Assembly (NCBI GenBank): GCA_918797485.1
Contig: CAKKNE010000003.1
Span: 5,022,001 to 5,086,000, forward strand
Source: Pelagomonas calceolata
Lineage: Eukaryota
DNA: 64,000 nt
Reading direction: 5' to 3'
Part shown: piece after piece, positions 1 to 64,000 of the stretch
How the letters are laid out: every line of letters starts with the position of its first letter
Numbering within the stretch: position 1 is the stretch's first letter
The notes under the pieces: generated by a model
What the model was told of the DNA's origin: nothing
The model's input: the letters and a program-made list of their open reading frames with translations, nothing else
Database searches by the model: none
Made by a program: the position numbers and the translations under genes

Positions 1-549
1 GAGTATGCTGTCGCACTCGTCCAGGACGACGACGTGGAGCGACGACTGCGAGCCCATCCGCGCCCACTCGTCGTCCGCCGGCTTGAAGAGCCCCCGGACC
101 GCCTGCTCCGACGCGCCCAGGAGGTGCGAGAACACCTCGGGTCCCCGCACGAGAATCGGCTTGCGATCGCTGAGGAGCTTGGCGATGCCGCGGGCGATCA
201 GCGTCTTGCCCGTCCCCGGCGGGCCGTGCCTGCGCGCAATCGAAAAATTCGCTGCTCGACGACGAACGCGCCGTAAATCTGTTTTGCGCCCCGCAACGCG
301 CAGGAGCAGGCCGCGCGCGTGGCGCAGCCCGCAACGCTCGCGCGTCTCGCGCGACACGAGCCGCGACGTGAGGACGCGTCGCATGACGGCTTCCAGCTCG
401 CGCCCGAACCCGCCGACGCCGAGCGCCGCGCCCAAATCACCACTCGCGTCGAGGATGGCCCGGCGCTGCTTCTCGGCGACGCTCCGGCTGCTCGAGAGCG
501 CCGCGCGACCGAACCGCGCAGCAGCCGCGCGAGCGGCTGGTGGCATCAT
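1..549 (-). CDS. NSF/Sec18-like AAA+ ATPase, 5' part (runs off window); GC-AG intron 230-301
   Basis: Spliced translation MMPPAARAAAARFGRAALSSSRS...LGVGGFGRELEAVMRRVLTSR...RHARGLLL/HGPPGTGKTLIARGIAKLL...GPEVFSHLLGASEQAVRGLF...SSLHVVVLDECDSI matches the NSF D1 domain (Walker A and B). Confidence 0.8.
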   Translation of the reverse strand, partial: MMPPAARAAAARFGRAALSSSRSVAEKQRRAILDASGDLGAALGVGGFGRELEAVMRRVLTSRLVSRETRERCGLRHARGLLLRVAGRKTDLRRVRRRAANFSIARRHGPPGTGKTLIARGIAKLLSDRKPILVRGPEVFSHLLGASEQAVRGLFKPADDEWARMGSQSSLHVVVLDECDSIL

Positions 550-663
550 TCCGTGTGCAGTGTTTGGCACTCTTGGGTGCACAAGACTTGCGTCGTCAAG
601 GAGATTAGCAGTCCTTTTTGCCTTATCTGGACAACTGACTCGAGCTCCTGACTCGGACCTGAG

Positions 664-790
664 TGTACCATGGTACCGTAGGTACCGTAGGTACCGTAGG
701 TACTACTACTGCGGTACTGCGGTACTTGCTGGTACTGCGGTACCTACGGTACTAGTCTGGTACTGTACAAAGAGCTCGTACCGTGGTACC
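664..790. promoter_or_regulatory. GTAC array (GGTACCGTA-type units) upstream of the NSF-like gene
   Basis: gtaccatggtaccgtaggtaccgtaggtaccgtaggtac...gcggtactgcggtac...gtaccgtggtacc, 115-240 bp upstream of the ATG at 549. A regulatory role is not shown. Confidence 0.7.
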
Positions 791-1066
791 TTAGTTCCCC
801 TTGACTAAAAGAGGTTTCTCATGGGATACCCGCAGCAGCTCGTGAATACGTGAGGTTTGTGGCTAGTCAGCGCAGTTATCAGACAGACTCCCACGTATGT
901 GGGACGGAACCCGCCGCGGTTTCAAGTTCAGATCACGGCGCTTTGGCTCGTAGCAAGCCATGTTGCCGGCTCGCCGGTAGTCGATAAAACACACACCTCA
1001 TCCCAGTGCAACTCTAGAGGCTCCTCCGGCCGGCAGGCAGCCGCGCCCCCCATCATCCTCGTCCAC

Positions 1067-1462
1067 TCAGTTCGCCCGTGCGTTCATGAGGCTGGAAAAG
1101 CGCCGTCGCTGGTACCCCGCCCACTCGACGAAGTCGACTCGGGTTGCGACGACGCGCTCCCGCCAGACGTCCGACTCCGCGGCCTGCGGACGTCTCGTCT
1201 CGGAGTCGCTTACCCCGCGTGCGGTAGCGTGGTCGCAGAAAGCGTCGGCAAAGTGATCGAGATCGAGGATGCGTGCGACGCCGCGCTGCGTCTTCCGACG
1301 CGGCGCAGCCTTCTTGGGAGCGGACCGAGCATGCTTGCGCGCCCTGGCGCTCTCGAGGCTCAGGCGACGCTTCTCCTCCGAGAGAAACGCACTTTTGTGA
1401 GCCGCGATTCGTTCCGTTCGCACGCTCGCGTCCGCGTACAGCCTCTCCGAAACGTGTGACAT
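1067..1462 (-). CDS. hypothetical protein
   Basis: 131-aa ATG ORF with coding-like composition, divergent from the next gene across a GTAC array (1586-1606); no family recognised. Confidence 0.45.
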   Translation of the reverse strand: MSHVSERLYADASVRTERIAAHKSAFLSEEKRRLSLESARARKHARSAPKKAAPRRKTQRGVARILDLDHFADAFCDHATARGVSDSETRRPQAAESDVWRERVVATRVDFVEWAGYQRRRFSSLMNARAN

Positions 1463-1737
1463 TGTTGTTTTTAAAGGGGCACAGCGAGGGCTATCTTGTG
1501 GCGCTCTGCTTGGTGTGGTCGGAGGAGGATGCTTAAATACAAGGTAAACCTGCCGCGAGACTCGAGACAGCCTGCTATACCATTGTACCTCGGTACCGTG
1601 GTACCTAAGCCTGGTATCCTGTCGTGTACTGTAGGCACAATGGCTACAGGTCCTGCGTCAAAAGCAGCCGGGTACGAGCTTGACATGCATCCAGTAGAGA
1701 CTAAAAAATAATAACGCGAGGCGCTGCGTGGCTTAAG

Positions 1738-3350
1738 ATGAGGCGAAGAAGACGTGCGCTCACGACGACAGCTTTCTTGCCGTTGCTAGCGGCGCCCCTC
1801 GCTCGGGAGGAGGCGCTGCCTCCCTCGCGCCACCAGCACCTATGCGTTCCGTGGACGGCGTCGCTGCGCGAAGCGTTGACGCGGTCGAACGCGTTTCTTC
1901 CCGACCCCGCGGCATTTGTGTCGCACCCGCCGGTGGACGCGGCCGCCGAGCGCCTCCGGCGGCAGCTGCGGCGGCTCGGCGAGAGCTGTCGCGCGCCGTT
2001 CCTGCCGATCGGCGGCACGAACGCGTTCGGCAGCCTCGTCAACGCGCTCGTGCTGCCGCTAAAGTTCGCCGTGGCGTCAAACCGGACGATGCTCACGCCC
2101 CCGCTCGGCGCCTACGCGAACGGCTCGTGCGCTACTCTGGCCTGCTTCTACCGCCCACTCGCGCCCGCCTGCGAGCGCGCGAACGGTTACCCCGCGCCCG
2201 TGCCGGGTCCTCGGCCGCGCTCGTCCGTCGTGGACGCCCTTGCGGTCAAGCAGGAGCGGCGCCGGCGCGCCAAGCGCTGCCAGGGCGCGGCAGCAGCACC
2301 GCGGTGCGACGACTACGAAGCCATCGCGCGTCGCGCCGCGTCCCCCATGCACCCTCTCTGTGATTTTGACTCTGCGAGCCGCAGGAAGCGCTGGGCGAGG
2401 CGACGATCCCGCGTGGTTGGCGTGCCGCAGTGCCGCGGCCAGACTCGTGCGACGAGACCTCATGCCGCGTGCCGACGCTCCAGGCCTCGGCGCTCAAGAA
2501 GATCGGTGTCGACCCTCCACCTGCGGCGTATGCGACTCAGGGGGGCTTTTGGTTTGTCTCGCAGCTCCTTGCGCGCGTTTTTGCAGCGTCTGGTCACATG
2601 CGCCCCAAATCTTATGCTTGTCGCGACCCAGGCATTTGCTCCGGCCAAACGACGCGACGCGGCGCCGCGTCGGCCGCCGCGCGGAGGCGGCGGGCCTGCG
2701 GCGAGCGCCGCGGCCGCTTCTCGGCATTCACGTTCGGCGCGGCGACTCGTGCCGCGAGGTGCAGGAGGCGACCAAGGCGCGTCGGTGTTCGCCCTTTGCC
2801 GAGTACTGGTACCACGCACTCGCCATGCGGGCGCGAGGCGGCGTTCAAGCATTCATCTCAGTAGCGAGATCTTCGCCGCAGGCGCGCTACGGCATCCGGT
2901 CCGTATTCCTCGCAACCGACGATCCCTCCGTCGTAGACGAGGCTCGGACAGCGGCCGCCACCGCTGGTCTGCCGCTCTACGCCATGCTCGCCAATCCGCC
3001 GGCCAGCGCCGGCACCGCACCGCCCCCACTCTGGGACTCAGCGCGCGCCCGTGTCAGACTCAGTTCGCATGACCCATGCTGAGGGCGCGGTGACTTGTGC
3101 CTTCTAGGTGCTCGCGCGTCGCGGCGTCGACGCGTCTTCCGCGGCAGCTGGCGTCGTCGACGACCTGGCGCTCCTCGGGCGCTGCGACGCGTACGTCGGC
3201 AAGTTCACCTCGAACCTAGACCGCATCGCGTATTCGCTCCTTGCGGCGCGGTCCGGGTGCCTGAAACCGGTCGTCTCCCTAGATTCGCTCTGGTGCCACG
3301 ACTGGTCCAATCGAGTCGGCCAGTCCCTTTTCGGGTCGTTTGTGTGTTGA
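1738..3350 (+). CDS. alpha-1,6-fucosyltransferase-like glycosyltransferase (GT23/NodZ-like), about 4 short introns
   Basis: Motifs across frames: FGSLVNALV, LGIHVRRGDSC, VFLATDDPSVV, DDLALLGRCDAYVGKFTSNLDRIAYSL; N-terminal hydrophobic segment. Confidence 0.75.
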
Positions 3351-4311
3351 TGCGAGCAAATCAAAATACACCTAATTAGGGATATTTAGAGCGAGGCGGC
3401 GCGGGCGGCGTGCCGCTAGTGTTCAAACCCGCGTCTACCCGCACGTTCCTAACTTGAACCTCTAACTTGAACCCTGATCTTAACCCTAACCTCACCACCC
3501 CGCCCCCCTGGTGGCCACGTGGGTCGACCTGGTGGGTACGGGGCCACTTAAAGCGCGTGCGGTAGCACGTGCTAAAAAGCCAATCAACTTGAAATTGAGA
3601 TGCTGAATCTAAAGTGATTTTTCAGCGATCTCAGCTTTGGTATGTGCTTGGATCTGATGAGCTGGGTACAATAAATGCACAATGCAGCTAAGGGTCACTG
3701 ACACGGACCACACGGTGACGGTCACGGTCATGGTAAAACACGTCGAGGAAAGAGCCACCAAGATGCATGAATCTCTTCTGTAAATGCAGTAATTTAGTTC
3801 TCGCCCCCGTTCGAATCTGACCATAGAACAGCGCAGCGGTCCGCGCGAGCCCTGGACGATTTTGGTGCACTTGTGCAGCTGCTGAAGACGGGCCTGTGTG
3901 GCCCGTGAGGCCTGCAAACTATAGTACGGTGAATACACCTATTCTCCTTACTTACCTACTTACTCAGGCTTACCCTACACACAACGAATCGCCACCGGCG
4001 CCAGTCTAAATTCACTATGTTACTAGTATTATCACTAAATTACATTAATGAAACTATGTACTATTTGGGAGTCAATTCTAAGACTTATGGGGTTAGCCTC
4101 ACTTCATCGGGGCAGACGATCTGCCAGTGCGCCCCCGGGCCGTACTGTTCACAGTGCTGGGCATAGTTTGCCAGTGTGTCCGAGGGTTCTAAGTTGGTAA
4201 TGATGGCGAACTCTATACTAGTAGACCCGCCTCACCTCGGGCAGGCTCGACACACTGGCAGACACACTCAGCCCACCCAGACTTCCACCCAGCCGGGCGA
4301 CTCGTTGTAAT

Positions 4312-6309
4312 TTATATTACATCGTCACTATGATTCGCAATCAGCGAAGTACAGCCAACTCGGTGGAGGAGTTTCGTAGCCTGGGCTCGTGTGGTGAGAT
4401 GTCGCACGGCGAAGGCGTGGCTGTTGCTTGAAAGTTCACGGCGTAGCCACGGATCGGCGAGTACGTCAGCTATGAGTTGGCTCCACGCGGCGTGGCGGTA
4501 CGAGACAAGAACCGTGGGTTTCTCGTTAAAGCTCGAAAATAGGACACTCTCGGGGCATGCATCCACAATGGCTGGAACGCCAAGCTGCATGAAGACGAAC
4601 GCGCGACCCGCATTCGACGTGCGCTTACAGCGTTTGACCATATCTTCAGGTTGTTCGTCGACCTGCACAAAAGATGGCGCGGTCTGGCGCGCCACCTGTC
4701 CGACGTCACCTGCTGGTGCCACCTCCGACGGCGCCAGGCCCAAGTCGCACTCAGCGAGGTGCTGATAGATCTTGCGCGGGTCGTATGCAACGAAGTCTAC
4801 CATTCCAGCCCGCCACTCTAGTGCGTCGACTTGCTTGGCCAGGGCTTTGGTCGCACGGGGCTCTACGAGGACCCGCAGTTTGAACGGATTACGGATATCG
4901 CCAAGGACCGGGAGCAGGGATTGAATATGCATGTGGTTCCCATGGTAGCAGAGCAATGGAACGCGGGCCTCACCAGGGCCAAACGCGATGGGCCTCACTT
5001 TGTGCATCACGCCAACTGGGCGCACGTCTTCGACGAGCTGGAGGCGAATGGACGCCTGGCCCTTGGCACGCCACATTGCATCAATGAATCCGTTATCTGA
5101 CACCATGATCGCGGATCTATCGGCCTCATTCAAGGTAGTGGCCTCAGTGTTCGACGGCTTGAAGACGATGCGCACCGACTTTGGATTGGTTGTGCGAGGC
5201 ACGTGTCCGAGAGCGAGAACAACATCGCACATATCGTGACCATGCAGAAGTTCGACGCCCAGGAGCCTCGCTAGGGCCGTAGAGTGCATGTGTGCGATGC
5301 GCATTGAGCCGGTCAACGAGCTGCCGGGCCTGAAGGCAGCGCAGAGACGCGGGCGCGGCGGCACTGGCAGGGAAAGGCACCGCTCCCTGAACGGGTGAAC
5401 CAGTAGTGAACCCCGGTAGCGCCCTACCGACCCGCAGTTTGATCCCTTTCCATCCGCGATGCCGGGAAGTTGTGCCCACTTCCCAGCAAGCACAATCATC
5501 AGGGGAGGCATCGAGCCCAAGTGCCACAACTTTTTCACGGCATTCTGAGCGAGATACATCTCGACGCGCTGCGTTGTATTTGCTGCTATCCACGCTGATA
5601 TGTTGACCAACATCACTGAGTCGGTCAGGCACGGGTCATCAGGCCTCAGGCCCAGTCCAGCGAGCCGTGGATCGTTCAAGAGTAGCATGCGGTCCATGCG
5701 GCACGTTTGGAGCCGCTGAACTCCAGCAGACACGATTGGGATTGGCGTTGTCGACGAAAACAGGCCATCGAGGCCAGGTCGCATAAAAAGAACGTCAGTG
5801 TCAAGGTACAGGAATAGTTCGGCACTGTAGCGCTCCCTAAGTAATGAGGGGGCGTAAAATCGGTAGTAGTTGGCTGCGTGCATCAGCTTCTGCTGCAAAC
5901 TTTTCTCATGGCCCCGGTAGCCCCAAACTTTTCGTTGTCGCGTAACCGCAGAGTCAAAATCCGTCTCGTGCGTGGAAATACGGAAGCCACGGAAAATCAG
6001 TGGTGCAAGCGAGTCCTCGAGCGCATGCTTGGGGATGCGCCAGTAGAACACGTGCGCGTGCAGGCGCCGCCGGCACCTGAGGGCATCGCAGCCAACGGAA
6101 AATGCTGACCATGCGGACTGCGTGAGCAGGTCAAGTTGCTGCTGCTGCTCGTTCGCGCTAGACGCCTCGATTGCGTACACGAGGTGCATTTCGTTGCGTG
6201 GCTCGACGTGTACCTCTTGGCACATGGTCATCGCGTCTCGCCAGGAGGAGCCCAATGTCACGACAAAGACTAGCAGGAGGAAACTCACAAGGACTGGTTT
6301 TTGGGCCAT
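4312..6309 (-). CDS. GT8-family glycosyltransferase fused to a second, GT-B-like C-terminal region; intronless
   Basis: Signal anchor; ANYYRFYAPSLL, FLYLDTDVL (DxD), VMLVNISAW, LGSMPPLMIVL; C-terminal CDLGLAP...FMQLGVPAIVD...LRRELS. Confidence 0.7.
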   Translation of the reverse strand: MAQKPVLVSFLLLVFVVTLGSSWRDAMTMCQEVHVEPRNEMHLVYAIEASSANEQQQQLDLLTQSAWSAFSVGCDALRCRRRLHAHVFYWRIPKHALEDSLAPLIFRGFRISTHETDFDSAVTRQRKVWGYRGHEKSLQQKLMHAANYYRFYAPSLLRERYSAELFLYLDTDVLFMRPGLDGLFSSTTPIPIVSAGVQRLQTCRMDRMLLLNDPRLAGLGLRPDDPCLTDSVMLVNISAWIAANTTQRVEMYLAQNAVKKLWHLGSMPPLMIVLAGKWAQLPGIADGKGSNCGSVGRYRGSLLVHPFRERCLSLPVPPRPRLCAAFRPGSSLTGSMRIAHMHSTALARLLGVELLHGHDMCDVVLALGHVPRTTNPKSVRIVFKPSNTEATTLNEADRSAIMVSDNGFIDAMWRAKGQASIRLQLVEDVRPVGVMHKVRPIAFGPGEARVPLLCYHGNHMHIQSLLPVLGDIRNPFKLRVLVEPRATKALAKQVDALEWRAGMVDFVAYDPRKIYQHLAECDLGLAPSEVAPAGDVGQVARQTAPSFVQVDEQPEDMVKRCKRTSNAGRAFVFMQLGVPAIVDACPESVLFSSFNEKPTVLVSYRHAAWSQLIADVLADPWLRRELSSNSHAFAVRHLTTRAQATKLLHRVGCTSLIANHSDDVI

Positions 6310-6390
6310 TGCGCCCCAAGGATATGCAAGCCTTGGCTGGCGGTATTTTTACGGCAGGCACTCGAGTAAGTTGGTGAGAGAGCAACCCAC

Positions 6391-6535
6391 TAGAGAGAGA
6401 AACCTACTAGCCCTTCCTACCCTAGATATGTATCTCCCACTCTCTAAATTTGAGTCTATATATTGAGTGTCTATCGACGCTACGGTGTAACCAATTTACT
6501 ATAAGACACTCTCGTAGTTGGCTTGGCTCAGCCTC
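6391..6535 (-). repeat. dispersed repeat family A, copy 1 (others 10836-10989, 34788-34957, 49000-49157, 62545-62698)
   Basis: Shared TAGAGAGAGAAACC...CCCTAGATATGTATCTCCCACTCTCTAAATTTGAGTCTATA...ACACTCTCGTAGT; the (CT)n end is fixed and the other end varies. Confidence 0.9.
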
Positions 6536-7520
6536 CGCCGAAATGACGTGGAGCCCATTTCGCTATTCGTCTACACCTTGTCGAGCGCACCGTTTGACGC
6601 CCGCGTTTACAATCAAACCTCATTGCACTACAAAACCCTTATGGTCATCGCATCGCCCGGGGGAAAAAAGCCTGCCCCCATCAGCCCTTGGGGCACGGAC
6701 GGCGGCGCGGCCCTTACGGGGCACCCAGGCAGCCGCACCGCCCACGCCGGCACGCTGGATAATCACCCGGCGTGCCGGCGTGGGAGCTACTGGTAGGCAT
6801 TACTGGTAGTAGGCAGAGAGATACTAGATAGCCCACGGGCAATGGGCATGCCGTTCCTCGCATGTATCGCACGACCGGGTCTGACTCGGAATCTGGCTCT
6901 GATGGGGAGGAGGAGGACGACACTTGATCTCCGCGGGATTTCTGAGCTCATGGTCCGACCGGGCGTGCGCGAGGGCCTCGCGAACGCGTCATGGCGGCGT
7001 TCGGCGCGGCGCGACATGTTGGGCAAGTAGGCGATTCATCCTCGGCTTCCTCGCAATTCAACGGGTCGACGGGCCTTCATTGGCGATGTTGACTCACCCC
7101 AGAAATTCAAGCTGCTTCCGATGGCAACTCTTCGGGTCTTCCGTCGGCGCAATGTCGTGAACGCGAGGGTGTTTTTCGCGACTCCCCCGCGGGCGCGGCG
7201 GCGGGCCGGCGGCCGGCTACGGAGATTCTCGCCGGCGGCGGCACTCGGGCACGACTCCACGGAGCGGCGGCGCGGCGGGATCCCGTATGCCTTGACGAGC
7301 TCTGGGTCGGGTCTCAAGCAAAGCGCCTCCGCGTCCGCGTTCAGCAGAATCAAGGTTGTGTGGCGGCGGTTCCCTTTTTTTTTCCCGCACATCGCTGCAC
7401 GACCTCTGCGACGAGTCTCCTGGGGCGGGGAGGGGTCCCGCAAGACCGCGCGCAAAACCCGTCGGTTAAGCTTAGTGCTTCACAGCGGACCCGCACGGCC
7501 ATTTGGCATCGGGATCGCCG

Positions 7521-8803
7521 CGTACGCTGTACCAGCGCGCTGCGCGTTCCTCGCCCCGGTTGTTACTTCCTCAGGGCGGCCAATGGGCCGCGTAACCAGC
7601 TTTTGGGCACCGCTCGTCGCGCTGGCGCCGCGCACTGCATAGGGCTTTCCAGCGCGATTTGGGCTTTTGGGGCCTCACGTCGCCGCGTCGCGTCGGCATT
7701 GGTAGGTTTTTGGACGCGAAGCTCATAGGTAGCATAGCCATGGCTGACCGGGCGGGCTTGGGCAGGCGACGCCGGAATCGCTCGCGGTAGACGCGTCGAG
7801 ACGGCCCGATCGCGGACCTGTTGCATTGACTAATACGCTATCCCTGGAGCCGCACGGCTCTTCGGCGTCGACGCACCCATACCGACGGCTGATCCCGCAC
7901 CTCTTTGGGATCTTCCGACTGCGGAAGCTCGTGGGCGCCTTCTTTGCGGTACCGCTCCCGAGGGCCGACACCGGCACCGGCGCGGACGGCCTCGTTATTG
8001 GAAGATTTTCGAACTGGAGAGTCGGTAGCATCACGGCGCCCTTTGGTGGTCGTGGCGGACCCTGTTGGCGGCGTTTATGTCGGGCTCGTGATGAGTTGTA
8101 ACCAGGAGCCGGCCGCCTTTCGTCTAGGTCACGCCCAGGCGCAATGTAATGTATTCATACTGGTCTATTACTCCGCCCGCCCTACTTGGGCGAAGGCTTT
8201 CGCGAGGGCTTGCGCTATGAGTCTCCCTAGAGGCCTCTAGACCATGCCCGGAGCCAACAGGTCCGCCGCGAGCTCCAATGGCCGCAGTGATGCTACCGAC
8301 TTGGCCGCGGACCCGCTGCGCCATCGTCGAGGCCGTCCGCGCCGGTGCCGGTGTCGGCCCTCGGGAGCCCCACTGAGGAGAAGGCTCCCATGACCTAACC
8401 CAATCAATACATGTCGGAGAGGTGCGGGATCGGCCGTCGGTATGGGTGCGTCGACGCCGAAGAGCCGTGCGGCTCCAGGGATAGCGTATTAGTCAATGCA
8501 ACAGGTCCGCGATCGGGCCGTCTCGACGCGTCTACCGCGAGCGATTCCGGCGTCGCCTGCCCAAGCCCGCCCGGTCAGCCATGGCTATGCTACCTATGAG
8601 CTTCGCGTCCAAAAACCTACCAATGCCGACGCGACGCGGCGACGTGAGGCCCCAAAAGCCCAAATCGCGCTGGAAAGCCCTATGCAGTGCGCGGCGCCAG
8701 CGCGACGAGCGATGCCCAAAAGCTGGTTACGCGGCCCAGTGGCCGCCCTGAGGAAGGGACAGCCGGGGCGAGGAACGCGCAGCGCGCTGGTATAGCGTAT
8801 GCG
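7521..8803. repeat. about 1.3-kb foldback (long inverted repeat)
   Basis: 7521-7904 is the near-identical reverse complement of 8418-8803; weaker inner arm matches 7955-7994/8327-8368 and about 8021-8070/8252-8300. Confidence 0.9.
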
Positions 8804-9820
8804 CCCTTTTTGATGCCAAGTGAGCCACTTAGACTTTAGGGGCGGATCGCAAAAAGAATTAATAGGCAAAACGGGTTTTTCCGATTATGGGACCCCCCCC
8901 ATAGATCCTAACATGGGAATGTCGGGAGCGCCATGCTTACATATTTGGGACGAGGCGCCGCCTCATCGATCCTCTCCCAGTAGCGAGCTCCCGACATTGA
9001 GAATAGTCTTCCTTCGTTAATCGGGCTACCTACTAGTAACCCACTAGAATCAGGCCCCGGCTGCTCACAGCTTTTACGGCTGCTTGCCGGCCCGTCTCTG
9101 TCAGCGGGCTCTGTCTGGCATCCACACATGACATATACCTGCCGCGGGCGATTTCAGAAATCAAGCGCGGCCCAAAATCGCCCAGGACAGCCATTTTGCG
9201 GAAGTACCGGTGCACAGCGATGCGGCACCGCGTCGGCCGACCTCGCGCGCTCTCACGCGACGCGCTCCGACCGACGCTCGGTTTTTGAGATGCCTACCGC
9301 GGCGCTGGAGGCATTTAGTGAGCCCTATTGCCCCGAACGCGGCCTCGGCCGGTAGTACCAGCGGCCGGCGACGGTCAACATAACGGCGCCACGATGCCAG
9401 GCGTGCGTTTCCAGCCACTGCGATCATATCGAAACCGCGTGGGATCATCGAAGACCGCTTTTGGTTCCGCACCCAAAACGCCAGAAAAAAACGTAGGCGT
9501 CTCGCGGCCGTAACTTTTCACCACCCGATCCGTTTGTTGCACCCTTGGGACCGAACCAGACTTATTGACGTACGCCTAAAGGATGGTGACCCCGCTCAGG
9601 GGTCTGGGGGCGCTCCTAGCGAAATCGGGTTTTAGTGTCCGCCCCGAACTTAGTACTAGTACGTGAGCCATGGCCTATGGTGCGGGACCGCTGTGGCTTG
9701 GCTAAATGGGCGTCTTGAGTACCCACGGACGAGCGGTGAGGAACCGCGGACTTGCCTATCGGACGGGGGACCGTGTCCGATGCTGCAGTACAGCTCCTAA
9801 CAGATAATCGGGCGGCTGTC

Positions 9821-10729
9821 ATGGCCGAGCTCTCCGACTACGAAAAGCTCCGCATCGCGAACATCCTCCGGAACGAGGCGGAGATGAAGCGGCTCGGGCT
9901 CGACGTGTCCAAGCTGACGAACGCGGCCCTCGGGCGCCAGGCGCCGACGGCGACGACGCGGCGCCGCGCCGTGCGGCCCAAGGGCGCGCCGCCGACGCGC
10001 CGGTCGCTGCGCGCCATGGGCAAGCCGGCGCCGGCGTACTCCGACGCGGCGGTGGAGCGCGACGCGAGGGAGGCGGAGGCCGCGGACCTCGCGTCGGGCG
10101 GCCGCGGTCGGAAACGCGCGCGGCCGGCGGCGGCGGCGGGCCCGCGGCCACCGCCGGCGACCGCGACGTCGATCCGGAACCTCGACGCGGACGTCGACGG
10201 CCTCCGGCGGCGGTTCCTCGGTCGCGTCGTGCCGCCGCTCGGCGGTCAGGTGAAGCGCGCCGTCATGGAGGCGGCGAGCCCGGGCGTGTCGCCGACGTTC
10301 TCGCGCATGTCGGGCATCCAGGAGTGGCGCAACGCGATCATGCTCTTCGTGAACGTCTACGGCGACGGCTACAAGAACTCCTTCGTCGGTGGCGGCGTAG
10401 AGATTACGTGGTTCGCGCAGCCGCGGCAGTGGGAGGGCACGCCGGTCGTCCAGCGGCTCGTGAACTGCGATGGCGGAGAGGTCGCCGCGGACGGCGGCGG
10501 CGAGGCCGTGCACTTCGACGAGACGCCCGTGCTCCTGTTCTGCCGCGAGGAGGGCCAGGGCTACGTCTACTGCGGCGAGCTCGCGTACCTGGGGCACGAC
10601 CCCGCCCGAATTCCCATCCGCTTCGTCTGGCAGCTCACCGACTACGAGCAGCTCAAGGACGCGCCGCCGTTCCAGTCACTCGTCGCCAACTGCCGCAACC
10701 TCCTCGCGTCTCCTCGGCCCTTGGGCTAG
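9821..10729 (+). CDS. protein with N-terminal YExxRxxNIxxN..LGL helix and C-terminal DUF3427-like (PUA/SRA-like) domain
   Basis: MAELSDYEKLRIANILRNEAEMKRLGL; SGIQEWRNAIMLFVN..YKNSF..ITWFAQPRQ..PVLLFCREEGQGYVYCGELAY..PIRFVWQL; strong GC3 codon bias. Confidence 0.7.
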   Translation: MAELSDYEKLRIANILRNEAEMKRLGLDVSKLTNAALGRQAPTATTRRRAVRPKGAPPTRRSLRAMGKPAPAYSDAAVERDAREAEAADLASGGRGRKRARPAAAAGPRPPPATATSIRNLDADVDGLRRRFLGRVVPPLGGQVKRAVMEAASPGVSPTFSRMSGIQEWRNAIMLFVNVYGDGYKNSFVGGGVEITWFAQPRQWEGTPVVQRLVNCDGGEVAADGGGEAVHFDETPVLLFCREEGQGYVYCGELAYLGHDPARIPIRFVWQLTDYEQLKDAPPFQSLVANCRNLLASPRPLG

Positions 10730-10835
10730 CCCGCGATCATGATGCTGCTGTGTAAACTTCTGGTAAGATCATCTCACGGACTTTCTCACGGTTCGAGTTC
10801 AACTCAGGCTACCGTGTGACATCATGATATTTCCA

Positions 10836-10989
10836 AGCACGCCACGTACGAGAGTGTTGTACTTTAATTCCCTAGCAAACTGGATTACAAAGTAGCGTCG
10901 TTAGACACTCAATGTATAAACTCAATTTAGAGAGTGGGAGATACATATCTAGGGTAGGAACTTGAAGGGCTAGGGGGTTTCTCTCTCTA
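10836..10989 (+). repeat. family A copy carrying a CTTGAA insertion, followed by a GTAC array
   Basis: AGGAA[CTTGAA]GGGCTAG here versus AGGAAGGGCTAG at 62671; followed by tacggtaccgtaggtaccgtaggtaccgtacc. Confidence 0.85.
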
Positions 10990-11362
10990 CTACGGTACCG
11001 TAGGTACCGTAGGTACCGTACCGTGACTGCCGCGGCGGTGGGACACCAGTAGGGCCTGATTATTCCAAGCTCATGATAGTCCCTTATTCTGAACTCTCGC
11101 AGCGCAATGTGCCGAGATTTAGTACTATCTCTAGTGACTATTGTTGGGATGATTGGTCACACTAAGGCATGCCTGATTATCGATGAACAGTGGGATGGAA
11201 GGAGCCGATTTGACATCATCGAATTTCTGTTCAGCTTGAGCGTGTGCTTGATCGAACGCGTTTTGCACTGAAGAACCTACAGGAGGTACCTACGGTACCT
11301 ACGGTACCGTAGGTACAGCATGAGCATGACATTGTGCGCATGCTGATTGATTTCCGGCAGCC

Positions 11363-12800
11363 ATGACAGACGACGAGGAGCACGCGTCGCTGCTGAAGAC
11401 GAGGTCCGCCGAGGCCGCGCGGCTCGGGGCGCTCTACCACGAGACGCCGGAGGTGGCCAACCTGCGGCTGTGGTGGGGCCTCTGCTACGCCAACGCCATG
11501 GGGGTCTGCGGAATCGTCTTGGTCGCCCTCGGGTCGACGCTGAGCGCGCTCGCCGCCGACTGCGGGACGACGGAGACGGCCGTGGGCACGGTGTTCATCG
11601 CGCGCGGCATCGGCGCGATCACGGGCGCGCTCGGGTCCGCGCGGCTCTACGCGCCGCCGCGGCGCGGGAACGCGGTGATGGTCGTCGTGCTGTTGCTGCT
11701 GAGCGTCGTGCTCCTCTACATGCCCTTCGTCCGCGACGTCTGGGTGCTGCACGCCACGTGGTTTCTGCTCGGCGCGTGCACGGCGACGCTCGACACCGGG
11801 TGCCAAATCATGACGCGCAAGGTCCACGGCGTGCACGCGGGGCCCTGGCTCGGCGCGAACACCGTCTGCTTCGCGATCGCGGGCGCGCTCGTCCCGCTCA
11901 TCGAGATCGTCACGGGCGAGCTCTTCGCGCAGTACGCGACGCTCGCGCGCGGCCGCGCGGAGACGACGGCGCGTCGCGTCGATCGCGCGCCGCGAGCGGG
12001 ACGCGCCGCATCCACGGGGCGCTCCGGCGCAGGCGACCATTTCCGTGCTCAACGGCGCCGCGCTCTACGCGGCGCCGCACCCCGAGAGCCCCGACGTCCG
12101 CGCGCTCCTCCCGCCGCGCGTCGGCGTGCCGGGCGGCAAGGACGGACGGCACGCCCGGGGACCCTACCACCTCGAAATTATCTTCGGCGGCGCCGTCTTC
12201 TGGCTCATCGGCGGCGCGCGCCCGGGCGGTCGTAAATCGCCGCCGCCCCTTTCGACCGGACCGGTGCGCGCAGGTAAGGTCGACTGCACGTCGTACATCA
12301 GCACGTACGTGCGGCAGACGGGCGTCGTCGCGGCGTCCAAGGCGAGCCTCTCCGTCCTCGTGCTCTGGATCGCCATCACCGTCGGCCGCCTCGTGGGACT
12401 CCAGGACCAGATCAACCTGAAGAAACAGCCGACGCGCGCAATTTTCGCGCACCTCGCCGCGTGGCTCCTGACGGGCACGGTCGGCATGTTCGCGACGGCG
12501 GTCTTTCCCGGGCAACCCTGGGCCTTTTGGACCGGCGTCGCCCTCTACGGCCTCGGCAACGGGCCCTGCGTGGGCTACTGCTACGACCTCGTCAACCGCA
12601 TGACGGTCGCGACCGAGGAGGGCATGTCCATCGTCATGTTCGGCCTGAACTTCGGCGCCTCGCTAGTTCCCTACCTCACGACGGTGATCTGGGACTACAC
12701 GAGCTCCGGACCGGGCGTCCTCATCTGGGTCACCCTCCTCTCCATGTTCATCCCGATGCCGCTGCTCGTCGCCGCCGCGATGGTCGGCAAGGTCGACTAG
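11363..12800 (+). CDS. major facilitator superfamily transporter (MFSD4/FucP-like); GC-AG introns 11945-12032 and about 12214-12273
   Basis: About 12 hydrophobic segments; LGSTLSALA, VFIARGIGAITG, LDTGCQIM, WIAITVGRLVG, LYGLGNGP; removing intron 1 joins the two ORFs in frame. Confidence 0.8.
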
Positions 12801-13068
12801 GGGCGCTTTGGTAGGAGGGGCGAACTGGGGCCGTGGCCTGGTCACGTCGGGGCGGCCGCATATTTTTAAGTGAGTCCTTCGTTAAGTCTCCAGGCGAGTT
12901 TTTTTTCATATCTCGCTTTATTCGCCTGCCGCGGCGTGGGGAGGGGTTCCATGCCATACTAGTAGCTGGAGTGTCAAGCGGCGTGATGTGGAGCTCCGCC
13001 TCCTCCGTCCTCGGATTCTAATGTATTTATTTACCTGCCCCGCTGGCGGGCCGGGAGGTATTTATTCG

Positions 13069-13501
13069 AAGCTCCGGTTGGGTCACGGTATCCTGACTGA
13101 GCAGGGCGAAGGCTCATAGCTTGTTCCTTATTTTTTAGATCTTCCATATAGGCCTTACTGCCAGAAAAACCAGTAATCATTAATCAGCTCGGAGCCAGGC
13201 CTTCACCAACACGCCCGCGCACGCCGCGACGACTCACGCTTCTCCGACCGGCAGCAAGCTTACGTACACGCTCGCGGGGGATAGCTCCCCCGACACTTCC
13301 CCCAAAAGGACTTGATAGTAGAGAACCCGAACTCACCCTAGGGGGTCCCAAAACCCGAAATGATCGCTAGCGGCCAAACGCTGTCGACGTAGAAACCCGC
13401 GAGCTCAGGAGGCCCGGGGCTCGATCGCCAGTGATTTATCTTTAGCTTTGTCTTAGACTAGCGGCCTGTACTTAGATAGAGCAGGTAAGACACTAGCAAG
13501 C
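13069..13501 (+). mobile_element. stack of repeat fragments (family D 13069-13145, family C 13200-13305, family E 13375-13458, motif G 13458-13501) upstream of DBP4
   Basis: Each piece is the reverse complement of a piece in the 28963-29515 stack, in the same order relative to the gene. Confidence 0.75.
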
Positions 13502-13657
13502 ATAGTAGAGCAGCAAAAAAAACGCACCGGTGTGAATTTTTGCTACTGCATTGCGCGTTCTGCGCGGGGCGCAATTGATCGCTACGTGTATAGCTTAACG
13601 ATAAGTCAGCAAATCCAAAAAAAAAGGGCGATATAGACCAGGAGACGACAAAAGCAA

Positions 13658-15694
13658 ATGACGCGCTCGCCGCTGCCCGAGGCGGCGGCCGAGGTCGCGG
13701 CGCTCCGCCGCCGCATTGCCGAGTCGGCGCCGCGCCGCGGCTGGCGCCCGCCCGACGACGCCGCCGTGCGCTTCGCGACGCTGCCGCTGTCGGCGCGGAC
13801 GCTCGCGGGCCTCGCGGCCGGCGGCTTCGAGACGCTCAAGCCGATCCAGCGCGCGGCGATCCCGCACGCGCTCGCGGACCGCGACGTGCTCGGCGCGGCC
13901 CGCACGGGTTCGGGGAAGACGCTGGCGTTCCTGGTCCCGGCCGTCGAGGCGCTGTACCGCGAGCGGTGGGCGCGCGAGGACGGCCTGGGCGCGCTCGTCG
14001 TCTCGCCGACGCGCGAGCTCGCGCTGCAGATCTTCGGGGTGCTGCGCGTCGTCGGCGCGCGGCACGACTTCTCGGCGGGCCTGATCACCGGCGGTCGCAC
14101 GCGCGACTGGGCGGCGGAGCAGGCGCGCGTCGTCCGCGCGAGCCTCCTCGTGGCGACGCCCGGCCGCGCGCTCCAGCACCTCGAGGAGACGCCCGGCCTC
14201 GACGCGGGGCGCCTGCAGGCGCTCGTCGTCGACGAGGCCGACCGCGTGGTCGACCTCGGCTTCGCGCCGCAGCTCGACGCCATCGCGACGTACCTGCCGG
14301 CCGCGGGCGAGCGGCGGACGTGGCTCTTCTCGGCGACGCTCGCGGGCGTCGGCGGCGGCGGCGACGCGCGCCCGGGCGCGCGGCTCGCGCGGCTCCGCGC
14401 GCTCGCGGACGCGGCGACCGTCGAGTTCGTCGTGGCGCGCGACGACCGGGCGGCGCTCCTGCGCGCCGGCGCGCCCGCGGCGGCGGCGGCGGCGACCGCC
14501 GCGCCGACGCCGGCCGCGCTCGCGCAGCGCCTCGTCGTCTGCGCCCTCGAGGACAAGCTCGACCTCCTCTACGCGTTTGTCCGCGCGCACGTCGCGAGCA
14601 AGACGCTCGTGTTCGTGAGCACGTGCGCGCAGGCGCGGTTCCTCCTCGAGGCGCTCCGCGGCGCGCGGCCCGGCGCGCCGCTCGCCGCCCTCCACGGCAA
14701 GCAGAGCCAGGCGAAGCGCGTCGCCGTCTTCCGCGCGTTCGCGGCGCGCTCCGGCGGCGCCGTCCTCGTCGCGACCGACGTCGCGGCGCGCGGCCTCGAC
14801 GTCCCCGACGTCGACTGGGTCGTGCAGCTCGACGCGCCCGAGGACGCGGACGCGTACGTCCACCGCGTCGGCCGGGCGGCGCGGAACGGGCGGCGGGGCG
14901 ACGCGCTGCTCGTCGTCGCGCCGCACGAGCGCGCCCGCGTCGACGCGGCGCTCGCGGCGGCGGGGCTGCGCGTCGACGTCGTCCGGGCCGACCCCCGGCG
15001 CGCGCGTTCGGTCCGCGCGCACGTCGACGCGCTCGTCGCGTCGCGGCCCGAGGCGCGCGCGGCCGCCGTCCGGTGCTTCCGCGCCTACGTCCGCGCCGCG
15101 GCGCTCCACGCCGGCGCCGACGCGGCCGCGCTGCCGCTCGCCGCCTACGCGCGGTCGCTGGGCCTCCCGACGGCGCCGCGCGTCGCGCTCCCGCGGTCGC
15201 CGGCCGCCGCCGCGGACGCGCGCGAGCGCGCGCACGTCGCCAAGAACGCGAACCGCAAGCTCGCGCGCCTCAAGGCGCAGATTGCCGCCGCGAAGACGCG
15301 CGCGCCCGCGACGGCGGCGCGTGCCGGCGCCGCCGAAGACGACGGCCCGCTCGTGCGCGCGCGCGCCGGCGCCTCGGCCGCCGCCGCCGCCGCCCTCGCG
15401 CGCGCAGCCGCCGCGCCGCCGCCACCGCGCGCCCGCGCCAAGCGCCTGCGGCTCGACGCCGCGGGCACGTCGACGGCCGCCGCGCCGCCGACGCGCTTCG
15501 ACGACGACGGGCGTGCGGTCGCGCCCGCCGCGACGGCCTTCGCCGCTGCCGCCCCCCCGCGGACCGGCCCCGCCCTCGCGCACGCGAGCGACGAATTCGT
15601 CGCGCGCGTGCGAGAACGGCTCCGCCTCACCGCCGCGGGGGACCGGGCGGCCGAGCGGAACCGGCGCCAGGAGAAGAAGCGGCGCCGCCAGTGA
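13658..15694 (+). CDS. DBP4: DEAD-box RNA helicase DBP4/DDX10
   Basis: GAARTGSGKTLAFLVP, DGLGALVVSPTRELALQIF, DEAD, SAT, LHGKQSQAKR, ATDVAARGLD, YVHRVGRAAR, YARSLGLPTAP. Confidence 0.9.
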   Translation: MTRSPLPEAAAEVAALRRRIAESAPRRGWRPPDDAAVRFATLPLSARTLAGLAAGGFETLKPIQRAAIPHALADRDVLGAARTGSGKTLAFLVPAVEALYRERWAREDGLGALVVSPTRELALQIFGVLRVVGARHDFSAGLITGGRTRDWAAEQARVVRASLLVATPGRALQHLEETPGLDAGRLQALVVDEADRVVDLGFAPQLDAIATYLPAAGERRTWLFSATLAGVGGGGDARPGARLARLRALADAATVEFVVARDDRAALLRAGAPAAAAAATAAPTPAALAQRLVVCALEDKLDLLYAFVRAHVASKTLVFVSTCAQARFLLEALRGARPGAPLAALHGKQSQAKRVAVFRAFAARSGGAVLVATDVAARGLDVPDVDWVVQLDAPEDADAYVHRVGRAARNGRRGDALLVVAPHERARVDAALAAAGLRVDVVRADPRRARSVRAHVDALVASRPEARAAAVRCFRAYVRAAALHAGADAAALPLAAYARSLGLPTAPRVALPRSPAAAADARERAHVAKNANRKLARLKAQIAAAKTRAPATAARAGAAEDDGPLVRARAGASAAAAAALARAAAAPPPPRARAKRLRLDAAGTSTAAAPPTRFDDDGRAVAPAATAFAAAAPPRTGPALAHASDEFVARVRERLRLTAAGDRAAERNRRQEKKRRRQ

Positions 15695-16208
15695 TGTGCT
15701 AGAAGTAAAAGAAAGATATGCCAGCGGAGGGTCTCTGCCGCGGGCCCTTTAGGAAGCCCGGGATATTAGATCGCTAACTTGAAGCGGCTGTTACCTCCAG
15801 CGTCCACGACAGCGGAGAAATCGAATTCAGAATTTAACTATTCTGCCAGACAGTGGGTTAAAAAGAAGATGTATTTTTTTGTAAAAGGTTGCTTTGCTTA
15901 GAGCTAGGCCACCTAGCCGCGGAGCCGACGCCTCCCTGCGTGACCGCACGCCCGCCCAAGGTTACTACACCAGCCTGAGAATAGTCAAATCGGCCTCGAG
16001 TTTAAGTCTCCTCGAGTCCTCGCTGTGTGCCAGTAATGTATTCATCCGGTCGTGGTCCGCACTGGGCGCCGAGGACCCATGTCGTCGCCAGCGGACGCAC
16101 CCAGCAGGGTGGCGTTCTTCGGCAAGGATAGGGCGACTCTTCCAGCGAGGGCATGGAGCTAGGAGTATGGTGGATCCGAGTCGTTACGCACCGCGAGGAG
16201 GCGGGCCC

Positions 16209-19200
16209 TCAGCCCCCGACGAGCTCCAGCAAGGACATCATTGCCGCGAGGAACGTGTCGTAGGCCGGTGCGAGATCGTCCGGCGCGTCGCGGCGGGAGA
16301 GCGCGGCGTCGCAAGCGCCCTGGAGGTCGTCGAGCGCCGCGACGGGGAGCCAGCCGGTTGAAGCGGCCTCGTCGGCGCGCGTGGCGTCGAGGGCCGCGGC
16401 GGCGACGCGGCACGCGCGGGCGAGGCGGCCGTGGGCGCAGTAGAGCCGCACGAGCGGGCACGCGCGCGCGAGGGCGCCGCCGCGGCCGTGCGGTCGCCAG
16501 AGGGCCGCTTCGAGGAAGTCGGGCACGTCGCGGCCCCGGGCGACGTACGCGCGCGCGGCGGCGAGCGCGGCGGGCGCCGCGCCGCCGGCGGGCGGCGTCG
16601 CGAGCGCGGCGCGGAGGATCGTCTCCTTGCGCGCGGCCGGCGTCGCGCGCACGGGCGCGCCCAGCGCGCGCGCCGCGCCGCCGGCGACGAACGGACTCAG
16701 GCGGTCGGCGGCCGCGACGTCGTCGGCGCGCGCCGGCGCGCCGCCGGCCGCGAGCGCCGCGCACGCGGCGCCGAGCGAGCCCGCGACGGCCGCGTACGCC
16801 GCGACGGGCGTCGGGGCGGCGGCGGCGGCGCGGAGCGCCGCCGCGTGGCGGCCGACGCGCGCGAGCTCGACGGGCGCGTCGCGCGCGTCGCCGCCGCCGG
16901 CGACCGCCGCGAGCCGGAGCCGCGCGGCGCGCGCCGCGACGCGGCGCGCGCAGGGCGCCGCGGCGTCGAGGCGCAGGGGCGCCGCCGCCGCCGCGCCGCC
17001 GTCGTCCGGCGCGCGCGCCGCGACGACCGCGTCGGCGGGCGCCGCGAGCCGCAGGCTCGCGAGCGCCGCGACGTCGGCCGCGAGCGCCGCCGCCGCGCCG
17101 GCGGTGCCGACGCGGTCGAGCCGCGCCGCGCACTCGAGCTGGCCGCGCGCCGCGTCGGCGTGCGCGCCGCGCGCCACGCGGAGCGCGTAGAGGCACTTGT
17201 ACGCGTCGACGCCGCGGGCGAACGGCGCGCCGCGGTCGTCGCGGAGCCAGTCGGCGGCGAAGGTCGCGTCGACGGCGTCGCGGCGCGCGACGGCCTCGAG
17301 CGCGCCTTCGAGGGCGAGCGTCTCGCGCGCGGTCCGCGGCGCCGCCGCCGCGAGCAGTCCGAGGTGCCCGCGCTCGACGAGCCGCCGCGCGACGCGCCCG
17401 ACGGCGGCGTCGGCGGCGTCGAGGCCGGCGAACGCGGCCGCGTCGGCCTTGTCGAGCGCCTCGAGGGCGAGGTCCTTCGCCCACGCGGCCAGCGCCGGCG
17501 TCGCCGCGCCGACGTCCGACGCCAGCGTCGCGAGGTGGAGCGCGGCGCGGCGGTCGCCGCCGCGCGCGAGCGCGCGCGCGTCGTCGCCGAGGCCGCGCGC
17601 GGCCGCCGGGCCGGCCCGCGCCGCGCGCGCCGCCAGGCCCGACGCGTCCGACGCGTCGAGGCGCGCGCCGAGCGCGTCCGGCAGGAGCGCGCACCAGCAG
17701 GCGGCTGCGACGTACGCCGCGGCCGCGCCGCCGCGCGCGCGCGCGCCGACCGCCGCGCAGCGGTCCACCAAACCGCGCCCCGGTGCGAACAGGTCGCAGA
17801 GGGCCGCGTCCGGCGCGTCCGGCGCCGCGCGCGCACCGCCGTCCGCCAGGGCGACGCGCTGACCGCCGCCCGGCGCCGTCGACGCGGTCGCGAGGCGCCG
17901 CGCGCGAAGGGCCGCGGCGGCCGCGCCGACCGCGGCGTCCGCGAGCGCGTCGCCGCCCGCCGCGCCGGCCGCGCCCCCCAGGAGGGCGACCTGTGCGAGG
18001 ATCAACCCGTGAGCCGGGTTCTCTCGGGCATTCCTCAGGAACTCGCTGCTCGGCGACGGCGCGGCCGCGCCGGCTACGCCGAGAGACGAAGGCGCCGCGC
18101 ACTTTTGATTTCCGCACAGAGGGCGACCGCCGCGAGCGTCGCCGCCGCGGCCGCCGCGGCCGCCGCGCGCGCCGCGGCCGCCGCGACGAGCGCGCGGCGC
18201 GCGACGCGCGACGGCGCGCGCGCGCGCGCGCGGGGCGCGCCGGCCCCGCGACGGAGCGCCTCGAGCAGGCCGCTACCGCTCGGGTCTACGGCGGCGTCGA
18301 CGACGGCCGCGACCGCCGCGGCGTCCCAGGCGCCGGTCGGCGCGACCGCGGCGACCGCGGCGCGGCACGCGCGCGCGAGCGCGACGTCGGCGCGCGCCGC
18401 CGCGCGCGCCGCCGCGCGGAGCGCGTCGCCCGGCGCCGCCGCGCCCGCCGACGGCGCGACCGCGCGCGGGCCGCCCGCGGCCGCGGCCGCGACGCGCGCT
18501 ATGAGCGCGCGGCCCGCGGACGCCGCGTCGACCGCCGTGGCCGCCGCGGCGAGCGCGTGCGCCGCGGGCGGCGGCCGCGGCGCCGCGGCGAGCGCGCGCG
18601 GCCAAGCCGCCGCGTCCGGCGGCGCCGCGGCGGGCAGCGCGACGGCGAGGCCGGCCGCGAGGACGCAGGGCGGCGCGGCGCCAAGGCCGGCCGCGCCGTC
18701 GACGAAGCCCAGCGGCCGCGCGTCGGCGAGCGCCTGCGCGTCGGCGAGCGCGAGGACGCGCGCCCACGCCGCGCAGAGCGCGTCGCAGCGGTCCTCGAAG
18801 GAGGCGCCGCGGGCCGCCGGCGACCGGCGGTAGCCGTCGCGCGCGGCCTCGAGGCACGCGTCGAGGGCGTCGCCGTCGCGCGCGGCTTGTCCATCGCGCC
18901 GCGCGACGCGCGGCAGCGAGTGCGCGACCGTGCGTCGGAGCGCGGCCGCCGAGGCGCGGCCCGGCGCGCGGAGCCGCCGGAGCCAGTGCGCCTCGAGCGC
19001 CGCGGACGCGCGCGCCCAGTCGGCGTGGCCGAACAGCGCCGCCCAGGACTTGTCGCCGCGCCGCGCCCGCAACGCGCCGTCGGCCGCCGCGGCGCGCGCG
19101 CGCGCGCGCCCCGCCCGCGCCGTCGCGACGCCGGTCGCGAGGTCGTGCGCGACGAGGCACGTGCCCGCGGGCCCGTCGCCGCGCCGCCGCCACGCCGACC

Positions 19201-20236
19201 ACAGCGTGCCGCCTCGGGCTCCCGCCGCCTCGAGCTCGTCGCACGTCGCGGCGCGCCCCCCGGGCCACGCCGGCGGCGCCGGGCGCGCGCCCGCGGCGCC
19301 GTCCGCGCCGACGACCGCGCCAGCGGCCGGGGCGGCGCCGCAATCCAGAAACAGCGCGAACGCGTCGGCGCCGGCCGCGGCGACGACGGTCGCCGGGCCC
19401 AGCGCCGCCGCCGGCGCCCCCGCCGCCGGCGCGAGCGCGACGCGCGCGCGCAGCGCGCCCGTCGCGGCGGCCCACAGCGACAGCCGCCAGTCGGCGCGCG
19501 CGGCGGCGACGACGGCGCCGTCGGCCTCGCCGCACGCGGCGAGCGCCACGACGGGCGCGGCCGCGCCGCCGCCGAAGAGTCTCGTCTTCCCCGCCACATC
19601 GCGCAGCGCGACGAAGCTCGAGTCGCCCGCCTCGTCGCCGACGCGCAGCGCGCAGACGTCGCCGCTCCGGAGCGGGAAGCACGCGGTCCGCGGCGCCGCC
19701 CAGCACGCCATCGTCACGCGCTCGGGCGCGCCGAGGACGTCCTCGAGCGAGAAGGCGCGGCCCTCGAGGCGCCGCGTGCGCGCGGCTGCCGCGACGCCGC
19801 CGCCCAAGTCGACGACGTGGACGTGCGCCTGTGTTATGGCGAGCGCGACGGCGCGGCGGGCGCCGCCCCCGGCCGGCACCTGCGCGGGCATCGAGCGCTG
19901 AGCTACTGCCACAGTGGTCGACAGCATGGGCGTTTTTTCCGCGCCGGGCGGCGCGACGCGGCAGCACGCGTCGCCGCGCGCCGGCGCCGGCGACGCGAGG
20001 CGGAGCGCCACGCACGGCGGCGCGACGTCCTCGTCGTCCGCCGCGAGCGCCAGCTCGCCCAAGACGAGGACGTCGCCCGCGCAGCGCCAGACGAGCAGCG
20101 CGCCCGCGTCGTCGGCGGCGCCGCCGCCCCACGCGGCCAGGAGCCCGAGCTGCTCGCCGCGCGGCGCCGGCGACCAGGGCGTCGACGCCGCTATTGGTGC
20201 GAGGCCGTCGGCGACCGCGTAGTGCTCCATGTCCAT
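16209..20236 (-). CDS. NUP160: nucleoporin NUP160-like, extremely Ala-rich; one intron 17991-18127
   Basis: YKCLYALRVARGAHADAARGQLECAARL, PLVRLYCAHGRLARA and WLPVAALDDL resemble conserved Nup160 C-terminal blocks; the two ORFs join in frame after intron removal. Confidence 0.65.
17991..18127 (-). mobile_element. introner element (intron-forming MITE) with 8-bp TSD and 15-bp TIR
   Basis: Minus strand: GTCGCCCT-CTGTGCGGAAATCAA...TTGATCCTCGCACAG-GTCGCCCT. The donor GT comes from the TSD and the acceptor AG from the TIR. Confidence 0.85.
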
Positions 20237-20925
20237 TGTCTGAGAGCCCTTGCGATGATGCCGCGCGCGCCCAAGGACCTGGTCTTGTTTGCTTGCCTAG
20301 TGTCTTACAAGCCGCTAGCCCGTTTTTATTTTGAGAGTTTCGTCGCGGTCTTCCTCCTTTGGGCCAGTTCGAGGTGTGTCGGCCTCAAGGGCAGCCTTCT
20401 TAGGACGCGTGCGGGTTGCGTCACGGTAAGCGCAAGACAGTCAGAGTTTGCCACACGGTGTGTCCTTGTACCGGCGCTGGGCTCGAGGAGTACCCGCCCC
20501 GGGCTTGGCTCAGAGGCTCCTGAGGTTGCGTAGGTCAGTAGGATAGGATAGGAAGGGAGTTGCGGTCTAAGACTCGGAATAAGGAACTAGCTCCTAAGAG
20601 CGCTTCTCCCTGCTCAGTCAGGATACCGTGACCCAACCGGAGCTTCGAAATGGCAATAAGATAGCGATATAAAGGATTCTCAATCTCTTAGCCTGAGAGC
20701 TAGGGAAGAGCTAGGCCGCCTAGCCACCTGGCGAAACGAGCTCCGACGCGGGGCCCGTTTATCTACTTCTAGTATTCCAAGTTATAAATCCCCCATTTCC
20801 AAAGAAAGGCCAGCAGCACACATCCGAGGGCGGAGACGATGGCGACGGGACGCTAGATTGACTAAAAACGCCGTGGTTCGCCTGGACGCGCCCGCTGTAA
20901 AATGGACTGGCAAAATGCTCCTTGT

Positions 20926-21418
20926 CTACGTGGCCTGTGACAACGAAGGTAACGCAAACGCACATCCGTCGACGCACCTGGAGGAATTTTCGGATGCTCT
21001 GTAGAAGTTCCGTTTTGACCTCGTCGGGCACCGTCGCTGCGGGGCCGCGCGTCGCGCGTCGCGCGACACACAAGGAACGCACCTCGGCCGCGGGGCGTAA
21101 TTTCCGCGACTAGCTCGTCGACGGTAATCTTTTCCAGGCCTTTGCTCCGAATCACCTCTGCACAAAAGCACGTCATCTTACGGGGCGCGAGGAGCGCGCG
21201 CGCACCTTTACAATATTCTTTGAGTTCGTCCCGCCAGCCACATTCGATGAGTTTTTGCCGCAGCAGCTCCTTGAGACGCTCTTTCTCGCCGGTCTCGACG
21301 AGCTTCTGCATGATTGTCGTCCGCACAGCGTCATCCTTCTGCTTCCGCTCTTGAGCCCCCCTGTGCGCAAATGATTGCTCAGAAATTCTTTCGGTGAGGA
21401 AACGTACGCGTCGCTCAT
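20926..21418 (-). CDS. ENY2: transcription and mRNA export factor ENY2/Sus1, 4 short GT-AG introns
   Basis: Spliced [102 protein letters not shown]. Confidence 0.92.
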
Positions 21419-21493
21419 CCCGGCGTTTGGTGCCTGCGGACGTTATGAACAGCGCGCCCACAGCTATACAGAGTCTAAAGAGTAAAAGTTAAT

Positions 21494-21718
21494 GCTATAG
21501 TCAATTCGGGTTGGGGGGGCGCGCGCCTAGGGAGGGGTGTCGGGGAAGCTATCCCCCGCGAGTGTGTACGTAAGCTTGCTGCCGGTCGTAGAAGCGTGCG
21601 TCGTCGTCGCCTTGCCCGGGCGCGTTGGTGAAGTCCGGGTTCCCGCCGACGAGCCGTCGATCTTGATCCGGGCGTACTCGCGCGCCGTCTTGATGCCCCA
21701 GCGACGGTAAAGGCGGTT
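21494..21718 (-). mobile_element. family C: 5'-truncated 3' end of a non-LTR retrotransposon
   Basis: Same sequence at 29121-29369, 52056-52486, 30925-31072 and 13200-13305; the three longest copies share the end ...AATTGACTATAGC and differ in 5' truncation. Confidence 0.75.
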
Positions 21719-22246
21719 TGTCTAAAATGAATGGTGTAGCTAGTTACTCGGGTTTTGGGGGCGCTAGCACCTGGGGATGGATGCACTAGAACTATAGTAG
21801 GCAATCAAATCATGATTACCAGGGTAATTACCGGTAGTGGAAATTACCGGTAATTACCGGAGTCGATTTTTGGCTACCGGGTAATGACCCCTGGGGTGGA
21901 AAGGTAAAACGCGTGAGTCAAGGGTGGACGCGGCAGACGCGTTTTGGACTATGGGCAGGATGTGGCCAAGCCCATGCCCCAGGGGCATGTCCCACGGTCC
22001 CAAGTGAGCTTGTTACACGTCAGTCCCATTGGAAATGCTTATCTGGGTTCGGGGAGGCTGCCCGGCCCGGCTCACCGTAGTTGAGCACTTTCCACCAACT
22101 GAAATCGGGTAACTGATCGTGTCCTAAGCAAAATACCCTTCCGAGTCACGGCGCATCTACTTGCGCATCTGCTAGAGAGCCCGGCAATCGACAGTGGACG
22201 GGAGTTTACAGGCTGGGGAGGGGCGAGGGAGAGGAGGGGGGCGACA

Positions 22247-25200
22247 TCACTCGTCCGCCGAGGCGAGGCGCGCTCGGAGGCGGATGATCTCGGCGGGCGC
22301 CGGCGGCGCGAAGGCGGGGTCGTTGAGGAGGCCGGCGACGGCGGTCCAGCCGCGCGCCGCGCGCGGCCGGCCGTCGACGAAGGCGGGCGCGGCTTTGACG
22401 TTCCGGCCGGCGGCGCCGAGGGGCTGGAGCGTCACGAGGCAGGGCTCGTCGGGGCCCGGGCGGCCGACGACCGCCGCCGGCGCGGCGCAGCACCCGCCGC
22501 CCGGCGCGGGCGCCGCGCCGACGGCGACGACACCGTCGCCGCGCGCGACGCGGTGGCGGACCGCGCGCGACGCCGCGGCGACGACGAGGACGCGGCCGCG
22601 GTGCGTGACGAGCGCGGTCGCGGCCGTCCTCTTCCGGCCGCCGAAGAGCGAGGGCTTCTCGAGGAGGGAGACGTCGGCCGCGGACACGAGGAATTCGTCG
22701 CCGCGGAGCGCGGCGCGCCACGGCGCGGTCGCCGCCGCGCAGGCCGCAAAGGCCTGCGAGGCCGCGCGGCGGCGCTGCTCGGCGCCCAGGAGCGTCGCGA
22801 GCTCTGCCGTCGCGGCGAGCACGGCCGCCGCCTCGTCGCGGAACGCCCGCGCCGCGCGGTCGAGCGCCGCGACCGCGCCGTCGACGCGGCGCGCGGCGTC
22901 GACCGCCGCCTCGCCGGCGAGCGCCGCCTCGGCGAGCGTCGCGCGCGCGCGCGCCGCCTCGCCCTCGGCGTCGGCGAGCGCGCGGTCGGCGTCGTCCTCG
23001 AGCGCCGCGACCGCCCCGTGCGGGTGGTCCGCCCAGCCGACGAGCCGGCGCGCGGCGGCGCGGCCCTCGTCGACCGCCGCGCGCGCGCGCGGGACCGCCA
23101 GGCGCGCGCGGTCGACCGCCGCCGCCAGCGCGGCGCGCGCGACGTCGCGCCGCACGAGCTGGCCGCGGCGCCGCGCGCCGAGGGCCGTCGCGACGCGCGC
23201 GGCCGCCGCCTCGGCCGCGGCGACGCGGCGGCCCTCGGCGACGAGCGCCGCCCACGCGCGCCGCGAGGCGGCGTCGCGGTCGCGGTCGGCGGCGCGGAGC
23301 GCGGCCAGGCTGCCCTTCTTGAGGTAGACGAGGCCGCTGGCGGCGCCGACGCACCACGGGCCGTCCGGCGCGGCGTCGGTCGCCGCGGGCCCGAGGCGCG
23401 CCGCGGCGAGCGCGCGCGCCGCGGCCGCCGCGAGCGCGTCGGCGGCGTCGGGCAGCGCGAGCGGCTCGGGCGCGCGGAACGCGACGTCGTCGAGGCCCCG
23501 GCCGCGGGCGACGGCCGCGGCGCGGCGCGCGCGCGCGCCGCGCGCGGCGGCGCGCGCCTCGAGCAGGGCCCCGGCGCCGCCCGCGGCCGCCAGCGCGGCG
23601 TCGAGCGCGCGCGCCTCGGCCGCGTCGGCGCGCGGCGCGAACTCCTCGGCGAAGGCCTTCGCGGACACGCGCTCGGGGAAGCCGAGCGCGCGGATCTTGA
23701 CGAGGTCCATGATGCCGGACGCGCGGAGCTGGCGCAGCACGAGCGCGGCGTCGAAGCGGTCGGCGCGCTTGGCCGCGTTCGGGCGGACGCACCGGACGTA
23801 GTGCGCCGGCTGCGCGCAGCTCGCGAGCGTCGCTTCGAGCTGCTTCATCTGGCCGCGGAAGACGCGGCTCGTGCTCTCGCGCAGCTGCGGGAGGGCCTTG
23901 CGCGGCGCGGCGGCCGCCAGCGTCGCGACGACGGCGTGCGACGCGGCGGACGCGCGCGCCACGTCGCGCAGCGACGGCAGGCCGCCCGGCGCGGCCTTGT
24001 CGCCGGACGACGCGCCGGCCACGAGCGCCGCGACGCCCGGGTTGGCGCTCCGCGCGAAGACGGCGGCGACGTCGGCCGGGAGCGGGTCCGAGTTCGACAA
24101 GAGGAACCCGGCGGGGTCGTACGTCACGGCGCCCGCGTAGTGCGCGACGACGAACGCGTTCCGGTCGAGGCGCGGCTTGGCGTAGACGCCCGAGGCGCGG
24201 TGCGCCTTGTCGGCCTGCGTGAGGAACGCGGCGTCCGAGCCGCGGTTCCCGAGCTTGACCTGCTCGTCGAGCAGCGGCAGCAGGCCCCGGGGCGCCTTGG
24301 TGACGAGGTCGACGATCGCCGAGGACTTGAGCGTGCGCGCGAGGTCCAGCGACGCCCACGGCACGGCGTCGGCGTCGTAGCGCGCGGCCTCGGCGGCCAG
24401 GAGGCAGTCGTCGAAGTTGCGCTGGAGCACCTCGTTGGCGAAGTTGATCAGCAGCTGGTCGAGGCCGTTGGCCGCGAAGATCTCGAAGCCGTAGATGTCG
24501 AGGATGCCCACGAACGCCGCCGTCCCCGGCGGCGGCGGCGGCGCCGCGCCCGCGGCGCCCGCGGCGCCCGCGGCGCCCGGCGGGCGGCAGTCCGCGAGCG
24601 GCCGGGCCAGGGCCGCGTTGACGCCGGCGACGGCCGCGGAGAAGAGCGCCGCGTAGAGCGCCTTGGCGAGCGCGTCGACGACGCGCGTCCGCTCGACGGG
24701 CTCGTACGGCACGCCGACGTCGGCGTCGCCGACGCCCGCGCCGGCGCACGTCCGCTGCGCGAGGGCGCGCCGGAGCGCGCCGGGCTCCACCGAGAGGCGC
24801 CGCGCCGCGCCGTCGACGTCGTCGTCGCCGAGGCGGAGCACGGCCTCGCCCACGGTCCGGAGCAGCTTGAGGTCGTCCCAGGGCACGCCGCAGTCGCGGA
24901 AGCTCTGCTCGGTCGCCGCGAGCGCGTCCGCGTCGCCGGCGGCGAGCGTCGCCGGCGGCGCGTACGTCGCGCCGGCGCCCGCGGCCGCCGCCAGCTGGCA
25001 GAGGAAGTGGTAGTTGCGTTCGCCGGCGCCGCGCGCGCGCCGCGCGACGCGCGCCTTCTCCAGCAGGAACTCCTCGACGTGCGCGCCGACGACGTCGCGC
25101 GCGCGGCCGGCGCCGTCGTACGTGAGCTTGACGAGCTTGCCGAAGCGCGACGAGTTCTCGTTGAGCGCCGTGCCGGCGTTGCCGAGCGCCTCGAGCGCCG

Positions 25201-25916
25201 GAATCGACGCCTTGAGGCGCGACAGGAGCTCCTCCTTGGCGAGCTCGCGGCGCTCGAAGCTCTTGCGGCCCGTGTCGTGGCTGCTCCGGCTGATGAGGAA
25301 CTCGATGATCTTCGTGGCCGAGACGGTCTTCCCCGCGCCCGACTCGCCGGAGATGACGACCGCCTGAGACCGACCCTCGTCCACCGCGCCGCGCATGGCG
25401 GCGAGCGCGACGTCGGTCACGTGCGGCCCGGGCTTCTCGGGCAGCACCCGGTTCGGGTTGACCGCCATGAGCACCGGGCCGACGCGCGTGTACGTCGTCT
25501 CCTGCTCGAAGCGCCGGCGGAGGCCGAGCACGAGCGGCGCCGCGTCGAGCGACCTGCGCGCGACTGGACCGGTGACCCCGGCAGTCTCTTCGCGAGCCGG
25601 CCCTCCCCCCGGAAGGCGCCGCGTCCCGCGCCGCGCGCGACGCGAGGTTCGACAGGTCCGCGCAGAGCGCCTCGTCCTCGAACGTCGCGTCGTAGTCCGT
25701 CAGCCGCGCCGCGTCGACCTCGAACGGCGCGCCCGCGCCGTCGTCGACGGTCGGCCGCGCCGCGCCGTCGCCATCGTCGCGCGCGACCGCGACGACCTCG
25801 ACGACGCGCCACAGCGTCTCGGGCTCGTCGGGGGTGTGCAGCCAGGCCCGGCGCCGGGCCGGCGCCTGCTTTCCTTGCGACGGCGAGCCCGTCTCGGGGG
25901 TCAGCTCGGGTCGCAT
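22247..25916 (-). CDS. myosin heavy chain (motor domain plus Ala-rich tail); intron 25554-25641
   Basis: YTRVGPVLMAVNP, ISGESGAGKT, LEALGNAGTALNENSSRFGK, ERNYHF, GILDIYGFE, LLINFANEVLQ, HYAGAVTY, HYVRCVRPN. Confidence 0.92.
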
Positions 25917-27089
25917 CTCTTTTTTGTCCGGGTCGGTTGGTTTTTCAGCTGGTGCCGTTCGTCTTAGCCGCTGGTGCGCGAGCAACAGACATGCGGCCTC
26001 AGCAGGCCTGGGCCGCCCCGCACGTTCGCCGCAATCTCACCGCGAAAAACGGATACACGGACGAAGTCGGCACAACGTGGAGAACTTAATTAAAACTCGC
26101 AGGGTTTAAAACCCGCTCCTCTCCGTCCAGTGGCGGGGTGGTCTCCCGAGACCTCCCTAGGCGCCCGCCCCCTAAGCCCGAATCGCCTATCGTCATTCTG
26201 GAAACGCAAGCCTCTCAGGCTTACGCGTCGCGCGTCGAGGGCCCCGGGCCAGCCTGGGAGTTCCCTCTCTGAGGCTCTCTCAAAGTCCCCCCCCGCAGGA
26301 TCTAGGAGAGGCTCTTCGTTATCGAGGTACGACCTCATCAAGTACCTCATCCCGGCCTGGTGACCGCCGCCCCCTCGCGGCGCCTCGCGCGACCCGTAAA
26401 TTTTTATCGTTGATGATTTTTTACGCCTGTTTTGCCCATTGAGGTCACCTGTCCTGTGAGCGTAGCGAAGGCAGGACGGACTGGCCTCTGAGTGGGCAAA
26501 AGAGGTGTAAAAAATCACTCAACTTATATCATCATCGGTCAAACAGGCCCTCTGACGCCGTAAAATTTTGAAAAAGACCATCATGGCCGCGGTGGCGCCG
26601 GGCGCGGTCTCTCCAAGCGGAGTCGCCGCCGCAGCGCGCGCGGGTCGAACACGACCGGCCGCGCGCGCGGCCTGGACTAGCGGTGCGGCGCCGCCCTGTT
26701 CTTCTTGTCCTTGTTCAACGATTGGTGGTTAGCGAGAGGGGAAACCCACACGCGAGGCGGTGGCGAGCTCCTTTCTTTCGTTCACCTTTTTCGGCTCCGG
26801 CGTTGTGCGGCCGCTGCAGCCCGCGCCGCTGGACGGTCGGTAACGGCTAGTCTCGAGGTACTCCGGGAGCGCATGGACGCGATCGCCCGTGGTATCCACT
26901 CGGCCGTAATCCGCGAAGCCTCTGCGCTCGTCTTGAAGTCTTTCGCGCATCCTCCCCCTTTGCTCCTCCCCCTTTTGCTCTTGGGTTTTCGTCTGTCTAT
27001 GTTTAAGTAAATCTTTTTTTGCGTTCGAGCAGCTCTGCGGGCGCGTTTGCGCTGAGCACTGCTTTAGGAAGGCTTAAAACGGCCGCCCA

Positions 27090-27163
27090 GCATGCGTAGC
27101 TCAGTTGGTTAGAGCGTGGGTCTAATAAACCCAAGGTCGTGGGTTCGACCCCCTCCGAGAGTA
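27090..27163 (+). tRNA. tRNA-Ile(AAT), probably a pseudogene (broken acceptor stem)
   Basis: D arm TAGCTCAGTTGGTTAGAGC, anticodon arm TGGGT-CTAATAA-ACCCA, T loop GGTTCGACCC, downstream T-run. Acceptor GCATGCG/CGAGAGT has 2 mismatches and the T stem has a T-T mismatch. Confidence 0.75.
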
Positions 27164-27182
27164 TTATTATTTTTTTTTGTTT

Positions 27183-28908
27183 TTACCTGATATGTACCCT
27201 ACGACACGCAAGCCCAACGAGAACACCGCTCGCGAAGAAAAACAGGAAGCCTGCGGCGGCGGTGGGCGGCGGTGGCGGCGGCGGACCGGACTCCGGCGGC
27301 CGCGACGCGACGACCGGGCCGGCGGCGACCGGGTCGTTGGCATCGGCGACGAGCGCGGCGAACGGCGAGCCGCGGAGCGTGTCGGCGACGGCGGGCCAGT
27401 TGGCCACGTAGGTCGAGGGGTGCCCGGCGTGCGCGCGATTGCGCCTGCGCACGCGCCGGCCGTAAAAGAAGAAGAAGAAATGCTCCGCGACGACGCGGCG
27501 CCGCGCGGGGGCCGCTTCCGGGCGTCGACGGCGCAGTCGCCGACGCGCAGAAAGTCCTCGAGTCGCCGGAACTGCGCGGCCGCGCCGGCGCCGACGAGGT
27601 CCTCGTAGGCCAGGAGCAGCGAGGCGACGCCGCGCGCCGCCGCGCGGCGGTGGAGCGCGCGAAGGGCCTCGAGGCGTCGCCTGCGCGCGCAAAAGTGGGG
27701 CGACGCGCAACTTAGTTGAGGTGCCGCGCGGCGCGGCGCCGCTCTTCGCGCAAGAGGTCGAGGAGGCGTCGGCCGGTCGGGAGCGTCACGGGCCGGGATC
27801 CGTTCGCCTGCGCGCGCCGCTGAGCGGGCGCGCCCCCGGACGCTGCCATCCAGGCGACGGACGCGGCCGCGCGCGTGGCGTTTGGAGACGGTGAGGCGCA
27901 GGACGTCCGCGCGCCCCACGACGACGAGCCGGACGCCGCGCGCGGCGGCAAGCCGCGCGAACCACGCGTCGAACGCCTCGGCGACGCGTTGCGAGAGCAT
28001 CCACCGGAAGCCGACCGCGCGCGCTTGTCCGTCGCCACGACCGTTGACCTGCGTCGGGGCGGCGCGCTATCGCCACCCCGAGTATAAAAATGACGACGAC
28101 GCGGGTCCGCGACCGCCTCGACCCACTGCGCAAACTTCGGCGACGCCTCGTCGACGGCGCCGGCGCCGGAGAAGAGCGCGGCGAGCGCCCGGCGCTGCGC
28201 CCGCGCGGTCCAGTGGAACGCGTCGCGCGCCGCGAAGAACTCGCCTCCCGCCGTCACGCATTGCCGCGCCGCGAGTTCCGCCGCGATCCAGCGCGCGCCG
28301 GCGTGCTGTGTCGACACGACAACGAAGTAATTGTTTGACAGCGACGGCGACGACGACGCGTTCGGCGGCGCGAAAATCCCGTCGTCGAGGTCGTCGTCGA
28401 CGATCTCCGCCCGCGCCTCTGGGAGCACGCACGCGACGTCGCCCGGTTGTTCGCAGCGCCGTCGACTCCGGACCTGCGCGAATCGCCCGTCCCGCGCCTG
28501 CGCCCGCGCGTGGGGGGGACGCCGCTCCGCGACGATGCTGGACTTGCAGCAGACGCCGCTCGCGTTGGCGGGCCGGCCGCAGCCGCGGCCGCCGCAGGTC
28601 GCGCAGGTCGCCGCGCAGCACACGCCTCGCCGCGCGAGCCCCGTCGCGCACAGGCCGCCGCCGGTCCGCAGCATGTCCGCCTCCGCCGTCACGTTGGCCA
28701 GCGGGGGGTAGGCCGCCAGCAGGCTGGAGACAGCGTCGGTGTTTTTTTCCGAGGGCGTTTTTTGGCGGCCGCGAGCACGACGCCACGGCAGGTTCTGCGC
28801 GCTCCTCGGGTGGACGAGGAGGGGGCTCACGCTGAACACAGGATGCGCCATCGAACACAGAGCCAAGACGCTGATTCGTGCGCCGGTCGGCGGTCCGGCG
28901 TTAGACAT
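27183..28908 (-). CDS. sulfotransferase-like (Stf0-type) membrane protein, several introns (e.g. 28049-28113)
   Basis: FVVVSTQHAGARWIAAEL, AVGFRWMLSQ, LLLAYEDLV..QFRRLEDFLRV, YVANWPAV, C-terminal TM helix; exact exon structure and start uncertain. Confidence 0.6.
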
Positions 28909-28962
28909 TGCGCGTAGTTTTGGGGCACAATAGGCTGCCCAAAAATGGTCTCTGGCCAGGGG

Positions 28963-29387
28963 CTGCTAGTAGTGTCTTTACTAGCTTGTACATATTATGC
29001 CGGGCGGGGAGTTTAAGACAAAGCTAAAGATAAATCACTTGCGATCGAGCCCCGGGCCTCCTGAGCTCGCGGGTTTCTACGTCGACAGCCATTTTGGGCG
29101 GCTCAATTTTTTATTTAATAGCTATAGTCAATTCGGGTTTGGGAGGCGCGCGCCTAGGGAGGGGTGTCGGGGGGGCTATCCCCCGCGAGTGTGTACGTAA
29201 GCTTGCTGCCGGTCGTAGAAGCGTGCGTCGTCGTCGCCGTGCCCGGGCGCGTTGGTGAAGTCCGGGTTCCCGCCGACGAGCCGGGGGCCGTCGATCTTGA
29301 TCCGGGCGTACTCGAGCGCCGTCTTGATGCCCCAGCGGCGGTAAAGGCGGTTCTTGAGCAGGGCGGCCGCATGCCGGTGGCTACGAA

Positions 29388-29435
<48 letters not shown>

Positions 29436-29515
29436 ATTAAGGAAGACCTAAAAAAAGGAACAAGCTCCTAAGAGCCTTCTCCCTGCTCGGTCGGGATACC
29501 CAACCGGAGCTTCAT
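28963..29515 (-). mobile_element. promoter stack: motif G, family E (29010-29095), family C (29121-29369), family D with (TTTA)n tail (29388-29515)
   Basis: Matches to 13069-13501, 20578-20648 and 31095-31179; about 12 AAAT units at 29390-29437. Confidence 0.8.
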
Positions 29516-29746
29516 TCAATTGAATTTAGGGTTTTGCGGCGATAGCTCGCTCCTAGATAAAATAAATAGTTGACAGACTGCCGACAAGGCGAAATAATCT
29601 GTTTATTCATCTACTTCTAGCACTCCAGACTCCGAGATGCGATGAGCACAGCGGTAGCCCGGGGCCCGGCCGCGCGGCACCGGCCAAGCGCGGCGCCGGT
29701 CAATTCAACACACACGTGCGCGCCGTCCGTCGGCGAACGGTCGCCG

Positions 29747-30790
29747 CTAGGAAAAGAAATCGGGCCCGTCGTCGTCGTAGTCGTCGTCGAGGTCCTCGTA
29801 GAGGGTGTCGACGGGCGGCGCCTCGGTCTCCAGGAGAACCTCGAGCTCGGGCAACGGGTCGAAGTCGACGTCGGCGAAGAGCTTCCGCACGTTGGCGAGC
29901 CGGAGCTCGTCGAGGTCGCGGACGACGAGGTCGGCGACGCGGAGCTCGTAGGCCGGGTGCGCGCCGACGACGCCGACGGCGCGCATCTCGGCCTCGTGGG
30001 CCGCGATGAGGTCGTCGACCGAGTCGGAGAAGACGACGACGCGGCTGGGCTGGCGGCCGAGCTCCACGGCGGCGTGGAGGAACGCCTGCTGCGCGCGGTC
30101 GCGGTCGTCTTCGGCGCACACGACGCGCCCGTCGAAGTAGTCCGTCAGGTTGAGCCGGCCCAGGCAGGCGTCGAGCAGCTTCCGCGGGAGGCGCGACACC
30201 GCGCAGCACGGCACGTTGCCGCTTCGCAGGTCGCGGAGCCACGGTTCGACGCCCGCGCGCGGCGCCGGCTCGAGCTCGTCGCCCAGCTCGGCGACGAGCT
30301 CGCCGTACCGTTCGGCGGCCGCGCGCGCGGCGCCCCAGTCGCGCGTCCACCGAAAGACCGAGTCGACGGCGACCTCGGTCCGCACGCCCGCCCGGAGCAC
30401 GTAGTCGACGTCGCGCGCCGACGGCGGCGCGTAGTCGAACTCGGCGGCGACGGCCGTCCACGCGTCCACGAACGCCGGCAGCACCTCGACGTCGGCGACG
30501 ACGCCCTCGAGGCGAAAAACGGCGCCGAACGCGCTCTCGGGGCTCCGCTCGTAGAGCCGCTTCTGCAGGTAGTCCGGCTCGAAGAGGTCCTGGACCTCGT
30601 CGACCGAAAGCTCCGGCGCCGCCTTGAGGGTGGCGACGCGTCGACGCCGCCACGCCGCCTCGTACGTCTCTCCGTCGTCGTCGTCGTCGTACGAGGCGGC
30701 GCGGCGGGCTGTAGCGGCTGGCGGGCTGTAGCGGCGCCGCGGCGCGGTCCGCGGCGCGAGCATGACGGCCAGGACCGGCGCGACGCGCAT
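29747..30790 (-). CDS. HAD-superfamily phosphatase (beta-PGM/PyrP2-like), probably plastid-targeted
   Basis: FGAVFRLEGVVAD, PRAGVEPWLRDL, VPCCAVSRLPR, FLHAAVELGRQPSRVVVFSDS..AAHEAEMRAVGV..YELRVADLVV. Confidence 0.75.
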   Translation of the reverse strand: MRVAPVLAVMLAPRTAPRRRYSPPAATARRAASYDDDDDGETYEAAWRRRRVATLKAAPELSVDEVQDLFEPDYLQKRLYERSPESAFGAVFRLEGVVADVEVLPAFVDAWTAVAAEFDYAPPSARDVDYVLRAGVRTEVAVDSVFRWTRDWGAARAAAERYGELVAELGDELEPAPRAGVEPWLRDLRSGNVPCCAVSRLPRKLLDACLGRLNLTDYFDGRVVCAEDDRDRAQQAFLHAAVELGRQPSRVVVFSDSVDDLIAAHEAEMRAVGVVGAHPAYELRVADLVVRDLDELRLANVRKLFADVDFDPLPELEVLLETEAPPVDTLYEDLDDDYDDDGPDFFS

Positions 30791-31179
30791 AGTTGTATAG
30801 GCTCAAGCCCGCGCCCAGTGCAGGTGTGCTGCTCTATAAGCACGTTTTGCCAAGGACCTAGGCCTGTGCTTAGCTCTAGGGATGCCTAGTGTGTCTTACG
30901 GGCCGCTAGCTCGTTTGCGGCGCGGGAGGGGTATCGGGGGAGCTATCCCCCGCGAGCGTGGAGGTAAGCTTGCTGTCGGGCGTAGAAGCTTGCTGTCGGG
31001 CGTAGAAGCTTGCTGTCGCCGGCGTGTTGGTGAAGTCCGGGTTGCCGCCGTCGATCTTGATCCGTACTCGCGCAGCCTAGCTCTAAGCAAAAGCAAATAA
31101 ATAAATAAATTAATTAAGGAAGACCTAAAAAAAGGAACGAGCTCGTAAGAGCCTTCTCCCTGCTCGGTCAGGATGCCCA

Positions 31180-32159
31180 TGCGATGCATAGGGAAATAGA
31201 GTGTGTAGCTCCGGACTTCCCCGGCAGCGTAGTCACGGTGTAGTCGTCTAACGAAATAGTTTCTCCCATGTTTGATGGGGTATGTGACGGGGAATTGCGT
31301 CCGTCAATAAAAGGTGACTCAGGATGATAATAGTTAGGAGTGAGAGGCGACTTCCCCCTACTAAGGGGATATCGGAGTACCCTAGGATGGGAAGTAGCCT
31401 AGGCGGGTAATACAAGTACGGGTTGTGCTTGGATACGTCTCAGTTGAACCTTGGGATCCTACTAGATGTGTATTTCCATTGCACTCCCCCATTGTCGTGA
31501 TCGTGATCAGATTGCGATAATCATGAAATCGCGGCAAGGAGGATAACATTTAAGTTTAACATTTCAATAAGGTGGATCATCCTGATGGTACCGCAGTACC
31601 GACAGTTATTCAATTAGTAGTTGGTCATTTAGTGCTTGTTCATTTAGTGGTGTGGTTGTTTTGTGCGTTTAGTTGTTTTTGTTTTAGGCGACTTCCCCCT
31701 ACTAAGGGGATATCGGAGTACCCTAGGATGGGAAGTAGCCTAGGCGGGTAATACAAGTACGGGTTGTGCTTGGATACGTCTCAGTTGAACCTTGGGATCC
31801 TACTAGATGTGTATTTCCATTGCACTCCCCCATTGTCGTGATCGTGATCAGATTGCGATAATCATGAAATCGCGGCAAGGAGGATAACATTTAAGTTTAA
31901 CATTTCAATAAGGTGGATCATCCTGATGGTACCGCAGTACCGACAGTTATTCAGTGTGGTTGGTCAGTGCTTGTTCATTTAGTGGTGTGGTTGTTTTGTG
32001 CGTTTAGTTGTTTTTGTTTTAGGCGACTTCCCCCTACTAAGGGGATATCGGAGTACCCTAGGATGGGAAGTAGCCTAGGCGGGTAATACAAGTACGGGTT
32101 GTGCTTGGATACGTCTCAGTTGAACCTTGGGATCCTACTAGATGTGTATTTCCATTGCA
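31180..32159 (-). mobile_element. Copia-like LTR retrotransposon remnant: one complete ~300-bp LTR plus two tandem ~340-bp duplications; 5-bp TSD GCCCA
   Basis: Units start at 31345, 31686 and 32021. On the minus strand a PPT (AATGGGGGAG) directly precedes TGCAATGGAAATA and the LTR ends TATTTCCCTATGCA. GCCCA flanks both sides (31175-31179, 32160-32164). A related LTR start lies at 62279-62347. Confidence 0.75.
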
Positions 32160-32346
32160 GCCCAGTGGGTCCGGTTATTTAATATTAAATAATTATCCTA
32201 AGTGAAAGTGCCACATAACACTTCACATAACATGACCCGTCGACGGGATATAAGTACTAAGGAAGACCTACTTGGGTAAAAATGCAAAGGCCGCCGCGGC
32301 TTGGACTCTAAGGCACACTAAAACACAAGACACACGCGGTCGCCCA

Positions 32347-34624
32347 TCAAGCACCAGCCAAAAACCGGCGGAACACGTCTGCGTCCACGTCGTCCCCGTG
32401 CACTTCCAGGAAGCGCTGGGCGCGTCTCCGTGCGTCGAGCGTCACGTTCGCGAGCTCGGCGTCGGTCGGCGCGTCAACGTTGCCAAAGGGTAGACCCCGG
32501 GCCGCGAGGTCGCGCCCCGCCGCGAGCGCGCCGTGGAGAGAGACGGCGGCCAGGAGGGCGTTCTTCGCCGCGTCGCCCGCGGGAGACGACAGATGCGCTC
32601 GGTGCGAGGCGGCGGCGTCGGCCGCGGGGCCCGTGAGGCGCCGCGCGGCGCGTAGCGCGGCGACGTACGCGGGGACGCCCTCGGGCACGAGCCCGGACGC
32701 GCGCAGCTCCTGCGCCAGCGTCAGCGCGAATAGTCCGGTCTGGTAGTGCGCCTGCGCGGAATCGCGTTCTCGAATCAATTATCGACTAAGACAGCGCACC
32801 CCGGGTCGGATTGCAGCCTACACAGGAGTGCGCGTCGTTGTAAGCCGCGCCTGCCGCGATCTCCCAGCTCCCGACGCGGAAGCGGTCCGGCGACGGCGGG
32901 CCTCCCTCGTAGGCCGCCTTCAGACGGTCGATCTCCGCCAGGCTCCGCGCGAGCCATTCGCCCGCGTCCCCCTGGACCGCCCCCGCGGCGACGATGCGAT
33001 AGTGGAGCCCCCACGGCACGAGGTTCCAGCGCCCACGCCACGATCCCAAGCGGCCGATGTGTGGCTCGTGAACGCCGTGGATGTCAAGGTAGATGCCCGC
33101 CGGGAACGCGTCGAGGTTGCCGGTCGCGACGTCCTCGACGAGCCGCTCGTACCGCTCGGTCGCGGGGTCCGTCGACGCGGCCGCGACGTCCGGCCATCGC
33201 TTCATCCTCGGATGCAGCGGGTGCTGCCGCGCGAACCACGGGTACGGGAGCAGCTGGAGCGACAGGTGCGTCACGTCGGGCCTTGCCCCCTCGCAGGCGC
33301 GGAGGTAGCGCGCCGGATTCCAGTGGAGGTCCGTGTGCGACAGTAACAGGCCGCCCTCCGGCACCGCCGCGAGCGCGGCGGCGCCGTGCGTCGCGAGCGC
33401 GGCGACGACGGAGAAGTCCAGCGCCGGCCAGAGTGCCGCCACTCTCGACGCCACCACACAAACGCAGAGCGCCAGGGCCGCCGCCGGCAGCGGCTTTGGG
33501 GCCCGAGCCGCCACGGCCGCAGCGCCCGCGCCCGCCATGACACAAACTAGCAAATGAGGCTGCATCCAGAAGCGGGCGTGCACTTCGTAGGCCATCGACG
33601 GCTCGTGGATGGGCAGATTGGACCATATTCCGTGCCAGAGGAGCGTGTAGAGGGTCCAGGCACCGCTGACGGCGCGCGCCGCGCGCCGCGCGGGCCGGTT
33701 CTTGCTCAGGGCGCCCGCGCCCGCGCCGACGAGGGCGAGCGCCAGCACGGTGGCGCCCGTCTGGTCCAGCGACCAGGTGAAATACGCGAGGACGCGCGGT
33801 CGGAGCCCGGCCGTGCCTGCCGCGGACGCTCCGAGGCGAAACGTGCCGTATTCGTAGCGCGTCAAGTGCGTGAAGACGCCCCGCGCGGTCGTGAGGTCGC
33901 CCCACGAGCCTTCCGTGGCCGCTGCCGACCGCTCCGTGAGCTTGTACGTCGGGTAGGCCCAGGCCGCGACGGCGACGGCGAAGAGCTCGAGCATGAATAA
34001 GGGCCCCGCCCGAAGCCAGGCGACGGCGAAGGCCGCGAGCGGCGCCGCCGTGAGGAGCGACGCGTGCTGGTGCGCCGCGCAGCAGCCCACTAACAACGCC
34101 GCAAAGCGCGCGGGCCGCCGGTCGCGCGGGTGCGCGGCGAGCGCGGCCGCGCACCAGATCCCAAAGGCGACGAGCGCGTTGTTCAGCGCGAAGACCTCGG
34201 CGTGCGTCGCGTATTCCCAGGGCAGCGGCGACGCGAGAAGGGCGCCGCCGGCGACGACCGCCGCTATGGCGCCGTGCCGGCCCTCGTCGAGGTGCCTGGC
34301 CCAGGTCGCGGCGGCGCGCGCGCAGCCCCAGACGGCCGCCGCGCCGCAGAGCGCCGACATGAGACTCGCGCGGCGCGCGGCGCGCGTTGGATCCAGGGCG
34401 AAGATATTTGCCAGCTCAAGCCAGAGCCCATAGCCCGGCGGGTGCGCGACGCCCCCGACGCAGGCCTCCGCGAGCAGCTCGCCCGAGTCGCCGCCGCCGA
34501 CGCTCGCCGCCGCCGTCAGCGCGTAGACGACGCTCGCGCTGACGCCGCAGGCCGCGGCCGCCGCGCGTGCGGCGTCGTCGTCCGACTGCAGCGCTTGCTT
34601 CCTTGACGTGCTCTTCTTGCCCAT
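32347..34624 (-). CDS. TMEM260/DUF2723-family protein O-mannosyltransferase-like; intron 32752-32833
   Basis: GGDSGELLAEACVGGVAHPPGYGLW, WEYATHAEVFALNN, HQHASLL, HLTRYEYGTFRL, RFWMQP. Confidence 0.85.
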
Positions 34625-34974
34625 TACCGCAGTCGCGGTGAGGCTGCCCAGAGACGACGCACGTTATGAGTAAGATGTACGGTCTCTCTCGGGGGCAGGG
34701 ACCGCATTCCGGCTCCCGGGTCAGCAGCCCGCACCGGAGTGATTCACAGATGAGCGTACCGGTACCGTGGTACTTGCTGGCACCACGTAGAGAGAGAAAC
34801 CACTAGCCTTTCCTACCCTAGATATGTATCTCCCACTCTCTAATATTTGAGTCTATACATTGAGTGCCAAAAGCACTACGGTGTAACAACAGTTCACTAT
34901 AAAACACTCTCGTAGTCAGGCCTATCAGCCCTAGGCTGGTTAGCTAGGACCCTGCTACTTTACATAACGCTGAA

Positions 34975-35491
34975 ACATACTCTTGCTAGGTTATGGGCCC
35001 ACAGGGTTCTGCCTATTGACGTAGAGTGTTTTACAGTGAACTTGAATGCCTAAACAAGGAAAAACACCCAAAAAGAAATCTAAAGAGAAAACACCCCAAA
35101 AGAGCGGAGAAAGTGAATATCCAGCGATGGATGAAGATGAATTTAACCGGCTCTTTCAAAACGCGATCGAACCGTGACAATCATAAGCGCGTTTACTTGC
35201 TGGCAAGTTCAAGTTGCTGCCTCGATTCTTGTGCAGCTAGATCACTTCTAGTTTTCAGTTCATCCATGAATTTAAGAAGAGCCATGTCTGCGTCGGGATT
35301 TGCTGAGACATAGGTTCTCAGGGCAGGCGATTCCAGTTCCACTGCTCGATCCGCGGCCAGTTTCCGAGGGAGAAGGAAGTATCCTAAAATACAGGCCACT
35401 AGCCTCTGATATCCACTAGAACCTGAGAGGAGCTCTAGATAAAGGTAACTACAGCATCATAGCACAATCGCTGTAGCGACATACTCTTGCA
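34975..35491 (+). mobile_element. decayed Copia-type fragment with primer-binding site
   Basis: GGTTATGGGCCCA (34989-35001), the copia-type tRNAi-Met PBS, follows ACATACTCTTGCTA; ACATACTCTTGCA recurs at 35479-35491; AT-rich interior. Confidence 0.5.
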
Positions 35492-35732
35492 GCTGGTACC
35501 GTAGGATACCTACGGTACCGTAGGTACGCCCTCTACAGTCCCGACCATCGTTCCTGCGGTACCGGCACCGTGGTAGTACGTGCACGTCGTGGCGCCAGTT
35601 TGCTTGGAGACGACGTATCATACGTTGCACAAGCTCTAATTGGCATTGCCTTCGTCCAACTTTTTCCCCCAACACTCACTCTCGAAGCCTAGGACCCTCG
35701 CTTATTTGATGACGTGCAACATTGTTGGAAGG

Positions 35733-36916
35733 ATGCTGGGCCAGTTTTCCCTCCTCGTTTCCATCGCAGGCGGTACCACGCACCTGGGCCCCGATATTTT
35801 CACGCGGCAGCGAATCCACGACTGCGGAGCTTCCATGATGCGCCGCGCGGGTGCTGAGATGGACTGGGGCGCAAAATTTGACGAGTGGCCCGCGATCGCG
35901 CGGGAAATTGACGTGGACGCCACCGCGGCCAGCCGAGACGCCGGCAACGGGTCCGTCTACTACGCAGTCGCACTCATGGTGGACCAGCAGAGTCGGGTCG
36001 AACACACGCGCGAGCTGCTGGCGCGTCACCCGCGGTGGCACGTGTTCAACTCGACGAGCAAGTACAGCGTCGACGTGCTTTACCGCCACTATGTCGGCAT
36101 GGGCCTGCGGCTGCGCGAATTCAAGCTCGAACCGCTCCTGGGCAAGGTCGCGTGGCGCGGGCCGGCGCCGAAGAAACGGAGGAAGAATCGATCGTTGCCG
36201 GTGGATCGGTTTCCGGGACTCCGCCCTTCCGCCGCAGGTGGTGGACTTGCATACGATTCTGCATGCTCGTCCTGGGGTCCGGCCACGCGTACGGCGTCAT
36301 GCTGAACGACGACGTCACTGTCGCTGATGATTTCGAAAGGACGCTGGAGGCGCACCTGCTCCGATTTTCCGGGCCCATGAAGTTCGCAACCTACCGTCTG
36401 GGGCAGTTCGATCTGGGACTGGTGGTCTCGCGCGAGTCGGCGGCGCGCCAGCTGGGCATCATCTGCGAACTAGAGACACTCGACCACTTCCACGACCATT
36501 TCACGAGTCGCACACATCGGTGGCTTCCGCACGTCGTGGGCAACTGCCCGATCACGTACGCCGGTAGGCCCCTAGAAGGCCTGGCGCGCCCGCATGGTGC
36601 GCTCCACGCCAAAAGCAACATTCTCGGCGTGGCGAACGAGGCCTCAGACGCGGAGTTTCTCGCCCGCATCCGCAATCGGCCTCGCGATCGTCCGGGTTTC
36701 TGCGGGTCGGCGTATCCTGGCCGTATTTTCAATCGATCGCACCTTGGTGCCTGGATTCACGCCGATCCCGCCCTACGCCCCGCAAACGCGCCGCTTGGCG
36801 GTCCGCAAGGGACCGTAGCGCGGCCAGCCGCGCCTGATCTCCGAGCCGCGACGACTCACGCCCTCCTCGCGGAGCTCGCGAATCGAGTCGAGGGCCCGGG
36901 TGGGGGAACAGGGTAG
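35733..36916 (+). CDS. GT25-like glycosyltransferase, one intron about 36151-36237
   Basis: YYAVALMVDQQSRVEH.., LLGKVA/WWTCIRFCMLVL..YGVMLNDDVTV..DF; start could be 35709. Confidence 0.5.
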
Positions 36917-36971
36917 TACTCTGCGGAGTACGCATTATTCTGTAACCACCTGTTGGCAATTCCGTTGACCA

Positions 36972-37451
36972 GACTCGGAAAAAAAGAGCCTGAGAATCCC
37001 GCCGGCCCTCAGGCTCGGTTTGGAGCGCCCTCAGGCTATACAAGTTACTAGCCTGAGTATTTCGAGTCATATAAATTAAATAGATGCTAGTAAAAATTCA
37101 GTTAAGGAACTTGAAGCCTGACCCTGAGCCGGAGGAATATCCGAGTCCTAAATAAAAACCGTAGCCGCGGCGTCACGGTACCAGTGACCGTCAGTGACTC
37201 AGGCTAGCCTACCTGAGTACTACTAGTAGAGTGCTACTAACTTGAAACAAATACTTATCACGTTATCGCGGTAAATACATAAATATTTCAAGTTTGTTCG
37301 AGGATTCAATGAGGAAGGAATGATATCCTAGTAATAAAAAGACATAGCCTGAGTACGTCAACTTGAAGCCTGTACTAGTAGCCTAGGATGATACCCAGCC
37401 GGCGCTGCTACTAGTAAAAATGGAGGTGAGGAAACGGCAAAGCAACTTGAA
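36972..37451. other. hotspot of XY-C-rc(XY)-G-XY 8-mers (18 counted) in a convergent spacer
   Basis: Starts at 36972, 36987, 37008, 37030, 37050, 37108, 37140, 37164, 37172, 37198, 37221, 37239, 37287, 37346, 37360, 37373, 37409, 37444. Confidence 0.9.
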
Positions 37452-37566
37452 GTTTCAATCTCCTGACTCGACGAATCAGAAATGGATTCTAGTAGAGGCT
37501 TTATTTATTATCCGATTCGAGTGTGTACATCACAGGAGGCAGCCGCCAGACGCGCCATCCATCGGC

Positions 37567-39610
37567 TTAAAACGAGTAGAGAGCTTCCGCGTACACGTCG
37601 ATCGCGTCGTCTTCGTCCACGCCGAAGTCGCCGCCGCGCCGCCGGCCCGGAGTAGGCGTCGTCGCCGCCGCCGTATCGGGGGTGCCGCCCGCGACGGGTC
37701 GATCGTCATCGTCGTTGTCGAAGAGAATGGCGGCGACGGAGGTAGCGACGGAGGTGAGGGGAGCGAGCGGCGCCGGTGCCGGGGGTTCGTCGAGGACGTG
37801 ATCCGTCGCGGCGGCGACGCGGGCGATGTCGGCGGCGCGCGGCCTGGCGGCGGCATCCCCGAGCGTCCCGAGGACGGCGAGGAGCCAACCGGTCTGGGCC
37901 GTCTGCTCAAGGACGGCGGAGACGTAGTCCGTCGCGACGCCGACGGCCCACGACGGCCCGAGGGGCCAAAAGCCCTCGTGCCAGGCGTTGTGCCCGCCCC
38001 GGTTCGTGCGCACGACGACGACGCGGGGGTTCCGCACGAGCTCCGGCCAGTCGTAGCAGTCGTCGTGCGACACGAGCGGGTCGTCGCGCGCGTGGACGAC
38101 GAGGAGCGGAATGCGCACGTCGCGGAGTCGCTCGCGGCTCGACGCGACGTAGTGCGGCCGCGTGCGCGGGAGTCGGGCCGGCACGGGCGCCAATGGCGCA
38201 CTGGGCCGCCGCCGCCGCGCCGCCGCGCCGGCGCCGTCGTCGAAGCCGGCAAACGAACCCGGCTCGGAACGATTCGACGCGCGGGGGATGGCCGCGACGT
38301 GACGATCGTACATCACGGCCGGGCCGTGCCGCGCGAACGCCAGGACGCGGCGCGCGTGCTCGCGGCGCGCGCGCTCGTCGGCGAGGCCCGGGTCGGCCCT
38401 CGCGTGGCGGAGAATGCACCGTCGCATGCCGCGCGCGAAGACCTTGCGGTACGTCGCGTTTTTCGTCTTGGCGACGAAGTCCGCGGTACGCAGAAAATCC
38501 ATGCAGCCCGCGAGCGTGACGGCCGCGACGAGCGGCGTCGCCTCGCCGGCGGCCGCGAGGTACTGAACCAGCAGGAAGGCGGACGCGGAGTGCGCGACGC
38601 AGAAGATCGGCGCCGCCGGGTTCGACGCGCGGATCGCCTCGACTGCGCGCGCGAGGTCCCGCCACTCGTTCCAGTCGAGCCGCCAGTCGCTGAAGGCGAC
38701 CGCGCGCCAGCCGCGGCTCTCGCAGCGCCGCGCCAGGTGCTTCATGTAGTGGTCGTCGCGCGTGCCGCCGACGCCGTAGAGCAGCAGGACGACCGGCGAC
38801 GTTGGGGACGGCGGCGGCGCGCGCGTCGCGAAGAGGCCGTCGCCGTGCAGGGCGAACTCGTCGCGGTGCGCGACGAGCCAGTCGAGCCAGACCTCGCCGC
38901 CGTCGAACGTCCGGACGGCCTGGCGGCGCCAGCGCACGGGCCGCAGCAGCAGGAAGCTCAGGTCCGCCAGGACGTGCGCGATCACGGTCTGCGCGTGGCG
39001 GCTCGTCAGCCAGAACACGGGCCGAAACTCGCGCGTCGCGAGCCCGGCGCGCTCGACGATCGCCACGTTCCAGAACGTCCGCGTGCAGCTCACGACCGGC
39101 CGCTCGCAGACGCGGACGCGCCAGTGCGCCACCCAGCCCAGCGCGCCGCCGACGACCTGCCCGCGACGCCGGCGATCGCGACCGCGCGCGACGAAATCGC
39201 CCCCCTCGCGCGCGCCCCTCGCGCGGACCGACTTGGACGCGGCCGCGCGCCCAGGCCCAGACGTTCCGCGACACGAGGATGGCCAGCGCGCGCAGCACCT
39301 TGGCGACCGTCCGCCGGCCGGGGCGGCGGCCGAACACCGCGTCGAAGACGTACCGCCGGAGCCATCGCCTGCCGACGACCGCGGCGGCGAACGCGACGAC
39401 GAGGCCCTGGTTCCGCGCGCTCGTCTGCGTCAGCGAGTACGCGACGCTCCGCGCCAGGTCCTTGAGCCCGAACGCGTGGCGGCCCACGTTCACGCCGCGC
39501 CGCCGCCGCAGCAAGAAACGGACGCACGAACGCAGGGCGAGCACCGAGCTAATGACCAGCGTGAGCGCATCCACGAGCGCATTTTTCTCGTCGGGCCAGG
39601 AGGACGGCAT
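37567..39610 (-). CDS. alpha/beta hydrolase, ABHD1/2/3 (YheT) family, at least 1 intron
   Basis: HAQTVIA, DGGEVWLDW, PVVLLLYGVGG, GWRAVAF, VAHSASA, IPLLVVHARDDPLV, GGHNAWHEG. Confidence 0.8.
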
Positions 39611-39775
39611 CTGTTCGTGACTTGAGCCAGGACGGCTCGATGCGGAGCACTGATGATGAGAGTTACAACTCGTGCATGCTACATGTACCTGCGGTACCAC
39701 GGTACCAAGTACCATGGTACCGTACCGACCGGCTTGAAAAGTTTTCTTACTGAGCGGGGAGAAAAACACACACAG

Positions 39776-40714
39776 ATGCAAATTTGGGGTGGGAGTAGCG
39801 ACAAATGGGCAGCGTTTGTGTGCGTGTTCGTTTCTCACCGTGCTGCCGCTGCTTGCGACTTGCATGAGGAGCCCGAGGCCCACACGTACGCGAGGGCCAA
39901 GGCCTGCGAGGCGATGCTCCTCGACGGCGAGCTCGCGCGCTTTCGAGCGCACGCTCCCAGTGGGGTGGACATCGACGCCTACGTCCGCCGGGCGCTCGCC
40001 AAGCATCGGTTCCGCCTGCCGCATCGGGACCGCTTTCCCGAACTTCTCGGAAAGCTCGGCCTCAACCGCACCGCCGTGGAGATCGGCGTTCGCGAGGGGC
40101 ATTGGAGCCGCATGTTTCTTGGGCGCTGGCGCGGCAGAGCCTACCACGGCGTCGACCCGCTGCTTCTCAGCGCCGACTTGGAACGCTATCGGACGCTCAT
40201 GCCCGAGGTCCACGCGTACGGCGTTGAGACGATCGCCGCGCTCGAGAATGACCCGAGGTGGCACTTTCACCACGGGCTGGACCACAAGTTCGTCGACGCC
40301 TTTTCTGACGGCTCGCTGGACTTCGTGTATATCGACTCGGCGCACAACTACCGCGACGTCACAGATACCTTCGACCGATGGTGGCCGAAGCTACGGCCGG
40401 GGGGCATCATCGCGGGCCACGATTATTGTGTGGGCAGGTCCAAGGGAAGAGAAGAGGGGGTCGGCGAGTGGCCGCGACCGGACATCGCCCCGGAGCTCGC
40501 GGCCGCCCGCGTCCCGACCTGCGGCGTCTACGCGTGCATCGTCGGCGAGTTTTGCTACCCCAAGGACAAAAAACGCCGGGGCCAAGAAAAGATTGGCTTC
40601 AGCGGGGTGGCGCTCGCCGCCCGCGAGGCGGTCGCTAGGCGCGGATCTAGGCTCCAGTTCACAGGCGAGGGCGGCGTCGTCGGCAATCCAAGTTGGTGGG
40701 CCGTGAAGGCATGA
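39776..40714 (+). CDS. class I SAM-dependent methyltransferase (Methyltransf_24-like), probably secreted or Golgi
   Basis: AVEIGVREG, YHGVDP, LDFVYIDSAHNY..WWPKLRPGGIIAGHDY; N-terminal hydrophobic stretch. Confidence 0.8.
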   Translation: MQIWGGSSDKWAAFVCVFVSHRAAAACDLHEEPEAHTYARAKACEAMLLDGELARFRAHAPSGVDIDAYVRRALAKHRFRLPHRDRFPELLGKLGLNRTAVEIGVREGHWSRMFLGRWRGRAYHGVDPLLLSADLERYRTLMPEVHAYGVETIAALENDPRWHFHHGLDHKFVDAFSDGSLDFVYIDSAHNYRDVTDTFDRWWPKLRPGGIIAGHDYCVGRSKGREEGVGEWPRPDIAPELAAARVPTCGVYACIVGEFCYPKDKKRRGQEKIGFSGVALAAREAVARRGSRLQFTGEGGVVGNPSWWAVKA

Positions 40715-40959
40715 GTGCGACACATCGCAAAGGCAGACGTGTCGCGGCAGCCTGAGCCCGGTATCCGTACCAGGCCGTCCGGGGGCCCGGGTCCCCGGGG
40801 CTTGGCGTTCAACGGCCTCCTTCCACTCATAAAGCTCCTAACTTTGCTCTGGTTCACTATTTTAGTTATTTTCAATTATATCTTGAAACCTGGATAAGGT
40901 ACGAACTTGTTTACCGTAGGTACCGTACCGCATTAGGTACCCGGGCCGTACCGCAGTAC

Positions 40960-41082
40960 CTGCTATGATATGGCCACGGCCCCTTTTCCACATATAAATC
41001 TCCCAAATTTTATCTTAGCTTCACTATCCTAGTCTCATTTATCTTGGTTAGATACCCGGATAGAATAGGCCTAGTGAATACG
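40960..41082 (+). mobile_element. family B element, internally deleted copy (CTGCTATGATATGGCCA...CCTAGTGAATACG) inside a GTAC array
   Basis: Both termini are shared with the 60217-60707 copy; GTAC on the left, GTAGGTAC on the right. Confidence 0.8.
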
Positions 41083-41299
41083 GTAGGTACCTACGGTACC
41101 GTAGGTACCATACCGCAGTAGGTAACGTACCGTAGGTACGGTACCGGTAACCCCCTACTGCGGTACAACAGGCCGAAAATCGCGGTAAAAGCCACGGCCA
41201 CTCCGCTGCGCGGCCCAGTGTCTATCGCGGTTGGGGTTAAAACGCCTCGCCAGCTTGAGCCGTTCGACCACGCACCGACGACAGCGCGCGCGCAGGACG

Positions 41300-42068
41300 A
41301 TGAAATTGCTCGTCGCGCTCTCGCTGTTCGGTGCGGCCGCGGCCGTCGAGCTCACTCCCGACAAGCGCAGCTCCGGCGTCCCCTCTCTTCCGTATATAAG
41401 AAATAACGCGCTCGCCCACCCCGCGCAGTTGGGACGACATGACCGATGGCAAGACGGTCTTTATCAAATTCCTGGCGCCCTGGTGAGGGCACTGCAAGAA
41501 GATGAAACCTGCGTGGGACGCCGTCATGGCGGACTACGCGGACCACCCCACGAAGCTCGTCGCTGACGTGGACTGCGCGCCGCCGCGTCGTGAGGGGCGG
41601 CGTGAGAGGCTGTGACGGAGGACGCGCGCAGGCACCGCGGCCGGCAAGCCGCTCTGCGACTCCAACGGCGTGCGTGGCTTCCCGACGATCAAGTACGGCG
41701 ACCCTTCGGACCTCCAGGCCTACGAGGGCGGGCGCGACGAGAAGGCGCTCAAGAAGTTCGCCGAGGAGAAGCTCGTGCCCATGTGCTCGGTCAAGAACAT
41801 CGACCTCTGCAGCGCCGACAAAAAGGCCGAGCTCGAAAAGTACATGGCCCTGGACACGGAAGAGCTGACTAAGCTCATCACGGCCCAGGAGGACGAGCTC
41901 AAGCAGATCGAGGAGGAGTTCAAGAAGTCTGTCGAAGGACTCCAGAAGCTCTACGAGGGCTACACCAAGGACAAGGAGGAGAAGATGGCCAAGCTCAAGG
42001 ACGGCGGTCTCGGTTTGATGAAGTCCGTCAAGGCGTCGCGCAAGGGCGCCTCGAAGGACGAGCTCTAA
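41300..42068 (+). CDS. selenoprotein disulfide isomerase (WUGHC), ER-resident; GC-AG introns 41365-41428 and 41575-41631
   Basis: Signal peptide; VELTPDNWDDMTDGKTVFIKFLAPW-TGA(41484-41486)-GHCKKMKPAWD..VADVDCTAAGKPLCDSNGVRGFPTIKYGDP..YEGGRD; C-terminal KDEL. Confidence 0.9.
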
Positions 42069-42176
42069 TTGGCGTGGAGCGGCGCGGCGTGCTTCCCGCG
42101 CGCCCGTGCCGCCCTCGCCCGCGCCCGTCGGGCCCTAGGCCGCCGCGGGGCGCCCGAGAGTTCCGTGGGACTGGAA

Positions 42177-42239
42177 ACGCGCACCTGATGACGCGCCGTC
42201 GACTCCGCTTCGGGGTCCGCGGCGTCGAAAACCTGCCGT
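42177..42239 (+). promoter_or_regulatory. candidate SECIS element in the PDI 3'UTR
   Basis: ATGA (42188)...GA (42227) core; helix GCGCCG.GACTCC / GGGGTC.CGGCGT; lower helix ACGCGCA/TGCCGT; no apical AA. Confidence 0.55.
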
Positions 42240-42973
42240 GCCGGCCGGACAAAAAAGCAGCAACCCGAGTGTTTTTCATCTCGCGTCGGGTCTGCCTCCG
42301 GACGCGCGGCTCGCGCACTCTTCTAGTTCCGCGGGTACCTTCGGGACCTGCCCGCCCCTTCCCGGCATTCCTCGCGTCCTCCCAAGCGTGTAGAGCACCC
42401 AAGTATATTTCTCTCTCGCCTCCCCGTGCGCACGGGTTACCCCCTCACTCAGGCCGAGCCATGTCGCGCTATCGAGTATGTCTATAGACCTCGACTCTCG
42501 CCCCCCACTACTACGTTAGCCGACGTCCGCGGATTTGTGGCTCCATGCCCTAGCTGGAGCATCGTCCTTGAGGTGCCTGGGGTCGTGGGTCGAAGACCGC
42601 CGAGCGGTGCGATATGGACCTCCTCGTCGGCCGAGTCCTCGACTCGGATTTGTAATTTATTTACTTGTCTTTCCTGGGTTAGGCCACCTAGTGATATTTA
42701 TTTATTTGAGGCTATGATGCGCTTGAAGACAGACGCAAGCAAAAGGTAGATCTGCCAGTGAGCGGCGGCCCCGGGGCTACGTAGATAAATAAAATAAATA
42801 ATTACTAGTAGAAATCGAGGACGGAGGACACGCAATGGTCCACATCACAGCGCTTGCCTTTTTTCGCCCCGCGCCCCCAGGCTTCCCAGGAGCGACTAGA
42901 AGGAGCGACACTCAAGCTATGGCAAGGAGCCCTCCCCATGCGTAGCATGGAAACTCTCGGCAGCGTCAAGAAG

Positions 42974-44443
42974 CTACACATTCTTATTCAAACAAGCGAC
43001 GAGGAGCGGATCGCGGGGCCCCGGAGTTTCGTAGGCGACCGGATGGCCCGAGCCCGGGGTGTCGTCGTAGAAGGGCCCCGCCGGGTCGACCCAGCGGACG
43101 CGGCGGAGGCCGGCGCACCGGACGCGACGGAGCGCGGTCGCGCGAAGGCGGTCGTCGCCGAGGACTTCCGCCGCGCGGAAGCGCTCGTTTAAGCCCTCGA
43201 CGGCGAGGCGCCAGTAGCGCTCGAGTCCTCCGCCCGATCCGAACGCGCGAAAAGTGGCGTCGGCGCCTCGGCGGAGCCGGTCCTCAAGAGCCGCGTCGGC
43301 GCGGACGCCGTCGAGCGCGGCCACCTGCGCGTCCACGATCATCCCTCGAAATACATACTTCGCTCACCCGAGGCCAAAAAGACGGGGCCGACGAGTGATG
43401 CTCTCCGCCCGACGACCGACGCGAGGCGATGTCGTACGAGCACGGGCTGGAGGCTCGTGTGTGTTGTTCAGACGCCGGGTGCCAACGGCGGCGTTAAAAT
43501 CACGACCAACGACGCCGTGCGTCGCGCCCGCTTTCAATCCCGGGTAGTACCACTCGACCGCGGGCGAGTCCCAGAGGTGCACGACGCCCCGCATCGGCCA
43601 GAGCCAGTTGAGGTTGCGCGAGTACGACCCGCCCATGGTCCCCGGGAGGTTGAGGTATTGGCGCCAGCGACCGAAGTCGGACGCGTTGACGAACGCGCCG
43701 CGGACGGCGCCGGAATGCGCGGCGAGCGCGCGCATCGCCGCCGTGAAGCCGGCGCACGTGTTAGGATCGGGCGCGTCGAGCGTCGTGGCGCGGACGTCGA
43801 AGAGGTCGTCGCGCGCGGCCGTGAAGGTGAGCGCGGCGAGGCGCGCGACGTTGCCCGGGTTGCAGCCCGGCTTCACGGATCCGCGCCAGAAGACGCGCGG
43901 GTCGCGCGCGGGCCACGCGGGGATCGCTTCTCGCCACGCCGCGCACCGCTTCTCCCACTCGCCGACGTGCGCAAAGTACGGATTCGGCACCAGGACGCCC
44001 CGGGCCGCGAAGCCCGCCTGCTTGGCGATCGCGAGGCACGGCGCGGGCAGCTTCTCGCATCTTTGGCCCGTCGCGCCGGCGTCCCACGCGGCGACGACGT
44101 CCGGCAGCGGCGCGCGCGCGAGGATCGACAGGAGCGTCGAGAACAGGTAGTGCGGCTTGTGCTTCTTCGCGTCGCGGTGGTCGTCGAACACGTAGAGGGC
44201 GTTCTGGAAGACGATGAGCGCGTGCGGGCTCGCCGCGAGGACGGCGGCGACGCCGGCCGCCGCGGCCGCCGCGCCCGCCGGCCGCGGCGCGCTCGCGGCA
44301 ATGCTCCTGTGCAGTTCTCGTTTGACCTTCTCCCAAGGCTCCGCCGCGGCGAAGGACGCGCCGTGGAGCGCCACCAGCTCTTCCTCGGGCGCCCAGGCGC
44401 GCGCGCCGTTCGCGAGAAAAAGCACAAGGGAGCAGCGGGCCAT
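42974..44443 (-). CDS. CAP10/GT90-family glycosyltransferase, intron(s) near 43350-43480
   Basis: Signal peptide; LPDVVAAW, VLVPNPYF, PRVFWRGS, YLNLPGTMGGSYSRNLNWL, VEWYYPGLKAGATH. Confidence 0.75.
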
Positions 44444-44797
44444 AACACTGCATTTGGTTACCAGTATGGTTATCGTAGGTACGGTTAGCTCCGAGCATGC
44501 CTAGAGGTACCAATAATAACAAAAACCCTTGAATTCCATAGAGGCACTCTACCTACCCAGTATCGTATTCTCCCCGTCTCCAGTATTCGAGTTTAGACTG
44601 TTGTTCATCTATTGGCATTGCCCTTGGTGCGGCAGGTCACGGCGGTGCCCGCCGGGCCCGGGCTAGTGACCGTGACCGCGACACAGCACTTCACCGGCAC
44701 GGTCGCCGGTTACCGGAGCACATAACAGGTCGGCTCTGAACGAAACCCCGGCGACGCGGACGGACGGGTCACGAGGCTAAACTTGAATGAAAGAAAT

Positions 44798-46645
44798 TTA
44801 CGAGTAGCAAGAGTAGTATTCCCCCTTCTGGAAGAACGTGATTTCCCGGGTGCCCGTGTGGATGAGCTCGATCTTCCCGCGGCCCCGGGGCTCGTCGTAG
44901 ACGACGCGCACGGGAATCTCATAGTCGCCCGCGAGCTTGACGCCGTCGCGCGGGTTCAGCGGGTCCTCGGGTGGCCGCCCGCGGCAGCACTCGGGGCAGC
45001 AGTAGCACAGGAACTTCCGGACGTCCGACTTGAGCCATTCCTTGTGGGCCGCGGTGATGGCGGGCATGTAGTAGGGTTCGATCCGCAGGACGCAGGGTTT
45101 GATCGCCAAGACGAAGGCGCGGATGGCGAAGGCGGCCACGACGGCGAGGGCGGCGATGGCGAGCTGTTCTCGGTATCTTTTCAAGAAGTGCTTGTAGAAG
45201 TCGAAGGGCGTGGGCGGAAGCGTCGCTTGCGTCGGCAGGCAAGTCGGCACCAGCGTCCGAGCGTGCGTGGGCCGAAGCGGGTCCACCGGCGTGGGCAAGG
45301 CGGTGGGTCGGGGCGTCGGAAGCGGCAAGGGCGCGTCCGTGGGCTTGAACGTGATCGTGGGGGACGCCGTCGGAAACGGCACGAGGTGCATGTCGTACCA
45401 CGTCACCGAGTCGGTCGCCGTGTCAGCCGCCTCGGCGTTCGACAGCGACGCTCGGTCGACGGCGACGAGGTCCAAGTCGCCGTCGCCGTCGACGTCCGCC
45501 CCGACGACGGCTATCGCGCCGGGGACGTCGTCGACGACGGCGCCGGCGGTCCAGGTCCGCGTTCCGTCGACGACAAACGTCTGGTACCACACCACGGCGC
45601 CGTCCTCGAAGTTGGCGCTGAGGACGTCCGGCTGGCCGTCGTCGTCGACGTCGCCCACGAATATTTCTTTGACGCTCCTCGCGTCGGTGGCGATGTGGTG
45701 GGTCGCCCAGGAGGCGTCGCCCATCGAGGACCCCAGGTTCTCGTACCAAGTGACCTTTCCGTCGCCGGTCGTCGCGCAGACGACGTCGACGTCGCCGTCG
45801 CCGTCGAAGTCGCCGGCCCACGTGTCGACGGGGACCTGGACCCCCTCTACGATCGGTTCGTACGACCAAAGTTCCCGATCGGTTCGTATGTCGTCCACGT
45901 GGAACCACACGATGTACTGGTCGTCCACCGCCGCGACGACGACGTCGTTGACGTTGTCCCCGTCCACGTCGGCGGTCGCCGCGCCCGTCGCGCCCCGCGT
46001 GGGGAAGCGGTCCGACACCACGCGATCCGTCCAGCCGGTCGCGTTGCCGTCGTTCTCGTACCACGCGACCATGGTCGCGCGGCTCCACCGCGACGCGGTC
46101 AGCACGTCGAGGTCCCCGTCCCCGTCCACGTCGCCGACCGAGACCTCCCACGTGCCCTCGTCGATGTCGGCCAGGATCACCCGCGCGCGCCACGTCTCGC
46201 CCGCCCCGTCCGCGTTCTCGTACCACGCGAGGATCACGTTCTCGAGCCCTCCGGCGACGAAGTCGACGTCGCCGTCGCCGTCGAGGTCGGCCGGGCACAG
46301 CGTGGTGAACACGTTGTCAAACGTCAGGTCTTCGCCGGGCTCGGTCGCTGTCGCCGCCACGCTCCTTACCCACGTCCCGGTCGCGCCGCCCGCGCCGACG
46401 CGGTGCACGGTCACGTCAGGCTCCGACCCCACCATAATTTCGGGCTGCCCGTCGCCGTCGAGGTCCGCCGCGGCGAGCGCCTCGGGGTTCTCGAGCCCGT
46501 CGTCGACCACGTACCTCCAATAATTCAAACTCTCCTCCGGCGGCGCATGGTCGACGCGCGACGTCAGCTTGAGTTCGCGATGCGATTGCCGGGGCGACGT
46601 CGCCGCGGCGGCAAGCGCCGCAAAGATCAGGCTTATGCTACCCAT
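44798..46645 (-). CDS. FG-GAP/VCBS-repeat beta-propeller type I membrane protein
   Basis: Signal peptide, seven DxDGDGxxD repeats, P/T-rich stalk, TM helix LAIAALAVVAAFAIRAFVLAI. Confidence 0.85.
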   Translation of the reverse strand: MGSISLIFAALAAAATSPRQSHRELKLTSRVDHAPPEESLNYWRYVVDDGLENPEALAAADLDGDGQPEIMVGSEPDVTVHRVGAGGATGTWVRSVAATATEPGEDLTFDNVFTTLCPADLDGDGDVDFVAGGLENVILAWYENADGAGETWRARVILADIDEGTWEVSVGDVDGDGDLDVLTASRWSRATMVAWYENDGNATGWTDRVVSDRFPTRGATGAATADVDGDNVNDVVVAAVDDQYIVWFHVDDIRTDRELWSYEPIVEGVQVPVDTWAGDFDGDGDVDVVCATTGDGKVTWYENLGSSMGDASWATHHIATDARSVKEIFVGDVDDDGQPDVLSANFEDGAVVWYQTFVVDGTRTWTAGAVVDDVPGAIAVVGADVDGDGDLDLVAVDRASLSNAEAADTATDSVTWYDMHLVPFPTASPTITFKPTDAPLPLPTPRPTALPTPVDPLRPTHARTLVPTCLPTQATLPPTPFDFYKHFLKRYREQLAIAALAVVAAFAIRAFVLAIKPCVLRIEPYYMPAITAAHKEWLKSDVRKFLCYCCPECCRGRPPEDPLNPRDGVKLAGDYEIPVRVVYDEPRGRGKIELIHTGTREITFFQKGEYYSCYS

Positions 46646-46805
46646 GCTACCCGCGCTTCGACGCCATGGTTTAACGGTAACTATGCTCGTTATACCAATC
46701 GTTGTGATTGTCTATTACATTTTCGCGCCCATGACGTGTATTTTATCCCTTGAAACGAGGCTGTATCCCCATGCCTGCCTGCCTGCCTGCCGAACCAGTA
46801 CCGTG

Positions 46806-47780
46806 GTATTCACTAGGCCTACTCTATCCGGGTATTTAACCAAGATAAGTGAGACTAGGATAGTGAAGCTAAGATAAAATTTTGGGAGATTTATAAGTGG
46901 AAAAGAGGCCGTTGCCACAACGGGCGCCAACCCCAGGGACCCCGGACCACGCGCCCCCGCGCCAAAACAACCAAGGGAGGGTGGGAGGGCCAAAAATTCT
47001 TGCTCCTTTGTCCTGCGCTCGCACAATCGGAGCGCTGTTGGACACGAGCAAGTATAAGAAAGTATCTTGCAGCGAGCCACTAGATGTGACGATATTGCTG
47101 CCAAGATACCAAAACATAGCTGACACTGGCAGACCTGAGTCAGCCTTACATAGGTTCGGGACAGCCCTTGGGTCTCTTATTAAAGCTCCTTCTGTAAACA
47201 GAGGGCTGTTGACCCCTCTCATCACGGGCGCCGCGGGATTACAACGATCCACTGATTGGATTCAAAGGTTGAACAAGAAGTTCCGGGGAAAACCCCACCT
47301 TTAGGGGAATTACCATAAGCCCCTTTGGCAGTGCCTGAGCTAAATTGGTAAGACAATTTAGCTCGCCAACAAATCATACAGATTTGCGACAGGTCGAACA
47401 GTCAGTACCACGGGGTCTGGCAACTAGGGGAAAGAAAATTTCCGGAAATTTCGGAAATTTCCACCCCTCTAGATTTCATTTCCTGGAAATTGCTCAACTA
47501 TAGGCCCGGGGTCACGGTGGGAGGGCCAAAAATTCTTGCTCCTTAGTCCTGCGCTCTCACAATCGGAGCGCTATGGGACACGAGCAAGTATAAGGAGGTA
47601 TCTTGTAGCGAGCCACTAGGTGTGACGATATTGCTACCGTGACCAAGATACCAATCATAGCTGACAGACCAGAGTCAGCCTTACAAAGGTTCGGGACAGC
47701 CCCTGGGGTTCTCATTAAAGCTCCTCCTGTAAACAGAGGGTTGTTGAACCCTCTCATCACGGGCCGGGCGCCGCGGGATC
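46806..47780 (-). mobile_element. family B copy with a duplicated ~255-bp internal segment (46981-47238 / 47517-47779)
   Basis: TATTCACTAGGCCTACTCTATCCGGG end as at 60217; the two direct copies differ by substitutions and 5-6-bp indels. Confidence 0.8.
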
Positions 47781-47844
47781 TGAAAACTTGAAAAAGGAAC
47801 TAGCTCCTAAGACTCGGAGCCTTCAAGTTCTCCCTGCTAGTAGG

Positions 47845-48855
47845 CTACTTACTTACGTGGGGTCTAGAGTCACATGGCCCTGGTGCCGGTGAACTTGGTG
47901 GCAGGACCCGGGCTCCGGCGGGTGCGACGGCAGTGCCTGTTGAGTCATACTGGTGGCAGAGACCGCCGCAAGCGCCGGGGCGCCCGCCGCCCTCGGAGAC
48001 GATGAACACGCCGCCGCGCCGCGTCGAGGCCTCAAAGGAGCGCGCGGGGTCGTCAATGGGGTTCGGCGGGATGATGGCGGTGATTGCCCGCGCAAATGCC
48101 AGCTGATCGCGGTCAGACGAGTCCTCGCGATTGTACTCGGTCCACCATGCGCAGGACAGCGCTCCGGCCACAGGGTGCATGGCGTCCCAAACGAGCAGCG
48201 CGCCGTCAACGTACTCGACGAGCGGCCCCGCGCGAGAGTAGCGTTGGACCTGCACGCGGAGAGCGTCCGCGTCCGCGACGACGCCGCGGCGCGCGATCTC
48301 CCGCGCTTCGGCGCGCCACCAGGGATCGCCAGGGCGCCGATGGTTACAGGGAGAGCGCGTTGGCGGCGTGTGAGCTGCCGTACACGGGTGGCGGAACGCG
48401 GCAAAGCCCGCATCCCTGAGCATTGCAGCGACCAACGAAGAAGGCACGCGCAGCAGCCGCAGCTTCCAGTCGACGAACACGAGGTACCGAGCGTTCCGGA
48501 AAAATAACAATGGCCGGAGCTTGACTGCGCGCGAGGCGCGCCGGCCTGACGCGCCGCCCGCGGTCACGACGCGCCACGGCCGCACGTCGCAGTGCGCCGC
48601 GAGCGATGCCGCGGACGCCGCGCCGGCGACGACGATGTAGCAGGCGCTACCTTCGCGGGCCATCTCCGCCAGCCGCGTCCCGGGGTGCGGCAAGCGTGTG
48701 CCGGGGCCGTAGGCTAGCGTCGTGTAGACCACCGTGCCGCAGCCGGCCGTCGCGAGGTCAAGCGCGGCGGCGAGGCGGACGTCCTCGGGCTGCGTCAGGG
48801 AACAGTTCGCGGCAACTATCGTGCGGAGCGTGGCAGCCAGCAGCAAGAGCCACAT
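47845..48855 (-). CDS. DUF616 (TOD1/MUCI70-like) glycosyltransferase, intronless
   Basis: VVYTTLAYG, RRASRAVKLRPLLFFRNARYLVFVDWKL, FAAFRHP, SCAWWTEY..SDRDQLAF. Confidence 0.8.
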   Translation of the reverse strand: MWLLLLAATLRTIVAANCSLTQPEDVRLAAALDLATAGCGTVVYTTLAYGPGTRLPHPGTRLAEMAREGSACYIVVAGAASAASLAAHCDVRPWRVVTAGGASGRRASRAVKLRPLLFFRNARYLVFVDWKLRLLRVPSSLVAAMLRDAGFAAFRHPCTAAHTPPTRSPCNHRRPGDPWWRAEAREIARRGVVADADALRVQVQRYSRAGPLVEYVDGALLVWDAMHPVAGALSCAWWTEYNREDSSDRDQLAFARAITAIIPPNPIDDPARSFEASTRRGGVFIVSEGGGRPGACGGLCHQYDSTGTAVAPAGARVLPPSSPAPGPCDSRPHVSK

Positions 48856-48999
48856 CTCTTTCCTTCACATTGGCAGCGAGAACCGCATCATAAACCGTAA
48901 GTCGTACGGTAGTAGGCGAGTGTCATCATCTATGCGGAGCCCCAATGGGCTGCGACGGTTTATGGTCGTACCTGACCAACTTTGTCATGAGGCTGAAGC

Positions 49000-49645
49000 T
49001 AGAGAGAGAGAAACCCTCTAGCCCTATGTATCTCCCACTCTAAATTTGAGTCTATACACTGGGTGTCTAACGGCGCTACGGTGTAAACCAATTTATAATA
49101 AAACACTCTCGTAGTTGGTTTGGCCCAGCCTCTGGCTGGTGAGCTAGGACCCTGCTATAGCCTGAGCCTGACTCGGAGAGGCTGAGCCTCGTCTGATATT
49201 ATTTTCCATGCGCTTTCAGATGGTTCGACATCCGTGGCTGTTTCGCCATCAGTCATGTTATGCACAGAGCCTGTATCATCGTCTGATGACTCATCGTCTG
49301 ACGACTCAGACAGAAGATTCGGCAGGGAATTGATTGAGAAGATTGATTCATCATCTGATTCATCCGATTCGACGTATGCACCATATGCCTGAAGCGTGGC
49401 CTCATTGGGTATGTCTGGATGCACTGTTTGTCCAACCATGAGGGTGTCACGGTTGCCTGGGGCGCGTGGTCCGGGGGCCCTGGGGTTGGCGCCCGTTGTG
49501 GCAACGGCCTTTTCCACTTATAAATCTCCCAAATTTTATCTTAGCTTCACTATCCTAGTCTCATTTATCCTAGTTAAATACCCGGATAGAATAGGGCGTG
49601 TGAATATACGGTACGGTATTTACGGTACCTACGGTACCGTAGGTA
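49000..49645. mobile_element. back-to-back family A (49000-49157) and family B (49460-49610) copies plus a GTAC array in a divergent promoter
   Basis: Family A (CT)n end faces the ATG at 48855, family B TACG end faces the ATG at 49771; an acidic ORF fragment lies between them. Confidence 0.75.
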
Positions 49646-49770
49646 TGCGCAGAGAGAGCACCAACTATCTTGCGGTTGTCGTTTAAGCTTACCTCACGCG
49701 TGGGATTTGAGGACAGCCCGAAGACCACAGCCGGACCGCGGCTCACCAGTCTACTCGACAGACAGCCGAG

Positions 49771-50738
49771 ATGATGCCAGCCCGCTGCTCGGATGGCCCC
49801 GCGCGCAAACGCGCGCGAGCTCTCCAGGACGACGACGACGGCGCGAACGACGCTCAGGACGACGCGCCGACCTGCGAGGTGTGCGGTCGCCATCCGCGCA
49901 AGTATTGCTGCCCGCGGTGCGCGTGCGTGACCTGCTCGCTGGCCTGCTGCGCGGCCCACAAGCGCGCGACGGGCTGCGATGGGCGGCGCGACGCGGCGGC
50001 GCACCGACCACTCAAGGCCATGGGCCTCCGCGAGTTGCGGGCCGACTGTGCGTTTCTCGAGGCCGCCGCGCGGTCGCGCGCCACGGCCGAGCGCGCGCGT
50101 CGCGCCGCGCCTCGCCTCGGCGGGCGAGAGCGGCGCGGCCGCAGCGGCGAGGCGCCCGCCGCGGCGCGGCTCCGGCGAGCGGCCGAGCGCCGCCGCATCC
50201 GACTACTCCTCATGCCTGATGGAATGGTGACCACCCGCGCGGACGACGGGGACGGCGAAAACGCTCGGACCGCCCTTTTTCTCGCGCGCAGGCCAAACGC
50301 CGACGCAATGGTAGCCACTACGACGCCGCGCGCGACGCGATCCGGTGGCGCGTCGAGTGGCGCGTCGACGGCGCGACGCTCGTCGACGAGCGCGCCGACG
50401 AGCGGACGCCCCTCCGGGAGCTTCTGGCCGCCCACGCGGCCGCCGCCGGGCGCCGACCGCCGGTCGCGTGCGACCTGCAAGACCCGGAGACCTTCGCACT
50501 CCTCCTCCTCCGGGCGCCCGGTCCGGCCAACGACCCGCGCTACGATCGGCTCGATCCCAGCGTAGGCCTCGACCTCAACCTCGCCGACCGGTGCGTTATC
50601 GAGTACCCCCAGATTGTTGTCGCGCGGCCGGGCGACGTCGATCGGCGCTTTCGCCTCGCGCCGAATCCCGTCCAGCTCTTCTTCGCGGACGACCAGTCCA
50701 CGTCTGCAGGCGGGCACGGGGAAATGAGAAGGGCGTAA
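49771..50738 (+). CDS. BCD1: box C/D snoRNA assembly factor BCD1/ZNHIT6; intron 50227-50291
   Basis: zf-HIT CEVC..KYCCPRC..TCSLACCAAHKRATGCDGRRD; LRADCAFLE; LMPDGM/AKRRRN..IRWRVEW; VIEYPQIVV. Confidence 0.85.
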
Positions 50739-51211
50739 AGTCCCGGGTTCAAGGTACTGCAAGTTCTAGTTGTACTGCCAGTGTCCGAGTCCGCGAACGT
50801 CGCGCCAGTACTTTGCGCCCAGCGCGGAAATTAAGGCCGATTTGACTATTCAGGCATAGTAAACTTTTTGAACAAATTCGGAGATGTCTTGAAAACCCAG
50901 TACGGTTTTCGGACATCTTTTGAAAACCCAGCCTGAGGTTTTTCCGCCCCGCCCCCGGCCCTCATACGCGAGTGCTAGCTTGCGCCAGCCTGAGTTGCGT
51001 TTCGTCCGACCAAGTGGCTGGGAACTCGAATCTCAGATTAGGGGACCGCCCCCGATCTTCAGTCATCTTCCTTAATTAGATTCCTTAATTTATATAACAC
51101 TAGTGGATGAAACTACTCGTGATGTGTACATATCAATTGACAGACAGAGCCCCAGCGTTTAATAGTACTACTAGTAGTAGTAAAATTGGTTCCGAACACC
51201 AGGTCTTTAGA

Positions 51212-51829
51212 TCAGTACCTGACAGGACCCGAGGGAGGCGTGAGGACCAGACGCGCGGGACCCGCGCCGGATACCCCCGACCTGGCGCCGACGCGTAGCG
51301 CGACGACGGAGCCTCGCCGTGGAAGCCGCACGAGGGCGTCGCACGGCATTCGGAGCCACAGATTGTCGCGCGTCGCGTCGACGATCGCGCCGATCTCCCC
51401 GACAAGCCCTGGAATCGGCGCGCGGCAAATATCCACGAGGGCGCCGGTGGGTTCAAGCGCCGCGCCGCGCCGCGCCGCACCCCGGGATCGTCTGGTCGAC
51501 TCGCCGACCGTCGCCGCGGCGTACGACGTCCAGCCCCCGCGGAGTGGACCCGTCTCTCGCCAGGTCGACAGCTCCGCGCGCCGCGCGGCCGCCGACACAA
51601 CGACGGCCGCGCGGCCTCGTCGCCGCCGCCGCCGCGTGGGTCCGGTACCGAGGAGGAGGGCCCGGCGCCGGAGCTTCGAGCCGAAGTGCCCCCGGGAGAC
51701 TGGACCCGCGTTGGTCAGATGCCGGGCGAAGTACGCCACCGCGTCGCTGGCGTCTCGCGCACGCTGGTGGCAGTGGTCTCGGGGGGGCAAGGGCGCGTAG
51801 TGCAGCCGACTCGCGCGTGCGGACGACAT
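51212..51829 (-). CDS. POP4: RNase P/MRP subunit POP4/Rpp29-like
   Basis: LEPTGALVDICRAPIPGLVGEIGAIVDATRDNLWL..VRLPRRGSVVAL resembles the Rpp29 Sm-like barrel. Confidence 0.6.
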   Translation of the reverse strand: MSSARASRLHYAPLPPRDHCHQRARDASDAVAYFARHLTNAGPVSRGHFGSKLRRRALLLGTGPTRRRRRRGRAAVVVSAAARRAELSTWRETGPLRGGWTSYAAATVGESTRRSRGAARRGAALEPTGALVDICRAPIPGLVGEIGAIVDATRDNLWLRMPCDALVRLPRRGSVVALRVGARSGVSGAGPARLVLTPPSGPVRY

Positions 51830-52055
51830 TGTTGCTGTTGACGCTTGAATCAGGCCCGTGCGTTTTAGTTTTGCGCTATTTTTTAGGTTCCGCAAGCTGT
51901 GCAGCCAGCGCTGCCGTGGCACCTGAGATTGCCTGCGGTACCATGGTAGTATTGGTACCTACCGTAGGTACCGTAGGTACGGGACTCGGCTTCTTACCAG
52001 TAGCTACTGCGGTACCTACGGTACCTACTGCGGTAGCCTAGCGCGCAGTTGGGAT

Positions 52056-52486
52056 AGCTATAGTCAATTTGGGTTTTGCGCGCGATTCCTGGCGCACCTA
52101 GAAGGGGGGCTAGAGGGGGGGGGGGGCACGCGCTAGGGGGGGGTATCGGGGGAGCTATCCCCCGCGAGCGTGTACGTAAGCTTGCTGCCGGTCGTAGAAG
52201 CGTGCGTCGTCGTCGCCGTGCCCGAGCCCGGGCGGCGCGTTGGTGAAGTCCGGGTTACCGCCGACGAGCCGGGGGCCGTCGATCTTGATCCGGGCGTACT
52301 CGCGCGCCGTCTTGATGCCCCAGCGACGGTAAAGGCGGTTCTTGAGCAGGGCGGCCGTGTGGTCCTGCGAGGTCGCGCCGTCCTCGACCCAGGTCCGAGC
52401 GGCGGTCGCGTCCGCGGTAGTCGCCACCATATTCCCGCTGGAAGGGTGCGCACCACCGGGGCGCTCGAAGACGACGTCGACCCACT
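52056..52486 (-). mobile_element. longest family C copy; encodes a C-terminus resembling RLE-type (CRE-like) non-LTR retrotransposon proteins
   Basis: ADATAARTWVEDGATSQDHTAALLKNRLYRRWGIKTAREYARIKIDG...ARGG-stop, then a short 3'UTR abutting the GTAC array at 51935-52036. Confidence 0.6.
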
Positions 52487-52675
52487 CTCAGGCTGGCGCG
52501 GCCCACGCCCGGCGCCAGTATAAAATTTCCCCACGGAGCCGTAAGCGTCGCAGGCTCATTCATTCTAATTAGAGCTTAGGGAAGGTTTACAAGGCAGAAT
52601 GTGACTCCAAAGAATTACGCCGTGTCCGGCTAGGGGGGGGCGGGTGCTGTACGTACTAATTGAACCATACAGATC

Positions 52676-54856
52676 CTAGGCAGCAGCGACGTCGTGAATT
52701 TCGACGGCGATGATCGCGACGTCCTCGTGCGGCTTGTCGAACCGGTTGCACTTGACGTTCTCGATGGCCTGGCAAACTTCCATGCCGTGAGTGACGCGGC
52801 CGAAGACGGTGTGCTTGTCGTCGAGCCAGGGCGTGGGCACGGTGGTGACGAAGAACTGGGACCCGTTGGTGTCGGGTCCCGCGTTGGCCATGGACACCGT
52901 AAAGGGGCGGTCGTGCCGGAGGCTCGGGTGGAATTCGTCGTGGAACTCGCCGCCCCAGATGCTCTCGCCGCCGGTGCCGTCGCCCAGCGGATCGCCCGTC
53001 TGGATCATGAAGGATTTGATGACCTGTGCGCACGGCGGCCAGTTGAATTGGGTGGCGCGCATGAAGAGCGCCGCGAAAGTCGATTTGCGCACGGTTTAGG
53101 ACGCGATGGAAAATGAGGCCGTCGTAGTAGCCGTCGCGCGCGTGCGCGCAAAAGTTTTCGACGGTCTTCGGGCACTCGTTCCCGAAGAGCCGGAAGCGGA
53201 CGTCGCCCATGGTCGTCCGGAGCGTCGCCTCCGCGCCGAGCAGGGCGGGCCGAGACGCCGCCGCGCGCCGCCCGAGTTCGTCGGCGGTCGGAAGCTCGTT
53301 CTGCACGTCGCGCGCGTCCGGCGCGTCCGGCGCGCGGCGGCTCAGCAGGTAGAAGCGCTTCCGCCGAAACGACGACGCGAAGCACGTCGGGTCGGAGACG
53401 CCTTCGCGGGACTGCTCGGCGCCCATCGTCAGGCTCCCCTGCTGCGGCGAGTCCGCAACCTGCCGCCGCGCCTGCTCCAGCTGCGCGTCGAGCTTCGCGG
53501 CGCCCTCGAAGAGCGCCAGGCACCCGAAGCGCTCGGCCTCGTCCGCCGCGCCGAGGACGGCCACGACCCGCCCGGCGTCGAGCGCGTAGACGCACACGCC
53601 GACGATCGACCCGTAGAGCAAATAGTGGCCCGTCTCGTCGAACACGGCGTTCCAGCGCGCGAGGAAGCTCCGCCGGCCCGCCTGGGCCTGGATCTCGCGC
53701 TCCGCCGCCGACCGGCGACCGTAGCTCAGGTCGTCGAGCGCCACGAGCGCGCGGAGCGCCGCGTCCTCGGGCTCCGCCGGCGGCGGCGGCGGCGCCTCCT
53801 CGCCGGCCGCCGCCGTCGCGGCGGGCTCGGGCATGGGACCGGCGTCGTCCGAGTCGTCGGACGCGTCCGGCGGCGCGCCGCGCGCGCTGCGGAGAAGCCA
53901 CGCGCCTCGTCGCGCGTCGATCGCCGCCGCGCTCTCGTCGAGGAGGCGCAGGCACCGGCCCGTGCGCGTCTCGAAGATCCGAATGGTCGCGTCGCTGGCG
54001 GTGACGGCGAAACGGGCCCCGTCCGAGGACGCGGAGATCCGACAGGGCCCGGCGCGGGTCTTGGCCAGCGCGTAGAGGTCCGTGTCGAGCTTGCTCCGGT
54101 ACGCGACGGCGTCGCCGGGCGCCTCGGCGGGTACTTCCGACACCGCGGCGCCCTTCCCGTCGCCCCCGCGGCGCGGACCGTCGGCGCACCGCCAGCACTC
54201 GAGCACGCCGCGCGCGTCGGCCGAGACCACGAGGCCGAGCGGCGGCAGCGGGCAGAGCGCCACGATGGGCGAGGCGTGGACCCGGAGCTTGGCAACGAGC
54301 GCGAAGGTCGGCGCGGCGTACACGCGGATCGGCGCCGCCTCGTCCGCCGCGGCCAGCGCGACCCGCGGTGTCGGCGCGGCGGCCGTCTGGAGCCAGCACG
54401 CCGCGCCGGGCACGTAGGGCTCGGCCGCGTCCCGTTTCGTCCGGAGGATGCACGCCATGTCGAACGCGTGCACGTCGTACAGCTTGGCGGCGCCGTCGTC
54501 GCCCGTCGTCGCCAGCCAGAGGCCGTCGAACGATGCCGCCACGTCCGCGATCGGGCCCACGTGCGCATGAAAGTGCTTGACGAACTCGACGCCCCGCTGC
54601 ATCTTCTTCCAGAACTTGACGTGCCCGTTCTCCGAGGCCGTGCACACGAAACCGGCCTTGGCCGCCACCTGTGTGGACATCACCGTCATTTCTCGCGGAT
54701 ATTTTGCGCTCTGGCCGCCACCACCGTATGCGTCACGACGGCTCGATGTGCGTAGCTCGTCTCGTACTGCGCCGCGCAGGGCAGCGCATCCATGTACGCG
54801 AGGACGCGCCGCTGGGCCGCACCGCGGCGGGATCGCTTGCTGGGGGGCGGCAGCAT
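52676..54856 (-). CDS. PPWD1: WD40-repeat cyclophilin PPWD1/CYP71; introns 54669-54721 and 53024-53102
   Basis: [102 protein letters not shown]. Confidence 0.93.
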
Positions 54857-57191
54857 CTTGCACGGGATAGCCGATTCCCGCGTGTGTTTTGATCGACAGG
54901 ACTTGCTCTACAGGTTATTAGAGGGGGGGGAGACCGTAGGTACCTCGAGAGTAGGCATCCTAGAGTCTGTGGCTAAATTCATCGTAGCTCCTCGGCCCTG
55001 CCCGAGGTACTAGTGTGCGCGCCGGCGCCCGTCGGATCTGTGTGTTCGGTGTTCGGGTTTCTTACGCGAGCTCCACGCCGCGCGGAGCTCGTCGGCGAGC
55101 GGCGCCGACCTGTGTTTTTGGCGGTGAGCCTCGTGCGCGAACCCCGGTGCCTCCACGCCATCGACGAGACCTCGCGACATTCCCGCCGCGTCGATGGTGC
55201 ACGAGCTCTCGCGGACGGCGCCCCACGCCATGCTGCATGGCCACCTTATCGTACTCGTCACGGTGGCGACTTCCAACATAAATTTCACGTCTATCGACGG
55301 CGTCGTACTCGAATCGACGATAAAAAACATCAGAAAAATCATTTGACGAATAAATTTGGACCAAAATCCGAACCGGTGTACTCTAGTGAACAAGGTAAAT
55401 CAATGGATTTGGAGAAGTATGACCTGTATGAAGTATGAAGGTCCTTATAACAAATCAAATACCTGCCCCACGAAATTATCTCAACAGTTATCGGAGTATC
55501 TGGTGTGAGTTCTTGCTCTAATTCATCCGTGTGGGAATATCCAAAGTCCTCGTAAAGTTTGTTACGATAATTCCTAACGTTTGCAAGCCACACCAGAACC
55601 GTACTCCGTACTTCTTTAAGCGTTTCAGCAGAGATTGGATCTGTACATTTGACCCAGGAAGGCAGGGTAGGCTGGGTAGCTTCGACTTCGCGAGGTAATC
55701 TATTTAGGTTTTCTCTAGTTCTCTTCTTCTTAGAGCGTCAAAGTTGCACTTCAGTTTCACTAATGTACCGCATGCGGTACATTAGTACCAAGATCTCATA
55801 TCGTCCGAGTCCGTTCTGCCCGTCCTCCAATGGGGAGCGAAACCCCAAGGCCAACTCTGAGGACGATGCTGTCGGGGCCCCAAGACGGTGAGGCCAAGAC
55901 CTCATGCGTCGTTCCGCCACCCCACGGCGCCAAAGCGCCAAGCCCCCCAATGGGACGCGGGTGTCGGCCCGCGGTCGACTTCTATATTGAAGTTTTGATC
56001 CGTGTGCCTGGCGATGAGTCAGTTCGGCAATGAGCCAGTCTGAGGAGATACCGCCCCCGGGGCGCGGCTTCCAGAACTCCGCGCTCGGAAATCGTGGGCT
56101 AGCGGCCTGTACTTCAGGTAAGACACTAGGCATCCCTATAATAATATATTATATAGAGGAAGCGCTTAGCTCTACCGGGGGGGTTTATAATTGTACCCAG
56201 GTACATGTGCCCTCCCCTTCACCTCGCCTTATGGGGCCTTATGGGGCCCAGTCAGGGTTGTACATTACACAGGCGTCTATACGTACCCCCGCCCGCGCCC
56301 CAAAGCCCTGGGTTTGAGCGCTCGGGACGTTTTGGCCGACCGCGAGCGCCCCACGGCGGTGCGTTGCGGGCCACTTTTCGCACGAGAATCTGCTCATTTC
56401 GGGCGTATCGAGGGTGCAAGAGCGTCGTCACTGACCTCATGACCCACGCCCATGGGCTGGTGAGATTGCCCGCGGCCAGGATTACCCGTGAGACATTCAA
56501 CTGTTCGAACCCATGCACCGAACGCGGTAAAATGGGTGCCGAATGCAAAGGAGATCGACTTATTGGCGACCCATGCATTGTAAGTGAGCGAGTGATGCCT
56601 CGAGTCCGGAGCGACACTAAATTCCAGCCGAGACCGCGATCCGAATGGGTTATGACCCATAGCACTTCGGGACCGACCGCGACCAGCAAAACAAAGCGAA
56701 GCCGTCGGCCGCTAACCGTCACGCTGCGCAGGCACCGGCTCTGGACCAGGCACAAGGAGCACGCAAAGCCCGGAGATATACGGACGCGATAAACGTCGGC
56801 TTGGAGGGAGTCGAGCCCAGGCCCCAGGGAGAGCAGATTTGGGGGCACATTTGTAGCTCGCGACGCAGGCCGAATAAGTGGCTACCAGTGCAAGGTAAGT
56901 TGGCCAGTGGCCGTCCGAGGTAGCCCCACGTGGCTGCTGCACCAGCCGTTGCGCCGGCCGCGCGCCGTGCGCTTAACGCTAACCTGGGTACAATAACCAA
57001 CTTATTACCCAGTAGCAAGCTCTCAGGCTGGCCTCTAATTGCTCTCACACGAAGTCCCTTTACCAACGCACTAGCCGCTGGAACTGATACATTGGAGCCG
57101 AGCGCCGAGCCGGGCTACTTTACCGCACCTCGTCTGACTCAGTCCAAAAGAGAGCCAAAGATCACAGTGAGCGGAGGATGCGACAGGGGTG

Positions 57192-58528
57192 ATGCCCGGC
57201 TATCTCCTCGCCGCCGCCTTCCACAAGCAGGCGTTCGCGTCGGCGACGCAGCACCAGCTCCTGGCGTTTCTGCAGGTCGCGGCCTTCACGAATCGGACGG
57301 CGGTGCTACCGTTCGCGCGCGTGGGCGAGCCGGCGTTCGTGGGGTTGCCCCGGCCCGGCTTTGGCGGCCTCGACCGCTACTTCGACGTGGCGGGCCTTGC
57401 CGCGCGCTGGCCGTGCCTGCGCGCGATCACGTACGACGCGTTTCGACGCGAGGCGCCGCGCGCCCGGATCGTCGCGCTGCAGCTCGGCCTGCCCCCGGGC
57501 CGGGCCGGCTCCGTGGTCGCGACCGGCTGCGGCCGGCGGTCGCGACCGCTCGTCGCGCTGGGCGCGACGTTCGCGTGCGCGTCCGCGGCGCTCGCGGCGT
57601 CGGCGTCGGCGACGCTCGGCGACGCGACGCGGTGGCGCCGCGACGCGATCATCGTCACGAACTGGTCGCAAAAACTCGTCGGTCTCGGGGACGCGGCCTC
57701 TCCGCTCTTCGGCGACGCGTTCGCGGCGCGCGGCGGGTGTCAGGACGCGCGCGCCCGCCGCGACGCGCGCGCGTTCCCGCCGCTCGCGCCGCGGTGGCAC
57801 GCGCGAGCCGACGCGTTCCTTGCGGCGTCGCCGGTGCTCCGAGAGCGATCTTTCGTCTGCGCCCACGTCCGCGCCGCGCTCCCGCGTCGAACACGCCGCG
57901 CGCGGTCGGCTCGTCCGAGCTCGCAGCGGTCGCCCCCGTGCGCGCGACCTTACGTGCGCACCGAACGCAGGCCGAAAAGCTCGCGAGCGCCGCGACGGGC
58001 CGCGCGAAGCGGAACCAGTGGGTCTACGACGACGCGGCCGGCGCGTGGACGTCGCCTTACATGGAGCGGTGCGCGGCGGCCGTCGCAGCCGTCGCGACGC
58101 GCGCGGCCGAGGGCCGACCGCTCGTCCTGCTCACCGACACCGCCGAGGCGCACGGCACGCCGTCGAACCAGGGCAGCGCTCGCTTCCGCGAGTGGCGCGA
58201 GCGCGGCGAGCGACTCCTCCGCGCCCTGCTCCCGGCAGCGGCCGCGTACTGCGGCGCGTTCGCCGCCTCGGAGCCCGACTGCGCCGTGCGCAGACGGCGC
58301 GGATTATCATCGTTCGCGCGCCGCGGCGAGGGCCCGCCGGCGGACGTTTCCCCCGCGCAGGTCGCGGAGGCGGCCATCTGCCGCCGCGCGGCCGAGGTCC
58401 TCCGCTTCGGCTCCGGGACCTTCTCCGCGTTTCTCGTCGGCGACGGCGCCAGCCGGCCGCCGTCCGCGCAGTTTCTCTCGTGTCCTGAGATCGAACGAGC
58501 GGCTTCGCTCCCGCATTCGAAGTCGTAA
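57192..58528 (+). CDS. O-fucosyltransferase-like glycosyltransferase, 2 introns; start uncertain
   Basis: QAFASATQHQLLAFLQVAAFTNRTAVLP, FVCAHVR/AEK, PLVLLTD, AEAAICRRAAEVL..GSGTFSAF. Confidence 0.6.
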
Positions 58529-58697
58529 ATCAGTAAATGTGCCTCTCCCGAGGGCTCTCTCTCTGCCATCGCGGGGGGGGGGGGGCACTGTATTTATGTG
58601 ACATCGGCCTCGCGGTCCCAACTCGCGAGGGCCGGCTCGACTACAATGCTAGGCTGCAGTTTATAATGTTGTGTGTCTACGGCGCCGTCTGCGCGAG

Positions 58698-58858
58698 AGC
58701 TAACGTTGTGAGAAGCTAGTTACTCGGTTTTGGGGACGCTAGCCTAGTCCCGGGGGATGGACGCACGAGAGCTAACGTTGAGATGATGCTAGTTACTCGG
58801 TTTTGGGGACGCTAGCCTAGTCCCTGGGGGATGGACGGCGCATTGGACGCACTAGAAC
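58698..58858. repeat. tandem pair of a ~72-bp repeat (family F), also at 21738-21791
   Basis: GCTAGTTACTCGGTTTTGGGGACGCTAGC...GGGGATGGA occurs twice here and once downstream of family C at 21738. Confidence 0.75.
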
Positions 58859-59576
58859 CAGGCCTCTAAAGGTCCGAATCCAGCGTCACGTCTTCACCGT
58901 CGGGTCTTGGAGCAGGGTCTGCCTGGGGGGGCACTGGAGGGTTGTAATCGTTTGCCACATGCCCAGGCCGCTAACGTTTCGTTGATGCAAAACCCGTTTT
59001 TGCTCTTTTGACCACGCTCCGGGCCGGACCGTGAGTCCGTGACGGTAAACACGTATCACCGATAGGTAGGGTTCTACTGGGTAACTTGAAATAAGATGAA
59101 TTACAACGCTACGATCGAGGTTAGATCGAGGTGAGACAACCGGTCGCCGAGTCTCTAGAGGAAAACTCGACTTTTATTGACCATAGACTGGCATAGTGTA
59201 CTCAACGGATCATGATGATGTCATGATCGTATTGAGATCCATGAACTAAACTAAGGAAGGCCTAACGCGAAGGCACAAGCTGAGCCCCGAGTCCGGAGCT
59301 TCGAACAACTTGAATTACTCAGACGAAAAAAACTTACAAAACTTACAAATGAAGCCTCCCTGGCAGGCTGACGGTGGCTCCACCCAGGAGGCGGTGGACG
59401 CGAGGGAGCCTATCTCGCCGCTTAATTTTAATATTCACACGATCAAGTTAATAACGCGGAGGGCAACGCGCCACGTGCTTCCGATTTCAAAGCTCAAATC
59501 TCCCACCGACCAGGCCTCCCGCCCCGTCCGCCGCACGTGCCCGGCCGCTGTGCAATTTAGTTAGCACGGCCCGCAG

Positions 59577-60117
59577 TCAAGAGCCCCGGAAGAACTCGGC
59601 TTCGTCCGCATCTAGGCTGCTGTTTTGCTTTTCGGTAAGGTCTCGAGGTTCGAGGAGGTACATGATCTGCGCCTTTGTCTTGTACTGGAGCATGGCCTCC
59701 TGGAGCCTGCGGGAACGCGGAGCAAGCCGGTCAGTGCGGATTGCGAGAGCCGTGCCGTGGCAGGGCCCCACGTACGAAAAGAATAATCTCTCGAACGCGG
59801 CTGCGCGCTCGGCCTTCCCCTTGTGGACCAAGATCGCCGCGGTCCGCGGGTCTTCGATGTGCGCATTTTGCCGGAACATGTCCTTGACTTTGCCGCGCGC
59901 CTCGCGCACCGACATGTCCACGTCGAAAAGTGTCAGAACGGTTGGCACCTGTGTGCATATCAACGTTAAAATTCTCGGACGACGCGGCGCTACTTTTAAC
60001 TCAGATGGCGCCGTGGCATTGGGCACCGGTTGGCACGTTGCGGCAGCAGTTGCGAAAGAGCGCCAGGGCTGTCCCCGTCAAGCGTGCGGCCGGCTGCTTG
60101 AAGGCGCGCAGGGCCAT
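59577..60117 (-). CDS. NDUFA6: complex I LYR subunit NDUFA6 (B14); introns 59949-60036 and about 59707-59808
   Basis: ALALFRNCCRN/VPTVLTLFDVDMSVREARGKVKDMFRQNAHIEDPRTAAILVHKGKAE/LQEAMLQYKTKAQIM. Confidence 0.85.
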
Positions 60118-60216
60118 TTCAGGCGCAGGCGGATAGCGTGCAATGCGCCAGCCTCCCTGCGTGCGGCCCCGCTGCAGTACCTTGTGCTTTTGTACCGTAG
60201 GAGGTACCGTAGGTAC

Positions 60217-60707
60217 CGTATTCACTAGGCCTACTCTATCCGGGTATTTAACCAAGATAAGTGAGACTAGGATAGTGAAGCTAAGATAAAAATTTGGGAG
60301 ATTTATAAGTGGAAAAGAGGCCGTTGCCACAACGGGCACCAACCCCCGGGGACCCCGGACCACGCGCCCCCGCGCCAAAACAAACCAAGGGAGGTGTGGC
60401 ACTCCCTAACTTAGCCAGCATCCGCGCCATGTCCTCATATTCGACGCGAATCAAGACACGTCTCAAATCAAGCGTATCAGCACACGGCCTAAGTTTCTCA
60501 CTGGTCTCACCAAACACTTTGTAAGCTATCGCATGTTGCATATGGCTTTTCTCCGTCATCCAGTCGATAACGTCCGCCCATCTAGCATCAAGTTTTGCGC
60601 TCCTCACTAATCTTAAGAATTGGACTTGACTTGCAGCAGGCACATCAGGACTAAAGGGCATGTTCATAGTGGCACTGTCCACAAGAGCCTTGGCCATATC
60701 ATAGCAG
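60217..60707 (-). mobile_element. family B element, 491 bp, flanked by GTAC on both sides
   Basis: + strand: GTAC|CGTATTCACTAGG...TGGCCATATCATAGCAG|GTAC; no terminal inverted repeat beyond C...G. Confidence 0.8.
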
Positions 60708-60799
60708 GTACCGTAGGTAGGTGCCGTGGTGCTCTTGCCTGTGCAAGCGCGCACTGGGCTGGCAGTGAATTTATCATTCGATGCCACACTCCCTACTCC

Positions 60800-62045
60800 A
60801 TGAGGCTCTTACGAGTGCTCGTCTTGGTGCAAATGGGAGAAGGTCTGATCCAAGGTACGCCAGCCGGCGCGGTGGCTGAGCCGTCGCAGGCTGGCGACGA
60901 GTTGTCGCCTGAGGATGCGCTTCTCTGTGCTCCAGCGCGAAGGAATTTGTCGGTTAGCACTGGCATCCTAAAGATGGCACTATATACCTACAGCTTTGGC
61001 AATTACCGCCACGAAATCTCGCAATATCGCCCGTGGGATGATTTCCACGGTCAGGACTCGCATGGAAATTAAGGAGGGGAGTTGCCTTCAACGGCAGGTT
61101 CTCTCAAAATAATGCGATTTCGTTCGTCCAATGTGACGGAGTATCCACTAGGTGTTGCTATTTCGCACAGGCTGGGACCATCGGTACGTCTTCTGCGACA
61201 CAAGTATCACGCAGAAAATGGTCGCGGACGGATGGATTCAGTGTCTGGTGCCTCCTGGCTACCTCCCGCGGGCCACATTCCAAGTCCATCGCACACGCAA
61301 CGTCAGTGCAGGCTGGGACCTGACCAAGTTTTTCAAATTTGGGCACGTGGCCGCGGTCCTTCGACCCTTTGACTACCTCCTTCACATAGACTTCAGTTTC
61401 ATTGCGACACGTAACAAGTATTTCTACTTTCTACCGCGTTTTGCCGATGTCGAAGCACTCATCCGCACGAAGCCAGAAGTAGAGCTCATCGCACTCAGGC
61501 ACCGTGAGAGGGCTCTCGTTCGCAGCGAGTGGCAAGTAACAACAAAAAACAAAATGGAATTCCAGCATCTAATCTGCCAGTTTGGGCAGGCAATGAGGGC
61601 CAAATTTGGTAGCGAGGCGAGCACTGGCGTCAACCGGTTCTTGTTTCTTAACAACCTTTGGCTAACGCAGGTAGTGGATGTAACACCACTGTTTCTCATG
61701 GGCTTATTTGTCCGCAAGGTCCATAATGTGCCAAAGCTTGATGTGATTTTTGCTGATACAGTCCGCACCCTTGTATCATTTGGCTTGAAACGAGATCAGA
61801 ACGTCTTTCCGCTTGCTCTCTGGAACAGATATGGAAACATGACTTCTATCAAGGTATTAATGTGCGGCAGGAACATTTCAACTGCAGTTTGCCACCCCGC
61901 ACGGAACCCCCCCGCATCGTCGACAATTAGAGATTTTGGCCGCCCCCTCGCCCTCACAGCCCGTTCAGCATGTAATCACACCGGTGAGCACAAGGCCTAC
62001 GACAAAGTGCTCGTCTACGACCCGGGACCCACGCGTATGTCGTGA
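60800..62045 (+). CDS. DUF616-like glycosyltransferase, low GC; intron about 61050-61170
   Basis: ALYTYSFGNYRHEI, FFKFGH, YLLHIDFS, LIALRHRERALVRSE, KRDQNVFPLALW. Confidence 0.6.
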
Positions 62046-62810
62046 CGAAGAGCTTTGCAAGAATTGCGTCGATGTTGGCTCAAGCTGAGCCAGCGCCTCC
62101 CCGAAGCGGCAGAAATATGGCACCGCTCAGCATCGACCTCTGGCTGCGACATCGATTCGGCCACCTTTCACAGAAACTCGTCGATGGCCCGCCCGTGGGA
62201 AACGCATCGGGGAACCAAATGGGAATCGCATTCCAGCGATTGAAATGGACCGGGTGTTGCTGGCGTGCTCGATAGTAGTGCAATGGAAATACACGTCTAG
62301 TAGGATTCCAATGTTCAACTGAGACGTATCCAAGCACACCCGTACTACTAAAAGCTGGTACGCCGAGAGTGTTGTATACTCGAGAATGTATCTCATTGTG
62401 GCTCAACTTGAACAGTGTAACAATTAAATTCCTAGCCTGAGATGGATAGTCCGGGGCCTATGCGTCTAGTGGACTCCGAGTCTTGGGAGGCCAGTAGCCT
62501 GAGGCCGGTAGCACGCATGTGATGCTTGTGGCCACCAATGTCTAACCAGCCTAGGGCTGATAGGCCTGACTGCGAGAGTGTTTTATAGTGAACAGTTGTT
62601 ACACCGTAGTGCTTTTGACACTCGATGTATAGACTCAAATATTAGAGAGTGGGAGATACATATCTAGGGTAGGAAGGGCTAGTAGGTTTCTCTCTCTAGT
62701 ACCTACGGTACCACCTACGGTACCTATACTGCGGTAGGGAGGAGGAATGCGCCGGAGCCTTCACAGTACTTGGAGCGCCACACGCGGCATGAGCCGGCAG
62801 CGTCTGCTTG

Positions 62811-63782
62811 ATGATGATGAGACTCGCCGCGACCTGGTTGCTGCACGCCTCGAGCTTGGCATGTGTCGGGGCAGCTTGCACGGTGGGTGAGGTTGCGCCC
62901 CAAACCCGTCCGAGGACCGTGCTCTACGTATACGTCGTCGGCGCCGCGCGCAGCCTCGCCACGACGGCAGCGAATCTTGAAGGTCTCCTCTGCGGCGGCG
63001 CGGACGCGTGGGCCGACGGTCTGCCGGTCGTGCCGCTCCTCCACGTCTGGGCGAATTCGTCGTGTGACCGTGACGTGGTCGTGCCGCCGTTCTTCGCCGC
63101 GGCACTCGTTAATTTCACCATGAACAGTCTCGACGGCGCCATGGTAAAACTCATCGCTCGCGATGCGCGTACGAGCGTAGAACGCACGCGCGCGATTCAA
63201 TTCACTGCACAGCTCTTTCACCTGTACAACCTCAACCGCCGTGCTGTTGCGCTCCTCTTTGAAACAGGCAAGAGCTACTTGGTGCCGCACGAACCCGGGG
63301 AGTCTGTCGTGCTCAAGTGGCGTCCCGACGTTCGCGCGGCCGTCTTGGCCAACGCGACAAAGTTTCTGCGAGCGTGCGTGACGCTTGTCCGCGACAATGA
63401 TGTCAACGACGTAGTCTGTATTCTACCAACGCCAAAGACCAAACTCGTGCCACGTGGTTGCGTGCAAAGGCGGCGGTCTCGACGCGGCGTCGACTTCTAC
63501 ATGTCAACCTGCTGTCACCCCGACGGCCGCGGCGTCCTCTCGGACTGGGTGTTTGTGACAAAGAAACGCGTCCTCGATGCTATGGATGGCCACAAATTGC
63601 CGCCTCAAATATACGACGGCGGCGACCGAGCGGAACACCGGTTTTGTCGATTGCTCGTCGGTTCGAACTTGAGGCTCGTCTGGCCCGCCGCGAACAGTGT
63701 CGTGGAACCTCTTTTTTGTAAATTCTATGACAGCCGGTTACGCAGGCCGCGGCAGACACCTGGGCTGGGAATAGAGAGCTAG
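62811..63782 (+). CDS. secreted hypothetical protein, possibly GT-like
   Basis: Signal peptide; VYVVGAARSL, LLHVW, VVLKWRPDV, LSDWVFV, AEHRF pattern of GT-A-like algal proteins. Confidence 0.5.
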   Translation: MMMRLAATWLLHASSLACVGAACTVGEVAPQTRPRTVLYVYVVGAARSLATTAANLEGLLCGGADAWADGLPVVPLLHVWANSSCDRDVVVPPFFAAALVNFTMNSLDGAMVKLIARDARTSVERTRAIQFTAQLFHLYNLNRRAVALLFETGKSYLVPHEPGESVVLKWRPDVRAAVLANATKFLRACVTLVRDNDVNDVVCILPTPKTKLVPRGCVQRRRSRRGVDFYMSTCCHPDGRGVLSDWVFVTKKRVLDAMDGHKLPPQIYDGGDRAEHRFCRLLVGSNLRLVWPAANSVVEPLFCKFYDSRLRRPRQTPGLGIES

Positions 63783-63785
63783 GGC

Positions 63786-64000
63786 TCACAAGTGTGCGAT
63801 GTCCACATGGGGCGACTCCGTATAATGGTGCGGGGGGTTGAACAATGCGTTCGTCTGATCTGGTCTGTAATCGTCCTCCGTTGGAGCTATACAGATTTCA
63901 GATTTCGCGCAATGCTTTGTATCAAAAGCAGCCAAATTGATAGCTCGCGAGCCGTGGCTGGGCGCAGGCTCGTGTACGGAGGGCACGACGACGCCGGGGT
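63786..64000 (-). CDS. possible 3' end of a gene entering from beyond the window
   Basis: Open frame to the window edge, convergent with the previous gene; no motif. Confidence 0.3.
   Translation of the reverse strand, partial: PGVVVPSVHEPAPSHGSRAINLAAFDTKHCAKSEICIAPTEDDYRPDQTNALFNPPHHYTESPHVDIAHL

What the first reader, a model, noticed from the sequence alone, without database searches (positions are those of the whole stretch)
650..62503. A rule-governed 8-mer vocabulary, XY-C-revcomp(XY)-G-XY, written into intergenic DNA as precise +6-bp insertions
Seen: apparently unrelated over-represented words all follow one formula: AA-C-TT-G-AA, AG-C-CT-G-AG, GA-C-TC-G-GA, AC-C-GT-G-AC, CA-C-TG-G-CA, TA-C-TA-G-TA, AT-C-AT-G-AT, CC-C-GG-G-CC and their reverse complements. 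AACTTGAA/TTCAAGTT alone occurs 19 times by my count, all non-coding (921, 3451, 3464, 3586, 10959, 15776, 35039, 35208, 37108, 37239, 37287, 37360, 37444, 44780, 47785, 47822, 59083, 59307, 62405). AGCCTGAG/CTCAGGCT occurs about 17 times. Inference: each is a 2-bp TSD (XY...XY) bridged by retained terminal bases C and G and palindromic nucleotides from hairpin opening, i.e. an unusually uniform excision footprint of a 2-bp-TSD, C...G-ended DNA transposon. Established: flank-hairpin footprints occur with hAT and CACTA-type elements but are normally heterogeneous. I know of no description of a fixed footprint dominating intergenic sequence; an unknown templated repair or insertion mechanism is the alternative.
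Basis: partly seen in the sequence, partly recalled or inferred. Interest (0 to 1): 0.95.

Follow-up and report, generated by a model that had tools for sequence, protein, structure and literature searches.

The report
Fixed six-base hairpin scars in alga
The DNA between genes of this marine alga is peppered with six-base insertions that all follow one exact formula and still differ between wild strains; they are likely the scars left when a jumping gene, not yet found, cuts itself out through DNA hairpins, which would make them a major and readable source of new mutations.

Summary
The pattern is real. XY-C-rc(XY)-G-XY occurs 100 times in 24.8 kb of non-coding window DNA against 9.5±3.0 in shuffles, and 797 times against 52 expected in 158 kb that adds metagenome loci of this pelagophyte, likely Pelagomonas calceolata. 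The words are insertions: 35 of 51 clean 6-bp indels obey the rule, the short state is the majority at 26 of 28 multi-copy sites, and wild alleles lack some. Best mechanism (inferred): both flanks are sealed as hairpins with one C at the tip, opened 2 nt past it and joined by the two palindromic dinucleotides, which always match because XY is duplicated. The model predicted a +3 by-product at self-complementary XY; 10 of 22 three-base indels fit it. The hairpin maker is likely a 2-bp-TSD, C…G-ended transposon, but no such element or transposase turned up in 472 kb; a Spo11-like break is the rival. Ten literature searches found no description. This scan noted analogous 7-bp arrays in fungi (unchecked AI notes).

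The parts
650..62503 (.). Span of the rule words: 100 XY-C-rc(XY)-G-XY 8-mers in non-coding DNA, about 90 in excess of chance, about 4 per kb
36972..37451 (.). Densest cluster: 18 rule words in the 650-nt spacer 36917-37566 between two convergent genes; polymorphic in wild populations
37239..37246 (.). AACTTGAA site; one metagenome holds contigs of 58 and 64 nt over 37211-37274, and a 6-nt depth dip falls in this bin (site assignment inferred from lengths and depth)
   Evidence: tables 2 and 8
37320..37324 (.). +3 product AT-G-AT; three wild runs lack 3 nt here
   Evidence: table 4
10959..10966 (.). AACTTGAA in one copy of a repeat family; 13 homologous copies have AA only, 0 carry the word, 3 are uninformative
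13082..13089 (.). GTCACGGT, one inherited insertion shared with the copy at 20625; 5 other copies are empty
20625..20632 (.). ACCGTGAC, same event as 13082
31232..31239 (.). GTCACGGT; two homologous copies have GT only
47124..47131 (.). CACTGGCA in the first copy of a 260-bp direct repeat; the second copy has CA
47636..47643 (.). ACCGTGAC in the second copy of the same repeat; the first copy is 6 nt shorter here and has one substitution
47811..47829 (.). Two adjacent insertions (GACTCGGA, TTCAAGTT) where sister copies read GA and TT (read by eye from the alignment)
665..775 (.). Array of a second scar class at TA sites (TA-CCGTAGG-TA, TA-CTGCGG-TA, TA-CCATGG-TA)
41077..41165 (.). TA-class array; others lie at 10990-11027, 11285-11315, 35496-35526, 49615-49645, 51940-52035, 60192-60218, 62700-62735

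Best explanation
Each 8-mer is a six-base insertion at an ordinary dinucleotide, and is likely the excision scar of a cut-and-paste transposon that duplicates 2 bp and ends in C…G. Shown: XY becomes XY-C-rc(XY)-G-XY, at nearly any XY, in non-coding DNA, often again at or beside an older scar. Inferred steps: (1) the element inserts with a 2-bp staggered cut, giving XY[C…G]XY. (2) On excision the non-transferred strand is nicked one base inside each end, and that 3'-OH attacks the other strand at the exact junction, so each flank becomes a hairpin with one unpaired C at the tip. (3) A host Artemis/SNM1-type nuclease opens each hairpin 2 nt 3' of the tip, leaving the 3' overhangs XY-C-rc(XY) and rc(XY)-C-XY. 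(4) The last two bases of these overhangs are complementary for every XY because the two flanks are a duplication; they anneal, 3 nt are filled on each side and ligated. (5) For self-complementary XY the overhangs can instead pair over their whole length around a C:C mismatch, giving XY-C-XY or XY-G-XY (+3). The scar is uniform because the duplication length (2) equals the opening distance (+2). The best family guess is CMC/EnSpm.
For: Enrichment. Clean indel lengths after leaving out TA-array contexts: 3 bp 17, 4 bp 11, 5 bp 12, 6 bp 48, 7 bp 7. 35 of 51 six-base indels obey the rule, covering 7 of the 10 strand-merged word classes. Short state is the majority at 26 of 28 sites with at least 2 informative copies. 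Enumeration of 256 contexts: only opening at +2 with 2-bp annealing works in 256 of 256; other registers work in at most 64. Products with shorter palindromes are at background (466/486, 135/136, 143/136). Predicted +3 product: 10 of 22 three-base indels, 10 of the 13 with a duplication of 2 bp or more, p 2e-5 at an assumed chance rate of 0.2; ATCAT/ATGAT 348 vs 268 and TACTA/TAGTA 341 vs 286 after removing rule words, while the A/T-middle controls are at or below expectation. Flanking bases are not fixed (C 31%, G 28%, T 22%, A 19% at -1), so C and G do not come from the target. Weak symmetric target bias at ±7 fits a dimeric enzyme. Artemis opens hairpins mainly at +2 (PMC2175297, passages). 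Flank hairpins are made by hAT, Transib, RAG and MULE enzymes (PMC5499845, passages). CMC elements with CAC…GTG ends and 2-bp TSDs exist (PMC6004678, passages). P. calceolata has Ku, X-family polymerases and an SNM1/Artemis-fold protein in its annotation table. A second fixed scar class at TA keeps other terminal bases, which suggests that tip bases depend on the element.
Against: No element with a 2-bp TSD and convincing C…G inverted ends was found: the 17 C-starting candidates are interior pieces of other repeats or weak 13-14 of 16 matches. No transposase among 183 ORFs from the loci or 30 window ORFs scanned against Pfam, nor among 36 scanned against PHROGs. No allele with a full element at a scar site among 11 large-insertion candidates. 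The published gene table shows one Tc1-like transposase and no CACTA/EnSpm term in the 14,639 rows held of 16,667 genes; that study masked repeats. Thousands of scars with so few visible elements need a very high turnover. The deficit of CG and GC words is not shown to be diverted into +3 products: by word counts CG-[C/G]-CG is no more enriched than CG-[A/T]-CG. Two of the ten +3 events could be trinucleotide slippage and two lie in TA arrays. A nick one base inside the element followed by a flank hairpin is not described in the papers I read.
Confidence: 0.62

Rival explanations
1. Same hairpin repair, no transposon. A Spo11/TopoVI-type enzyme breaks DNA with 2-nt 5' overhangs, fill-in duplicates XY, one dC is added opposite the protein-linked end (Rev1-like; recalled), and the 3'-OH attacks the 5' phosphotyrosine to seal a hairpin that is then opened at +2 and joined.
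For: SPO11 breaks have 2-nt 5' overhangs with covalent 5' links, and SPO11 can reseal nicks (PMC11922745, passages). P. calceolata encodes SPO11 (PMC9481584, passage). It would explain the even use of XY, local hot spots (276 gaps of 30 nt or less vs 102 expected) and the missing element.
Against: Resealing after a double-strand break is unclear in that paper, and I found no report of such hairpins. Scar density is as high in low-GC, centromere-like loci (5.15 per kb) as elsewhere (3.4-5.2 per kb), although that paper reads those regions as recombination-poor. It does not explain the TA class with CCG/CC bases.
Confidence: 0.15
2. A transposon makes plain staggered cuts leaving a 1-nt 3' overhang (mariner-like), and a polymerase-theta-like templated insertion adds rc(XY) without any covalent hairpin.
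For: Mariner-type cuts inside the element leave end bases in footprints (PMC4561436, passages). A POLQ-like helicase is annotated.
Against: Adding rc(XY) directly after C needs a zero-loop fold-back or a G at a fixed flank position; flanks are not fixed. The simple products XY-CG-XY and XY-C-XY are at or near background for XY other than CG, GC and TA (466 vs 486; 2221 vs 2009).
Confidence: 0.08
3. The words are selected functional motifs or remnants of one repeat family, and short alleles are deletions.
For: They are confined to non-coding DNA and depleted inside long coding regions (6 vs 15.7 expected in 76 kb).
Against: 14 unrelated words are used at near-equal rates per dinucleotide; flanks are unrelated; the word is the minority state at 26 of 28 multi-copy sites; nested double insertions exist.
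Confidence: 0.03
4. Assembly or sequencing artefact.
For: The window is one assembly; several loci show long inverted duplications that look like amplification chimeras.
Against: The same words occur in independently assembled metagenome contigs, and another DNA run matches the window's cluster with no listed difference.
Confidence: 0.01

Closest known systems
Ac/Ds (hAT) excision footprints in plants, S. cerevisiae and Candida albicans (PMC5873905, passages)
   Same: Flank hairpins, palindromic P nucleotides, microhomology-guided end joining.
   Different: hAT palindromes are centred on the complement of the flank base and are heterogeneous (28 footprint types among 128 revertants at one site). 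Here the centre is an invariant C that is not from the flank, and one product dominates at any site.
V(D)J coding joints; RAG/Transib/MULE nick-hairpin chemistry with Artemis opening (PMC2175297, PMC5499845, passages)
   Same: Hairpin on the flank, opening mainly 2 nt 3' of the tip, P nucleotides used as terminal homology.
   Different: Most coding joints are trimmed and varied; here both P dinucleotides are kept because the duplicated target makes them complementary, and one extra base sits at each tip.
Tc1/mariner and Stowaway footprints (PMC4561436, passages)
   Same: 2-bp duplication kept; terminal bases of the element left at the donor site.
   Different: Those are TA-specific and lack an inverted copy of the target; here 14 of 16 dinucleotides are used evenly and rc(XY) lies in the middle.
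CMC (CACTA/Mirage/Chapaev) elements with CAC…GTG ends and 2-bp TSD (PMC6004678, passages)
   Same: Duplication length and terminal C…G match what the scar implies.
   Different: No such element or transposase was found here; I saw no paper giving the cleavage chemistry or footprints of 2-bp-TSD CMC elements.
7-bp T-N-A palindromic scar arrays in smut-related fungi
   Same: Rule-governed insertions across non-coding DNA read as hairpin excision scars.
   Different: Other kingdom, 7-bp unit centred on T-N-A; here a 2-bp duplication at any dinucleotide with invariant C and G, plus population polymorphism and a tested by-product.

Membership tests
Excision footprint of a flank-hairpin DNA transposon | Insertion relative to the empty site with the target duplicated | tested here: met
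   35 of 51 six-base indels; 26 of 28 sites derived
Excision footprint of a flank-hairpin DNA transposon | Palindromic nucleotides templated by the flank and joined by microhomology | tested here: met
   Matrix; enumeration; +3 by-product
Excision footprint of a flank-hairpin DNA transposon | An allele or copy with the full element between the same duplicates | tested here: inconclusive
   None among 11 large-insertion candidates in 472 kb; whole genome not held
CMC/EnSpm (CACTA, Mirage, Chapaev) | 2-4-bp TSD | tested here: met
   2-bp duplication in the scar; this is read from the scar, not from an element
CMC/EnSpm (CACTA, Mirage, Chapaev) | Terminal inverted repeats beginning CAC (or similar C-ended motif) | tested here: inconclusive
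   Only the first base (C) can be read from the scar; no convincing 2-bp-TSD element found
CMC/EnSpm (CACTA, Mirage, Chapaev) | TnpD/Transposase_21-type DDE transposase | tested here: inconclusive
   No hit in 213 ORFs scanned against Pfam; no CACTA/EnSpm term in the part of the published gene table held
hAT (Ac/Ds-type) footprint | Palindrome centred on the complement of the flank base; 8-bp TSD | tested here: not met
   Centre is always C with free flanks; duplication is 2 bp
Tc1/mariner footprint | TA-only target, no inverted target copy | tested here: not met
   14 dinucleotides used at 3.9-7.1 per 1000
Any transposase family | Nick one base inside the element and flank hairpin in vitro | not testable with these tools
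   Needs the enzyme

The most novel reading that the evidence does not exclude
A globally abundant picoalga carries a very active, low-copy cut-and-paste element (or a Spo11-like host enzyme) with an undescribed hybrid chemistry: a mariner-like nick inside the end followed by a RAG/hAT-like flank hairpin. Its deterministic repair has written on the order of ten thousand identical-rule scars into intergenic DNA and keeps doing so. The scars would give the cleavage position of 2-bp-TSD CMC elements, an in-vivo readout of +2 hairpin opening outside vertebrates, and homoplasy-poor, polarised markers for ocean populations.
Probability: 0.5. Interest if true: 0.9.

Novelty: new variant of a known kind. 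Interest (0 to 1): 0.8.

Why it matters
Excision footprints are known as mixed products at single experimental sites. Here one sequence-predictable product makes up about 2% of non-coding DNA (about 90 excess scars of 6 bp in 24.8 kb) and supplies 8 single and 2-3 double events against 172 non-ORF substitutions in 20 partly overlapping allele pairs. Extrapolating 3.4-5.2 per kb to the 11% intergenic share published for P. calceolata gives roughly 12,000-19,000 scars; this is rough, because the loci were picked by a TA-array motif. The rule 'duplication length equals opening distance gives a fixed scar' is testable for any hairpin-forming element, and it fixes where the unknown enzyme must nick.

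Tried and rejected
Whole-genome counts were not possible: no genome is held and the metagenome records cannot be searched by handle. The first contig lay (19.9 kb, 4 runs) showed only 12 of 223 indel rows, mostly from high-copy repeats, so it gave no site-level result. Viral collection: 0 hits for the TA-array motif, 0 for the virus-like element's end, no relative of its capsid. hAT geometry with a C-XY-G target was rejected because flanks are free. Other P-nucleotide lengths, a two-base tip (CA…TG 2 vs 2.0; CC…GG 5 vs 2.2) and a 3-bp analogue showed no clear class. Candidate source elements examined and rejected: window 7481-9695 (CAC…GTG but 4-bp flanking repeat, no second copy), L009 10094-11312 (13 of 16 match, single), L045 virus-like element (4-bp TSD, A…T ends), three MITE-like elements with 8-bp TSD, the TGCTAG-ended family (no TSD), repeat family D as a CCGTA-ended element (its conserved end is at GTATTCAC). 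Window ORF 60284-60808 gave no family or atlas hit. The 5-residue difference in the helicase is not a rule insertion. My first count of +3 events (11) was wrong; the recount is 10, and the two p-values for 11 are void. Papers: passages read in PMC5499845, PMC2175297, PMC6004678, PMC5873905, PMC4561436, PMC11922745, PMC9481584; for the last also part 1 of 2 of supplement 2 and term searches in supplement 4 (cut when stored; supplement 5 unreadable). Two papers were not held, so TSD lengths of other superfamilies, introner details and Rev1 are recalled. 'Not in print' rests on ten full-text searches of an open-access library; all but the seven papers named were seen as listings only.
Full report
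Organism. The window's DEAD-box helicase is 53-62% identical to proteins of Chrysophaeum and Aureococcus, lies on a 5.39-Mb contig, and runs of the organism assemble to 28-71 Mb, several at 32-35 Mb; the DNA is also held by marine metagenomes (20 runs of 11 studies hold the stretch). Low-GC loci fetched later carry tubulin, kinesin, MCM, RPB2 and APC genes, as described for the 52%-GC regions of Pelagomonas calceolata (PMC9481584, passages and supplement 2). I infer P. calceolata. No whole genome was available.

Observation. In 24,817 nt of hand-annotated non-coding DNA the 16 words XY-C-rc(XY)-G-XY occur 100 times against 10.5 (Markov order 3) and 9.46±3.05 (200 shuffles, maximum 18). Genic DNA has 98 against 83, nearly all CG and GC words. 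Changing the middle or the last dinucleotide removes the signal.

Independent DNA. After removing redundancy (471,683 nt with the window) and open frames of 120 codons or more, 158,329 nt hold 797 rule words against 52 expected. Fourteen dinucleotides give 3.9-7.1 excess words per 1000; CG and GC give 1.0-1.1. The reversed control is raised (141 vs 35), and 84 of these overlap a rule word as tandem doubles. Inside long Pfam-supported frames the words are depleted: 6 vs 15.7 in 76,194 nt.

They are insertions. All-against-all alignment (alignments above 72% GC left out; 11 of 12 matches required on each flank) gave a spike at 6 bp: 51 distinct events, 35 obeying the rule exactly. Leaving out TA-array contexts the counts are 17, 11, 12, 48 and 7 for 3, 4, 5, 6 and 7 bp. 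At 28 sites with two or more informative homologous copies, the short state is the majority at 26 and absent at 2. Twelve-base doubles exist, and one repeat copy carries three scars in a row where five sister copies have none. Scars cluster: 276 gaps of 30 nt or less against 102 expected. One-mismatch neighbours show an excess about half that of exact words, so many scars are young.

They segregate in the sea. Laying contigs of three metagenomes and one run of the organism on 36880-37620 showed the organism run without listed differences, one wild contig 38 nt shorter over the stretch, 33 nt missing across 37139-37201 in two runs, contigs of 58 and 64 nt over 37211-37274 in one sample, and 3 nt missing at 37320 in three runs (12 of 29 indel rows were shown, so two 6-nt losses are read from depth and length). 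In 20 partly overlapping allele pairs, 8 single and 2-3 double rule events stand against 172 non-ORF substitutions, with private scars on both sides.

Mechanism (inferred). rc(XY) directly after XY-C is what a covalent hairpin with a one-base C loop gives when opened. Opening both flank hairpins 2 nt past the tip leaves overhangs whose last two bases are rc(XY) and XY. Enumeration shows that this register anneals in 256 of 256 contexts and every other in at most 64. Artemis opens mainly at +2 (PMC2175297), and an SNM1/Artemis-fold gene, Ku and X-family polymerases are annotated in P. calceolata. Before looking I predicted that self-complementary XY could pair over all five bases around a C:C mismatch and give XY-[C/G]-XY. 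Ten of 22 clean 3-bp indels fit, 10 of the 13 with a duplication, with the caveats that two may be slippage and two lie in TA arrays. Word counts support this for AT and TA but not for CG and GC. The flanks are free, so the C and G are not target bases, which rules out hAT geometry (compare PMC5873905).

What makes the hairpin. A 2-bp duplication with C…G ends matches some CMC elements (PMC6004678). I searched for the element by inverted-repeat scans, empty-site comparisons and repeat clustering and for a transposase in 213 ORFs by Pfam and 36 by PHROGs: none. These ORFs were 77 plus 106 of those listed from the loci and 30 from the window. The sample is about 1.5% of the genome. The published table lists one Tc1-like transposase in the rows held. 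The main rival keeps the hairpin steps but starts from a Spo11/TopoVI break with 2-nt 5' overhangs (PMC11922745). Equal density in centromere-like loci and the separate TA class speak against it, weakly.

Second class. TA becomes TA-CCGTAGG-TA or its reverse complement (+9) at six or more unrelated sites, and also TA-CCGCAG-TA, TA-CCATGG-TA (+8) and TA-CCG-TA (+5). The window has 23 copies of the +9 form. It can be read as end bases CCG, the inverted target and GG, the same design with longer, unequal tips, but I could not resolve this; the symmetric +8 and +10 forms are absent or single.

Novelty. Footprints, P nucleotides and TSD-derived microhomology are each known. A fixed scar at any dinucleotide covering about 2% of non-coding DNA was not found in ten literature searches, nor in the passages of the genome paper that I read. 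This scan's notes describe analogous 7-bp arrays in fungi, which I did not test.

Verdict. Pattern and insertion polarity: shown. Hairpin, +2 opening and 2-bp annealing: about 0.85. Transposon origin with this chemistry: about 0.62. CMC identity: about 0.4. New variant of a known kind; interest 0.8.

Noticed in passing
L045:3726-12206: 8.5-kb element with long inverted ends (28-bp palindromic tip) and a 4-bp TSD, inserted into a rule scar that is empty in L111. It encodes a double-jelly-roll capsid-like protein (atlas score 0.97-0.98) and, by motif reading, a packaging ATPase, a cysteine protease and a minor capsid; no integrase or polymerase was seen. It looks like a small endogenous polinton-like virus; no relative in the viral collection.
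   Followed up: partly
window 665-775, 41077-41165, 51940-52035 and others: Self-renewing arrays of TA-specific scars (+5, +8, +9), mostly in G-TA-C context. The +8 forms each differ from a symmetric TA-CCGCGG-TA, which has 0 copies, by C-to-T changes at CG.
   Followed up: partly
window 7481-9695 and 7500-8822: 2.2-kb stretch with CACAGCGG…CCGCTGTG ends and a 4-bp flanking repeat, enclosing a 495-bp inverted repeat (93%); possibly a Chapaev-like or foldback element, single copy in the data.
   Followed up: partly
L037:2663-3027, L009:5968-6273, L054:483-655: Three short inverted-repeat elements with 8-bp TSDs (hAT-like MITEs or introner-like).
   Followed up: no
window 13191-13303, 21513-21718, 29141-29369, 30924-31073, 52120-52357: Repeat family ending in a GC-rich hairpin about 11 nt before CTAG, like a Helitron 3' end (motif recalled).
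   Followed up: no
window 46980-47239 and 47516-47779: 260-bp direct repeat with TG…CA-like ends and short inverted termini, possibly solo LTRs; each copy has gained its own rule insertion.
   Followed up: partly
L019:9436-9610; window 13460-13500, 20295-20320, 30885-30910, 56100-56135: Family with TGC(C)TAGTGTCTTAC ends and no detectable TSD.
   Followed up: partly
window 31345-32159: 341-bp tandem repeat (2.4 copies, 98%) with related copies at 62277-62346 and in L009, L026, L079.
   Followed up: no
window 27089-27162: tRNA-like sequence whose acceptor stem does not pair; possible pseudogene (read by eye, not run through a tRNA finder).
   Followed up: no
window 14350-14380 (helicase 13658-15694): The window's helicase has 5 extra residues relative to three wild alleles.
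   Followed up: partly

Follow-up and report, generated by a model that had tools for sequence, protein, structure and literature searches.

GTAC arrays at gene starts of Pelagomonas calceolata as probable excision footprints of TA-targeting elements

What built the clusters of GTAC that lie in front of genes in Pelagomonas calceolata, and what do they do there? The question arises from a 64-kb stretch of contig CAKKNE010000003.1, which we call the window and which we analysed together with homologous metagenome loci, a sample of ~380-430 kb in total, or ~1% of the genome. Relatives at 87-91% identity were also detected.

Our results confirm that the arrays are real and exceed chance expectation. 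Gaps of 8-9 bp between successive GTAC occur 33 times, against a mean of 2.4 and a maximum of 7 in 100 shuffles that kept 4-mer counts in each 1-kb block; clusters with at least three GTAC number 15, against at most 5 in the same shuffles, and seven other palindromic 4-mers yield just 1-5 such gaps each. Eleven of the 14 intervals given by an earlier sequence-only reading hold up, with 3-14 GTAC apiece. The remaining three are weak: 44470-44511 has two GTAC at a distance of 28 bp and lacks an intact unit, and 54933-54944 and 60708-60720 have one GTAC each. The spacers named in that reading were recovered (CGTAG/CTACG 18, CGCA/TGCG 5, CACG/CGTG 4, CATG 2). It had overlooked arrays at 10995-11021 and 40912-40959, as well as single units at 31589, 31930 and 46799, all of which fall in spacers having a 5' end. 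The features are listed below in window coordinates, with no strand assigned except for the repeat B copy.

665..789: the largest pile, comprising 10 TA-flanked units (CCATGG, three CCGTAGG, three CTGCGG, CTTGCTGG, CCTACGG, CCGTGG), 116-240 bp upstream of minus-strand ATG 549
1585..1604: CCTCGG and CCGTGG in a small pile, located between the divergent ATGs 1462(-) and 1738(+)
10991..11021: overlooked pile adjoining the end of repeat B, ~340 bp upstream of an MFS gene
11286..11316: pile of three 7-mer units in two orientations, 46 bp upstream of MFS ATG 11363
34756..34773: pile (CCGG, CCGTGG) adjoining repeat B, where RNA cover of a minus-strand TMEM260-like gene fades
34783..34990, plus strand: dispersed repeat B copy, with internal TA sites empty or unit-filled depending on the copy
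35496..35579: two clusters; RNA 5' ends of a plus-strand gene (35531-35532) fall between them, so that the second cluster is transcribed
39685..39725: pile (CCTGCGG, CCACGG, CCAAG, CCATGG, CCG) within a 169-bp divergent spacer
40912..40959: overlooked pile flanked by two repeat-A-like pieces
41079..41166: pile where repeat A ends, 133 bp upstream of PDI-like ATG 41299
46799..46809: lone TA-CCGTGG-TA unit where repeat A ends, 154 bp upstream of FG-GAP gene ATG 46645(-)
49607..49645: another pile where repeat A ends, 126 bp upstream of a zf-HIT gene
51938..52036: 6-unit pile upstream of minus-strand ATG 51829
60177..60220: pile between minus-strand ATG 60117 and the end of repeat A
60709..60719: lone TA-CCGTAGG-TA unit; the neighbouring gene start is uncertain (an ATG near 60708 is doubtful, and a long ORF begins at 61218)
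62699..62737: pile where repeat B ends, upstream of ORF 62811(+), including a CTGCGG flanked by A-TA and TA-G and hence lacking GTAC

The association with promoters was borne out by several lines of evidence. With gene starts taken from our own reading of ORFs and Pfam matches rather than from curated annotation, none of the 43 units in the window lies within a drawn gene span; all 43 fall in the 20 spacers having a 5' end, against none in the six convergent spacers (265 TA, 4677 bp), which had been described as empty. In the homologous metagenome loci, an array is present in 21 of 52 upstream windows compared to 2 of 54 downstream ones. RNA 5' ends coincide with arrays at both transcript ends looked at (n=2, ordinary poly(A) reads). 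In four DNA runs over 33500-52500, metagenome contigs frequently terminate near arrays, and no usable array alleles are listed from them.

The duplicated target is TA, as in Tc1/mariner footprints, and not GTAC: comparison of filled with empty sites shows a single TA turned into TA-insert-TA, and GTAC is the G-TA-C junction of adjoining inserts. The inserts belong to a small vocabulary of words that begin with C and end with G, with CCGTAGG dominant, followed by CCGCAG, CCACGG, CCATGG, CCAGCAAG, CCAGCTTG, CCAG and CCGG. CCGTAGG occurs 401 times between TAs and once between any other pair of dinucleotides. The main words are 6-8 nt long and strictly asymmetric; shorter ones (CCG/CGG, CAG, CCGG) are also present, but are a minority once nesting is accounted for. 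Identical words turn up at unrelated loci, next to unrelated flanks and in either orientation. In arrays that do not contain the search pattern, neighbouring units are oriented about 50:50 (10 same, 9 opposite; 25 and 21 for the third unit). Units are also nested in the internal TA of CCGTAGG: matched brackets (CCG..GG or CC..CGG) number 35, where the nulls average about 20 and reach at most 30 and 32 in 1000; wrong-type pairing gives 10.

Wild alleles support the same picture. Among 24 allele pairs (81,343 aligned columns), 37 clean indels of 3-20 nt were found, 10 of which are TA plus a unit; these indels are not polarised as gain or loss. Alleles differ by whole TA+insert units, including at TTAC, GTAT and GTAG sites (empty alleles atTAcg, ggTAtg and ggTAgt). 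Six of the 10 lie at GTAC sites, and four adjoin an identical unit, for which slippage could account. One TA of repeat B (CA-TA-CT) is empty in 13 of the rows listed, and is filled by CCGTAGG in L064/L073/L121 (one locus) and L048, by CCTACGG in L092 and L165, and by CCGCAG in L076; the read insertion table has no insertion at this TA. Repeat A terminates in TA-CCGTA, without a matching opposite end.

These observations lead us to consider the arrays as probably stacks of footprints from the excision of cut-and-paste elements that are Tc1/mariner-like, target TA and return to gene starts time and again. An element would land at a TA near a gene start and then leave, with the TA duplicated and a short insert behind, the latter being element ends retained at repair. 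Each event would increase the count of TA targets (to three for CCGTAGG) in the open chromatin of the transcription start, and this gain, together with a preference for G-TA in targeting, would make the pile grow. Some tandem copies would come from slippage, and the different words may trace back to more than one element family or cut geometry. The sequence-only reading suggested a footprint-like origin with C..G ends, which is supported here, and so is its idea of self-amplification, by the nested units and by a G ahead of the outermost TA in 149 of 249 array edges (60%, against a background of 26%).

In the examples that PMC3408717, PMC3878927 and PMC4561436 present, Tc1/mariner footprints consist of a target duplication at TA enclosing 2-4 element bases. 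The arrays resemble such Tc1/mariner/IS630 footprints (Sleeping Beauty TA-C(A/T)G-TA, Stowaway MITE), as far as these are described, in the TA duplication, in the few bases between TAs, in a fill that does not depend on the flank and in two orientations that are reverse complements. They differ in word length, 6-8 rather than 2-4 nt, in their stacking and nesting at gene starts, by the dozen, and in their segregation in wild populations.

The search for a parent was negative within its scope. No transposase family was matched by Pfam in the 41 window ORFs or, at E<=1e-7, in 199 locus ORFs, the longest non-overlapping ones among 480. Scans for terminal inverted repeats (TIRs) in the window and loci gave no convincing candidate with CCG.. 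inverted ends between flanking TAs, though they did turn up other elements. The sole Rfam match was a tRNA. In viral contigs, a 15-mer search gave 44 matches that on inspection seem to be chance or coding repeats; two longer array patterns, and likewise one from repeat B, had 0 matches. Among the entries listed from the published P. calceolata gene table for six Pfam ids, the only DDE match is a Tc1-like gene, Pca_3p03790, and the genome paper, where it deals with low-GC regions, reports no accumulation of transposons in them.

An unlikely alternative is that no full transposon was ever present, and that TA breaks in promoters are repaired with a few fixed oligonucleotides, copied or captured, for instance from an RNA template or through a domesticated transposase. 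The ~400 CCGTAGG units without a parent element in ~380-430 kb speak for it, as do words that are strictly asymmetric and exceed known footprint length, the genome paper's statement on low-GC regions and the single DDE match among the entries listed. Precise 2-bp target duplications and C..G ends, however, typify transposases, and both are found here. The sample covers ~1% of the genome, the gene-table figure concerns the entries listed, and processive telomerase-like addition is ruled out by the random orientation.

SBP-domain factors bind GTAC-core sites, and the arrays share with such sites the clustering of GTAC at promoters. Selection for a transcription-factor or core-promoter motif, putatively of this kind, would fit the strong 5' bias, which arises despite similar TA density on both sides (511 TA in 26 upstream windows, 410 in 25 downstream), and the RNA 5' ends on two arrays. 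We consider it quite improbable as an origin: GTAC is here a by-product of junctions, 13 of 26 window genes lack any unit within 300 bp, two alleles of one promoter (L105/L116) bear different units, and motif selection does not account for TA duplication and nesting. The arrays may nonetheless have a secondary, co-opted regulatory role.

The sequence-only reading had proposed duplication of a 4-bp GTAC target within the C..G-bridged architecture of certain 8-mers; in such a model an element would leave C, part of the inverted target and G by the hairpin chemistry of the 8-mers. C-GTA-G, C-TAC-G, C-GT-G, C-AC-G and C-G can each be read as a piece of GTAC between C and G, and both the excess of G at array edges and the six GTAC empty sites agree with this idea. 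Other empty sites nevertheless read TTAC, GTAT, GTAG or ATAC, 100 of 249 edges lack the G, and isolated units have A, C or T as flank, several without GTAC on either side. The fill stays constant over differing flanks, and CCGCAG, CCAGCAAG, CCAGCTTG and CCATGG do not correspond to parts of GTAC. We therefore regard this proposal as very unlikely. The 8-mers are a separate system of the form XY-C-revcomp(XY)-G-XY, built on any dinucleotide and enriched 3' of genes. For 15 of 16 dinucleotides their fill repeats the flank in inverted form, whereas inserts of the TA class do not copy it and are fixed words found only between TAs; the common architecture once claimed for both is not supported. In this inverted copying the 8-mers are like the hairpin-type footprints of hAT elements (Ac/Ds) as PMC4561436 outlines them, but they have a 2-bp instead of an 8-bp duplication and a constant C..G bridge.

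Growth of a 9-bp minisatellite around the palindrome GGTACC, by slippage and template-switch flips, is equally hard to sustain: same-orientation runs of (CCGTAGGTA)n do occur, four of the 10 unit indels fit the copying of an identical neighbour and plain 9-mer tandems exist at a few loci of apparently other organisms, but lone units sit at unique TA sites where no adjacent unit could have served as template, and nesting, nearly random orientation and the same words at unrelated loci also disagree. Slippage is refuted as the origin by the isolated inserts, and likely remains a secondary process. Two further candidates failed on counts between TAs, since joining of symmetric 5-nt CCGTA overhangs should give CCGTACGG, seen 4 times against 401 for CCGTAGG, and CpG decay as a source of the 6-mers is unsupported, with 0 CCGCGG.

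The account of introners in bioRxiv 2022.06.06.494994, in the part that concerns pelagophytes, describes MITE-like DNA transposons biased to nucleosome linkers. For P. calceolata, 956 putative IEs are reported. Introners occur in the same lineage as the array host; they are complete elements that sit inside genes and have an 8-bp duplication, whereas the array inserts are element-less, with a 2-bp duplication, outside genes.

A broader reading, to which we give only tentative and limited credence, is that non-coding DNA of Pelagomonas is rewritten by two spatially separated insertion systems, the TA words coming from a novel or domesticated nuclease or insertase. One system would place fixed words of 6-8 nt at the TAs of transcription starts and would create or move core promoters, the other would leave flank-copying C..G 8-mers mostly behind genes, and both would be almost devoid of visible parent elements. 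If true, this would provide a quick supply of promoter variation in wild populations.

Footprints are ordinarily scattered and hard to spot. Here they pile up where transcription begins in a very abundant ocean alga, a simple rule reads them, and wild alleles vary in them. As excision footprints, the arrays would document recent transposition aimed at promoters, in a genome whose published description mentions few transposons, and their long asymmetric words would imply a transposase with a new cut geometry. The contrast between TA units at the 5' side and 3'-biased 8-mers would show two DNA-cutting systems using different chromatin addresses. They are a likely source of regulatory variation.

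The GTAC clusters described in the sequence-only reading are present, with the qualification that three of its 14 intervals, holding 1-2 GTAC each, are weak and that two further arrays had been overlooked. Gaps of 8-9 bp separate successive GTACs 33 times in the window; three sets of 100 block shuffles average 0.9-2.4 such gaps and never exceed 7. Clusters of three or more number 15 against a shuffle maximum of 5. If a unit is any of 11 words between two TAs (TA-word-TA), the window holds 43 units, none of them within drawn gene spans. Units occur in 12 of the 20 spacers that hold a 5' end; the six convergent spacers, between two gene 3' ends, contain none in 265 TA and 4677 bp, as had been claimed (Fisher p = 0.017).

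The window is eukaryotic and GC-rich, with GC-AG introns present, and has a single Rfam match:

27090-27163, + strand, tRNA gene

For its PPWD1-like protein, identity is 55% with the best Aureococcus anophagefferens match and 99% with the representative of a cluster of 615 members, mostly metagenomic. The order of a DDX10-like helicase, ENY2/myosin and a TMEM260-like gene is that of Pca_3p27270, 27310 and 27360 in the accessible part of the published P. calceolata gene table; two weak matches in the window, PF04438 and PF04765, lead there to Pca_5p22380 and Pca_3p24790, outside this region. Taken together, the window belongs to a pelagophyte and likely to P. calceolata or something very closely related. 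The PDI/thioredoxin-like gene at 41299-42068 (+) contains two introns of the GC-AG type and, within W-*-G-H-C, a TGA codon in frame that, judged from the sequence, likely encodes selenocysteine.

A 20-mer scan of metagenome contigs, with two tandem CCGTAGG units as the query, returned at least 123 loci. Among the 123 listed, 60 have a dispersed repeat, other than the arrays, in common with the window, 69 carry at least two unit types and 32, many of them short, have neither. Many have a GC of 47-53% together with flagellar and cell-division genes, the same traits as the low-GC regions of P. calceolata described in the accessible part of the published work, the species of the loci being putative. 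Tokens were counted in the window and 82 loci (381,687 bases); the 41 excluded loci are duplicates or alleles of retained ones, six that resemble other organisms (L051, L069, L071, L078, L117, L157) and one locus with its two copies (L058/L085). A short GGTACC repeat of 9-bp period on a giant-virus contig of 30% GC (L026:2760-2820) is probably an unrelated coding repeat.

The proposed association with promoters extends to these loci. For 61 Pfam-supported ORFs, an array is found in 21 of the 52 testable windows of 500 bp before the first ATG and in 2 of the 54 testable windows of 500 bp past the stop (p = 3e-6), the signal being diluted by those ORFs that are internal exons. In the window, 300-bp flanks hold 38 units upstream (26 genes, 511 TA) versus 5 downstream (25 genes, 410 TA), all five belonging to the following gene's promoter; 13 of the 26 genes lack any unit. 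Poly(A) reads from about 6% of one run, whose library is not cap-selected, place an approximate RNA end at 35531-35532, directly past the cluster at 35496-35527, and the RNA cover of the opposite gene drops off in bin 34720-34763, at the cluster at 34756-34773 (same run; approximate end). A 341-bp tandem repeat at 31345-32159 (2.4 copies, 98%) carries one TA-CCGCAG-TA unit in each of its two full copies.

The 8-mers, inserts of the form XY-C-revcomp(XY)-G-XY, are a different system from the TA units. Their rule came from a de novo scan (GA-CTCG-GA, 119 versus 4.5 expected; AA-CTTG-AA, 115 versus 6.3), the rule word being the most frequent fill in 15 of 16 dinucleotides and C..G the commonest bridge (1372 cases; next pair, 322). 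Versions of the rule with 1 bp and 4 bp showed no comparable excess; with 3 bp the excess was weak (46 versus 26). Such inserts are also present in loci L045-L167, are polymorphic between alleles (5 of 37 clean indels) and can be nested. They lie mainly 3' of genes, with 53 downstream versus 6 upstream in the window, 44 downstream (54 windows) versus 27 upstream (47 windows) in the loci, and 41 in the 4677 bp of convergent spacers versus 43 in the 20,194 bp of the others; the 5' bias of the TA units is therefore not mere survival in non-coding DNA. Examples of non-coding stretches rich in 8-mers:

36917-37566, non-coding DNA with 17 copies
3350-4311, non-coding DNA with 10 copies

The arrays had been credited with the architecture of the 8-mers, a claim at odds with the flank-independent fill of the TA units, where the 8-mers have revcomp(XY). 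The 8-mers resemble the product of hairpin-type repair following an element that has C..G ends and duplicates 2 bp, and no parent of this kind was found in the window or loci.

Splitting the arrays at TA yields CCGTAGG 401 times (inflated by the scan query), CCGCAG 56, CCACGG 48, CCAG 33, CCGG 28, CCATGG 22, CCAGCAAG 17 and CCAGCTTG 16, both strands being taken and palindromes therefore doubled. Symmetric overhang joining, tried as a source of the words, predicts CCGTACGG or CCGCGG, seen 4 and 0 times between TAs. The orientation of neighbouring 7-mers is about random: where arrays lack the search pattern, 10 neighbours point the same way and 9 opposite ways, and for the unit following a matched pair the counts are 25 same and 21 opposite. 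Lone tokens are balanced (CCG 58, CGG 53, CC 52, GG 51) and pair as brackets, with 35 matched against null means of about 20 (at most 30 and 32 in 1000) and 10 wrongly paired, so that fresh units insert at the internal TA of CCGTAGG. Isolated CCGTAGG (9 versus 0.5) and CCGCAG (8 versus 0.7) exceed a Markov expectation itself raised by the arrays, and isolated CCG and CC show no enrichment over it; CCGTAGG thus looks like the product of one event.

TA piles often stand at the ends of the first two of three dispersed, intergenic repeats:

46798-46984, 60216-60399, 40971-41083, 49459-49614, repeat A
6391-6535, 10873-10989, 34783-34990, 49003-49157, 62542-62698, repeat B
13191-13459, 21489-21718, 29010-29369, 30924-31073, 52120-52357, repeat C

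Repeat B is abundant among poly(A) reads and probably present in hundreds of copies, a rough figure (summed depth 479,093 versus 399-619 in unique bins). Other inserts occur as well. Direct 8-bp duplications around ACTT or its complement AAGT (4273-4292, 10772-10791, 22151-22170, 26332-26351, 32212-32232) are possibly footprints of an 8-bp-duplication element. A 2.2-kb element at 7481-9695 contains a long internal foldback (7500-8069 versus 8253-8822, 89%) and has a GCTT duplication of 4 bp; we take its CACAG..CTGTG ends to resemble Chapaev/CMC. Introner-like inserts beginning CTGTGTG, with 8-9 bp direct duplications, lie at L108:5477-5654 and at 59949-60027, the latter splitting a minus-strand gene that starts at 60117. 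Two elements bounded by inverted ends and flanked by 8-bp duplications (L057:6072-6516, L059:3015-3388) are MITE-like and presumably hAT-like.

We consider it probable that the arrays arose as TA-targeting elements were repeatedly inserted and excised. In the accessible parts of the relevant papers (PMC3408717, PMC3878927, PMC4561436), Tc1/mariner footprints have a duplicated TA, a fill independent of the flank and reversible orientation. The arrays share all three features and work like Tc1/mariner footprinting without being classed as such: their main words, at 6-8 nt, exceed the reported 2-4 nt fill, and neither a parent element nor a transposase turned up in the window or loci (Pfam on ORFs, TIR scans). 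One Tc1-like DDE gene is among the matches listed from the accessible gene table. Templated insertion, which dispenses with an element, is an unlikely origin. Still less likely is a selected promoter motif, for which GTAC/SBP offers a comparison system of clustered promoter GTAC. Work by Huff et al. in 2016 may bear on pelagophyte footprints. We found no description of TA arrays in the accessible literature on Pelagomonas or pelagophyte transposon footprints, mostly non-subscription papers (including PMC9481584 and bioRxiv 2022.06.06.494994).

Allelic differences were read from 24 overlapping locus pairs (81,343 columns). Of their 37 clean indels, 3-20 nt long, 10 are TA plus a unit, 5 obey the 8-mer rule, 5 are pure tandem and 17 other. 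The sequence-only reading had a 4-bp GTAC duplicated, and the empty allele is indeed GTAC in six of the 10; the other four are TTAC, GTAT (twice) and GTAG. Moreover, at 100 of 249 array edges the outermost TA follows A, C or T, something a GTAC duplication would not permit, and that model is very improbable. Slippage is possible at the four of the 10 unpolarised TA-unit indels that adjoin an identical unit, and is equally improbable as the general cause. Two CCGCAG indels allow a duplication of TA or TAC at one site and TA or GTA at the other, so TA alone fits both. In repeat B, the site CA-TA-CT is empty in 13 listed rows (some of one locus) and elsewhere filled by CCGTAGG, CCTACGG or CCGCAG. 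G precedes the outermost TA at 60% of edges versus a 26% background, which suggests a G-TA preference or decay of older units. GTAC is the junction of a unit's final G, TA and the next unit's initial C, and the earlier interpretation stands in part, its target corrected to TA. TA-targeting elements would repeatedly enter and leave open chromatin at gene starts in this pelagophyte, and each event would add TA targets for the next.

What the first reader, a model, noticed from the sequence alone, without database searches (positions are those of the whole stretch)
36972..37451. Footprint hotspot: a terminator-side spacer built largely from these scars
Seen: 18 rule-obeying 8-mers in about 480 bp between two convergent genes, some abutting (GCCGCGGC-GTCACGGT at 37164-37179). 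Uniform-composition expectation is 16/4^8 per position, about 0.12 in this length. Inference: repeated insertion-excision cycles at one accessible site grow the spacer 6 bp at a time and leave a record of past transposition. Smaller clusters lie at 3451-4260, 10736-10830, 50776-50995, 59028-59315 and 62405-62503.
Basis: partly seen in the sequence, partly recalled or inferred. Interest (0 to 1): 0.7.

Follow-up and report, generated by a model that had tools for sequence, protein, structure and literature searches.

The report
Transposon scar cluster in marine alga
A gap between two genes of a marine microalga holds 18 small palindromic insertions that follow one strict rule and differ between wild populations; they are likely scars left by a jumping gene that was not itself found.

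Summary
Confirmed: 18 8-mers of form d-C-revcomp(d)-G-d (d any dinucleotide) at 36972-37451; shuffles give 0.11. They are insertions, not conserved sites. Wild metagenome contigs lack exactly 6 bp at 37239 and 37373. 11 of 14 clean 6-bp indels among fetched loci obey the rule, and in repeat families the unit is the minority, gained state (6 of 6). The rule holds across 126 further loci but not in coding DNA. Host is a pelagophyte, likely Pelagomonas. Best reading (0.72): excision scars of a cut-and-paste transposon with a 2-bp target duplication that leaves its terminal C on hairpinned flanks, rejoined by 2-bp microhomology. The element was not found. Corrections: exact units add 108 of 480 bp, so not 'largely'; part of the spacer is a decayed repeat; equal hotspots occur elsewhere; terminator-side bias is mild; deletions also act. 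The scan noted stereotyped hairpin scars before in Perkinsus and fungi with 7-8-bp duplications; this 2-bp geometry differs.

The parts
36035..36916 (+). 3' part of the left gene (no Pfam family; probably spliced with the ORF at 35640-36305)
   Evidence: ORF list; RNA reads end near 36970; no Pfam hit
36971..37458 (.). Untranscribed gap between two convergent 3' ends; 45% GC
   Evidence: zero RNA depth in run X21; GC
36972..37115 (.). Six rule units at 36972, 36987, 37008, 37030, 37050, 37108; present in X11 and X14; in X12 the 37008 unit is likely absent and a new unit likely nested in the 36987 unit
   Evidence: tables 2-3; rebuild fits 10 of 10 listed substitutions with a 1-base mismatch in length (indel rows hidden, so inferred)
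37140..37147 (.). Unit at a TC dinucleotide, absent in X11, X12, X14, which instead carry a 3-bp AT-C-AT gain at 37137
   Evidence: one search finds one rule-based solution that reproduces the wild allele
37164..37205 (.). Units at 37164, 37172, 37198 and a 4-bp-duplication form (37185-37198); about 30 bp net missing in X11 and X14, likely a 33-bp deletion between GGC repeats plus a 3-bp CG-G-CG gain at 37161; X13 has the reference allele
   Evidence: depth bins, loose end and record 12; the deletion reading is inference
37221..37294 (.). Units at 37221, 37239, 37287; the 37239 unit is absent in contigs of all four wild runs
37312..37465 (+). Decayed copy of a dispersed repeat (my family D) carrying units at 37346, 37360, 37373, 37409, 37444 and 3-bp forms at 37320, 37329, 37388; 37320 and 37373 are absent in contigs of all four wild runs
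   Evidence: BLAST to L034 12004-12140, E 4e-5 raw and 6e-12 after stripping units; alignment
37567..39132 (-). Right gene, alpha/beta hydrolase; relatives in Chrysophaeum, Aureococcus and Pelagophyceae sp.
   Evidence: Pfam; homologues; RNA direction
47785..47829 (+). Another copy of repeat D with three units; removing two restores the family sequence
10959..10966 (+). Unit gained in one copy of repeat family B (other copies have the bare AA)

Best explanation
The 18 units are independent 6-bp insertions at dinucleotides, likely the excision scars of an unidentified cut-and-paste transposon that would duplicate 2 bp on insertion and begin with C and end with G. Inferred steps: the element sits as x-d-[C...G]-d-y; the first nick falls one base inside each 5' end, so a C stays on each flank; each flank is sealed into a hairpin with C at the tip; a host nuclease opens it about 2 nt past the tip; the two overhangs, ending in revcomp(d) and d, anneal over 2 bp and are filled in, giving d-C-revcomp(d)-G-d. 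If d is palindromic an inner annealing gives the 3-bp forms d-C-d or d-G-d. Scars pile up where DNA is untranscribed and neutral, probably helped by local re-insertion or open chromatin; short deletions remove some. Shown: rule, insertion polarity, polymorphism, non-coding restriction, short-range clustering. Inferred: transposon, nick position, hairpin, cause of clustering.
For: Rule specificity: centre pair C/G 746 against at most 184 for other pairs in 310,906 non-redundant low-GC bases; all ten classes of d occur. Unrelated flanks around copies of the same 8-mer. Exact 6-bp absence at 37239 and 37373 in contigs of 4 of 4 wild runs from two studies. 11 of 14 clean 6-bp indels among 80 clean indels in long alignments obey the rule. 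In four repeat families with 9-125 copies, 6 of 6 minority 6-bp insertions obey it and 0 of 1 minority 6-bp deletion. Non-slippage 3-bp gains are seen at palindromic d (37137, 37161, 37320; 4 of 9 3-bp indels), as the annealing model requires. A minor 3-bp-duplication version has the same C/G centre (20 against a mean of 7 for other pairs). C and G are not flank-derived: 65 of 742 units have C..G flanks. No excess in 55,170 coding bases (17 against 9-20). Hairpin opening plus microhomology joining is the established route for Ac/Ds footprints (PMC5873905, passages).
Against: No element with C..G inverted ends and a 2-bp duplication that recurs at unrelated sites, and no transposase, in the window or 463 kb of loci. 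The outcome is far more uniform than measured hairpin repair: only the 6-bp product and a few 9-bp forms are enriched among the variants tested, whereas Ds gave 28 footprints in 128 clones. The 3-bp forms show no bulk excess after masking. A nick one base inside the element with a flank hairpin was not reported in the passages I read. CG and GC are depleted as d (0.31, 0.35), unexplained.
Confidence: 0.72

Rival explanations
1. Transposon-free break repair: a nuclease leaving 2-nt 5' overhangs (SPO11 or topoisomerase VI type, recalled) cuts open chromatin, the overhangs are filled, one untemplated C is added (a REV1-like dCMP transferase, recalled), the ends seal into hairpins and rejoin over 2 bp.
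For: Explains any-dinucleotide sites, symmetry, uniform outcome and the missing element. SPO11 is present in Pelagomonas calceolata (PMC9481584, passages).
Against: Needs several steps for which I know no precedent. Units are abundant in loci of about 50% GC (2-3 per kb over whole loci, hotspots of 19 per 480 bp), which resemble the low-GC, presumably recombination-poor centromeric troughs of PMC9481584; that these loci are such troughs is inferred from GC only. Other elements with C..G ends do occur in this DNA.
Confidence: 0.15
2. Abortive integration or replication template switching at a transposon end produces the unit without a full insertion and excision.
For: No filled allele was seen at any polymorphic unit; the rate is high, five rule events against at most four listed substitutions between X11 and the window in 681 bp.
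Against: Needs both copies of d and both terminal bases in place, which is the donor-site arrangement; filled alleles would be short-lived and rarely assembled in metagenome contigs.
Confidence: 0.07
3. The 8-mers are spread passively by local duplication or inside a repeat.
For: Part of the spacer is a repeat copy; the same 8-mers recur.
Against: Flanks are unrelated and the spacer has no internal homology; other copies of the repeat lack these units and carry their own at other positions.
Confidence: 0.03
4. Selected protein-binding or termination signals between convergent genes.
For: Cluster fills the untranscribed gap; mild terminator-side bias.
Against: Ten unrelated words share only a formation rule; units are gained and polymorphic; no Rfam match of note.
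Confidence: 0.03

Closest known systems
Ac/Ds (hAT) excision footprints (PMC5873905, passages)
   Same: Palindromic P-nucleotides from flank hairpins, joined through microhomology, with biased outcomes.
   Different: There the palindrome is centred on the complement of the flank base next to the element; here on a constant C or G that is not flank-derived. Duplication 2 bp, not 8 (8 bp recalled). One outcome dominates far more strongly.
Muta1 (MULE), Transib and RAG flank hairpins (PMC5499845, passages; PMC9435367, first of two parts of the text)
   Same: Hairpin on the flank opened by host enzymes; an active RAG-like element with CAC termini exists in the pelagophyte Aureococcus.
   Different: Muta1's hairpin is 43+43 nt, so flush, and most of its excisions are precise; AanRAGL makes 5-bp duplications. 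The flush 2-bp form is at chance level here (1283, uniform expectation about 1214).
Tc1/mariner footprints (recalled; PMC4561436 seen as search listing only)
   Same: Terminal element bases stay between two copies of a 2-bp duplication.
   Different: TA only and no inverted copy in the middle; here any dinucleotide and an inverted centre; d-CG-d and d-C-d at non-palindromic d are not enriched.
CMC superfamily (EnSpm/CACTA, Mirage, Chapaev), recalled
   Same: 2-4-bp duplications of free sequence and termini starting with C; a CACAG-ended element with a 4-bp duplication lies at window 7481-9695.
   Different: No member with a 2-bp duplication and no transposase was found; five paper searches gave no description of this footprint for the group.
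Stereotyped hairpin scar fields noted earlier by this scan in Perkinsus and fungi (unchecked AI notes)
   Same: Genome-wide, one dominant palindromic insertion, element unseen.
   Different: Those use 7-8-bp duplications trimmed by one base; that geometry is absent here for n of 6 or more.

Membership tests
hAT excision footprints | Palindrome centred on the complement of the flank base (would need empty sites C-N-N-G here) | tested here: not met
   65 of 742 units have C..G flanks; flank bias only 1.23-fold
hAT excision footprints | 8-bp target duplication | tested here: not met
   empty alleles show a 2-bp site; no n=6-10 forms
hAT excision footprints | Palindromic nucleotides and microhomology joint | tested here: met
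   unit = d-C-revcomp(d) overlapping revcomp(d)-G-d
Transib/RAG or MULE | Flush hairpin, 5-bp or long duplication | tested here: not met
   flush 2-bp form at chance; 6 flush 5-bp forms, not examined further, against 746 C/G units
Tc1/mariner | TA-only target; footprint of terminal bases without inversion | tested here: not met
   all dinucleotides used; non-inverted forms not enriched
CMC (EnSpm/CACTA, Mirage, Chapaev) | 2-4-bp duplication of free sequence (recalled) | tested here: met
   2-bp dominant, minor 3-bp and 4-bp forms with the same centre; read from scars, not from an element
CMC (EnSpm/CACTA, Mirage, Chapaev) | Inverted termini beginning CAC (recalled) | tested here: inconclusive
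   only the first base (C) is recorded in scars; no recurring element with a 2-bp duplication found
CMC (EnSpm/CACTA, Mirage, Chapaev) | CMC-type DDE transposase | tested here: inconclusive
   no transposase family in 153 window ORFs and 77 locus ORFs; only about 0.5 Mb seen; whole genome not held
Any hairpin-forming transposon | Hairpin intermediate and nick position shown in vitro | not testable with these tools
   needs the protein

The most novel reading that the evidence does not exclude
A still-active transposase in a globally abundant marine alga cuts with an undescribed geometry (nick one base inside the element, hairpin on the flank), and the host repairs it to one fixed 6-bp scar, so that tens of thousands of scars form a readable genome-wide log of transposition that locally outpaces point mutation. 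The bolder alternative is that no element is involved and a host nuclease plus dCMP addition writes the scars.
Probability: 0.45. Interest if true: 0.75.

Novelty: new variant of a known kind. Interest (0 to 1): 0.55.

Why it matters
Excision footprints are normally diverse and invisible in genomes. Here one rule lets each past event be read from sequence alone, giving a map of where an element went, near-neutral markers for wild populations, and a mutation class that in this spacer separates alleles as often as substitutions do. The constant C and G predict a cleavage geometry distinct from hAT, MULE and RAG, and tell exactly what element to look for (C..G ends, 2-bp duplication). The spacer itself has no sign of function.

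Tried and rejected
Whole genome not held; records behind loci not searchable. Exact spacer pattern found nothing in metagenome contigs, so no orthologous spacer sequence was obtained; wild alleles come from read laying tables in which 34 and 41 indel rows were hidden. Repeat pattern found nothing in viral contigs and one bacterial match without units (L126). Inverted-repeat scans gave single candidates (L063, L049, L018, L075, L070) that did not recur at unrelated sites; the CTGTGTGGAAATC family has about 8-bp duplications and the window element 4 bp. Presence/absence search found no filled site with a 2-bp duplication. In-frame units in coding DNA: no excess and no 2-residue indel in the hydrolase alleles. 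Bulk test for 3-bp forms negative. X14 changes at 37443-37499 could not be resolved into rule units. Rfam: nothing. Rows dropped before counts: duplicate or foreign loci L123, L126, L074, L012, L045, plus L047, L016, L065; repeat family E (2 copies) from the polarity count; GC and CG classes from the spacing and densest-window counts. Paper searches for a prior description found none; the library lacks most subscription journals, PMC5684705 was not held, and no supplement was read (the repeat notes of PMC9481584 may bear on the element).

Full report
Observation. There are 18 such 8-mers in 36972-37451, against a shuffle mean of 0.11 and maximum of 2 in 2000. The other 15 centre pairs give 0-1 each. 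In the window's 22,149 low-GC bases there are 82 against 4.9 by shuffle, so the spacer is about ten times denser than other non-coding DNA (P 2e-14). The listed smaller clusters exist.

Setting. The flanking hydrolase has its closest named relatives in Chrysophaeum, Aureococcus and Pelagophyceae sp. and near-identical copies in marine metagenomes; the stretch is held by a cultured organism and by marine metagenomes of several studies. High-GC genes and loci near 50% GC fit Pelagomonas calceolata as described in PMC9481584 (passages); the species is my inference. RNA reads show convergent transcripts and zero depth at 36971-37458. The right part, 37312-37465, is a decayed copy of a dispersed repeat.

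The units are gained insertions. Copies of the same 8-mer have unrelated flanks and the spacer has no internal homology. Contigs of four wild runs from two studies lack 6 bp at 37239 and 37373 and 3 bp at 37320; rebuilt alleles equal the rule's empty sites. At 37137-37147 three runs lack the TC unit and carry a 3-bp gain the window lacks, so gains occurred on both lineages. Ten substitutions listed for X12 at 36993-37013 fit a nested gain plus loss of the 37008 unit, with a 1-base discrepancy and hidden rows (inferred). X11 and X14 are 48 and 38 bp shorter over the stretch. Among 80 clean indels in long alignments of fetched loci, 11 of 14 6-bp indels and 4 of 9 3-bp indels obey the rule. In repeat families with 9-125 copies, 6 of 6 minority 6-bp insertions obey it and 0 of 1 minority 6-bp deletion.

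Extent. In 126 loci fetched through a repeat, the C/G centre counts 809 against 100-237 for other pairs; 746 against at most 184 after removing duplicates. Pfam-verified low-GC coding DNA shows no excess, 17 against 9-20 in 55,170 bases, although the insertion keeps frame. There is almost no target preference beyond low use of CG and GC. At about 1.2 excess units per kb of window, a genome of about 32 Mb (size recalled) would hold some tens of thousands; this is an extrapolation.

Hotspot. Pair counts per base fall from 12.6 at 8-32 bp to about 6 at 60-130 bp and about 3 beyond 230 bp, so units cluster, though finite spacer length contributes. Tandem doubles are twice the neighbouring level, as expected from two copies of d per unit. 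Two other loci reach 19 per 480 bp (L043, L034). With rough gene calls, density is 4.3 per kb in convergent, 4.1 in tandem and 3.1 in divergent spacers, and 157 against 112 on the terminator half of tandem spacers (P 0.007). The terminator side is therefore mildly favoured, not required. Exact units add 108 of 480 bp; stripping reveals one more. About 30 bp net are missing at 37162-37205 in X11 and X14, likely a deletion between GGC repeats (inferred from depth bins), while X13 has the reference allele. Whether clustering reflects local hopping, open chromatin or only age and neutrality is open.

Mechanism. The unit is two overlapping three-part palindromes, d-C-revcomp(d) and revcomp(d)-G-d, the product expected if both flanks of an excised element are hairpins with a C at the tip, opened about 2 nt past it and annealed over the 2-bp duplication. 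The C and G are not flank bases (65 of 742 with C..G flanks), so they would be the element's terminal bases, left by a nick one base inside. The model allows 3-bp products only at palindromic d, which is what the non-slippage 3-bp polymorphisms show, though bulk counts do not resolve them. A minor 3-bp-duplication form has the same centre (20 against about 7). Against it: no such element or transposase was found in about 0.5 Mb, and the outcome is more uniform than in Ds assays. The main rival is element-free repair of 2-nt-overhang breaks with C addition; abundant units in low-GC loci speak weakly against a meiotic source.

Comparison. It works like hAT, MULE and RAG/Transib hairpin footprints (PMC5873905 and PMC5499845, passages; PMC9435367, first half of the text) but fails the hAT, Transib and Tc1/mariner membership tests. 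A CMC-type element is the best lead from recalled features and is unproven. Introner passages for Aureococcus give 8-bp duplications (PMC9860276), a different element. Seven searches found no description of this footprint. The scan's own notes hold similar scar fields with 7-8-bp duplications in Perkinsus and fungi (unchecked) and nothing for this genome, sequence or geometry.

Verdict. Real, polymorphic, neutral scar cluster; a new variant of a known kind; best explanation 0.72; interest 0.55.

Noticed in passing
L037 3726-12206: 8.5-kb element with long inverted ends and a 4-bp duplication, inserted inside a rule unit (empty allele in L112); ORFs look by eye like a packaging ATPase and capsid proteins, so possibly a polinton-like virus; the two ORFs scanned had no Pfam hit.
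   Followed up: partly
window 7481-9695: 2.2-kb element with CACAG..CTGTG ends, a 4-bp duplication and a 495-bp inner inverted repeat; Chapaev-like by recalled features; no Pfam hit.
   Followed up: partly
window 664-760, 10990-11024, 11285-11317, 35495-35530, 40914-41136, 49608-49645, 51940-52035, 60192-60220, 62700-62730: Arrays of a 9-bp unit TA-CCG-TA-GG-TA in both orientations, the strongest enriched words in low-GC DNA, flanking repeat families A and B; possibly a second, TA- or GGTACC-specific scar type.
   Followed up: no
L043 985-1420; window 6389-6535, 10873-10990, 34788-34957, 41002-41100, 46806-46980, 49025-49157, 49459-49614, 60218-60394, 62542-62700: Repeat families A and B appear to be the two ends of one roughly 450-bp element bracketed by the 9-bp arrays.
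   Followed up: no
L020 1408-1538 and 1828-1926; L060 2448-2648: Short elements with CTGTGTGGAAATC inverted ends and about 8-bp duplications, introner-like.
   Followed up: no
L034 11990-12620; L043 430-910; L016 6440-6960: The densest scar clusters lie beside copies or likely copies of repeat D and its TAAA-rich end, as the window's spacer does; association not tested statistically.
   Followed up: partly
window 37185-37198; L011 1827 and L050 540: The same 14-bp 4-bp-duplication form occurs at two unrelated sites.
   Followed up: no
window 27085-27165: tRNA-Ile-like sequence by eye that ARAGORN did not call.
   Followed up: no
window 31345-32288: Three tandem copies of a roughly 340-bp unit, related to 62277-62346.
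   Followed up: no
window 61152-62045 and L009: The ORF stops near a repeat-rich stretch at about 62045, while L009 encodes the same protein continuing to 850 residues.
   Followed up: no

Follow-up and report, generated by a model that had tools for sequence, protein, structure and literature searches.

The Family B repeats of the Pelagomonas calceolata window (the whole stretch of 64,000 nucleotides that was analysed) are very probably solo, deleted A-B remnants of a split-direct-repeat tyrosine recombinase (YR) retrotransposon of the DIRS order, which likely integrates at GTACC-T-ACGGTAC without target duplication. The window is GC-rich eukaryotic DNA carrying host genes and GC-AG-looking introns, and its Family B repeat is also present in marine metagenomes. 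The preliminary description was right to present Family B as a mobile element with asymmetric ends, without terminal inverted repeats (TIRs) and tied to GTAC arrays, and the recombinase-type option that it had considered is borne out by a tyrosine recombinase in relatives. Its view that the element fits no nameable superfamily is not supported, since the YR and the split direct repeats very probably place the element in the DIRS order.

Copies, ends and filler in the window

A motif search of the window placed the terminal motifs at 40960 and 41070 on the forward strand and at 60691 and 60217 on the reverse strand, where they had been described. Four copies in the window had the right-hand part in common at 91-97% identity. 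The E-values of these matches (5e-81 to 4e-44) indicate that they are not due to chance, and together with 37 metagenome loci found with a 27-nt pattern they confirm that the repeat family is real. At the left end, just 16-21 nt are common to the long and short copies. These two copies do share their termini, but they had been drawn too wide, and the true ends likely lie further in, at 40961-41079 and 60220-60706. The 491-bp long copy has GTAC on either side, as claimed, whereas the 123-bp short copy is directly followed by GTAG. The two further copies said to retain the TACG end, at 46806-46984 (96.7% identity) and 49459-49606 (90.8%), keep the right end but finish as T|ACC (copy at 46808) and T|ATA (copy at 49605). 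We rejected CTGCTATA at about 49150 as a left end, as it is part of another repeat family.

With its ends redrawn, the long copy (60220..60706, reverse strand) reads as a solo A-B remnant with internal filler. It comprises the first 16 nt of repeat A (60691..60706), identical to the A start of the metagenome locus L037, then 296 bp of unrelated filler (60395..60690), the 3' end of A (60347..60394) and repeat B (60220..60346; about 127 bp, the match limit to the post-recombinase copy in locus L001). Target arrays lie at its right end (60177..60219) and its left end (60707..60722). The short copy (40961..41079, forward strand) is a minimal solo A-B remnant in which a TGGC-A-GGC microhomology marks the joint between the A start and B, with target arrays to its left (40919..40960) and right (41080..41165). 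A diverged sister B-like end (40780..40914, forward strand; 73-78%) likewise runs T|AC into the short copy's array, and locus L030 holds another diverged solo A-B. On the reverse strand, 46808..47407 consists of B (46808-46935) and most of A (to 47407; the first ~130 bp are absent), and a second A fragment lies at 47516..47779 (86% to 46980-47239). At 49459..49605 on the forward strand, the last ~20 bp of A are followed by B.

In contigs of four DNA runs, read depth reached 20-100 times that of the flank over about 60204-60385, being highest over B, and stayed at flank level over 60386-60671; these values are summed contig depths over the long copy and not copy numbers, and read runs with small word shares were left out. 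Because the depth is high only over the right end, we consider that the right end is the family part and that the interior frame is filler. The stop-free frame described at the CTGC end does exist, but it has 141 codons rather than about 100 and lies mostly in the filler, its first ~100 codons falling in the stretch of flank-level depth in all four runs. The filler resembles the 3' end of a coding sequence, with the protein P0002 (74-75%) as its sole close relative. The filler protein matched 0 Pfam families and had 0 ESM Atlas matches, and five TPR-repeat proteins from a representative search (26-38% to the filler protein) were set aside as unreliable, their scores being summed over repeats. 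A 296-bp filler at single-copy depth is no transposase. The record P0066 shares its left flank with window 60707-60787 and then runs on into normal A; this comparison suggests that the copy was inserted first and its interior was exchanged for the filler later, although the 607-bp contig of P0066 could be chimeric.

Other repeats were also observed in the window. They include a fold-back at 7500-8822 (495-bp arms, 93% complementary, 333 bp apart), a tandem ~340-bp repeat at 31345-32159 (98-100% identical; also in L018, L024 and L029) and a third dispersed family of modular pieces (12975-13459, 20578-21718, 29010-29513, 30924-31179 and 52120-52357). One tRNA gene at 27090-27163 is the sole Rfam match in the window.

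Recombinase and proposed repeat layout in relatives

In four loci (L001, L006, L012 and L015), a frameshifted recombinase gene, oriented like B, lies 130 bp before it; 841 bp are common to L001 and L012 at 99.8%, and the right flanks of these two loci differ. The ESM Atlas neighbours of the L006 recombinase piece belong to the integrase clan. Among the longer recombinase relatives, which were gathered by cluster look-ups, P0079 (377 aa; 81% identical to the L006 piece) is uninterrupted and carries R152-type GFRLDE, SKADRT, HSFR, RW and IYAR motifs in order, the R-H-R-Y residues of a tyrosine recombinase being present in the relatives. Its match to Pfam Phage_integrase (E 3.1e-4, 21 bits) is under the cut-off of 27.1, and its matches to PHROG integrases have E-values of 0.002-0.007. 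The N-part of the YR and its RW/IYAR motifs are presumably like those of DIRS-type YRs. The window contained no recombinase pieces, a search for longer proteins with the recombinase piece returned 0 matches, as did prokaryote genomes and phages, and viral contigs gave 0 for the B pattern, the B-A junction pattern and two protein queries. Within L006, no sequence from runs X1-X3 covered the recombinase stretch (400-879) at 80% likeness, a gap that proves nothing, and 906-1200 matched one RNA-run contig exactly, which does not establish transcription. The end of another multi-copy repeat (L006:200-380) stands immediately before the recombinase fragment.

The protein P0085 (664 aa) contains YSDAC, HITHLEF, LFTDA and LADAASR at residues 110-229, four acidic motifs in order, and this region is followed by the recombinase N-half, translated B and the array. 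By its motif pattern, we take the region to be a putative DIRS-type RNase H. It had 0 matches in Pfam, NCBIfam, PHROGs and PDB; general profiles perform poorly on these domains, according to the available part of PMC3783388. No reverse transcriptase (RT) core was found, P0085 beginning just before the RNase H-like region. AlphaFold without alignments gave two models with pLDDT of 37 and 33.

The start of A was translated together with upstream residues in 69 of 135 stored proteins, which came from a profile search and cluster member lists; these redundant gene calls derive from short contigs and attest recurrence rather than a number of independent loci. B reads straight into A (VN|AMIW) in 29 of the 69 and an array-type flank does so in 39 (32 P|AMIW and 7 T|CYDMA), one record being too short. 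Ahead of the 29 B-A junctions stand the post-recombinase spacer (11), the recombinase (1, P0026) or the end of A (10), and seven records are too short. On the 590-kb contig of P0026, the recombinase N-half passes into B and then into the left-end sequence of L037 with no extra residues between them, and in P0120 and P0094, A runs into recombinase sequence. B and A have one T in common at the junction. As DNA, the B-A junction was found 0 times in the 37 loci and the window and 0 times in viral contigs, so that it is known through translation alone, and no full-length element was retrieved as DNA. The length of A, ~610 bp, is an estimate from the L037 start and window 46936-47407. The adjacent pairs array-A, A-YR, YR-spacer-B, B-A, A-B and B-array were all seen, never on one molecule; the order that we infer is A1-ORFs-B1-A2-B2.

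The full layout would be A1-(gag, RT)-RNase H-YR-spacer-B1-A2-B2. Its RNA would be copied into a DNA circle bearing the B-A junction, and the YR would recombine this junction with the target around the common T (target TAC, junction TGC), the crossover site lying between the inverted arms GTACC/GGTAC of the target. In DNA, the junction would read GTGAA-T-GCTATG and not GAATACG-GTAC-CTGCTATG, as had been predicted, save for tandem insertions in one array. Recombination of A1 with A2 would give solo A-B and that of B1 with B2 would give A-ORFs-B, and later deletions with one filler capture would lead to the window copies. Against this layout, ten junction records read A-B-A, an order not expected from it that may reflect tandem units or chimeric assembly, and a spacer-B-A junction is equally expected from the circle of a linear element.

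Target site and the GTAC arrays

The right flanks of 30 loci and four window copies comprise 26 distinct sequences, 7 of the 37 loci having been dropped at contig ends. The element is sharply delimited on this side, these flanks continuing after GTGAAT with AC in 24 of 26, with ACG in 19 and with ACGGTAC in 17. The left end recurs once in L037, twice in L030 and in two window copies; before TGCTATGAT, CC stands in all five of these DNA copies and GTACC in four. The junction codons GTG AAY GCN ATG leave no space for ACG or CT. Because they exclude these bases, we consider that the element is (T)GCTATG...GTGAA(T) and that the site is GTACC-T-ACGGTAC; accordingly, CT and ACG are target bases, since the end-to-end junction is without them. 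When the flanks of the long copy were joined in silico, a perfect GGTACCTAC array was formed, and the 13-mer GTACC-T-ACGGTAC has 18 intact copies in the window, compared with 0.001 expected. No target-site duplication was found, junction and flanks having one T in common; junction and target agree in 1 nt, or in two of three when TAC is compared with TGC. The analysis recovered no empty allele. Insertion into an existing array unit GTACC-T-ACGGTAC without target duplication is likely.

A Family B end adjoins only 4 of the 20 arrays in the window, and the ends of other repeat families likewise meet arrays as T|AC or T|AG, which is why we regard the arrays as target and not product. The proposal that Family B is the source of the promoter arrays therefore falls, 16 of the 20 arrays being without an adjoining Family B end. 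Joining the element's terminal bases had been thought to yield both array spacers; of the 54 short spacers that separate two GTACs in the window, CTACG/CGTAG accounts for 18, but CTGCG/CGCAG for just one. Arrays occur, for example, at 665-764, 10994-11023, 11285-11317, 39685-39727 and 51937-52026, several of them just upstream of genes. A second family, which ends in ...TTTCTCTCTCT with AC or AG as the next bases and often lies at GTAC arrays, was observed at 6391-6535, 10873-10990, 34783-34957, 49001-49157 and 62542-62697 and in L004 and L028; it is possibly another element with the target of Family B.

In the window arrays, successive TAs are spaced by CC, GG, CCG, CGG, CCGTGG or CCATGG. Across 60 arrays (the window and 28 loci, partly redundant, chosen on GGTAC/GTACC, which biases the spacer count), an initial C or a final G characterises 266 of 268 TA-to-TA spacers, most of which are GG, CC, CCG or CGG. 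The arrays thus look as if they were piled-up footprints of a TA-inserting element. In 19 kb of low-GC window DNA, the motif XY-C-rc(XY)-G-XY was counted 73 times, other spacer pairs giving 3-16; this is an enrichment of about 15-fold over shuffled sequence (mean 4.8, maximum 12) and involves all 16 dinucleotides. In 55 kb of the loci L001-L037, the corresponding counts were 143 and 9-34. These motifs, which abound in the intergenic DNA, appear as small insertions within repeat copies. Judging from sequence, they are likely hairpin-type excision footprints of a DNA transposon that duplicates 2 bp and has C...G ends, and such a footprint-leaving transposon is a better candidate array source than Family B. 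No TA-flanked TIR element or C...G-ended source was found in the window or the loci. In a bolder and rather unlikely picture, a sequence-specific YR retrotransposon that requires just one identical base for recombination would have its safe haven in the piled-up footprints of a different, TA-inserting DNA transposon, and the solo A-B units would themselves be mobile and capture host fragments.

Alternative explanations and known elements

Three other origins were weighed against a split-direct-repeat YR retrotransposon. A Crypton-like YR DNA transposon, linear A-YR-B without RT, would owe its B-A junctions to excised circles or tandems and its A-B units to non-autonomous copies. In the available text of PMC3212892, Cryptons resemble Family B in having a YR, no TIRs and plentiful non-autonomous copies, but differ in 4-6 bp terminal direct repeats and in the lack of RT/RNase H and of long internal repeats. 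YR-spacer-B-array copies are indeed present (L001 and L012) and no RT was found; however, Family B has one common T instead of a 4-6 bp terminal direct repeat, RNase H-like motifs are in frame with the YR in P0085, and a B-A junction lies on the 590-kb contig of P0026. Considering also that the YR N-part and RW/IYAR motifs are, as we presume, DIRS-like, we regard a Crypton-like origin as quite improbable. Even less probable is a non-LTR or Penelope-like element with GTAC as its tail, the copies being 3' ends left by ragged 5' truncation. The inner boundary is ragged at many B-bearing loci and B has a greater read depth than A, as such an element would have it, but the left end is defined in five DNA copies and 39 translated records, the upstream gene encodes a recombinase and not an endonuclease, and arrays stand on the left side too.

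A GTAC-duplicating DNA element, as the preliminary description had it, would leave CTACG/CTGCG spacers on excision and so build the arrays; we consider it almost certainly wrong. GTAC on either side of the long copy and CTACG as the commonest spacer speak for it, but the B-A junction without CT and ACG largely refutes it, and the recombinase and split direct repeats also speak against it. Further, the right flank is variable at its third base, CTGCG is nearly absent, most arrays have no adjoining Family B end while other families end there, and the target extends beyond GTAC; neither TIRs nor a DDE gene was seen, and the filler frame is without Pfam match. The preliminary description had allowed that the family might prove to be the LTR or 3' end of an ordinary retroelement; in spirit this is the outcome, the repeats being those of a YR retroelement and not an LTR.

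Among the closest known YR retrotransposons is Ngaro of Cafeteria burkhardae, which shows A1-ORFs-B1A2B2, RNase H then YR, and scattered solo AB repeats in the available part of PMC8547959. Family B relatives would have a like repeat layout and RNase H-YR order, and they share solo AB units and a marine protist host, the YR being in the same direction; they differ in that the RNase H-like region and YR share one frame (one record), whereas RT/RNase H and YR are separate ORFs in Ngaro, and in a fixed target motif, none being reported in that part of PMC8547959. As far as the accessible text of PMC6681497 goes, TATE inserts at one position in a short tandem (telomere) repeat, a single ORF makes up two of the TATE copies of Bodo saltans, and SIRE equals A2B2. 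TATE and VIPER/SIRE of kinetoplastids have split direct repeats like those proposed for Family B, with SIRE and the Cafeteria solo AB as analogues of the solo remnants. On the other hand, TATE targets telomeric hexamers and Family B dispersed palindromic intergenic arrays, and the TATE/VIPER order is Gag, YR, RT/RNase H, whereas the RNase H-like region precedes the YR in Family B relatives. PAT-like elements (PAT, TOC and kangaroo) share a YR, algal occurrence and probably split direct repeats with Family B (PMC4157794, in part), but have a methyltransferase after the RNase H; no such domain is apparent in the ~200 residues that separate the RNase H-like region from the YR of P0085 (0 Pfam matches, in libraries that also missed the RNase H). 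The YR of kangaroo is inverted, unlike that of Family B relatives. For DIRS1, the available part of PMC3266345 gives a model in which a circle integrates via a 3-bp identical core without duplication. What is proposed for Family B is similar, a circle junction recombining with a genomic site; however, DIRS1-like elements have inverted terminal repeats and a 3-bp core, whereas Family B has direct repeats and 1 bp identical. Literature searches (DIRS with pelagophyte or Pelagomonas; target-specific YR retroelements), with Repbase, most subscription journals and supplements outside their scope, found neither Family B nor the footprint motif described.

In summary, a repeat that had seemed unclassifiable is assigned to a known class, and the origin of the arrays is corrected. 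Family B is ordinary in kind, and its target is notably strict. DIRS-type integration has been modelled but little tested. Family B, which combines a strict 13-bp target with intact relatives of its recombinase in ocean samples, offers a usable model for such integration, and also for site-specific insertion that leaves no duplication. The genome-wide footprint-like motif may be a more surprising lead than Family B itself.
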